From NCBI GenBank assembly GCA_046563655.1, contig CM102285.1, positions 14,880,001 through 14,944,000 of the forward strand: a stretch of 64,000 nt of DNA, read 5' to 3'. Positions 1-64,000 of this stretch are shown piece after piece. Position 1 is the stretch's first letter. Each line of letters begins with the position of its first letter. The position numbers and the translations under genes are program-made. Source of the DNA: Yuukianura sp. NJ FZ-2021 (lineage: Eukaryota). The notes under the pieces were generated by a model that did no database searches, was not told where the DNA came from, and saw only the letters and a program-made list of their open reading frames with translations.

Positions 1-57
1 TTATGGATTTTTGGATAGTTTTTTCAAAAAGTTTAAAAATTGAATTTTATTTTGAAG

Positions 58-234
58 TATAAAACAGAGAAGGATGGAGTAGTTGAAACTCGAGTGGAGC
101 AGAAGATTACGCTGCAATCAGATGGTGATCCGATTGACCATGACAATGCTCTCATGGCAGCAATCCAAGAAGCTACTGCTATGAATCCAGAACTAACTGT
201 AGAGAAAATTGAAATTCAGCAACATGGAAACTGA
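58..234 (+). CDS. cora: Terminal coding exon of a protein 4.1 / coracle-like FERM protein (4.1 C-terminal domain); rest of gene is upstream of the window
   Basis: Acceptor ttttgaag at 57, then YKTEKDGVVETRVEQKITLQSDGDPIDHDNALMAAIQEATAMNPELTVEKIEIQQ, which I recognise as the Coracle/4.1 C-terminal domain; TGA at 232-234. Confidence 0.88.
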   Translation, partial: YKTEKDGVVETRVEQKITLQSDGDPIDHDNALMAAIQEATAMNPELTVEKIEIQQHGN

Positions 235-1012
235 AATTTTGAAAATTTTGATGTCGGGTGAGATGATGGGATCGAATTAGAGGTTAAGCTGGATTCACAC
301 TACAACTTTAGAAAGAGCAACTTTTTGTGCAACTTTTTTGTGCAACTTGCCAAGGAGTGAGAGATAGCTCTCATTCTGCTGGGATTCAAAACACGCTGGA
401 GAAAAAATCGTAAAAAGTTATATTGGAAAAAAAAAAGAATTTATTTAATTTTTAGGATGTAAGAATATTTAAAAAGTTGATTAATCAGGCGGTGCAAAAT
501 GTACAGCAAGGAAAATTGTTAGCTTTTTTTAGTTGCTAAGCAACAGGATCCAATGCATTTAGAGCAAGCAACTTTCTGTTTTTAAATTATTGATGAACCT
601 TACAGGTGTAAATGTGCAGTTTAGTTTCAGTTTCTAATGTAACTCGACCATGACAAAGAAAATTTATACTCAATGAAGAGGCAGGTTTAGCACAACAAAA
701 AGCTTCATCATCCAAAAATCAAAATACTAATTAGTTAAGCTTAAGCTTTCAATTTTTGTACAACTTTGTGAATCTTTAGTAGCACTTTGTGGGAAATTTT
801 GAGAAAAAGTAATTCGTGGGGTTAAGGATGAGTAAGGAATTATTGTTATTTTTATGTTTAATTGTTGCTGTAATTTTATTTAATTCAGACAAAAACTAAA
901 CTTGTTTAGCTTTATACAATTCATGTGAAGAAGCTGTTTTTTTCCGAGTGGCCTAGAATTTATGCTTTACTCAAAATATTTACATGTAATATTATATTAT
1001 ATTTAATCGTAG

Positions 1013-1279
1013 CAGGTCATTAGCGCGAAAACCATAAACGCGAATTCGCCAATTTCGCAACATTGTAACTAAATTAGACTGGGTTTAAAGGTGGAGTTTT
1101 TAAAAGGTGTGGGTTAATTTTCCAAAGGTGTGGGTTTTGTTTTTAAATGTGTGTGGTAGGTTGTTTTAAGGAGGGTGGTAGGTTTTTGATGGGTGTGGGT
1201 TTAGGTTTCATTGCTAACACAGCTCTCAGTGTTGCCAACTTGTCGAATTCGCGCGTATTGTTTTCGCGATATTGACCTG
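1013..1279. mobile_element. MITE, 267 bp, 53-bp imperfect terminal inverted repeats, 3-bp TAG target-site duplication
   Basis: 1013-1065 vs reverse complement of 1227-1279 match at 44/53 positions without gaps; TAG immediately outside both ends (1010-1012, 1280-1282); interior has GTGTGGGTT-like repeats and no credible ORF. Confidence 0.75.
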
Positions 1280-1816
1280 TAGCCTTGAATATAATATTAA
1301 TATTATAAAAAATATTATTATACGAAACTATTATTTGGATATTATTCAATATTAATTGAATTTTGTCTAAATATCAAGGGTTTAGGACAAAAAAATGCTG
1401 TTGAAGATTGAAATTTCACAATTTGAAAATCACAAAAAGAGTGAAGACTGTAAATAGTGAAACTGTGGGTTAAAAAGCTTGAAGCAGAAACAATTGGATT
1501 GTAGGAATAAAGAATCTTTTGTTGGTTACATTTTGAGTAACGTCGGATGCTGAGTGACAGAGTGGAGGACAATGGCCAAAAACTGCTCTGTTGCGAATTT
1601 GTGAATTCAGAATTGCAATTTGTCAATTGTGTAAGACCACTTGTGTGTCAAGTGAATTAAACACTTTTCGTGTACAGCTTGGGGAGGAGAGAAGGAATTG
1701 CTCAATTTGAGAGTTGAGTAAACAGGAGCTAAAAAGTGTAATTACTAATTGGGAATTATGGGGTTGAGTTGAGCTGGTGATTGGTTGGTGGGGCCGAGGT
1801 TTTTGGAGCCACCAAA

Positions 1817-3746
1817 ATGTTGGTGGCGTCAATGACTTACTTGTTTAATTTCTGGTGGAACTATTTTTCGCCGTTGCTTTTTAGTTTCAACAGTGTGCAA
1901 CCGAAGAGTTTAGTTTTGTCCAAATTTTCAGCGAAGAACGTTTTTGGACGACAAGATTCTGGTGGGGCTAAGGAGCCGATTATTTCGAAAGATGTCAATG
2001 ACGTGGTGTTTTTTCTCTATCCTGACGCAAAGTGAGTTGAAATTTTTGAATTTTGAAGATTTTTGGAAATTTTGAAAAATTTTGAATTTGGGTTTTTTTT
2101 CAGGAATTTGATGAACAAGGAGGTCCTGATTTTTGGAGATCCGAATTCGGTGAAATTTTCGTCCTACAAGAAAAAATGGCCGTTGATTATCCTGATTCAT
2201 GGATTTACGACGAATTCCAACGACGGATTTGCACAGACGCTCAAAAACGGTTCCAACGATTTTCCATTTTTTCTATAATCGATTATTTGGCATGATTACT
2301 TTGATTTTCAGTTGATTTCTTGAGTAATTAATTGATTACTTCCTCGTGATCTTTGATTTTCAATTGATTTCTTCAGTAATTAATTGATCACTTCCTCATG
2401 ATTAGTTTGATTTTTTGCGTAATCGATTAATTGTCCCGATTACTTAGTTTTTGAGTTGATTTTTTGTGGTAACGGATTAATTATTCTCACAATTACATTG
2501 GCTTGTGGTGATTTTGTGGGTAATCGTTTAGTTATGCTTGCTTTGATTTTTAGTTGAGTTTCTGAGTAATCGATTACTTATCAAGACTCCTCCGATTACT
2601 TTGATTTTTTCTTTGTTTTAGCCTACTTGGAGACCGGATACGCGTCCAATATTGTTGCAGTTGATTGGGGGAAACTGTCTTCTCCTACTGGATCCACACC
2701 GTCACTCTACTACAACTTGGCAGTGGCCAATGTGCCACCGGTGGCCAGCAGAATCGCTGATTTCATTCTGTTTATGATGAAGATTGGCGCAGTGTCCAGT
2801 CCCTCCAGTGTGCATGTCATTGGATTCAGCCTGGGGGCTCATGTGGCTGGACTCACTGGACAAAATGTGAACATGTCCCTTGGCCACCCCTTGGCTCGTG
2901 TCACGGGCCTTGACCCTGCTGCTCCAGAATTCCAGTTGAAACCACCGCATGAGAGACTGGACAAAACTGATGCTGCTTTTGTGGATGTTTATCACACGAA
3001 TCAGGGGTTCAAGGGCTTCTTAGGGCCAATTGGGCATGTGGATTTCATGCCCAACGGAGGTCAGAGGTCAAATGTCAACTAACTTTAATTCAATTAACAC
3101 CTACTTAAATGGACAATTAACTAAATGCGATGACTTTGTTTTAATCAAAGGTGGACCATTTCAACCGGGATGCTCAAACGGAACAGATTTTTCTGATGTT
3201 TTCACCGGTGAAAAAAATGTTCACAATTTAAATGATTTGTTATATGAACTTTTGCAGTTTCCTCCTTTCAGTTCCATCACCTCTTTTTAATTTCTGTGTT
3301 TTTGACAATGAAAAAAATTTGAAATTTGAAAATTTTGAAAAACTATTGAAATTCTTTTTGTTTTTTTTAGGATCGTGTTCTCATGCAAGAGCTTACGAGT
3401 ACTTTGAGAGGTCAATCCGAAACAGTTCCATAATTGCCTGTAAATGTGAGCTAAAGAGACTCCAAGGTCCGGCCAGAAACATTGTTCCTGAAAAATGCAA
3501 AATGGGCTGTGATGATCCAGTTGTTTTTGGACAATTTTGTCCTTACAGGTACAACCACGTTAAAATTCTGAAAATATTTAAAATTTTAAAAGAATTGAAT
3601 CTAAAAATTCGGATTTTCACTCAATCAGAAGTTTTTATGCCTATTTCTTGTTTGATTTCAGTGCAAGAGGAGTTTACTACCTTAAAATTATTGTCAGTGG
3701 GAAATTTCGGGCTAGAATCCGCTTTGGGTTTAGAGGGTTTAATTAA
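1817..3746 (+). CDS. Pancreatic triacylglycerol lipase / phospholipase A1-like alpha/beta hydrolase, 6 exons
   Basis: Exons ~1817-2031, 2104-2249, 2622-3059, 3151-3207, 3371-3548, 3662-3746 join in frame with GT-AG; motifs LIHGF, VDW, GFSLG (Ser), TGLDPA (Asp), DAAFVDVYHT, GHVDFMPNGG.QPGC, CSHARAYEYF (His). Start codon less certain. Confidence 0.9.
2278..2605. repeat. Degenerate short repeats (GATTACTT / TAATCGATTA / AGTTGATTT) filling lipase intron 2
   Basis: Many recurring copies of these words across the intron. Confidence 0.55.
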
Positions 3747-5727
3747 ATGTTGTTTAAATAAGTTAAAGTATAAAATCAAAATGTAACAAATTATAAATTT
3801 TAAGTTAAAATATCAAATTTCATGGGGTTAAGGAAGGCAGACGCTTTGAATTTTGTCAACAGAAAATCCCGGGAAATTCAAATGGTGAAGTAAAAATGAA
3901 AATAAAGGTGTGAAGAATTTTAAAAGTGTCTCTCTTCGGTGCAGCTGATTCGAGAATTCCCAATTAGTCAATTAATTAACTTAGTTGAGGTGTCTATGTA
4001 CTAGAATTTAGATTTAGCAGTGGATTCAAACTGAAAAAGTAAAGTTTATACACTATACAATAGAAGTTGTAAGTGAAGAGACGAGTGAGAGTAGTGTACA
4101 GGTAAATTAACAATTAAAAATAAAATCGGATGTACACGGAAAAGACTTTCTTCAAGAATCAATCAATTACTAAAAGTTGACACGACAAAAAAACGAAATA
4201 CCCGGTTCGGTTTGTTTACTCATCAACCGCAATTCTATCATCCGGAAGTGGAAGCTGGAAACCCCCATTAATCTTGGACACACAAAAGGTAACATAACAA
4301 GGTTTTAAGGTTTAAAAAGTTAAATGGTGTCTAGATGCTACATTTTTAACTGGATGTAGGAATTGGATTGAGGAAAATGTAAACTTTCCATGGAAGCATG
4401 CTTTTTGACAAATTAATTGTGACTCTGGAGATTCCAGACTGTGAACTTTAGTTGTGTTTTTTAGTTGAGTTGACATGATCAATTGAGCCTGTCGTTGTTT
4501 CATCATTTCCACAAATTGTCATCTCTCTGAATTTGGACCTTCAATTTAAATTTGTCTTATTCAAAATTCAACAGTGCCTGCGGAACAGATACGATTAAAG
4601 TCTTCTGGTTATTCTCCATTTATTCATGCATTCATAATCACAAGTACAATGACCACAACCAGAAACACAACTGCTCAAATGATGCAACTATTCACTCGTT
4701 GATTATCTCAACTAAAAGAACAATGGCGGCTGATGAGCATGAAGATGGAACAAACTGAATTAGCGAATCGTTTTTACTACGACAATTATGGAAAAACTTT
4801 TATTCGGCGTTGAACTTTTGACTGGTTTAACAAAATTTGCTTAACCTTTGACAAAGTTTGTAGATTTTGTCAATAGTTAAATTTTCCCAGTAAACACGGA
4901 AAGTAATGAGGATGTAAGAGTTCGGAAATTCCGTACTAATTTGTACTGTTTAGTTTAACATTTGCTCTGAATTTATCAATTTATCTAATTCAACTTCCTT
5001 CTTTTGTATTTCCAGTTGAAGAGGAAACTTCTTGCCAAAAAATGAAGAAAACAAAAACTTCCCAGTGATTGTCCTGAAAAATGGAGCGATTGGCAGTAGA
5101 AGTTGTGTCTTTCAGTGTAAGTATTTGCTATCTGCACAGCAGTGGGTACTTTTTAGTTGTCTCTTCCACAAATTGGCACCAACTTCCCCCTTTCCCAAAC
5201 CAACTTCCTTTTCTTTTTGGCAGTCTCTCTCTTCGCCTCCTTCGGAGTGCACGCACTACAAAGTTATTCTTAAAAGACTAAAAAGCCTAAAATCTTGAAT
5301 TAAAAGTTAAAAAACTTGACTGCCATGTTTCTATTGTGATAAAAGACTATCGTCCAACAACACTTTATAAGTTACTGCCCATTGTTTTTCCCAACCTGTC
5401 TATTGTCTTCCTCTTTTGTTGTTGTTTACACGTGTGTTAACGTTAACTTGCTCCTCGGGTTAACTTTACATTCAAGGAAGTGAAATTGGAAACTAAAGAT
5501 CCAGTGATGATTGGGAGTTCATGTTCGGAATTCAATTTGTTCTTAATTTGCGCCCTAATAACACTTTTCGGACTAATTACCAAATCTCGATTCAAAAATC
5601 AAAAATTTACTTTTTTGAAACATTTCCAAGCAATGCTTTTATACTGAAAGGATGATGAAAATTCCGCATCTGTGAAAAGTTTTTGATTGTGCTTGATCTG
5701 AAAAAACTTTGTTCAAACGGCACAAAA

Positions 5728-20381
<14,654 letters not shown>

Positions 20382-21169
20382 TTAACTTAAGTTAATTAAC
20401 TTGTTTCAGTTGATTAACTTAAGTTAGTTAACTTATGTTAGTTAATTAACTCAGCGAGTCACAACTAACAACTTCACACATCGAAAAAAAATGGAAATAA
20501 GTATCCTCAGTTCGTGTTTGTTTTTAAGAAAAACTAATAGAAAAACGAAATAATTCACAAGTCAAATCCGTTTTTTTTTTAGAAATCGAGGAAAGTCAGC
20601 CCTGTTTCCTAGTCATGGATGTAAAATCCAAAATAATTTTTATCTCCTTCGCTCAATTTCCAACAAAATTTCGGAAATTTTGAAACCCTGACTCGAAATT
20701 TTTTGAAAATTTTGAAACCCACTGACCCAGGAATCTTTAGAAATAAAATTTGAGGACGAGTAGGCGTGTCACAATAATCGAATACGTATTCATTCCATAA
20801 AAAAAACTACACTAACATAACATAAACTATGTTGAGTCACTGTATGGTCCACGAGTCCAGAATCCTAAGAACTGATATAATAATTATTGAATTAATTTAT
20901 TATAAATTATAACTATTATAATGATAACTATTGTAATTATAATTAATATTTGATTTGTGTAAAAATATTTAAAATTGGGGAAAAAATAGTTTGTGTCTAA
21001 TTCTAATTTTTGTGATCTCTTGGTTTAAATTCGTGGCTACTTTTTTAATATTACTGTAATTTAAAGTTAAGTGGGAGTTAAATATTAAGGTTAATTACAA
21101 TTAAAGGTGTTCTGATAATATTTAATTGTTTTAATTAATTGTATAATTATTTATATATTTAATTAACTT

Positions 21170-22657
21170 CTACCAGGGTCTCCACATGTGCCCTTTGTCT
21201 ATGGTGCTTGTTCTGCCAAGGGGTTCGACCTTGAGAATTCTTGGGGTTGCATTGGGGGGTTCAACGTTGAGACTGCGGGGGGTTCCTGTGGGGGGTTTGA
21301 GTGAGAAGTCGATTGGACTTGTGTTGACGCCCTTATCGCTGCTGGAGAAACTAAGAGAGCTGGAATCGCTGCCACTACTCAGCGAAGTGTTTAAAGTGTC
21401 GCTGGAAGTAGTTGATATCGCTGGAGAAGCGATGAAACTGCCTGGAGGTGGGACGAGTGCCGTAAACGCTGAATTGTGTCTCATTTCCATTGGATTTGGC
21501 GGTTGGATTGGCGAAGGAGCTTGGATTTGTAATCGCTGCTGCTGCGTCTGCGCTTTGTTGTTGTTTGGATCTCCAGGATTTGGGGCTGGACAGACCGTTT
21601 GAGGGGGTACTTGAAGTGGGGGACTTGGTGGGGCAAAGGAAATATGTGGCACTGGTGGGGCCAAATTGAAGCGATGTGGGGCTGAGATCCCACCGGGTGG
21701 GGCTGAAGGATTCACTTGCTGTAAACCACTGATGCAACCGTTGAGGTGAGACGTCACGCGATTTTTGATTCCCGGATCCCCTATATCTAGACGTCCCATA
21801 TAACGACTTACCTGAAAATTAAATTTTGAAATTTAAACGATTTGATTTTTTAAAAAATTTTGAAATTCGGAGTTCGAAAAGTAGAAAAAAAAACGGACTA
21901 ATTAAAGTCCTTTGGTGTGAACTTCGTTTCACCTTATCTGTGAAGTCAAGTTTTGCTTTTCAAGGTGTAAAATTTTGAAATTCTTACACTGACTTTAAAA
22001 TTTTGCAAAATTAAAAGTGTCGTGGCTTGTTTAAACTAAAAACGAAATTTCATTTTTTTTTCAACCTTTGAAATTTCTCACCTCTGTTGCACATTCTGAG
22101 AATCCATTTTTGAATCGATGAAGCACGGTGGGATCACTAGCCATGGCGATGGCCAGTTGATTCCTCTGCACAGTTTGCAAATGACGAACTGTCAACTCCA
22201 AAATGTCTGCTTTTTCTAATTTGGAGTGCCGCGCAGGGTCTTTGCGCATGGCTTCCAGAAGAATCGCTTTCAGATCATTCAGACAGTTATTGATTCTTGC
22301 ACGGCGTCTTTTTTCCATTATCGGCTTGTTACTCTACAAAATCCACAAAAATACATGAAATTTCCTCAAATTTACAAAAATGTCAACTTCAAAAGTGAAA
22401 TTGAAGGCTCTCAGAAGAAAACAAAGAAAATTCAAACTTTTTCTACAAAATTTCCCAAATTTTAAATTTTAAAAATTTGTAATGACCTTGCGCAGTTCAC
22501 TTTTGGTTCCACTGTTGCTGTCCATGTCTTCAGTTCTGTCTGAAGCTTGGTGCATGAGTGGTGAGGGTGACGGACTTTGACGCTGAATCGCTGAATTTGC
22601 AGCGTCGTAGCCACTCAAGTAAGTCACGTGGTGATGATGCGTCGCTTCTTCCTTCAT
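21170..22657 (-). CDS. dpn: HES-family bHLH-Orange repressor, deadpan-like, 3 exons
   Basis: Exons 22657-22487, 22333-22082, 21811-21170; [24 protein letters not shown], post-[32 protein letters not shown] resembles Deadpan; PIDFS (CtBP-type) motif; C-terminal WRPW. Orthology to dpn rather than hairy is a recognition call. Confidence 0.85.
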
Positions 22658-22861
22658 TTCAATTCTAGACTATGTTAAGTTATGTTTTTATGTAATTTGA
22701 TGTAATTTTATGTTAGGAAATGTTAAGATTTTGTTAACTTATGTTTTGAGTAAGAAGGAAGTGTTCTTGTGCAGTATCAGAAGTGGACTGTGAGTGTTTT
22801 GGCATTCCGTAGGCTGAGATCCTAATTTTAGCTGCTTGTTAAAGCATCTGCTAAGGTGAAA

Positions 22862-22933
22862 TTCCCATGGAGGGACCGTGGGAAAGTTTTTGAGAGATGG
22901 TTTTAAGTGGGCTGTTTGGGAACTGCATGGGAA
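22862..22933. promoter_or_regulatory. Cluster of Su(H)/CSL-type sites 5' of the deadpan-like gene
   Basis: Canonical CGTGGGAA at 22877-22884; variants TTCCCATG 22862-22869, TTTGGGAA 22915-22922, CATGGGAA 22926-22933, 200-280 bp upstream of the ATG. Confidence 0.55.
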
Positions 22934-25900
22934 TGCAACCAAAAAACTACTTTTTGCTTCCATCTGCACCGATCTTGCAACAGAACCACCTCTGTCGTCG
23001 CTCATTTCACAAAAATAACAATACAAAACATGTTCCTTTTCATACAAAACACAAAACATCTTCATTTTTTAAGTTTTATTGCAAAAGTGACCTCAAGTGA
23101 CCTCAATTTGACCTCGCCCTCCTCATGTGAAATCTTGTGAGATCCTCACTCGTGCAATTCCAAAAAAAAAAAAACTGAGCAAGAAAATGACGACTTGAAA
23201 ACTAACTGATTGTTACAGTATTAAGTTTCATAATTTAGAAATTTTTCACAGGGTTTTACTTTTTTCATGAAATTTTGATAACTTTGAATTTGAGTTTTTG
23301 AAAATGTGAAACTACGACATGGAATATTGGTACAAAGCGGAACAATGTAAAGGGTTCCTGGGCACCTGTAAGTCACGACTTTGATTTGACCTTGTGACCT
23401 CACTTTTAAAATTTATTTTCGAAAAAAAATTTATAATGAAAATTTTGAAGGGAATGATCCGGACTTGGGAACTCTTTCAGAATTTAAATTTTTGAGAATC
23501 CATCACACTCTTAAAATTTGAGTGGCAGGGGAGAGATGCGGCAAAATTTTAACAAAAGTTTGATGCCAAGTTGTGTTTGTCCTTATCACAAATCCATAAA
23601 TTTACAGTTTCTTTTGTGGAAAAGTTAGTTTTTGTTTCAAAAGCAGCATTTTGGCAAAAAGTAGGATGCTCTTTTGCACTTTTTAGTAAAGGTGAGTTAA
23701 GGTGGGCCTGGGAGGGAGGGAGTAAGTGCGAGTGTCGCGTGGGGCGGAGGCTTGTGGAGTGTGTGGAGGAATTTGGGATTGTGTGAGAACGAGGCCGAGT
23801 GATCGTTCCCAGGCTCCCTCATCCGCTTCTTTATTTTTTATGTCCACCGCTCTAAACCACTTTACAAGGAATCTTTACAAGCATCTTCTCAACCACCGAA
23901 CCCCCGGGCCAAAAACACACTTCGGACTAACACACCCGCAACCTTTGACCTTTTCCGCACAAAATTGACCTCACAGTCCTTTGGGAGGGTTCAAAATTTC
24001 AAAGTTTTGACGAATTTCATCAAAATCTCCAAAAATTTTGACGAATTTCATCGAAAGTTCAAAAGTTTTCACGAATTTCATTAAAATTTCCAACATTTTA
24101 ACGAATTCCAGCAATATCTCAATACAAACCTTTACAAAATCGGTTTCACATCTGCACCTACCAAAGTTATTCGGTTTTACTCTTATCTTCGAAAAAAAAA
24201 ATTTTTTTGCACAACTTCAAAATTTCAAATTTCAAAATTTTAACAACTATTGCAGTGTAAATTACAATCGCATCTGCGTGTTAAGAATTTTTTCAGTTTG
24301 TGCTTCTTTCGAAGTCTTTTTGTTCGGCTTTTTAGAAAACAAAGCTACAAGAAGTTTTTGGAGGGGAGCCCTTGAAGGGTACATCCGAACCAGAAGTTTT
24401 ACAGTTGTACCTAGATGGCGGGAGATTGTTAAGGGTGCCAGGGGCCCTTAAAGTGTACTTCCATTGTTTAAGTGATTGGGGTGGGAGCCCTTTGTTTTAT
24501 GAATGAAATCTAAGCAGTTGGTTGTGTGTTTGTGTTCGTCATCTGGATTGAGTAATGTGTTGGTGCTTGGGAATCAAAAGCCAACTGACTTCCGGTTCCA
24601 AAAGTACAACTTTTTATGCTTCTCACCATAAGGCCTCACTCTTCAAAAAATTACACTTTCAAAAAACCAAGTTAAAAAAAACGAAAAAATGGAAATTCTC
24701 ATGAATGAGCTACCGTTGGAATTGGAAATTTGGAAAAACGAGCGACAGACGCTCGGCGCTGCTCCATTTTTTCATTCAAACTTTTCGTTTTCCTCAATGA
24801 AATTACGAACCTTCCCAAAAAAAAAGTTAAAAAAATTGTTACTCCCACAACACACCGGAAGTTGAGTAAAATCACTTCTAAATTTTGAAGTACCCACTGT
24901 TGCTGTTTAAGTACCCACCAACCACCTGACCTCCTGTGACCCTTAACCCATCTGACTTTGGACTTTGGGACCCTTAAAAACCAAAAAAAAAAGTTCAGAG
25001 GATGACTTTGTCCTTTTGGACAAGTTGTTCTAAATTGAGACAATTGAAATTTGGGTGAATTTTTAACGTCTGTTGCATTTTGAAAAAAGTCAGGCGTGCG
25101 TGAAAACGTAAAGTTTTGGTTCGTTTGCTTCTCGGAATTCTTTTGTGAACAACACGCCAACAAAAAACGAAGACAAATAACTGCAAGGGGAGATCAAGAT
25201 CAAAATTTCGATCCAACCAAACAGGAATTTCAAAAATCTTCATCACTTCATCTTCTCACTCATTTCGGCCAGTTAGCCACAAAATATCGTCACTTTTCAA
25301 TAAATTTTTTGCATTTTTCGAAAAAAAAAGCCTTTACTGTACGTCGATGTTCCAACTGAACGTAAATTTTCTAGCAAATTTTGATTTAAATTCCCGTGAA
25401 CGGTGTTAAACTTTTTTTAAAAAACGGAAAATATGGAAAGTTTGAAAACTTTTTTTCGAAAATGAACTCGGCTTCTTTTGAAAAAGGGAATAAATTCAGA
25501 ACGGCACGGGGGCCCTTGAACCACTCTCATCTTTCACATTTCAAATCACGAGAAATTAATTTAAGGGCCCCCTGAAACAAAGGGTCTTCTGCTCCTGCAG
25601 TGAGTGTGAGACTCCCAAGGGGTCCCCCCGTCGTGACCTCTATTCCGTGACCTCAGCACATTCGATATCCACGCTTAAAATGGTTTTTCGAAAGCGTTTT
25701 TTCAAAATGATGTTTTTCGAAAAGCATTTTTTAAAATGATATTTTTGAAAAACAGGAATTTAAGACGCTTGTGCTCAAAATTTCAATTGAATCCGACCAC
25801 TCTAACGGTCTCACATCTTCTCAAGTTTCTTCCAATTCATTTCTGAGTTGAGTCCAAGAGCGGGCCCTTAAGGGCCCCTTAATTGTCCAAGGGCCTCTTA

Positions 25901-28900
25901 ATTGTCCGGATTTTCTGGAAGATGAAATGGAATCCGCAGCATCCGGCTCAAGCCCATTTCTAAACAATTTTTGAATCTGAAAAAATTGAATTGAAATTTT
26001 CGGAAATGAACCTGCCCAGTCAGCCTTGTTCCATTATGAAAATTTTTAGAGACTTTAACCTGCCCTTGGATTCAGTTTCAAGGGCCCCCTTCCAGGGCCC
26101 TGTCAAGGGACCATGACCTGTCTCTCTCTCATTACGTTGCAAAACATTTCATGTGTCACCTTGGACAGAGTAGAAGGAATCTTAATCCTTGTTCAGTTAG
26201 ATTCATTATTCATACGCAGAAGGGTTACGTCAGGTGGACCCCTTAAGGGCCCTCGGCAGCAAAAAGAAGTCCCTTCAAGGGCTCCTGGATGACAACAACA
26301 AAACAGGTAGGAAGACAATCGTGTCTTTTCCAAAATCCAGCATGATCTCAGCAACAAAAGTTTCTTCAACCCCATCGTAACGCCAAAAGCAACACTTTCA
26401 TTCAATTGTTCGTTCCACTACAATGAAATCCAAAATTTCAAAAAAAAAGGAAAAAAAAAGTTCGAAATTTTCTTTCAAGAAAAAACTTTTTTGAAAAACG
26501 CAGTCGTTGATGTATTTACGGTTTTTCTGTTTTAAAACAGACGCAGACAGGAAAGATTAAAATCAGAAAAAATGGAGAGTTGACCTTTGGTGGTTTTGTG
26601 AAATTGGTTTTCGCTGTAGGTGAGTGCAGTAGTCGTGATGGTCGTGAGGGGCCCTTAAAGGGGTCCTTAGTGGTGACTGGAGCCCTTAGAAGGTGAGAGA
26701 GACAAAGTGGTGTGAGAGGCATGTCATGTTCGTCCAAAAAGTCCCGGAAGGGTTCCCTTAAGGGACAATGACTCTTCTCAAGATCTTCTGCAATGATACG
26801 GCACAAAAAGACGCCTCTATTCTGCCAAAACCGAAAAAAATCAAAATTTTGATCAAAACAGACAAAAAAAAGTGAAATTTTTAAGATTTATGACATTTTG
26901 AACAAAGTTTGTCCCCACCCCCTTCTTGGGGGGCTATCAAATGAGGGGGTTAAACTAATAAAAACGGTGGTTTTTATGATAAATCGGTTGGAAGTGTTAA
27001 AAAGTGTGAGAAAAGTTTAAGAGATTGAGGAGATGTGCTTGTGGTGATCTTGAGAGGATTTCTTGGATTCATTTTTTGAAAAAGTTTTTTAAAAAATCCA
27101 ATTTTGAAAAGGAGTTAAATCCTCGAAAGACGTTCGGATGCATGAAGCCCTTGTTCAAAATTGACCACAAAGGGCCCCCTTTTCTTTCTTTTTAAAAAAA
27201 GCCGTTAATAAACTTGGATTAACTTTGGACTTGAAATGAAAATGTCACACCTCCACGGTCTAATTAAAATTTCAAAATCTTAAACTTTTCAAAATTTTCA
27301 ACTTTACACCATATAAAAAAATGGCTTTTTGTTAAATTATAGAAACTTAAGCCCTACAGTTTCTTTTATTCTGTCCAGTTGCGGACGCTTGTTTTTTTTT
27401 TCTCGATAAATTTTGAAAAGCTGAAAAATAAAAATTTGTTGAAAGAAGGAAATTTGCAAATAAATTGCAAATTACGGAGATCGTTGGTAGTTTTTGTGAG
27501 ATGGAGATGTGGCACATTAAAAATTTTTAGTAGCTGCGGTCGTTTTTGTCCAATTGTTGTAAAACCTGATGAAGAACTTTTCTTTTATGGGGAAAAATGT
27601 GTGGAACGTGACTAGATTTCAATTAGTTTTTTTCCTCTTTATTCCTTCAAAATCAAAATTGAATTTTTTGACAAAAGGGCCGAATTTTGACGTAACAAGA
27701 AAACGGGTTTGTTTCATCATGCAGCTGAGATGAGGTTAAAGCCAAGTGACAACCAATCCTCCTCCTCGCATTTAGTAGTTTCTTGTTCCTACTGTTCAGT
27801 AGCCTAATCAACCTTAACCTAACTAACCTAACAAAAAAACTAACCTAACAAATAAGTGAACTTTGATATTTGGTGATGAATGAGCGGGTGGTTGAGTCAA
27901 TAATGACAGAGTGTGAAAATTGTGAAGTTGCGGAGGAGGTATGGGGGGGTTTAAGTGGGCCTTGGAAGGAGGTCCTTCGAGATGCAAAAACAAAGAACAA
28001 GAATCAGGACTGAGCTAGACTCCACCAGATCATTCGCATCTTTAACGTTAATTTTTGTATTTGCAATGCAAACGGGCTCATTAACTGTCAAAACAATTAA
28101 AAAGAGACTCCACGTGACATCATTTCTGCAAAAAAAACATTTCCCTACAGGAATGTAATGAGGTGAAAACCATTAGTAATACACAGAAGAAAAAATTCGA
28201 AAAATGAAAAATGTTCAGAATTTTCAAATTCCGAATTCTGAAAAATTCTTAAAATTTAGAATTCTGATTTCAGGTGAACATTTTTCATGTTTAACGCCTA
28301 CAAACAACTCCGAATTTAGGATTCGAAGTAAAAAATAATTTTGAAATTTTGTTTTTATGGCGCTGATGCCCCTCCATATTTTTCTCGGCGCGCGTATTTC
28401 AAATCCTAATTTCGTATTTTTCAAAAAACCGCCATTAATTTTAACTTTTTTGTTCTTTGTCTCGATGAAGCGATGATCTTAGGAAGATTAGAAACTGCTG
28501 CCGAGATTTGTTCTTGTCAGCAGCATCCCTGGTCCAGGCAACTACCATAACACTAACCTCAACGAAGCCAAGTGTCTCCGAGAGCCCTTAAGGCCCTTCA
28601 AAATTAACAGAGGAAATGCATCCTTTGAAGGCCCCACCGCCCCCTTAAGTCCCCCCTCCAGTAACCTGTCTACCAATTAATCACTGGCCAAACAGAGCCC
28701 CACTCTGCATAATCTCCCTCTCCTGATCTCCTAACTGATGGATGAGATTTTCCTAATGAAAATGAATCTTCCCACAGATCACTTACAGCAGCATCCCTTC
28801 AACTCTTCATTTGCATTTCTAAGGGGACTCCCCTTAGAGCCGCCAAAAACTTAAGAAGGGGGCCCTTCATTATGCAAAAACATAAGACAGACTCTGGGAA

Positions 28901-29749
28901 AATTCTAAAAGTTTATGCCGACGATTCGGTAATGAGCCAGTGAGGAATTTCCACCTGCCGACTTTCTGCTCATCAACGTTTCAAAATTTCAAAAGTTTCA
29001 AAAAAGTTGAAAAACTTTTTCAAGTTATTTCTGTAGTAGTAGTTGAACTGTAAACACTGATTGGAAAAGTGTGCCTAGAGAGATAGGGAAAGTGTCAAGT
29101 GTTCTCGACGCTTGAAAAAGAAGCGTTTTGTCGCGTATGAAAAAATCGCTGATGATAAGTTTAACCCTCTGTTCTTCTGCACAGAAACCGCAAACTTTCA
29201 ACAAAAAAAAAAGTTTCAAAATTTTCTTCAGTTTTTTTTATCAGTTTCATTGAACCTTGTCGCTTAACGTTGCGTCCTCAGAAGTGGTTCTTGCAAACAT
29301 CGCTTAATCTTCAACTTTTAGCAAACTTTGAAACCATTAGCATCATGAGCCCTTTGACCCTTGGCGGCAAAGCCCTTCACAATCCAATTTCCAATTGACG
29401 TCAAAGGTCAAGGGTCAAATTCTCAATTTGCCCCATAAAATTTCCCACAAAAGCAACATCACCGTTAAGTCAAATCTTCCAAATTGCCAATAAGCTGGAT
29501 CAAAAACTGCTAAATTTTCTATGACGACTATCCATGTCATGAGAAGCACCCCAGAGGATGATAGTGTCCACTTGAGTTCTTGACGGGACACTCTAGTCTT
29601 CTTGACTAAAAGACTAGAAGACTAGAAGATAAGAAAGTGTGAGAAAGTCAAGTGCGTTGCACTTTGAATCTCGGACGAGCCAAAAACTAAAAAAATGTTA
29701 GACTTGTGGTTGTTTTTGGTGCTTGGGCGGATGATGTTGGTCGAGTGTC

Positions 29750-29958
29750 GGCACGTGAGTGTTCGTCCGTTTGCTTTAGGCTTGGGACACTCCAGTGTCC
29801 ACTTCTGTCCCAGCTTAAACTTAAGTTTTAGCATGGACACACTTCCAATCGGTCCGTTTTGTGTCTGTATGTCCAAAGGGGGCGGACGACTGGGGAGACG
29901 CGAAGCAACAGGTTTGGAGGGTTGCTTGTTTCTCAAAATCTGTGCCCCGCTTTCAGTC
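29750..29958 (+). promoter_or_regulatory. Putative core promoter of hairy-like gene: GGCACGTG E-box and TCAGTC initiator
   Basis: GGCACGTG at 29750-29757 (class B site bound by HES proteins); arthropod Inr-like TCAGTC at 29953-29958, about 90 bp before the ATG. Confidence 0.45.
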
Positions 29959-30046
29959 TCACTCCAACTACACTCTCAAGTACATCCGGAGGGCCCACCC
30001 TCCCTTTTTCAAAACAATACAGAACAAGTGCAAAGGGCCCACCAAA

Positions 30047-32179
30047 ATGTGTTCAACGGAATCCATCACAGTGGACCCACCAAGTAGCTCTGGTGGGGCC
30101 GAAAGCAGCCCCACTACAGTCGGGAAACTGTCGGATCCAAACAACAATCATCAGAGAAACCCAAACAGACGAGTAAGTTTAGTTTTGCAAATTTGAAAAG
30201 AGTGACAATTTTAAGTTTTTCGAAGTTTTAAAAAAATTGAAAAAGTTGAGGTCAAGGGTGAAGAGTGTAGCCCTTAAAGTGTAGTATAATTAAGGAGCAC
30301 TTCAGTTTTTGCTGGAAAATTTGAAATTTTTAGGTTAAGTTTTCAAATTTTTGAAAGTTTAAAAAAAGTTGAGGTCAAGGGTCAAGAGTGTTAGGCCTTA
30401 AAGGGTACTACTTAAGGGGCAGTTTTTGAAACGCCGCAGGGCTCATGTCTCCTCAGCACCTGGCAAAAATGAGTGTCTGGTCATAAAAATACAAATTATG
30501 GACAATTGGACAGACGTCCAAGGGACATGGGCCCTTAAAGACTCCGAACCATGTCAAAACTCCCGCTTCTGAGTCAGGAAGACACGGAATTTTTAGATTT
30601 GAAACCTTTTGTCTCTTTTTACGAGGGCCCTTAAAGGGCTCCAAATCACTTTTTATGATTTCTCTTCCACCGTACAATTCAGAAGGAACGTTACAGAAAA
30701 TGTTTTAAGTTTTTTAGAAAAAGAAACTCTTCGGTTCATTTTTTTTTTCAAAATTTCAAACACGATTACTTTTTTACGATTTCCTTCTCCAATAAACAAT
30801 TTTTGTAACAATTGTGGTGAAACACATTTTCAAAAAAACGTTTTTCAAAAAGAAAGAATTCTGCTGAAACTTGGTTTTTGTAACTTAAGATTTTTGACAA
30901 TTCCAAGTGACCCTTCATGTTTTGGGGTCCCTTGAAGGGCCTAGGAAGTTTTTGTTTTTCGTGGATTTTGGAACATGATTAGAAGTTAGAAGGCTAAAAG
31001 TTGAGACTTTGGAAGTCCTTCCAGGAGGCAAAAGGGCCCTTCATCTGAGTGTTGAATAACAAAAGTCATAAATATTTGAGTGGGGGTACCCTTGGAGCCC
31101 TTTTAAAAAGGCGGGGGTACCCTTTGTTTTTCTCCAAGAGAAGCACTTGACACTTTGCCTTGATGAGAAGAAGGAACAACAGATTCCTTTTTCTCACCAA
31201 ATCTTGAGGGGACCCTTAAGGGACGTCTTAGAGCAGAGGGCCCTTAAGACTTATTTTTTCTCTTTTGTTTCAGAGCAACAAGCCGATAATGGAGAAACGA
31301 CGCCGTGCTAGGATCAACAACTGCTTGAATGAGCTCAAAGGGATCCTGCTGGAAGCCATGCGCAAGGACCCTGCGCGGCACTCCAAATTGGAGAAAGCAG
31401 ACATTCTGGAACTGACTGTGTCGCATTTGAAATCGCTGCACGGTGCAGACTGTCGTGCGGCGCAGACTGTCGTGACGAGTCCGAATCCTGCCGAACTTTT
31501 AGCACGATACCGAGCCGGTTTTACCGAATGTGCGACGGAAGTGAGTCGGTTTTTGTCTTCACCGAAGGCTGACGGTATCGATCCGGCGAGTACCGCTCGA
31601 CTGATGGCTCACTTGAACGAATGTCTGACAAAAGTGTCGGGGTCACCGAGGTCACCGAGCTTAAGTCCGACCGGAACCGTTCCGATACCGAAGTTGAGTA
31701 ATGTCTCAAGTGTCAGCGGCGACGGAACACAAAATTTGACGACTACGCATGCGTCCACACCTATAATTTCCCTTGTGCCTTCACGGTTACCGTCGGGGGA
31801 AATCGCTTTTGTCGTACCGGGTTTCAGTTCGATACGAAACGGTATTCAAATTCAAACCGGCAATCCAGCATCTTACCAACCTCTACTTTCTCCGGAAGTA
31901 CCACTGGAACTGACAGTATCGTCAGCACATGCCCACAACTTTCATACTGCCCACCACCATGCTGGCAGTACTTCGTCTCCGTCGTCGTCAACATCCTCCC
32001 TGAGTCCAGCATACTCCTACGCACCCATTGCACATGCGCATCACTCGTCTTTCTACAACTCACATTCTGCACAGCATCATTCCAACCAATCCTCACTGCT
32101 CAACTACTCTCAACAGCCATTGGCCCTCGTCACTCCCAAGAGGGACATGGTTGACCTCAGCTGTTGGCGGCCATGGTAG
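30047..32179 (+). CDS. h: HES-family bHLH-Orange repressor, hairy-like, 2 exons
   Basis: Exon 1 30047-30172 (MCSTES...NPNRR|gtaagt), exon 2 31274-32179; bHLH, Orange (YRAGFTECATEVSRFL), LVPSRLPSGEIAFVVP hairy-type block, QPLALV (cf. Hairy PLSLV CtBP motif), WRPW; miR-7 site in 3' UTR as in fly hairy. Confidence 0.85.
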
Positions 32180-32294
32180 AGGTCAATGACCTTTGACCTC
32201 CAAAGGCCAATGACCTTTGACCCCGAGAGGTCAATGACCTCACATTTTTTGCTTCAATCAACTAAAGCAACTTAAGTTTTTGCACTTCCCAAAT

Positions 32295-32358
32295 TGTGAT
32301 ATACGCCCTCCTAAACTTCAAAAGTAGAAGAAACAACAATAATCAACAAAGTCTTCCA
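32295..32358 (+). promoter_or_regulatory. 3' UTR miRNA sites: K-box core (miR-2 family) and GY-box (miR-7)
   Basis: TGTGATA at 32295-32301; ACAACAAtAATCAacaAGTCTTCCA at 32333-32358, close to the miR-7 reverse complement ACAACAAAATCACTAGTCTTCCA. Confidence 0.8.
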
Positions 32359-33830
32359 ATTCACTTGTACAAAATCTAGTTTCTTGAAAAAGTTTAAAAT
32401 TTCAAATTTTGAAACTTGAAATGTAAACCATAAGTTGCCTTTTTAGAACTTTCATTCCATTTCATTACGCTCCAACTTCGAGAGTCGAAAAAAATGTTTT
32501 AAGTTAAATTTGAATTAATTAGTGAAACTAATTAGTTAAAATAATTTGGATTTAAATTATTTATCAAACTAATAAAAATTTTGAGTACAACAACAAGATT
32601 TCGAGATGAAAATGACGGCGCTCAAAAACAAACTTCAAAAAATCTTAAACTTTTGTTCTGAAAACCAGTGACCATTTCTTGTTCTAAACAAAGTTGTTTG
32701 GTTTGAAAAACCTCAGTTTCTTGTTCTGAACAGCTTTTTTAAAAAACGGTTGCTTACCTTTTTGAGAAGTGATTTTGTAATTAAGGGTTTAGAAAGAAGC
32801 GGTTAGTTAAGGTAGTGGAGGGAGAGGATAATAGAAATGTTGGAGGAGAGTGGCGTTGGTGGGCCCTTGGAGTTGGTGGGCCCTTAGAAATAGAAATGAA
32901 TGTTCTTTTGCCTTATGAGGAAGGAACAGGTGGATTTTCAATAGAATTCCAGAAGGCCAAGGGCTCTCCAAGGGCCCTTCAAATCCCAGACTTCAAAAAA
33001 CTTAACATTAGAAAAGACGGACATAAGAATAAAAATGGATCTCCTTTAATTAATTCTTATGATTTTAAGGCCCCACAAAGTGTCCTGCCGGAGGGTACTT
33101 GGCCTTGGAGACAACATTCCTCTGTCCAAGTACCCCCACCACCAATGTCCAAGTACCCCCACCACTAACTACTCTGGAAGGAGACTAATGATGATAAATG
33201 GAGTCTTATGGAATCGGAGTATCGTAATCCGACGTGACTAATCGACTCGACCTGCCCATCACTTCTGCAACTCAAGCCCAAGGGCCCAAGGGCCCTTAAG
33301 GGATCACACAATAAGGTCAAGCGCACTTAAGCTTCGCCTCAAGTCATCTTCTGAGATCAAATTAGAAGATACGACACAAAAGCTTCCCAGACACACGTCA
33401 ACAGGTTTACCGTTTTCAGGGGGCCCTTAAGTCCCCTCAAACTCATCTTTTCCCGCCCTTTTTTGAAATAGTTGACCCTTGACCTGTTTTAAATCATGAC
33501 CTTAAGTATATGATAGGGACCTAATCAATGAAAACTAAAGTTAACTTTACAGTTAGTTAGCATAAAAAGTTAGTTTTTAGTAGGCGTTCTAGTTGAATCC
33601 AGTTTCTACTTGCTCTGTGATTGGTTAATTAATGACCTTATGCCGGATGCTGAGTAATTGAGTATTTAAGTGGCGGACTTGGCGCATGCGCAGCTGAATT
33701 GCTCAATTGCCAATTGAACTGGATTGAGGATCCGATTAAAACCAGTATTTCCACTTCAATTAATCTCGATTAATCACAATCATAATTTATTCCAACCACT
33801 ACTGTCCCCTCGTCCCTACAAAAAACACAA

Positions 33831-33950
33831 AAATAACCATAATAAAGCGTCGACATCGCTGGCTATGATTTTCTTGTATTTTTAATTTTTCATACAAAAA
33901 TAACCATAAAGAAGCCTGTACATCGCTGGCTATGATTTTCATGTATTTTT
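33831..33950. repeat. Two-copy tandem duplication of about 66 bp
   Basis: AAAATAACCATAA...ACATCGCTGGCTATGATTTTC occurs twice in tandem. Confidence 0.7.
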
Positions 33951-36248
33951 CGCTTTCCATCGCCGCAAACTGTTCCACAAGCAGTGTTTCTATGAAGTTA
34001 TGTGCATGAATGTTTGCATAATTTCCTGTGGAGACTGTTGTTATTTCGGAAGTGTCTTCCTGTCCATTGTTGGTGTCCAGGATGACTTCCGGTTGGAGAC
34101 GTGGAAAGTTCATGCAGATTCCTTTTGTCCAAGTCCACTCTTCCACATCACCACGCCCTTAATTAAGGGCGTGAGGCCCTGGCACAGTGTTACCAAAAAT
34201 ATACTCATCTCATAGGGTGGGGTCACTCTGTTCCACATCTCATCTGCATTCCAAAAATAGTTACTCCCTCCACTACTGTAAGTCAAGTAGCTTCCAGACA
34301 GGGCGGAGGCCCTTATTCCCCTCTCCAAGGGCCCACGGACAAAGGACCCTTAAAATAATCATAACTTCCAAGCCAGCTTCTGAAATAAAACTGAACCGGA
34401 TCAATTCAGAACCACAGGTTTAGGATTTCTAAGGGCTTGGCTTTTGTAGGTATCAATCAGGGAGCCCTTAGAGATTTGAAACTTTGAAATTGGATTTCTA
34501 GCCCTTAGGAACAACATAACCTAGTCTAATGTACTGAGGCTAACCTGTTAGTTTTGACCTTTGAAGGGTCCAGGGCCCTTAGAAAATAGGAATGTGTTGA
34601 AGGTTTGGAGACAGAACCTGCTTCTTCCCTTAACGGTTCTTTTGTTTTTGGAAACAGAAGCTTGTGAGGATTTCCTAATTATCCCATCAGCCTCAAGGGA
34701 GGAGAGAGGCTCTAAGGGGTCTGATTGGAATTGGAAATGAAGGGCTGGGGGCCCTTCACTTCCACTTCAAGTCTCTCCAGATCCAACGGGATTAATGTTG
34801 AGAGAGGTCAAATCCAAACACGTCTCACGTGACCTCAACATTCAATTTTCAGTTTTAAATCCAAGGGACATATCTCATATTTAAATCTTCGGATCAAATT
34901 TTAACAAGATCAAGTACCCATGGACCCTTAAAAAAATTCAGCCTTAATCTGTCTCTGATGATGAATTTCCACTCCGCCCAAAAATATTTTCTTTAAAGTT
35001 AGGCCAGATTTAAGGTTAGGTTAAGATCGCAAGTTGAGCAGGTGAAGTTGATGTTGAGGTGAGCCCTTTTTCGGTGTTTAAGGGCCCCCTTTTGGCTGTT
35101 TAAGGGCCCTCTTCCTCGGTGGACCCTTTAACGTTTTTGTGTGATTTTAGATTGAAAGGTTTCCCGCATTTTGATGCTCAACAAACCATATCGCTCTGTT
35201 CATCTTGATTTTTTGGGTGATCGGATTGGAATTTTCAGTTTTTTAGAAAAAGGATTTCCAAAATCCAAAAACTGAAAAAAAAAAGATGGAAAAAAGAAGC
35301 TTTTTATTTTTTTACTCATCAGATCACACAACTCTTTACAAATCCAAGGATGAACAAACAACTTTTCAAAAGTAAGGATTTAAAAACTGTTTTTTCTGAA
35401 AATCTGTTTTGAAAATGTGAAAAAGGAGTGAAAAAGCTTCTTTTCTTTCGTTTTTTTTTGTGTCAATTGAATTGGATCTCCAAAGAAGTTTTTGGAAGGG
35501 CGAGAAAGTAATTATTTTCGGTTGAGTGAGATTTCCAGAAAAAGAAAAACAATTGGAAGTGTTTTTTTCGTGTGTGGGAATGATGGAAGCGTTTTTCAGA
35601 AAAAAAGACTTGGGGGGTCGATTTCAAAATTTAGTTTTTCCAAAATTGTATTTTTGGGATTTCTGGAAAACTTCACTTTTTCGTTGGTTCCCTTAAATTG
35701 TGATAAATCCCACACTTGACTCTTAGCAGACTTAATTAGGATCCAATTTCAGAAGAAAAAAAGGGAGCAAGTGGGGAGCCCTTCAAAAACTAGTTCACTG
35801 ACAAAGAAAATCCAGAAGGGGACCCTTGAAGTCCTCCTCTCCAAACACCACGTATGTCATTCGAAACCGCAATTTCCAAAATTTTCAAAACAAAATTTTC
35901 ATGTTTTGACCTCCAAAAAATCTGAAATTTGTACACCCAAATCGCGTCCAATTTCAACGTAAAAATGTCCGAGATTCCAAAACGATAATCTGTGAGATTT
36001 CGAAAAATTTTCAAAAAATGAAAACACGAGTTGAGTTAGCTATTACACCAAAATCGAGAAACTGGTGTAACAATTTTACTTTTTGAAGTTTAGCTTACGA
36101 TCATACGGGATTTTGAAGCTCGGAAGCTTCTAAGAATCTAAGATTAATTGGAGCAGATTACTACGACATGAATTCAGAAGGTTACAATAATTCTTGAATC
36201 CAAAGTGTTTACACTTATGACTGGTTATGGCTGTAAGGGCCCAGTACT

Positions 36249-36816
36249 TTACTTGTCCTTGAAGTCAAAGGGGTCCTTGGCTTCTGTCAACTTGAACCAA
36301 TGTCCACATTCACATCGTTGTGGAGCTCCCTTGTACAGCCACATGTATCTGATGTGGAACTGATCTTCGTGACAAATGCAACCGATGATTCGGCCATCAT
36401 GAAACGATGAAATTAGAGTTGGCTTATCTTTTGTTCCAGGGACATCAACTTTCAGGGCTTTGCAGTTGAATGGATCCTGTAGTATAAACAATTCAATTAA
36501 AACGTTAATTTACTCAATTGAAACGTCGAGTTAGTACTCAATTAATGAAATTCCTAAGTGAGGAGAATCTTACGTCGTTTCCTCGGGCAATGGCCTCCAG
36601 TTCTTTCCGTTCAAGCCCAGTGGCATGCTCCATTGGATCGGCCATCACTGTAAACAAGTAGAGCATTTAGTGACATAAATCGGTCGATAGACGAACGAAA
36701 AAAACGGTTAATCGATTGATTTTGTTACTTTTTTGGGCTCCACGAACGGAGGTAGTAATCAGCTGTGGCCTTGTTCGGCTCAAGGAAAGTGCCCCTCGAC
36801 AAATGAGTCCTGCCAT
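36249..36816 (-). CDS. COX5B: Cytochrome c oxidase subunit 5B, mitochondrial, 3 coding exons
   Basis: Exons 36816-36729, 36647-36574, 36476-36249; Arg-rich transit peptide, DPMEHATGLERKEL, GTKDKP, RIIGCIC and RCECGHWFKL zinc ligands. Confidence 0.96.
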
Positions 36817-37648
36817 TGCTATGCCTTACCAATGGAAACCTAAACACGAATTCAATTAATCAACTAATTAATCGTAAAATAGGAAATACAAGTAACGGTA
36901 CTTTGATTTTTACCTAAAATTGATCGATTGATGAGGACGAATTGAATAAAATTCCAAACCCAAGTGCAGATTTTTCAAAATTCCCTTCTGAAGAATTTAG
37001 TGAGTTGCTCAGGAGGCTTCCCTAACATCAGTCGCCCAAATGTGCTGCCAGGGTTGGGCAGAACCTCTTTACAAAATTATGCTGGCTTTGGCTTTAGTTT
37101 TAATTAGGAATATTAATTAAATTATTTATTAATTAACTACAACAGTTTAAATTATTTTATAAATAATTATGAATTTAAAATAACTAGAACAACTATTACT
37201 ATACTTATTAATTGACTGATTTCTGAATGCCCATGTGTGTCACATGTTGGTGCGGTAGATGTGTGAAGCTTTTTGTCTAACCAGGCCAAAAAAAAAACTT
37301 GAATTTTTTTTTTGTGGAAATACATATTTTGAATATAAGATTCTTGAATTTGGAATTCGATTTCGCAAATTGCAGAATTTCAATTTGGAAAAACTGAAAT
37401 CACTGAGAAAGTTTATAGTTTCCTTTTCAAACAAACGGTAAGTAATTCGGGCTATCATAATTAACGAAATTAACAAAACTAGGACTACGCTAGAACAGAA
37501 CGATTAATACGATAATCTGGACCGGCAGTGCAGTTGCTTTCTTCAACAACCGGTTTTTTATTGCTTCGCATACGAAATAGTAGGAATTTGTTTAAAATTG
37601 AAATTTCATTTTAATTTGGTTTGTTTTCAGCTTGTTTATCTTGCTGAA

Positions 37649-37924
37649 ATGGCTACCGGAGGTGGCGGAGAGCGATACAACATTCACAGTCAATTGGAAC
37701 ATCTCCAGTCCAAGTACATCGGAACAGGTCATGCAGATACAAGCAAGCATGAATGGGTCACTAATCATCATCGGGACACAATTTCCTCCATTCTTGGCCA
37801 CTTTGATCTCCTCAACTACATGGCCTTGACTGAAAACGAATCCAAAGCAAGAGTCAAATTCAATTTTGTTGAGAAGCTGCTACAGCCTTGTGGTCCGCCT
37901 GCAGAAAAACCTTCCGAAGACTAA
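37649..37924 (+). CDS. SF3B5: Splicing factor 3B subunit 5 (SF3b10), single coding exon
   Basis: ERYNIHSQLEHLQSKYIGTGHADT.K.EW..N.HRD ... ENESKARVKFN ... LQPCGPP; divergent from COX5B. Confidence 0.97.
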   Translation: MATGGGGERYNIHSQLEHLQSKYIGTGHADTSKHEWVTNHHRDTISSILGHFDLLNYMALTENESKARVKFNFVEKLLQPCGPPAEKPSED

Positions 37925-38371
37925 AATTAAGTACGCTAATTAAATTAAGACTTGAGATTAACACCATCGTGTTAAGGCTAACTTTAAAGGACTAATTTCT
38001 GCTTTTGTTCTTCATCCAGATTCTTTTTTTACATTTTAACTCGAGTCGAGTAAAATACTAACTTCTACTTCATTTTTGAATTTGAACTCAATTTTTAACA
38101 TACAGATTCAACAACGAATTGATTTGTTTGAGATTTACATTTTTGTTCATTGCGATTCGCAAGTTGCGAATTCGGAAGTTCCGAGTGCGAACAGAGGAGG
38201 CGGAAACAGCTGTTGCGCGCGTCAGGGCGTTGTTGATTTTGTTTTCATTTCCAAAATTGGCTCTTAATTTTTCCAGGTAATTGTTTTTGTTCTCTCCATC
38301 GTTCAAATGTCAAATGTAATTCATTAATTGGTTCTTCTTCCTTAATAATTTGTACTTAGTTTCATATCGGA

Positions 38372-40438
38372 ATGGGAGCCCAACTAGGCAAGGAAGACCA
38401 GAACAGACCCGCTCTAACGGAAGCGGAACTTCAACAATTAAAATCAACGTTTAGCAATATCAGAGCTTTCCAACACTCCGGAAAGCACGGTGCAGATGCT
38501 CAACATTCCAATGCATGTCGTACCGACGTATTTCAGGTTAGAATTTCTTTTAGTTTAGAAAACTCAGTTTAACATATGTTGAGATTAGAGTTAACGTATG
38601 AAGTTGTTGTTTATGCAATTCCAGAGTTTCTGCTGTCGTTCTCTGGATGAGTTCCTTTCGCAACAAATAGCTGCAATAATTGAAGTCGGATCAAGATCAA
38701 AAGAGCCCAATACAATTACATTCCAAGCATTCCAGCATTTCGTGTCAACTGCACTCAAAGGCGAGTTTGACCAGAAGGTTCAATGCATTTTTTTCATGTG
38801 TTCTGTTCCTCCTGTGTCACCATCGTCATTTTCTGCTCAGACAACTGTTACTGGATCCAGCATCTTGAAGGTAATCAAAACTTCAATTAACACAATTACT
38901 GTTATGCTTCATTTCATGTCTGTGATTAGCTGACTGCTTCAATCGTGACATCGTACGTTTGGCATTCGTTTCAAGATACACCCGGATTGAAGTCATGGAG
39001 TAATTGTCTTACGGCTACCAGTCAAGAGTCACGTGGAATCCAACTGGCAACGTATCTGCTCCACGATTTACTGTATCCATCAGGTCTGCCTAAGGATCTA
39101 ATTACTAAACAAGAAGATTTTGGATCTAGACAGTTCACTCTGGATGAACTCATCACTGGACTGGCCAAATCATCGCTGTTCCAAACTCTATTCAACTCTG
39201 TCATCAGCAATTGCTTCAAGTTTGACATGGATGTGAACGTTGTTACTAAAAACAAAGTTCCACGGTGCTTGCAAGTTAACCCAACACTGCTACCTACTAA
39301 CTTCACAATGTTAACTGAAGAGTCAGTCATGTTTCTCAATTCACTGCTTCCACCAGAGTTACAATCAAAATGGCGATTCCTCTTTTCATCTATGTGTCAT
39401 GGCGAAAGTTTTTCCAAGCTGCTTGAACGTATCCAAGAAAAAGGAGCTACAATCATCATCGTCAAAGATCAGCATGACCGAATTTTCGGATGTTTCGCAC
39501 CTTCTAGTTGGAAGCTTGGTCCAAAATTTTTTGGTAATCTCCAAGGTTGCTATAGCATCCAATTGAATTTCCTACAACAGGTTGTTCAATAACTCGGGGT
39601 TTTCGAAATTTTGAGTGAAAATAATTTTTTTTTGCCCGAATTCCGTTACATTACATACAAATCATTACTATAAAAAGGCACGACGAACCAAATTTTGTTA
39701 GTTATTAAAAAAAACTAGAAAACGTCGAGTTATTGAATAATCTGTTGTAGAAATCAACAATCTGTTTGTTTACCAACCTTGATAATTCCTTAATTTCCCG
39801 AATTGAACCGTTACTTGAACTTTTTTTTTATGTTTTCAGGCACTTCTCAATCGTTTTTGTTTCATCTGGCTCCAAGGTTCGCATCTTACGGAACGACACC
39901 TTACAATGAGAACTTCCAGTATTTGAACATGGGACAGAAAACTTTACCGAATGGATTAGTAAGTTCACTTTTTAGTTTACATTTTTTTAAATTGTTAACT
40001 TAATTGATAATCTTGCAGGGTATGGGTGGAACCCTGGAGTATTTTGGACTTTGGCTTGATTCTGAATACGGCAAAGGGATTTGCAGTCCCTCCTGCACAA
40101 CTTACACATGTCCGCAGTTGTCCGTTGAAAAAGAGTTTACCATAAATCGGTTGGAAGCATGGGGCGTCGGTCCAGAACCGGAGAAGGAAGAGGTAACATT
40201 ACCATCAATTCCGTCATTCCATCATACCGTCAATTACGTCATTCCTTCATGCCGTCATACCGTCAAATCCGTCATTCAACAAATTAATCAAGTTTCTTTT
40301 TTGCAGGGAGTTCGAGATCCAAAGAATATCAGTATTCTGGACAAAGATCCTGAGCTGAGAGGCGTTCTGGAAGTGATGGGAAAGAAAGTGAGTGCAAGCG
40401 ACGGTTACCGTGATGTGGATCCCATAGAAATAGAATGA
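38372..40438 (+). CDS. MEAK7: TLDc-domain protein (TLDC1 / MEAK7-like), 6 exons
   Basis: Exons 38372-38536, 38625-38870, 38930-39533, 39840-39958, 40019-40192, 40307-40438; N-terminal MG, WRFLFSSMCHGESFSKL, IFGCFA, FFGTSQSFLF, YNENFQYLNMGQKTLPNGLGMGG, FGLWLDSEYGKG, CTTY..PQLS, SILDKDPE. Confidence 0.92.
39575..39747. mobile_element. Tc1/mariner-type MITE (173 bp) in TLDC1 intron 3
   Basis: TIR CAACAGGTTGTTCAATAACTCGGGGTTTTC matches the reverse complement of the right end at 26/30; TA on both flanks. Confidence 0.75.
40201..40278. repeat. 8-9 bp microsatellite (CCGTCATT-like) in last TLDC1 intron
   Basis: About 9 degenerate copies of CC(G/A)TCA(T/A)T. Confidence 0.7.
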
Positions 40439-42774
40439 TGCGGTTACTGGAAATGATTAACTTTAGTTTTCGCTAGCAAAAGCTTCCATGTCTTTAAAAT
40501 TTTCCAAACGGCTTCAATACTTTACTTTACTTAAATTGTACAATTTAGATCTGAAAATATTTCAAAATCGGAGTGATTTAGGTGCTACAATTAGTTAAAG
40601 TTCCTGTAACTTTTTGTCCAGTAGAAATCCAACGTTTTCATAGGAAAATTAAAGGAGTATTAAAATTATGCATGAATGGATGGACGAAATGAATCAAATG
40701 TTCAAAATGTCAACTGAAATCATCATCACCAGCATCATCATGGATTATAAACAATAATTACTTGTGTTAATTGGACTAACCTTTTACTTAATAAGCTCTG
40801 AATTGGAGTGTGGAGTTGGCGTGTGTGGAGGTATGACTGTCGTCATTTGTGTTTTGATTTAAAAAGCATAAAAGTGTTTTGATTCTTTTAATTGTTCTTA
40901 TGAGAGGAAGAGCGGAGGAAGTGAAAGGGCGAAGGGAGAAAGTACGTCAGAAGACGGAGGAAAAGGAGGGCAGGGAGGGATCCAAGCCTCCTCTGACGCA
41001 AACTACTGACGTCAAACCACCGAGAAAGGAGCCAACACTCTGCTTAAACCTTATTGTCAACCTCCTACTGCCCAAACTACTCTCTTCCACCCCAATTTCC
41101 ACCAAAGGAACTTGCTACACGTTCAGTCACGAGTTCTGCAAAGGTCAAAGGTCAATGACCCCTCTGCACCATCTCCAGCAAATTCCAGCATCTCCAGCAC
41201 ATTCCAGCATCTTCAGCACATTCCAAATGTTGTAGATTTGAGGATACGTCGGATGAGCATTCATGAATATGTGATTTTTTGAAGTTTTAAATTTTACTTT
41301 CTCTTGCACTTTCTCCGGAAAATGCCACGAGTTTGCAGTTTTTGCAGCATCTTGAAGTGATCTTTACATTTTTTGATTTTTTTTTTAAAGTTTGATGAAG
41401 TTTTAGTAAAATTGAGATTTTTTGGTGGTGGTGACGCCTATACTTTGGGTGTTTTGGTGTGAGAGGGAGAGAGCACGTTCGGGCGGTCATCGATTCGTGT
41501 GTCTATTGAACTCTTTTTGGCCTGTTCTTGTGAAAAAGAGTAGTTGGGGGATCGGGAGCACACGCGACGAAGCGGGTAGTTTGGCTCCGAATCCCGGGTT
41601 TCCTCGTTTTTCGTCATCACAAACCTTGGTTTTTAGTAAGTAGTGCTTTCCTTATATGATCCCGTGCCCTCCTGCACTCCTGCCAGTCCTCCAAACATCC
41701 ACACACACAACTGTCCTCTTAATTTTATAAATCAACAACCGCAAATTCCCTCCAAATTCCAAAATTTGGAATTTGGAACAAGTGGAAGTGACACGCCCTT
41801 GAAATAAACTTAGGTTGAAGTGAACCAGACGGAGGACGTGTAACCACACCGAGTGAAAGTTACCGAGGGGAGGACTTAAACTTTTTAAAGTCAATTGTTG
41901 AATTTCAAATCACTGCTAATGGACAGTTTAATATTGATTTCGAACATTCGGTTTTTTATGCTGTACGTCAACCGAACAATTCGGTGTGACCAGTTTAGTA
42001 AAAACTAAAATTTAGAAAGTGAAAGTTGTTAAACTGAAGATGACACATGGCCACATGTCTGCACTGTAGTTCTTCAGTTTTCTTTTGGTGAGAAAGTTTT
42101 ACAAAAAAAAAGAACAATTTTTAAACAATTTGGTCAAAGTTAATTAATTACCGTAAGTTTCGAAAAATTCGAAATTTTAATAGTAAAAAGTCCGAATCCC
42201 ATGAATCGCAATAACTTCTGTTATTCAAAAGAAAAACTTCATTTCTTTTATGTTTATTTTCAAACTGGAGTTAATCTATGCAATTTCTGTTGATTTGAAT
42301 CTTGCATGCTTTTGCATTTGTAGACTTCAGAAAATCTCATTTATTTCCAAAATGAAATTCGCATAACGCAAATCTTCCTATCATTTTTATGTAGTACACT
42401 GAATTGTTTCACCAACATAGTCAAAAAAAGAAGAATTTTGCATTTGAACTGCAAAATTCTCGGTCAATTTTTTTGCAACTGCAAATCTGTTTATGTTTAA
42501 TTTTTGTCACAATTTTTCAAAACAGAATTTTCTGTCCAAAACTTTGTGTTCTTTCTTGCATCTCGTGGCAAAACCTTTTCATTTTGTTTCATTTCCTTTT
42601 GAAATTGACTCAATTTGTGCTTATGACCTCACGTGACCTTTTCTCTTTTTGTTTGTGACCTGTGCAGTGTCAAGATAATTTTGTGGACAGATTCGATGTG
42701 GTAGAAGACAGCATTGTTCGTCTGGATCGCTGGTTGTGTTGAAATTTCAACAGGTTCTGGAACCAGACGTCATC

Positions 42775-45700
42775 ATGGGCAACTTGTGCTCCAAAAGAAA
42801 AGGAAGTGACAGCAGCACTTCCGTCAAATCGGATCCGTAAGAAAAAAAACACATGACCTTTGACCTCTTGACCTTTGACCTTTCACATGTCCCTGATTTG
42901 TGAAAATTTGAAAACTGAATTTTGAATTTCATAAGTTCCAGGAAGGGATCTGCAGAGCAAGTGGAGAATCACCAGCAAAACGTCAAGAAGCAAAAGGAAG
43001 GCGCTGAAAAAAGTAGCGTCGTTGAACGTTCCAGTGCTGCGGAAGCGACTCCGTCGACAATCGCTGCAGAAACACCGGAAATGTCATTTCAAACGAAAGA
43101 CTCCGTTAGGAGCAGAATAGTCAGAGAGGCAGAGCCATCTAGCGTCTCTGGTAATTTCATTAAACTTATTAAATTATTTTTAAATATATTATTTTATATT
43201 AATGGTTTATTTTATTTAAAGGGGATTCCATGTCTTTATCTTCGCCTACGATGATCAGTGCTCCACATGTTCCAGATTTGCCATTTCCGTCTAAACTTCC
43301 TGCGGAAATTAAAAAACAATCAGACAACATCAAGAATTTGCTGGTCGGAAGAGTAGCAAAAGTCAAATCCGTCACTTCTTCAAAAAAAATCACTCTGTAC
43401 ATTTGTGCAGCCGATTCTCAAGGTATAAAAAAGTACAGAGTTGTTCAAAAGTTGTCCAAAACGGAAGTGAAAGTTAGACAGGAGTTGAAAATTTTCAAAT
43501 CATTGATGTGCGTTTGATCATTTTTGACGGAGGTTTTACACGTTTTTCAAAAATTTGTTTTCGTTTTCGACTTGCTTTTGAAAGGCTCTGTATGTTTTTT
43601 AAAAAGTACAACAGTTGGCGGTTTAAGTTTTTCCATTTTTTTTTACTGTTTTTGATGTTTTATGTTTTATATGAATTTTGTGGAGATGTGTGATTAGACG
43701 GCTTTTGGAATCCAAGCAACACCGCCTCCGCCATCCTCCTTTTTCTTTATAATTGCTCACTTTTTCAAAAAAGAAAGTTTGTTTTTGAAAAACTAAAGTT
43801 TAGCAAAAATAGAACTGGAAGAAAGAGAGATCTTTTGGTGTATTGAATGACACTTGAATTCAATTTGAACAACTCACTCTCCGCTTTCTTTCTTAGAAAA
43901 CTCTCTCGGGTTACTTTCCAAGTCGATTAGCAACCAAAAACGTCTTTTCATTCATTGTACTAAAAAATTAACTTTTTTGAAATTTTGAACTTTTTTGTAG
44001 ATTTTCGATTGGAAAAAGGCCACCTCCACACTGAAGTTTATCCGGGACTACGCGAGTTCTGTTCCAAAGCGGGATTTGAATTACATGTGACAGATTTGCA
44101 CTGGAAAACGGATTTAGAGATGAAACAGGATCACGATTTTCCTGAACTTTGTTTAGGCGAACTCAAACGTAACATTTAAAACTAAATTTTTCAAAATTTT
44201 GAACTCAAAAATGAAAATTTGGAATGAATTTTGAAATTTAATTTTGCATTTTAAAATTTCAGGTCAACAGGAAGTGGCTCACGTAATTCCGGTTTTGTTC
44301 CTCAGCAATTCACTCGGCTCTCCTTTACTGCCAAAAGTACGTTCACATTTAGTTATATTTAAAAAATATATTAAAAAAAATATATTAATATGTATTAAAA
44401 TAATATATTTTATTTGAATTGAAGACAATGGAGCAACAGGATTTCGAGATGGCTTTGTCCAACGTCTCTTCTAAAACGGGGAAAGCCCTGCTGGAGAAAT
44501 GGTACAAGTTGGACGCTCATGCTCAGCCGCAGTGCTACCGTCTCAGCCCCATTGCTGACCACATTCCCAACATTCAGGTGACCTTTGACCTTTGACCTCA
44601 GACGAAAATTGACCTTTTGAACAAATTTTGACCCTTGACCTTTCTCTGTTTTTGTTAGTCGGCTAACAGCAATGACAAGACGGAAGCCATTTCGGAGTGG
44701 CAAAAAGTTGTTGATGAAATTCTGGACACAATGCTCAGGGTTTTCCCGAATGAACTCAGGGACACCTACCTCACCACTGTCATTGAACAGGTTTTCAAAA
44801 AAGTTTTCAAAATTTTGAAAAATTTCAAAATTTCAAATTTTTTTTAAAGGAAATTCATAATTCGATCTTCATGAGTCGGGATGTTGGTAAGAGGAGTATC
44901 TGGACGAACAGATCTTGGACGGGCAAACAGCCGCAGTCTCCGGACATGCTCACTCCAGCAGAAGTGGAGAAAAATAGAAGACTAGAATCTCTGCACAACG
45001 AGCTCAAGGTGAAAACTTATTTAATTATTAACATCAAATATAATATATTTTAATTATTATATGTTTAATAGAATCAATTAGTTGGAGATAGGATCTTAAC
45101 ATTTTCTGTCAAGTGGAGAGAAGATGGGATTTCATTGACTGATGCTGAGCATCAGAAATACTTGCAAGACGTCTCTACTCAACTCTCAAGTCACCTCAAA
45201 ACTGCCATTCAAGAAATTATAGAAGAAGAGACAACCAAGGTAACAAAGTTTGGAGTTTTTTCAGCAATCCCATTCACAAACTTTAAAAAATGTTAAAAGA
45301 ATGTATATTTTGAAAAAATTACATAATTGAAAAAAACCAAAAAAAATATTTTGAGGTTCTACTGAGATTCGAACTCAGATCACGAGATTCAGAGTCTCGG
45401 GTGCTAACCATTACACCATAGAACCGATGTTGAGGGAAAGCGCCAAATAACATCAACTTCACCTTCTGTGTATATTCGCAATGTCTTGAAAATTCGCGTT
45501 TTGCGAATGGCTTACTTCGACAGTTGAAATTGACAAATTGCCAAAAATTTGCACAACACATTTTGAATAGCTTGACTTCCACAATAATACCAAAACTAAT
45601 CGCGCCTCTGCTGTTAATTACTTATATTTCGTTCAATTACGAATTAATTGTGCAACAAAATGAATTACTTAAGTAATTACTTAATTAATTAATATATTTT

Positions 45701-48700
45701 AATGGATTTTCAGGGAAAGTGGAAGAGTTGTTACGGAGTGAGTGGAAGTCTCTGCTCAGAAATTATGCACCACACTCTCTTCTGTCAACAAGGAGCCAAA
45801 TGCTGTCTTTCCTTTGACAATGTCATTGCAGATATCAAAAGGTTTGGAAAAAATGAAATTTTGAAATTCATTTTCCGAAATTTTGTTGTTGTTGACAATT
45901 TTTTTTCTTGAAATTTCAGTTACGTAGGTTCAGACGCTTCGAATCATCCGCTAGTGATCCACGGTCCACGGTCGTGTGGGAAAACGTCTTTCCTGTCCCG
46001 TGTAATTCACCAAGCATGGACTTGGTGCCCAGAATCAGTGGTGGTGTTCAGGTTTGCTGGATTGACCCAGGACTCAAGGTCATTAGGTCAACTACTCAGA
46101 ACAGTCACGACTCAAGTAGCACTTCTACTCACTGGCAGGAACTACTGGATCCCACATGTAAGGTCAAGGTCATTCAGCTCAAAGGTCAAAGGTCAGTGAC
46201 CTTTGAGGTCAAAAGTCACGGCGAAGTCTAAACTTTTGTGATATTTCCAGAATGCCAACTGCTACGTCAAGGAATTGTACAAAATGGTTTCCGGCTCCAC
46301 TTCTGTTGTCATTGTCATTGACGGACTAGATCGGGTAAGTTAACATGTGACCTAAAATTGGAAATTTTGAAATTTGAAATTTTGAAAATTTTGACCTTTG
46401 ACCTTTTTTCAGCTTACGACCAATGATGCCTCTGCGTTGGACATGTTAGCAGAACCACTTCCTGCGAAAATGAAGCTCATCGTGTCGTGTGCCGATGACA
46501 CGCCAGTCTTTCAACTCATTAAATCAAAAATCAAACAACCAAAGGCATTCGTCATGGTACGTTTTCAACATTTTAGTTTTCAAAAATTTTTTGTGAAATT
46601 TTGAATTCCTTGTTTTGAATTGTAGATGCCAAGCCTGAGCTTATTGTCTGCCGAGAGCCTGTTGACGGGCTCCATTCTTCAGTACAGTCACAGCATCGAT
46701 TCTGAAGTGCAGAAACGCCTATCTGCCAAACTCAGCAATTCTGTGCTTCCCATTTATATCAAAGTAATAAATATATAAATAAATATATAAAATAATTATA
46801 TTAAATAATATATTTTATTGGTGATTACAGATTTTAGCTTGGCAAGGAGCTATCGACAGCACTGGATTCACAAATCTCCAGCAAACTTCACTCGAATCTC
46901 TCGCAAATTCTCTTTTTGATTTTCTAGAAAAAGTGTTGGATCCGGAGAAAGTAAGGAATTCAAAAAGTCAAAAAACTTCAAAATTTTCAAATTTTCATTA
47001 CTTCCTTTTCTAAAAAACCATTTTTTCAAAAATTTTAATTATTTTTAGGTCAAAATTGCACTGGGCTTTCTCTGCTCTTCAAGAAACGGACTGTGTGATT
47101 CCGAACTTCTGGATTTACTTGCTCACTCGTCCAGTTTCGACTCAAAAATTACTTTTGGTAAAACACTAAATGCAAAATAGTTTCATAAACTGAAATTTTC
47201 AAAATTTTGGAACTTTTTCAAATTTTAGTTCCATGGGCCCCTGCTGCTGTGTTCTTGGCTCAACTGTTTCGTCTGTTGGGTCCTTTTCTGGACTGGCGTG
47301 TGTCCAGTGACACTTTTGTTGTCCAGTGGAGAGATGCTCTGCTTCTGGACATGGCCAAAGAGAGATACATAGGAGACATCAAAAATGGAAACAAACAGCG
47401 CCAAACACTACTCAACTACTTCAAAGTACTCAAAATTTTGAAAAAATTTGAAATACTTTTTAAATTTTAAAACTTTCTTTAAATTGTTTTACAGGGTGAT
47501 TGGAAAGACGCCAAAGATGGGAGATTCGTAGAATGGAATTCGGCTGGAAATTTTAAACGAGCCGCCGAGGAAATTCCGTTTCTGGAATGTCATATTTCTG
47601 GATCCATCAAATCCACTTACTTGTTCAACCTGGATTGGATTTTGAAAAAAATTCAAACAGTTTCCGTTTTTAGTGTAAGCCACTTTTTAAAAACTTTTAT
47701 TTTTTCTTTTACTTTTACTTTCAGTTTTATAAGTTTCTCCAAAAACATACATGCTCTCCGTTTCCTGATATTTTGGCCACCGCTTCTGCCTTTCCAGTTC
47801 GTGAATGGCTTCGCTTGATGCTTTAAACTTAAACATTTTCCAAAATTATGAAATTTTGAAAACTTCTGATTCACTTTCGAAATTGTGAAAATTTCTTTGG
47901 AATTTCAGGTTCTAGAGGACATTGACCTTGAAGCGCGGGTCAATGACCCTGATTTGACCCTGCTCAGACAATCTCTGGAGCTGAGTGCTTCTGCCCTCAG
48001 TTACGACTCTGCCCAGTTCTACGGTCAACTGTACAATCGTCTTCTGCCTTACTTTGGTAGCGAAGGGCCCCCCAAGGACCCCTCCAAGTGCCCCTTCACC
48101 CACTCTGTGTTCCAAGCAGCCAAGGCCTTCAAGGGCCCCTCCTTTGTCCCCCTGTCACCATTTCTACATAGTCCCAAAGACTATGATTCTTTAGTCGCAA
48201 GCTCCGCCTCTTTTCGGGATCTGGACAACTCGGACACGTTTTTTGACGAAGTTTACCGAATGAAGTCGAGCAATCAGTTTGTTGTGAGTTTGTCCACTAG
48301 TAAAGAAGAAGTTATGGTCTGGGACGCCTATGCTGAAGTAAGTTTTTCAAAATTTAGATTTTTGAATTTTTAAATTTTTGAAAAATTTTGAACTTTTTAG
48401 AAAACTATCCGGACGCTGAAGGGCGTGCACAATCCAGTATCGCTGAAAGTGATTGATGAGCATCGCTGCGTGATTCTGTGTGGACGTGAGCTCATTACGT
48501 ACAACATAGACTCTGGGACGGAGATCACTAAGTTGAAGGGCGTGATGAACCAGAAGATGCCATTCTATGGTCTCCATGACGACAACCACATTGTGGCCAT
48601 CTCCAGGAACCGCATGTATGTCAACCTCATGAACCTTGACACGGGCGACTGCATCACGACTTTCAAGGTCGGAGAAGATCGCTTCCTCAACTCACTTCTA

Positions 48701-50030
48701 GTGTCAGAAAACGGAAAATTTCTGGTCTGTGGAGGTAAGAGCATAATTTGACCCAAGGTTCCTTGACACCCATTTCATTTTCCTCAACAGGTTGTGTGAT
48801 ACCTCCGTTGTTTACCAAAAAATGAAAATAACCTTTTGCTTTTCAGATGAAACGCAAAAGCCGTTTCCACTGCTGGTGTGGGACCTTCCGTCGCGAAAGT
48901 TGCTCTATGATCTCAGAATTCCGCATCACGAATTTGTGACCTCTCTGGCAGCTATTACTAAGGAAGGTCACTTCGTCTGTTGTGTTTGTAGAGTAAGTTT
49001 TTCTCAAAATGTTGCAAAGTTCGCAAACAAGAAAACACTTTTTTCTTTAACAGGTTAGGCGATGAATCACATTTTTTCCCCCCAAAATTTAAAAAAAAAT
49101 GAAAAGACGATTACGGAAACTCTCGTTTTTGCAATTTTTCGGATACCGAAGTTTGTGGAGCGTGTTTTTTTTTAATCGGGAGTTATTGCCTAACTTGTTA
49201 AAGAAAATGTGTTTTGTTGCTAATGGAACCTTGAAATTTTGAACTTTTTGATTTTGAAAATTGTGAATTTTGGATTTGAATTTTCAGGAAGTGGATGATC
49301 CTGGTCCAAATTTTATAGTAGTGTATGACCTCCAGAGTGGAACTTTATTTAAAAAATGGAAACCTGGTTGCAGTACGCAAGCCATTGCAATTTCGGCACA
49401 AGGTGGCTGCGTCATCAATGCACTAGAAGACAACCGAATCATCGTATGGGACCTAGTGACAGGTACACTTTTAGAAAATTTAAAAATTTCGAAACTTGGC
49501 TTTTCAAAATTTTGAAATTTCAGGAGCCTCTCAGTGGTCACTGGAGAAGCATATAGCACCGCCAGATATTTTGAAATTAGACAACTGTGGTTCTCGCTGT
49601 CTTTCCTGTGACTCCCTGGGGAGAGATAGAAGCGTCTGTTTATGGGATGTCACTACTGGTAAAACTAAACATTTTCTATTATATTAAATATTTTATATTA
49701 TATTAATGTATTTATAATATATTTTTACTTCTCAGGCCGTTTACTGGCCATCTACACCCCTGATTCCCCACTTACTGCCTGTGAAGTGTTCAATAATGGA
49801 GATGGTGTTGTGTTAGGTAAGTTTAAATTCTAATTTTTCAGAATTTCAAATTTTAACAGTTTTATTTTTTTTTAACTTGACCTTTGACCTTTGACCTCTT
49901 AGGTTTAAAAGGTCGTTCCCAAGTAGTGACGTTGGCGTTTCAAGATGGTAATGCAGGGGCTGGCAGAGTCACGGAGAAATACGGGTCAGAGGAACATCAT
50001 GGAAAAATTACGGTACTCCAGAAGTCATAA
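42775..50030 (+). CDS. NACHT and WD-repeat domain protein (NWD1/NWD2-like STAND NTPase), more than 20 short exons
   Basis: ATG 42775 (MGNLCSK); N-terminal block ITLYICAADSQDFRLEK...VYPGLREFC...HVTDLHW typical of NWD proteins; Walker A PLVIHGPRSCGKTS, VVVFRFAGLT, Walker B VVIVIDGLD, CSSRNGLCDSELLDLL, FNLDWILKK, WD-type repeats (LLVWDL, IVVYDL, IIVWDL, VCLWDV); TAA 50028-50030. Confidence 0.87.
45354..45425 (-). tRNA. tRNA-Gln(CTG), intronic and antisense to the NWD gene
   Basis: GGTTCTATGGTGTAATGGTTAGCACCCGAGACTCTGAATCTCGTGATCTGAGTTCGAATCTCAGTAGAACCT, 72 nt; acceptor, anticodon and T stems fully paired; A and B boxes; T8 terminator at 45346-45339. Confidence 0.96.
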
Positions 50031-51165
50031 GTGTCATATCACTTGACCTCTTGACCTTTGACCCTCTTTGGGTTGTGGACACAACCTTCCTCGCTTTTAG
50101 TTAAGTTTTTATTTGATTTGTTACTAAAAAGTTAAAAGTTAAAACTGTCATGTTGAACATCAGGTTAAAACGCAGGACGTCACACTTAGATTTTTATAAG
50201 AATTGTCTAAAAACTAGCCCAGGTAGGAAAGTTACGTTGGATTGAACTAAGGTAAGATTTAGTAAGTTAATGAAGTTTAAGCCAGCTAACCTTACTTCAA
50301 ATTTTAAAAAGTTAAGCTTTGAATAATTGCTGGTCAATTCATTACTTAGCTGAAGGTAGCTCCGAGAGCATCCTTGACCTTTGACATCTTAACGCCCAGT
50401 ATTTAAAACTCAATGGACAGCTAAACAGCTTAACTTTCTTCTTAGAAAACAAACTTAATTGTAATTAAAACTACTGGATTAAAAAAACTGTCAAAAAAGG
50501 ACTTTTTGAAACTCATTTTTCACTTTTTACTCAAAAAAAAAGTTTTGTTTGTGATTTGTTTTAGCTCTTTGTTTCAATGTGAGGAAACAATTTCCTCGTC
50601 ATTTTTATTTGAATTGCTCTTTCAATTTGAAAAGTTCCAATTGCTCATTAAATAACTAAGTAATTTTTAGGTAATTAATTAATTTTTAATTGTAATTAGG
50701 TAATTAATCAGTTGATTTTTGAAGTTACAGTGAGTCGATTTCATAAAAATAAATTATTGAGGCCAGACGTTAGGGAAGTTTAAGTTATATTAGGCTGTGG
50801 GAATTTTGCCAAAAAAAATTTTTTTGAAAAAACTTTTGACTTTTGAAGGAATTTTGGAAATCGAATAACTGAACACTTTAAGCGGGGCACACTTCGTGCC
50901 CTTTGACGTTTTCGGCCAACAGCAACTTCGTCTAACACAAAATTGTGAAAACGCAAAACAGTTATACACAAAATAGTCGCATTACGTAACACAACTCTGC
51001 TTGGTAGGGTGGATCAACTACAAAAGAATATATTTTAGAGGCAGATGTGCTACAAAAAAAGTGGAACGACGTTGAATTTATGCTGGGGCATAGGTCTTTG
51101 ACCCGGTCAAATTAGTCATTGACCTTTGACCTCGGGGTCAAAGGTCAATGACCTTTGAAAGAAAC

Positions 51166-59391
<8,226 letters not shown>

Positions 59392-59759
59392 TTCGGATTT
59401 CAACTTTACACTTGATTCTCTGGTGACCTGTTGACCTGACCTTGAGATGAACACAAAGCGGGACAGAATTCGAGAGATCCAGTGGGGTTTGGCGGGGTCA
59501 CGGGGTTTTGTGGGGTCGTGGGGTTTGAGTACACTATTGTCCTGGGAATGATCGAGTTCTTGTGGACGACAACTTCGGATGAACAGAATTTGGCCACTAC
59601 TGTCTGTATCAGGAAGCGGATCTGTGTGGGTTAGAAGGAAAGTGCTGTGCTGTACGCATGATGATCCCACTCGACTTTCGGCTTTCAAACTCTCACTGAT
59701 TCTACGTCTCCAGCATCCCCTCCAACATGTCATGGCATTCTCACAACATCTTCAACCAT

Positions 59760-59976
59760 AGGGTTCCACGAATTCACAAAAATGTGGGGTTCGACGAAAC
59801 TTTAACTATCTTCCAATATGGGGTTCCACGAATATTCATTCACAAGGGGTTCGACGAATTCAGAAAGATACGGGGTTCGACGAATCTTCAGAATTTGGAG
59901 CTCAGAATTTTAACCTGGGGTTCAACCAATTTACAAAAATGTGGGGTTCGACGAATCACTTAGGGGTTCGGCGAAA
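59760..59976. repeat. Interspaced array of about eight GGGGTTC(G/C)ACGAA motifs
   Basis: Copies near 59760, 59786, 59820, 59845, 59872, 59917, 59943, 59963. Confidence 0.85.
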
Positions 59977-62900
59977 TTTTAACTCGGAGATCCACATATG
60001 CTTGATATTTCGACGAATTTCTGGATAACAAAAAATTGAAAAAAGTTAGAAAATAAACGATTTAACCTTTATTGTTCCTGTGAGATAAAAATCTGCTGTT
60101 TCCTGTCGATTTTTCTTAAAAGTAGGTCTGTGCAAGAATTACGTCATACGAAGTAGGGGGGAGGGTAATTTCCACCCCACCTCTCAACCACCCAAAGTCA
60201 TCATTTACGATACCCGTCAAAACCCAATTGCTCCAAAAATGTCAATGTCAGCACTGTTGGGTCATTCTGTACAAAGGAGTTTGACTGTTCCAGAAGAAAT
60301 TGGTTTTTAGAGACACAAATTCCAGAGATTACTTTAGTACTCTGCAACATGCAATCCACCCATTTACAACACAACTCCACGTGAACGTAAATGTAGAAGG
60401 TCAAGGTACAATTAGCAACTCTTACAAAGAATGGCAATTTGTTCTACAACTAAAAATAAGCTTCTTAACAATCCACTTTAACAACACTTTTACAACTGGC
60501 CTAATGTGAGACTACTTTGTAATAAATTCTGGAAAAAACCGGAAGAACGGAGTCGAAACTTCACTTAACGGTCCCACCGTGCCTGCTACCGTCAAGGACT
60601 AAAAGACTAAAAACAAATTCCACTAAAAAGAGTTCCTAAAATTCAACTGATAAATTCTGCGTGAGTCTAAAAGATTAGATAATTGTTAGCCCCAGAAATG
60701 TTGCTGATGAAAAATTTCGCGATCACAACATGTTTGTCTGTACTGTTATTATTATTAATTTACCAAATGCATAACAATTGAAGATGACCTTGGAGAAACC
60801 GCGGTCATTTTTTGAAATTAGGTCAGTAAGTCAACACGGAGCTTCCATTTTGAAAATTCGAAATTTTTGATATTTTCCCCATGGGGGGTTTTTCACCGCA
60901 AATCAACAAACAACTGTCAAACTCAATTTGAGGGTTTCCTGTTTTAGTTTTTGTTAGTTTTTTAAAAACTGTTGATTTTCCTTGTGTTTTGGACACCACT
61001 GTGAAAAATTGAGTGACCACTGTGAAAAATACATGTCAATTTGGCGTCTTCCACAACTTCCTGACCTGTCTAAAAACCAATTTCTGCTGACTGGAGCTCA
61101 TTTATTCCCGGTTTCCGCCAAAACCCTAAGCCTAAACCGAATGACTTCCTTCCATGAGTCTACTGGAGGAAAGACGTGACTAGACAACAGTCAAAAACCT
61201 AATCTTGACGTGATCTCAAATACACTTTGGGTTTACGTTAGGCTAGTCAGGTTTATGTTAGGTTAGTTAAGGTTAGGTCTACGCGATGATTACTTGAACA
61301 AGAACTCAATCCACTTCCACTGAATTCGCCCCCACAAAATAAATCCTCCGGAGAAATCATCCGAAAAATGATTTTCAAAAACTTTTTTTTCTCGAACTTT
61401 CTCCCTCCATAGCATAGCCAACTTCTTACCATTTTAAATTACTTTTTTCTTTCCAATTTTCTCAAAAAAAAAATTTTTTTTCAATTTTTAAAAATGAAAC
61501 TCAGCCATAATACACCTACACTGTTTTCATTTCTTCCACTAACGCCTCCTTCTCACTTCGATTTTTGTGTAAACGCGAGGAATCGATTAACGATAGGAAG
61601 TTGGGAATAATATTCATAAGTCTATCGATTGCACAAGACACACTTTACGTTTTTAAGAATAACAACTTATGAAGGTTTCACTAACAAAAGCCCTGGAACC
61701 ATTAACCTAACATAAACATAATCTAAAACCTAACCTTTGACATAAAAACCTAATCTAAAACCTAACAAAGTTGTTGAGCTTATAAATGAAAATTGGCGCT
61801 TCCTGAACAAAATCCACTTGAAATGAATTTCAATTTGGAGAACACAAAAAGCATTTATCACTCTCCGCCAAACGGCGGCTTGTCAAGAGCTTCTTTTCAT
61901 TACAAAAGAGGCAAAAGAAGATAAAGACTCAGCCATTTAACAAAACACTTAACACTTTTCAAAATTTACAAAAAAATCAAAGTTTAAAATCAAACACCTT
62001 TCAAAATTTAAAAAAATCAATAGTAGGTTCCGAACGTAACTTCGGAGTTAAATTTCACAAAAGTTTTCATTTAAAAAAAATTTTTGACTGGAGAAAACTG
62101 AATTTTGTGCATGAAAAATGAATCGGAGAGAAGCGGGAGAAAAATGGATAAAATTGGAAGAAGAGAAAACAGAATTGATTTGTGAACCTGTCTACATCCG
62201 AAACGACTATGATACTTTTCCGTTAACGGCTAAACGGCTCGATTGAGTTATGATCATAAGTGCTTAGAGTATCCTCAGAAATTTAATAAAAGTGTGCGTT
62301 CATCTTTGGATGTAATTTGATTTATGTCCTCATTCCACAAAAAAAGAGGAGAAAAACAGCCCAAACCGCACCAAAATTTCACTTTTTGTAATTTAGTATT
62401 TTAGTCATCAAATTTCAATAGGTTTCTCTTCTTCCTTTGAACTTTTAGACTAACACAAAAGTCAAAACAGGCTTTTCATGTGATAATTCACAAATTACGT
62501 AACAAAAGCATGGGGGGTTAAGTGTACCACTTTAGAGAAGAGTGGGGGGGGGATTTAGAATGAAATTGCATAAATTGAAACAACAAAAGAGAAATCACCC
62601 CAAAGTGACTTTTGTTTTCCTTAATTAAATGGTGCAAATCAAGTTCAAAGCACGCGACAAAAAAACACAATTCTGCGTATGCTAATTAATTATGTAAGCA
62701 TGAAGTGTGAATGGTCTTATTAAAACCAAACAACAAACAAACGCAAGTCACAAAAAACTGAAGTTATCACACAAATCAATCTAAACATTATTAAATTCTA
62801 CCAATTACCTTGCTGCATTTTGCTCCGCCTCTCCCCCCACGGTTTAATTGCAAATCAAACTGTCAATTTAAGTAAACTATACAAATCAAACCTTTACCAC

Positions 62901-64000
62901 AAAAAAAAAGCAAAACAAAGAGTTTTAGTGTTTAGTGGAAATGGAAATCGATAGAAAGCTTTTGCCGCAAGCATAGTTTTCCATTTCATTCGTAATTGAT
63001 CATTGTTTGCTCAAGGAAGCTTCAAGATCCCATGTCATTCAATACTTCTTTTCTTTTCCACAACATTTCAAAAAAAATTTTTTTTTTTTTGAAAAAGTGC
63101 AATTTGGAGTTTGAAATTACGATCCTGCCAAACCTGTCTTGTTTCATTTTTGTATTTCTCGTCAAGCCTTGTCACTTTTACTTTGTTCCACTTTTCACTT
63201 TACAAAGTCTACATAGAATGAAGTACGTAAACAATTGGATTTCTGTCATAAAACTGTCGCGCTACTCTCACTTTTTTCCAAGTTTTAAATTTCAAAAAAC
63301 ATAGCGAAAATTTTGAAAACCCAAAATTTCTGTACTGCTGTAGCGAAATATGGATTTTATGAGGCCAAAATCTAGTTTTTTTAAATTTGGATTTATAACA
63401 AATTCTGCAAAGATCTTGTTTCTTACCTTTTCAAAATCATGAACTAATAAATTCTGCAGTTTTTGAAATTTCTCAGATTCTTTCGAAATTTTGAAAATTG
63501 AGGTTAGGAATACACAAAAGAAAGGTGTTAAGAAAGATTGCGTTTGTGTTGATTTTGACTTGTAAGCCACAGAAGTTGGTTGTTAAGCCAGAGAAAGGAG
63601 AAAGTTCTTTTGTTTCTGGAGCTTAGGAAGTTTTAAGCCAAAGTGAATGGGAAGACTAAGCTGGGTGAACTGAGGGCTGGAATGGACGCTGGAAGCGCAG
63701 GGCAGTGCTCAACAAGCGTCAATTCCCAAGGCTAAACTCCCGTTCTGCAAGGACTCAACACAGTTCTGGACAAGGTTCCTTGACAACGAAAAGCGAATTT
63801 TTTAACAGGTTGGGTACTACCTCGGTTGTTGACAAAAAAAGGTACCAAATCTAAATCTTTAATAGGTGAGGTAATACCACATTCTTTTTTTACAAAATCA
63901 AAACATGTGGTATTACTCCACCTATTAAAGAAAATCAAAGTCAACAAACCTTGGTTCCGACTTTCGACCACTTTCACTCCCACCTCCAAACAACAAAATA

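Follow-up and report, generated by a model that had tools for sequence, protein, structure and literature searches.

Short introns filled with DNA words in Yuukianura sp. NJ FZ-2021: several dialects that follow gene type

Short introns in a 64,000-nt stretch of the Yuukianura sp. NJ FZ-2021 genome (the window) raise the question of whether each is filled by one family of DNA words, and whether these 'dialects' form a single genome-wide vocabulary of DNA signals, as an earlier note on this DNA proposed. Nine genes with 68 GT-AG introns were hand-annotated in the window and checked by translation; intron calls, here and in the genome-wide predictions, were made from open reading frames with GT-AG boundaries. 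Five classes were used, their words picked partly from the window itself: K (TTTTGAAAATTT), W (AT-only), T (TGACCT), H (TTAATT) and C (telomere-like). An intron is classed when at least 30% of it is covered by one class, and short means up to 130 nt in the window. The genome-wide sample comprises 72 10-kb loci, 3 satellite-like loci of 75 (L004, L044, L068) having been removed. Its short introns come from iteration 1 of a gene finder first seeded on the window genes; in the window, 33 of its 34 predicted short introns were correct and 33 of the 45 true ones were recovered. The classes had already been settled when the homeobox and proteasome loci were first looked at and scored.

Single-family filling stands in part (Table 1). 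In the window, 37 of 45 short introns are classed (K 25, W 6, T 4, H 2), and all 15 blocks singled out earlier carry the family ascribed to them, at coverages of 0.24-0.85 and with one start corrected from 44168 to 44169. However, six of the 37 are mixed, a second class reaching at least 0.25 (mostly K with T), 49% of dinucleotide-shuffled copies still pass the 30% threshold, and only 18 of the 45 beat their own shuffles (p<=0.05). Genome-wide, 118 of 387 predicted short introns (30%) are classed, against 18% of shuffles; the window is extreme relative to the rest of the genome in this share. Filling was said to extend to blocks of 100-300 bp, and only 47 of 419 non-coding 100-bp tiles in the window, counted outside short introns, are dominated by one class. 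The GTTAGG blocks, listed with the introns, lie on either side of the coding part of a gene that sits inside an intron of the kinase gene. Adjacent introns were said to switch class: the NACHT-WD gene has 4 same-class neighbours against 6.8 expected, a difference short of significance (p=0.083), and genome-wide neighbouring introns tend toward a common K content (rho 0.33, 197 pairs). Many of the words were said to be self-complementary; taken together, the 64 palindromic 6-mers show no over-use when compared with 2016 other words (p=0.37). Nor are discrete classes supported for most introns: mixture models gain only 0.007-0.009 bit/base, K coverage falls monotonically, and a bimodal look appears only for K versus W among very AT-rich introns.

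Table 1. Word-filled introns, blocks and genes of the window (decimals are class coverage).
Feature	Position	Strand	Details
K intron, lipase gene	2032..2103	+	K 0.68; Lipase family by Pfam
H-rich 372-nt intron, internal 52-nt duplication	2250..2621	+	H 0.24
H intron, lipase gene	3060..3150	+	H 0.35
Tyrosine kinase gene, presumably FAK-like	7312..20381	+	kinase domain by Pfam; 10/11 short introns K
K intron	13416..13487	+	K 0.79
Mixed T+K intron	13984..14077	+	T 0.38, K 0.39
Telomere-like GTTAGG block just 3' of nested minus-strand gene, no short intron	16685..16756	.	C 0.68
W (AT-only) intron, nested gene	17194..17251	-	W 0.88; gene taken to be GNAT-like, Pfam search without match
Telomere-like GTTAGG block 5' of nested gene start, no short intron	17890..17960	.	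C 0.30
W intron, 206 nt, last of kinase gene	20031..20236	+	W 0.51
GGGCCC-rich domain around second hairy-type gene	24400..36300	.	29 copies
COX5B / SF3B5 / TLDc cluster, internal contrast	36249..40438	.	0/6 short introns K, T or W
H intron, COX5B	36477..36573	-	H 0.34
NACHT/WD gene, 24 introns	42775..50030	+	short-intron class order TWKWTKWKTKKWKKKK.KWK
T(+K) intron	42837..42941	+	class coverage
W intron	43151..43221	+	class coverage
K intron	44169..44262	+	K 0.72
W intron	44337..44424	+	W 0.49
T(+K) intron, sense TGACCT	44578..44658	+	T 0.56, K 0.31
K intron	44791..44849	+	K 0.74
W(+H) intron	45009..45071	+	class coverage
H block, 3' end of 474-nt intron	45600..45713	+	H 0.36
T intron, mainly AGGTCA orientation, one IR1 pair	46158..46250	+	T 0.46
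W intron	46764..46830	+	W 0.67
K intron	48338..48400	+	K 0.80
K intron, position (aa 1249) common to orthologs in other animals	49463..49523	+	K class + position match
W intron, position (aa 1294) common to orthologs in other animals	49659..49735	+	W class + position match
T intron, ankyrin-repeat gene, which we take to be PPP1R16-like	54935..55032	-	T 0.52
K intron, same gene	55482..55545	-	K 0.75

The vocabulary itself is common to the whole genome, beyond the window. TGACCT clumps (at least 3 per 100 bp) occupy 21 tiles at 13 of the 72 loci versus 0 in shuffles, and TAATTA-dense tiles number 16 versus 0.2. What does not hold is its unity: each dialect has its own grammar, strand bias and location, and together they resemble a set of separate phenomena more than a single code.

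The K class joins A/T tracts as AATT or via a TG/CA hinge and avoids TpA, a putative DNA-shape grammar. Counts here are 310 for AAAATTTT, 303 for TTTT[GC]AAAA, 199 for TTTTAAAA and 108 for AAAA[GC]TTTT; within K introns they are AAATTT 208, TTT[GC]AAA 154, TTTAAA 44 and AAA[GC]TTT 28, a partly circular tally, as words of this kind make up the definition of K. The class occupies 24% of short introns versus 5.6% of 4530 interior 70-bp pieces (33% versus 15% when GC-matched), and in long introns it is slightly denser at 3' ends (p=0.035). The words are nearly strand-symmetric (TTTCAA 111:122), and TGA/TCA autocorrelation in K introns peaks at 8-9 bp and then decays. Exons adjoining K introns show no nucleosome-size peak in length (28 exons).

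The T class follows nuclear-receptor half-sites on a 7-bp lattice (DR1, IR1). Non-coding DNA holds 421 AGGTCA against 159 expected, with 15 of the 18 one-mismatch variants at no more than 1.12-fold; those above the rest are AGGTTA (1.71, a telomere-like word), GGGTCA (1.44) and ACGTCA (1.3). Among direct spacings of AGGTCA, DR1 comes out on top with 37 pairs (next spacing 11), and the sole inverted peak is IR1 (6 versus at most 1), with a further 5 in the window and 2 at homeobox loci. IR1 is the classic ecdysone element and RGGTCA the half-site consensus; T has the exact half-site, the purine tolerance at position 1 and the DR1 and IR1 spacing of nuclear-receptor elements. It differs from them in its genome-wide excess, intron sense bias (16 vs 4 introns), splice-donor overlap and entry into codons, and the likeness is one of sequence only. 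DR1 is among the elements activated by EcR-USP (PMC5494300). K and T words occur in coding DNA on both strands; against synonymous shuffling, 77 predicted genes hold 108 AGGTCA (35.7 expected) and 80 TGACCT (36.2), and the nine hand-annotated genes hold 9 of each (2.9 and 3.2). Runs of TGACCT may be common in fish and mollusc introns. A recent locus pair, L089/L090, is 94% identical and carries T in both copies.

W is TpA-rich, AT-only DNA, and 0 of 6 W introns beat their own dinucleotide shuffles. H uses TAAT/ATCGAT words. C words share the TTAGG unit of interstitial telomere-like repeats, and contig C4 begins with a perfect array of this unit; they differ from such repeats in being short, degenerate and no intron class. 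The hairy-type domain holds 29 GGGCCC copies, versus 41 across all 72 sampled loci. Among the first 50 of 327 GGGCCC pairs, 5 of 38 clusters lie near homeobox/receptor genes versus 2.0 by shifting (p=0.046), and 5 versus 2.4 near control genes (p=0.089); the reversed control CCCGGG forms more pairs than GGGCCC (457 vs 327).

Dialect content correlates with gene type, for which Pfam domains served as a proxy of expression breadth, an association that the earlier note had put forward for checking. Many short introns of developmental or tissue-specific genes are word-filled, and few are in the housekeeping genes examined: K, T or W is the class of 13 of 20 introns at homeobox loci, and at proteasome loci of 3 of 56 (p=2e-7; counted per locus, 11 vs 15, p=5e-5). 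The class excess above dinucleotide shuffles is 0.136 versus -0.005, and the contrast holds in a class-free diversity measure (p=0.002). Non-coding TpA o/e is 0.58 at homeobox and 0.74 at proteasome loci. K-rich genes show pooled codon shifts (ATA share 0.16 vs 0.24, GTA 0.28 vs 0.35), and synonymous TpA falls with K (rho -0.24, p=0.05, 67 genes), a shift that fits a regional mutation regime equally well.

Local slippage does not account for K. For 130 K introns, the ratio of k-mer sharing within introns to that between them stands at 1.00 (k=8), 0.88 (k=10) and 0.59 (k=12); simulating a single local duplication in each intron raises it to 2.0, 3.9 and 4.9. Slippage fill by micro- or minisatellites is rejected for K and W, whose excess of intron-private repeats is about 1, versus 2-5 in simulated slippage. 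Transposons likewise do not appear to explain the word-filled introns, and the idea that each class is a mobile intron or MITE-like repeat family is largely refuted and very improbable. It can draw on 220 of 128,778 intron pairs that align across at least 60% of their length and on 3 of 46 T clusters whose flank matches another locus. Yet flank matches are absent for W (0/37), C (0/18) and H (0/140), and the cross-locus matches listed are low-complexity ones: they cover only part of the intron, run in both orientations and reach about 80-90% identity. Moreover, several introns, K and W among them, lie at ancestral positions, common to orthologs in other animals: NACHT-WD introns at aa 640, 726, 762, 828, 888, 1191, 1249 and 1294 (8 of 24) recur in metagenome orthologs. 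Introner- or MITE-derived introns were rejected for the lack of end-to-end sequence families and of any novel-position signature in the resolved introns. An exon of the TLDc gene used as a homolog query gave no match. The suggested link to methylation is unsupported: an exon-wise search, which can miss genes, found no PF00145 DNA methylase match, CpG o/e is unimodal, and its correlation with K is rho 0.17 (p=0.13). A gene-body methylation correlate thus lacks both a DNMT match in that search and a bimodal CpG o/e that tracks class.

The explanation we place first, and hold tentatively, is that weak selection has fixed several unrelated DNA-level signals wherever regulated genes offer free DNA. 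The dialect signals would have accumulated independently in old introns. In this compact genome, an intron of 55-110 nt is the chief free DNA within a gene, and weak selection (a fixation bias) in developmental and tissue-regulated genes may favour point changes that create words, the target presumably being protein binding or DNA shape. Once established in such a gap, one class would favour more of the same and make many introns homotypic; housekeeping genes would lack this pull. In its favour stand the words common to the genome, the missing sign of local copying in K and W, the lack of shared flanks, the old intron positions, the gene-type contrast, the concentration of K in short introns, the half-site excess with its DR1 and IR1 spacing, and the words in coding DNA. 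Several observations count against weak selection. W is fully explained by dinucleotide composition, K is a gradient or continuum genome-wide, and a 10-bp AAA/TTT period is present in all non-coding DNA and no stronger in K introns. Among core genes, Nrap (0.32) and CPSF73 (0.29) are K-rich exceptions. Receptor binding alone does not predict the sense bias of T. This class takes equal shares of short introns and interior DNA (0.5% each), shows some local copying (within/between ratio 1.2-1.5) and has a DR1 spacing that slippage of a 7-mer would also produce; the nuclear-receptor family is not obviously expanded (38 exon matches). A possible but more doubtful account is neutral: germline-silent genes would have another context-dependent mutation and repair spectrum (TpA loss, run extension, weaker repair), so that unconstrained introns drift to a few sequence attractors, bound proteins perhaps shielding their own sites, with no function. 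The shared K content of neighbouring introns, the codon shifts of K-rich genes, the lower TpA o/e at homeobox loci, the words on both strands and two TpA modes in very AT-rich introns (gap 0.19-0.25, n=36) speak for it. A bias for one 6-mer and its purine variant with IR1 spacing, however, is hard to obtain without a binding protein; the gene-level codon effect is weak, and K, W and T alternate inside one gene at the 100-200-bp scale.

Unlikely, by comparison, is a role as splicing filler, in which U-tracts of the pre-mRNA, branch-point-like TTGAC/CTAAT words or 5'-3' hairpins would help to define short introns. The sense bias in short introns (TGACCT 44:11, CTAATT 34:11), the lean of TTCAAA toward 5' and TTTGAA toward 3', and the concentration of K in short introns, with a slight lean to the 3' side in longer introns, fit it; K words are nevertheless near strand-symmetric, K introns fold no more than their words alone would make them (z -0.27 against shuffles of 9-nt blocks, p=0.14), coding DNA is enriched on both strands, and housekeeping introns splice without words. 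The sense bias could also arise by purging the AG|GT of the AGGTCA orientation. That the classes are imposed by the observer on an ordinary compositional continuum in an extreme window is a weakened and rather improbable reading: the small mixture gain, the 70% of genome-wide short introns left unclassed, the shuffles that pass and the partly window-derived words favour it, but the TGACCT and TAATTA tiles exceed shuffles, and the homeobox/proteasome contrast survives dinucleotide shuffling and the class-free measure. Equally hard to credit is a chromatin code written one intron at a time, in an arthropod that would do without DNA methylation. Short introns would be linker-sized pads, each captured by one putative factor class (an A-tract shape reader, a nuclear receptor, an AT-melting protein); dialect order along a gene might conceivably set its inducibility or silencing; and the code would, on this improbable reading, serve regulated genes in the way that methylation of gene bodies serves the housekeeping genes of other insects.

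Individual words have known counterparts. In C. elegans, AmTn and TmSAn words are common, AmSTn less frequent and long TmAn rare; they show no clustering and follow chromosome arms in a main text where the word 'intron' does not occur (Subirana and Messeguer, PMC2831315). The same ranking of AmTn and TmSAn over TmAn and AmSTn holds here, and both genomes have telomere-like clusters. In the present genome, by contrast, the words fill individual short introns to a high degree and sort with the type of gene; a chromosome-arm trend on C3 is mild at most. The best named matches (53-78%) put the organism among the arthropods, and the recurrence of a nematode A-tract grammar in an arthropod suggests, by analogy, a general cause. 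PATCs (PMC4947018) repeat every 10 bp, are most frequent in introns of about 900 bp and are a feature of germline-expressed genes. Both are intronic A/T-tract DNA, gene-class dependent and with a proposed chromatin role, but the K unit is 8-9 bp, short-range, in 55-110-nt introns and depleted at housekeeping loci. K was rejected as a PATC, its ~10-bp periodicity not being K-specific and germline-gene enrichment not being found with proteasome (3/56) versus homeobox (13/20) introns as proxy. Mid-range inhomogeneity (Prakash et al., PMC2779198) comprises 30-1000-nt blocks of biased composition in mammals that are kept by fixation bias, from which the weak-selection mechanism is borrowed; it is defined by base or base-pair content, not by words, single introns or gene type. 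A search of mostly open-access literature turned up no description of such words packed homotypically, and according to the type of gene, into individual short introns of ancestral position.

If selection maintains the words, these short introns would not serve as neutral reference DNA, and they would tell regulated from housekeeping genes legibly and with no need of methylation. Should mutation maintain them instead, the state of germline chromatin would be written into the genome at a resolution of 70 bp. Selection and mutation lead to opposite expectations for allele frequencies, which opens the question to direct test. Read runs of one sample give about 700-790 variable sites per run across 19.9 kb, a figure inflated by repeat mis-laying at 80% likeness; this density suggests a large population, where weak selection works. 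Run X5 has alleles in common with runs X1-X3.

Six word lists were fixed, some of their entries coming from the window and others from counts across the genome: K (the TTTTGAAAATTT family), W (TATATT), T (TGACCT), H (TTAATT/ATCGAT), C (GTTAGG) and P (GGGCCC). All 15 blocks named in the earlier note bear the word class ascribed to them. Its broader observation, that each short intron or block is filled by one class, is partly confirmed, and its interpretation as a genome-wide, linker-scale vocabulary is partly supported. Among the hand-annotated short introns (up to 130 nt), 37 of 45 are covered to at least 30% by one class, a threshold also reached by 49% of dinucleotide shuffles of the window's short introns, and 6 of these 37 are mixed; 18 of the 45 beat their own dinucleotide shuffles, and no W intron of the window does so. 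The GTTAGG blocks, presented as short-intron fill, flank a gene instead. Outside short introns the patchwork is sparse, with one class dominating only 47 of 419 non-coding window tiles, and palindromes, tested as a group, are not over-used.

The vocabulary does recur genome-wide. Across 75 sampled stretches of 10 kb (72 used), dialect words head the 8-mer excess list and clump at many loci: over 4152 tiles, TGACCT clumps occupy 21 (13 loci; shuffles 0), TAATTA clumps 16 (shuffles 0.2) and TTGAAA clumps 59 (shuffles 17). A self-trained gene finder, correct in 33 of 34 short calls within the window, predicted 387 short introns in this sample. A class can be assigned to only 118 of them (93 K, 19 H, 4 W and 2 T), against 18% of shuffles, and GGGCCC is local, with 29 copies in 11.9 kb of the window versus 41 across all 72 loci; as a locus, the window is thus extreme. 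Mixture classes of the genome-wide short introns also contain an AAACGT/AACGTT class, present at proteasome loci too and missing from the earlier list.

The dialect process operates at the DNA level, is common to many loci and depends on gene type. This gene-type sorting is the new element, word clusters themselves being already known. K levels are correlated between adjacent introns (rho 0.33, 197 pairs), and K is therefore a property of the gene. With classes fixed beforehand, loci around the 30 top-ranking of 105 homeodomain matches, 27 of which were retained, were compared with those of the 30 proteasome matches (15 genes). K, T or W introns make up 13 of 20 at homeobox loci, some of the introns counted there being part of adjacent genes, versus 3 of 56 at proteasome loci (p=2e-7, or 5e-5 when counted by locus). 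Measured against dinucleotide shuffles, the excess is 0.136 at homeobox and -0.005 at proteasome loci, class-free 4-mer diversity likewise separates the two sets, and homeobox-locus introns are lower in GC (0.24 versus 0.30) and shorter (73 versus 83 nt). In the random sample, where 56 of 77 genes received Pfam-based labels after scores were known, K under these post-hoc labels is 0.163 for core machinery versus 0.277 for secreted, detox, transport and signalling genes (p=0.0016), with K-rich Nrap and CPSF73 as exceptions. The COX5B/TLDc cluster in the window mirrors this contrast, none of its 6 short introns being K, T or W. Two proteasome-subunit loci on separate contigs (L124 and L125) have introns 88-93% identical, and thus reflect a recent duplication.

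The T class is one exact hexamer (421 versus 159 expected; GGGTCA modestly up), sense-biased in introns (16 versus 4), with DR1 (direct half-sites, spacing 1) dominant and IR1 as the sole inverted peak; we take the RGGTCA consensus and IR1, both matched by T, to be features of nuclear-receptor elements. In K, junctions are preferentially AATT or hinged by TG/CA, and TTAA is avoided, preferences like those that section 11 of PMC2831315 reports for C. elegans words. K is about 4 times as frequent in short introns as in interior DNA, a factor that falls to 2 once GC is matched; the comparison shows no enrichment of T. Against synonymous shuffling, coding DNA is rich in AGGTCA (108 versus 36) and TGACCT (80 versus 36). 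TTCAAA and TTTGAA are also in excess, more strongly in K-rich genes, and this K-word excess may be inflated, as the shuffle breaks codon-pair bias. Synonymous TpA tracks K weakly.

Tentatively, we favour weak selection for protein binding or DNA shape, which would act on the free DNA of regulated genes: a protein is needed to explain how specific T is and why IR1 spacing occurs, and diversity seems high. An equally good account of K, W and the shifts in codon use would be a neutral regime of mutation linked to chromatin in the germline, a reading we regard as possible but doubtful. The suggested methylation correlate is not supported: CpG o/e has a single mode and shows no relation to K, and a DNA-methylase search of the assembly found no match; DNMT1 was lost in springtails, flies and Strepsiptera, according to PMC5915941. 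A single code unifying all classes is a bold and improbable reading rather than the default, because the classes differ among themselves.

Three further explanations are weaker than selection or the neutral regime. That the words are splicing filler is improbable. Slightly more so is a continuum with classes imposed by the observer: K coverage falls monotonically and Markov-chain mixtures gain <0.01 bit/base, but very AT-rich introns fall into two groups, K with little TpA and W with much, separated by a gap at 0.19-0.25 (n=36), the clearest discreteness, and BIC prefers two components by a margin of 6 among 85 introns. Mobile introns are very improbable, cross-locus matches being low-complexity, partial and in either orientation, without common flanks; word clusters sharing a flank with another locus number 3 of 46 for T, 0 of 37 for W, 0 of 18 for C and 0 of 140 for H. 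NACHT-WD intron positions recur in orthologs (22 metagenome loci) in 8 of 24 cases. Among 13 approximately cut orthologous introns from 6 contigs, of animals too distant to bear on class conservation, one is W at 0.30, two are H and none is K or T.

Local slippage, which the earlier note had set against its vocabulary, was rejected for K: K introns at separate loci share k-mers with one another as much as each does internally (within/between 1.00, 0.88, 0.59). The ratio is about 1 for W and 1.2-1.5 for T, and simulating a single duplication in each intron raises it to 2.0-4.9. Hairpins were also rejected, introns folding no more than the words themselves dictate, as were PATCs, the periodic An/Tn clusters of C. 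elegans (PMC4947018): the unit of K measures 8-9 bp, and a 10-bp period is not particular to K. In non-coding DNA of the 72 loci, AAA/TTT periodicity peaks near 10, 21-22, 30-31, 39 and 50-51, with an amplitude of a few percent, independent of K class. Unclassed short introns hold an excess of intron-private inverted repeats (within/between 5-45 at k=9-12; 7-23 matches).

Hand annotation of the window (G000:C3:14.880-14.944 Mb; assembly 98.7 Mb, eight large contigs) gave nine genes with 68 GT-AG introns. Among named proteins, the strongest matches come from arthropods. Pfam matches comprise a lipase, a tyrosine kinase (presumably FAK), COX5B, SF3b10, TLDc, a NACHT-type/WD protein, an ankyrin protein (which we take to be PPP1R16) and two HLH genes, one with a Hairy-orange domain. 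A Pfam search with the nested minus-strand gene, provisionally named GNAT, gave no match.

Coordinates of individual features (window positions unless a contig is given)
Feature	Position	Description
Nested gene	16767-17877 (-)	complete, four exons, antisense within 3.3-kb kinase-gene intron; telomere-like blocks on both flanks
GGGCCC words	48061-48140	NACHT/WD coding exon, proline-rich stretch
Adjacent substitutions	39172-39187, 45466-45477, 47737-47776	clustered among haplotypes
AGTTACTCCCTCC	57680-58138; also 8431, 34259, 56335	13-letter word, 9 copies in window, shuffles 0
Dispersed high-copy repeat	39540-39720, 48754-48766, 63771-63783	intronic, palindromic CAAGG..CCTTG core; read depth near 39.5 kb ~40x background
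Tandem repeat	52111-52762	131 bp, 5 copies, 96% identity
Interstitial TTAGG array	G000:C5:2222940-2223495	perfect, at least 550 bp

The clustered substitutions suggest that multi-nucleotide changes are frequent. Contig C4 begins with another perfect TTAGG array, and the interstitial one is possibly a fusion point or an assembly join. Six copies of the 13-letter word, which is missing from the earlier note, form a loose array just within an ankyrin-gene intron, and it recurs at 7 of 158 loci, with clusters in three (L045, L060, L088); it is either an additional vocabulary member or a MITE end. Read depth over the 131-bp repeat is very high, and a larger satellite family therefore exists elsewhere.

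Follow-up and report, generated by a model that had tools for sequence, protein, structure and literature searches.

Introduction

In Drosophila, the stripe elements of hairy and eve contain clusters of Kruppel, Bicoid and Hunchback sites, as found in segmentation-gene enhancers. Sequence can also paint a whole domain. This is the case of the MSL/CLAMP recognition elements on the Drosophila X, and of the periodic A/T clusters and the rex motifs in C. elegans. Two other descriptions are close to the motif reported here by their sequence. First, the target of THAP zinc-finger proteins, named THABS, has five invariant bases with the core TxxxGGCA, and these proteins are numerous, with specificities that vary among members (PMC2879526). 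Second, the DNA predicted to be the most cyclizable is about (TTAAGGGCCC)n, according to Table 1 of PMC13238741.

Here, we analysed a hexapod locus carrying an orthologue of hairy, located within a stretch of 64 kb of DNA (hereafter the window). About 12 kb around this gene are filled with copies of one short motif, of consensus yTTAAGGGCCCy, which is rare in the rest of the window.

Results

One short motif is concentrated around hairy

An earlier note on this DNA had counted about 25-30 copies of GGGCCC around hairy against about 3 elsewhere. The exact count is 29 against 3, for a total of 32 copies: those around hairy are found at 24442-36242, and the other three at 47235, 48065 and 48133. 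The four palindromic strings quoted in the same note were also all found at the positions where it had placed them. All 34 copies of CCCTTAA/TTAAGGG in the 64-kb window fall within 24.36-36.27 kb and none outside, and TTAAGGGCCC is present in 13 copies in the domain vs. 0 elsewhere in the window. The shorter word AAGGG/CCCTT has 117 of its 164 copies inside the 12-kb domain, vs. 47 across the remaining 52 kb. Using a weight matrix with a threshold of 12 bits, we found 73 sites in the domain (6.1 per kb) vs. 5 in the other 52 kb, i.e. an enrichment of about 60-fold. About 88 sites score at least 11 bits within the domain, and the two strands are used evenly (51 sites on the forward and 53 on the reverse strand at 10 bits). 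The top 7-mer reaches G = 159 in the domain, vs. at most 35 in any non-overlapping 12-kb block of the window. In total, 9.5% of the domain sequence falls inside a motif site, and after masking of the motif no second word with comparable enrichment was found in the domain.

The leftmost strong site of the domain (Table 1) is at 24364. On the right, the last sites (36232 and 36265) straddle the stop codon of COX5B (36249-36251), which is where the signal had been said to end. Between these limits the sites form patches (24.36-24.5, 25.5-26.7, 27.0-27.5, 28.5-28.9, 30.5-31.3, 32.8-33.5, 34.1-35.1, 35.7-35.8 and 36.2 kb), separated by site-poor gaps of 0.5-1.5 kb. At a finer scale, 42 gaps between sites are of 25 bp or less, vs. 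14.8 ± 3.2 under random placement (maximum of 31 in 2000 trials).

Table 1. Features of the hairy locus and of the motif-painted domain (positions in the window)
Feature	Position	Strand	Remarks
dpn-like HES gene	21170..22669	-	bHLH exon 22061-22333, ..WRPW exon 21170-21832; divergent from hairy
Motif-painted domain	24364..36277	.	From counts and weight matrix; consensus yTTAAGGGCCCy
Micro-duplication, 19 bp x2, with motif	25870..25907	.	Motif-bearing
hairy orthologue, coding exon 1	30047..30172	+	MCSTES...NPNRR
hairy intron	30173..31273	+	GT..AG; densest in sites; holds blocks conserved in L001
hairy coding exon 2	31274..32179	+	bHLH, Orange, ..CWRPW, stop; 1 site
Micro-duplication, 17 bp x2.1	32851-32885		Motif-bearing
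Non-coding element, 83 bp	33183..33265	.	91.6% identical to L001; CCCAAGGGCCCAAGGGCCCTTAAGGG cluster directly 3'
Micro-duplication, 8 bp x2.5	33276-33295		Motif-bearing
Micro-duplication, 22 bp x2.3	35064-35113		Motif-bearing
COX5B, last coding exon	36249..36509	-	Stop codon at the right edge of the domain

The unit is asymmetric

The domain had been described as made of interlocking palindromes. Palindromes are indeed present, but few of them are perfect (three copies of AAGGGCCCTT and five of CCCTTAAGGG). GGGCCC is extended by AA or TT on one side only in 24 of its 29 copies, on both sides in 3 and on neither side in 2. The unit, yTTAAGGGCCCy, is 8-10 nt long, asymmetric and present on both strands, and is not truly palindromic. 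Its two halves, TTAA and GGGCCC, are each their own reverse complement, and neighbouring units abut or overlap; the palindromes arise largely as a by-product of these two properties.

The information content is confined to about 13 positions, roughly -4 to +9 relative to the AAGGG core, and is about 0 in the flanks. Four micro-duplications carry the motif and multiply its sites in the domain, in arrays of only 2-2.5 units. Self-BLAST revealed no dispersed repeats in the domain. The flanks are therefore unique, as previously claimed, and we rejected a decayed dispersed repeat, a MITE or a satellite.

The sites are non-coding

The domain spans 5.7 kb upstream of hairy, its 1.1-kb intron and 4 kb downstream. 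The density of sites is 1.1 per kb in coding exon 2, vs. 7.0 upstream, 13.7 in the intron and 7.8 downstream: the sites are non-coding and kept out of the hairy coding sequence. One GGGCCCACC lies only 7 nt 5' of the hairy ATG and another one at 29991. We also searched the domain for partner motifs, and none of those searched was enriched (copies inside/outside the domain: Su(H) 5/9, N-box 11/70, CACGCG 0/5, CACGTG 3/10, RGGTCA 33/130, TAATTA 11/57 and TTTATG 13/64). In a search of the window against Rfam, a tRNA lying outside the domain was the sole match.

The painting is absent from other HES loci

From 231 metagenome stretches encoding a relative, 80 HES loci were kept for comparison. None of these 80 loci from other organisms is painted (0.107 sites per kb, which is the background rate, vs. 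6.1 here), and TTAAGGGCC has zero copies among them. These counts support a motif painting that would be specific to this lineage, as the earlier note had proposed. A weak excess of AAGGG over a mononucleotide model was observed in three of the loci (17 vs. 7.5 expected in L001, 19 vs. 8.3 in L002 and 20 vs. 8.9 in L012).

L001 is the metagenome orthologue of the hairy locus, with 62% protein identity and about 1.5 kb of alignable sequence. Within this aligned part, which represents one relative and a small portion of the domain, the sites flank conserved blocks or sit inside them. In L001, the position of the CCCAAGGGCCCAAGGGCCCTTAAGGG cluster is occupied by CCCATAGCCCATGGG, and degenerate counterparts of other sites were found at matching places (GAGGGCCCTGGAG vs. 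GTGGGCCCTTGGAG, CGACCCTTCAT vs. GGGCCCTTCAT and CTATTAAAGGTTT vs. CCCTTAAAGGGCT). Still other sites fall in insertions of 9-19 nt relative to L001. This contrast may reflect a gain in this lineage or a loss in L001, a single aligned relative being compatible with both.

Discussion

We give about even credence to the following explanation: the ~12 kb around hairy would be an extremely dense cluster of one kind of site, for one putative sequence-specific DNA-binding protein. The candidate factor would read yTTAAGGGCCCy on either strand, at sites that would sit in cis-regulatory modules of hairy adjoining conserved non-coding blocks. In this lineage, the sites would have been gained or sharpened through point changes, small indels and micro-duplications. 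Both the binding of a protein to the motif and the regulation of hairy are what we infer from this arrangement. Since the sites are present throughout the regulatory DNA of hairy, the factor would act on the entire landscape and not on one enhancer. The signal had previously been interpreted as a domain mark, in the form of a CpG-island analogue, a nucleosome signal or protein-binding sites. Sites for a DNA-binding protein are the candidate that fits best, whereas the first two forms are unsupported: the domain has a CpG o/e of 0.70, vs. 0.81 and 0.80 in its flanks, so that a CpG-island analogue was rejected, and the nucleosome signal is considered below.

The motif could also belong to a genome-wide code marking domains. 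It would then paint a set of loci, whether developmental regulators, Polycomb-type domains or topological ones, of which hairy is merely the one caught here; the factor would be an architectural or chromatin protein, coating whole domains and setting their limits. The density of sites, well beyond that of usual enhancers, is in line with such a code, as are the coverage of upstream, intronic and downstream DNA and the end of the painting a few bases from the COX5B stop codon. Words containing the core are moreover scarce outside the domain, a point that counts for the single-factor explanation as well, with TAAGGG seen once vs. 9-21 expected and TTAAGGG never seen vs. 3.7-7.1 expected. In a first-order model of 1922 words, with statistics drawn from these 52 kb only, AAAGGG, AAGGGT and TAAGGG rank 3rd, 4th and 9th for depletion; higher-order models weaken this depletion, and at orders 2 and 3 TAAGGG drops out of the top 12 for depletion. 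However, hairy has another developmental regulator next to it, the dpn-like HES gene, which is not painted: in this single comparison, the dpn-like gene and its flanks (17.2-24.3 kb) display one weak site of at least 10 bits, at 23347. The absence of a CpG-island property and the distribution in separate patches, instead of an even coating, are also unfavourable, and we regard a genome-wide code as rather unlikely.

A neutral origin, from mutation or mobile DNA, is unlikely. The sites would be footprints or solo ends of TTAA-targeting transposons (with GGG...CCC termini), remnants of motif-rich elements, or seeds of a 10-bp microsatellite (GGGCCCTTAA)n. Several observations point in this direction, namely the sites located within the insertions relative to L001 and the micro-duplications carrying the motif. 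In addition, a contig of 653 bp, circular or in tandem, from a second study (X4, organism B) corresponds to 25677-26328 of the window, with 5 GGGCCC. Its depth is 92, vs. about 4-5 for other contigs of this study, and this piece may therefore be multi-copy in organism B. Nevertheless, an excision footprint requires TTAA on both sides, and none of the 29 GGGCCC has it; nor is any of the 34 CCCTTAA outside the domain, despite ample other intergenic and intronic DNA in the window. On these two counts, we rejected TTAA-transposon excision as the main cause. Also unfavourable to neutral or mobile DNA are the flanks with nothing in common, the short arrays, and sites that shun the coding exon and, in the part aligned with L001, adjoin conserved blocks.

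It is very unlikely that the explanation lies in the mechanics of DNA. In this view, sequence of the TTAAGGGCCC type would confer an unusual bendability on the locus and would position nucleosomes, or stabilise them, without a dedicated protein. PMC13238741 (2026) predicts a 50-mer resembling TTAAGGGCCC, with a period of about 10 bp, as the most cyclizable DNA; the 10-nt word is identical to ours, and a few stretches of the domain are phased across about 45 bp (e.g. 25862-25907). Yet the property described there requires helical phasing over tens of bases, which was not found here. Most sites are solitary, and their spacing is unphased at 10-10.5 bp (Rayleigh P from 0.13 to 0.79), and a period of 11 bp gave no more than a marginal signal (P = 0.002, uncorrected for the 12 periods). 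The periodicity of SSS and WW in autocorrelation does not exceed that of four 12-kb control blocks, so that nucleosome phasing was rejected.

Finally, chance or an assembly or sequencing artefact has a negligible probability: we found no point in its favour, none of 100 dinucleotide shuffles of the window reached 32 GGGCCC (mean 4.39, maximum 12), motif-bearing sequence is present in contigs of two studies (X1 and X4), and an assembly artefact is excluded because the independent X4 contigs span motif-bearing stretches (e.g. 25793-26328, with 4 differences).

Returning to a single factor that would read the motif, none of the literature matches listed for the 10-mers (by title) or for GGGCCC palindromic binding sites (by title or abstract) presents it as a described factor site. 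The THABS core (PMC2879526) is similar: TAAGGGC fits T-xxx-GGC and four of the five invariant bases match. A THAP1-type THABS site was nonetheless rejected, the last invariant base being replaced by C in 72 of 110 sites, by T in 21 and by G in 8, and being A in 9. We treat this possible resemblance to THAP targets as a lead only; for the putative factor itself, a multi-zinc-finger or THAP-type protein is predicted.

The density of sites is far above that of usual enhancer clusters, and a structural role, or one in chromatin, is thus also conceivable. In a bolder version, which we consider rather improbable, this hexapod lineage would possess a dedicated locus-painting system. One putative factor would read TTAAGGGCCC and both coat and delimit all the regulatory territory of hairy, and perhaps that of a few other loci, while the word would be selected against elsewhere. 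The landscape of a single gene would then carry a domain mark encoded in its sequence, built since the split from the L001 lineage.

If one protein does read about a hundred sites filling the regulatory territory of a regulator of segmentation or neurogenesis, the locus would serve as a natural experiment on how sequence can define a regulatory domain, and on how fast this can happen: such painting is lacking at 62% protein identity, even though the non-coding blocks next to it are conserved. The simplicity of the motif is well suited to a direct pull-down of the factor, and a genome-wide map of clusters would separate a one-gene oddity from a new class of domain mark.

Comparison with known systems

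The hairy locus shares with arthropod segmentation enhancers one short motif in many copies, on both strands, in the non-coding DNA of a pair-rule/HES gene. A fast turnover of single sites, to which tandem micro-duplication contributes, is also common to both. The Kruppel site AAGGGTTAA has the same AAGGG core, whereas the 3' half of the motif, CCC, differs. Unlike these enhancers, the locus has no second enriched motif, and its single motif extends across all 12 kb of the landscape, with a density of about 6-7 per kb. As in the MSL/CLAMP and C. elegans systems, a short word is rich in a defined territory and scarce elsewhere. Those systems have a dedicated reader, which is putative here, and they operate at the scale of a chromosome or of several genes, whereas the territory described here is the landscape of one gene.

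Distribution and structure of the repeated unit

The earlier note had reported about 25–30 GGGCCC around the hairy-like gene against about 3 elsewhere. Our count agrees: of the 32 occurrences in the 64-kb window, 29 lie within 24442-36242 and three beyond (47235, 48065 and 48133), and all the strings quoted in that note were found in the window. Dinucleotide-preserving shuffles gave a mean of 4.39 GGGCCC, with a maximum of 12. Besides GGGCCC, other words contribute to the signal of this painted domain, as shown by their counts in 24.3-36.3 kb vs. the remaining window: CCCTTAA/TTAAGGG occurs 34 times vs. 0, AAGGG/CCCTT 117 times vs. 47 (10.8 scaled to equal length), AAGGGCCC/GGGCCCTT 30 times vs. 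2 and TTAAGGGCCC 13 times vs. 0. As a control, the top-enriched 7-mer was determined for each 12-kb block; the hairy block reached G = 159 and non-overlapping blocks at most 35.

All 117 AAGGG cores were then put in one orientation and aligned. Information is confined to about -4 to +9, with the consensus yTTAAGGGCCCy, and the motif flanks are random. The unit is an asymmetric 8-10-mer built of two self-complementary halves. The interlocking palindromes described previously do exist (AAGGGCCCTT, n = 3; CCCTTAAGGG, n = 5), because neighbouring asymmetric units abut or overlap. However, the palindrome does not hold as the unit: the AA/TT extension is found on one side only of 24 of the 29 domain GGGCCC, on both sides of 3 and on neither side of 2. 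GGG-N0-2-CCC is also enriched (29, 16 and 20 vs. 3, 3 and 2 outside), since the next bases of the core are NNC, usually CCC.

With the refined weight matrix, 73 sites were found in the domain vs. 5 outside at 12 bits (104 vs. 18 at 10 bits), both strands being used equally. The best scores beyond the domain (18.3 and 19.3 bits) fall at 48060-48140, inside the ORF of the gene previously called NWD, where AAGGGCCC corresponds to Lys-Gly-Pro codons; a Pfam search of this ORF returned no family. Outside the domain, TAAGGG was observed once (9-21 expected) and TTAAGGG never (3.7-7.1 expected). Among 1922 hexamers, AAAGGG, AAGGGT and TAAGGG rank 3rd, 4th and 9th in first-order depletion; under second- and third-order models, AAAGGG alone remains in the top 12. 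In this small sample (52 kb), these values hint at avoidance of the motif word in places where it would be unwanted.

Gene context and limits of the domain

The protein of the hairy orthologue (343 aa) contains an HLH and an Orange domain and terminates in WRPW. Strong motif sites start at 24364 and end at 36232 and 36265, on either side of the COX5B stop codon, where the right edge had been placed. Beyond COX5B come SF3B5, a TLDc gene and the gene previously called NWD. At a matrix threshold of ≥11 bits, site density per kb is 7.0 upstream, 13.7 in the intron, 1.1 in coding exon 2 and 7.8 downstream (exon limits were off by a few bases, which does not materially change the counts). The domain is patchy, with site-free gaps of 0.5-1.5 kb. 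The sites form clusters: 42 of the distances between them measure ≤25 bp, vs. 14.8 +/- 3.2 under random placement.

Features of the window, with window-relative coordinates
Feature	Position	Remarks
dpn-like HES gene	21170-22669	divergent to hairy
30-bp tandem repeat	23991-24122	4.4 copies; 240 bp left of first motif site; between upstream region of dpn-like gene and painted domain
Hairy orthologue	coding exons 30047-30172, 31274-32179	GT..AG intron between
Local duplication, ~90 bp	30211-30302, 30335-30424	hairy intron; each copy with AGGTCAAGGGTGA or AGGTCAAGGGTCA
AGGTCAATGACCTTTGACC array	32180-32240	24 bp x2.5; begins at hairy stop codon; resembles nuclear-receptor half-sites
AGGTCAATGACCTTTGACC-like sequence	46167-46218, 51115-51158	
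Non-coding element, 83 bp	33183-33265	downstream of hairy; 91.6% identical to L001 (closest metagenome hairy orthologue), far above surrounding DNA
COX5B	stop codon 36249-36251	minus strand
Very high-copy repeat	39561-39766	summed contig depth 11867 (sequencing run X1), 405 (run X4); many loose ends
tRNA gene	45354-45425	minus strand; sole Rfam match in window
Tandem array	52111-52762	period ~131 bp; copies 96-97% identical

Alternative explanations

A genome-wide code marking the domains of developmental loci seems unlikely, as the neighbouring dpn-like gene is unpainted: with its flanks (17.2-24.3 kb), it holds a single weak site, at 23347, although this is a single comparison.

That the motif is a by-product of mobile DNA or mutation is quite doubtful. 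In line with the earlier note, which had set aside satellites and transposons, self-BLAST of the window turned up small local duplications in the domain but no dispersed repeats, and a repeat search of the window returned nothing beyond short or low-complexity families. The motif is also contained in four micro-duplications (19 bp x2, 17 bp x2.1, 8 bp x2.5 and 22 bp x2.3), which explain just a handful of sites. Footprints of TTAA transposons were rejected because none of the 29 GGGCCC lies between two TTAA and CCCTTAA is absent outside the domain.

In an excerpt of a 2026 paper (PMC13238741), the most cyclizable DNA is predicted to be a ~10-bp periodic TTAAGGGCCC-like 50-mer, which made a role in DNA mechanics worth a test. 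Such a role is highly improbable: distances between domain sites show no phasing at 10-10.5 bp, phasing at 11 bp is marginal (P = 0.002, uncorrected for 12 periods), and the SSS and WW autocorrelations of the domain do not exceed those of four control blocks in periodicity. The same results speak against the nucleosome signal suggested earlier. The CpG-island analogue also fails, CpG o/e being lower in the domain (0.70 vs. 0.80-0.81 outside).

An artefact is practically negligible, the motif-bearing sequence being present in contigs from two studies. In run X4 (organism B), 25677-26328 forms a 653-bp contig closing on itself, which holds 5 GGGCCC at a depth of 92 vs. ~4-5 for the other X4 contigs here; in organism B this segment may exist as an amplified tandem array, as a circle or in multiple copies. 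A second variant is found at 25850 in X1.

Orthologous loci

The closest named hairy protein is that of the springtail Allacma fusca (46% identity, full length), which places the source of the window among the hexapods, probably close to Collembola. Metagenome contigs were scanned with the orthologue alignment, and 80 HES loci were kept of 231 stretches encoding a relative. The comparison with orthologous loci, advocated in the earlier note, gave 37 matrix matches in 344,243 nt for these 80 loci together; this rate (0.107 per kb) equals the background of the window outside the domain (0.096 per kb), vs. 6.1 per kb in the domain. TTAAGGGCC was not found in any of the 80 loci.

The nearest locus, L001, spans 3.8 kb and has a protein identity of 62%. 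Some of its non-coding blocks are also present in the window, including intron parts ~70% identical. Over the ~1.5 kb alignable with this one relative, the sites of the window adjoin or fall within conserved blocks. L001 carries degenerate versions of some of them: GAGGGCCCTGGAG for GTGGGCCCTTGGAG, CGACCCTTCAT for GGGCCCTTCAT, CGACCCCATC for GGGCCCACC and CTATTAAAGGTTT for CCCTTAAAGGGCT. Other counterparts are motif-like sequence arranged differently, and some sites have no counterpart, the window having a 9-19-nt insertion there. AAGGG is mildly enriched under a mononucleotide model in L001 (17 vs. 7.5 expected) and in two further HES loci, L002 (19 vs. 8.3) and L012 (20 vs. 8.9). On the simplest reading, based on one alignable relative and with the direction of change unproven, weak AAGGG-type sites would be old at the hairy locus, and the extended consensus and its multiplication would be specific to the lineage of the window.

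Two loci from the same metagenome sample, L002 (1-6352, a more distant hairy orthologue) and L018 (a HES paralogue), are dense in (AACT)n / ACTAAC-GTTAGT, with 38 copies of the word in 6.4 kb and 32 in 11.8 kb, respectively; 25 of the 32 copies in L018 lie at 5-9.5 kb, upstream of the gene. The remaining loci have <1 per kb. These two loci may be painted with a different word, or their genome may just be rich in microsatellites.

Putative binding sites and candidate factor

We read the units as putative binding sites because a single asymmetric 8-10-mer occurs on both strands, outside coding sequence and in clusters, which adjoin conserved non-coding blocks where L001 is alignable; fast turnover and multiplication by micro-duplication are also binding-site-like behaviour. 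After masking the motif, no second word of comparable enrichment was found in the domain, which leads us to propose one putative factor. From the sequence, the domain may thus represent the cis-regulatory landscape of hairy saturated with sites for this factor, a reading on which our confidence is evenly balanced. A sequence-specific protein would bind the asymmetric 8-10-mer on either strand. The Kruppel site includes AAGGG, which is common to both, whereas the 3' half of the motif differs. Compared with the THAP1 core, given as TxxxGGCA with five invariant bases in the portion of PMC2879526 consulted, the motif matches four of the five according to the matrix counts. A 9-10-bp asymmetric site would fit a three-finger C2H2 or a THAP protein as candidate.
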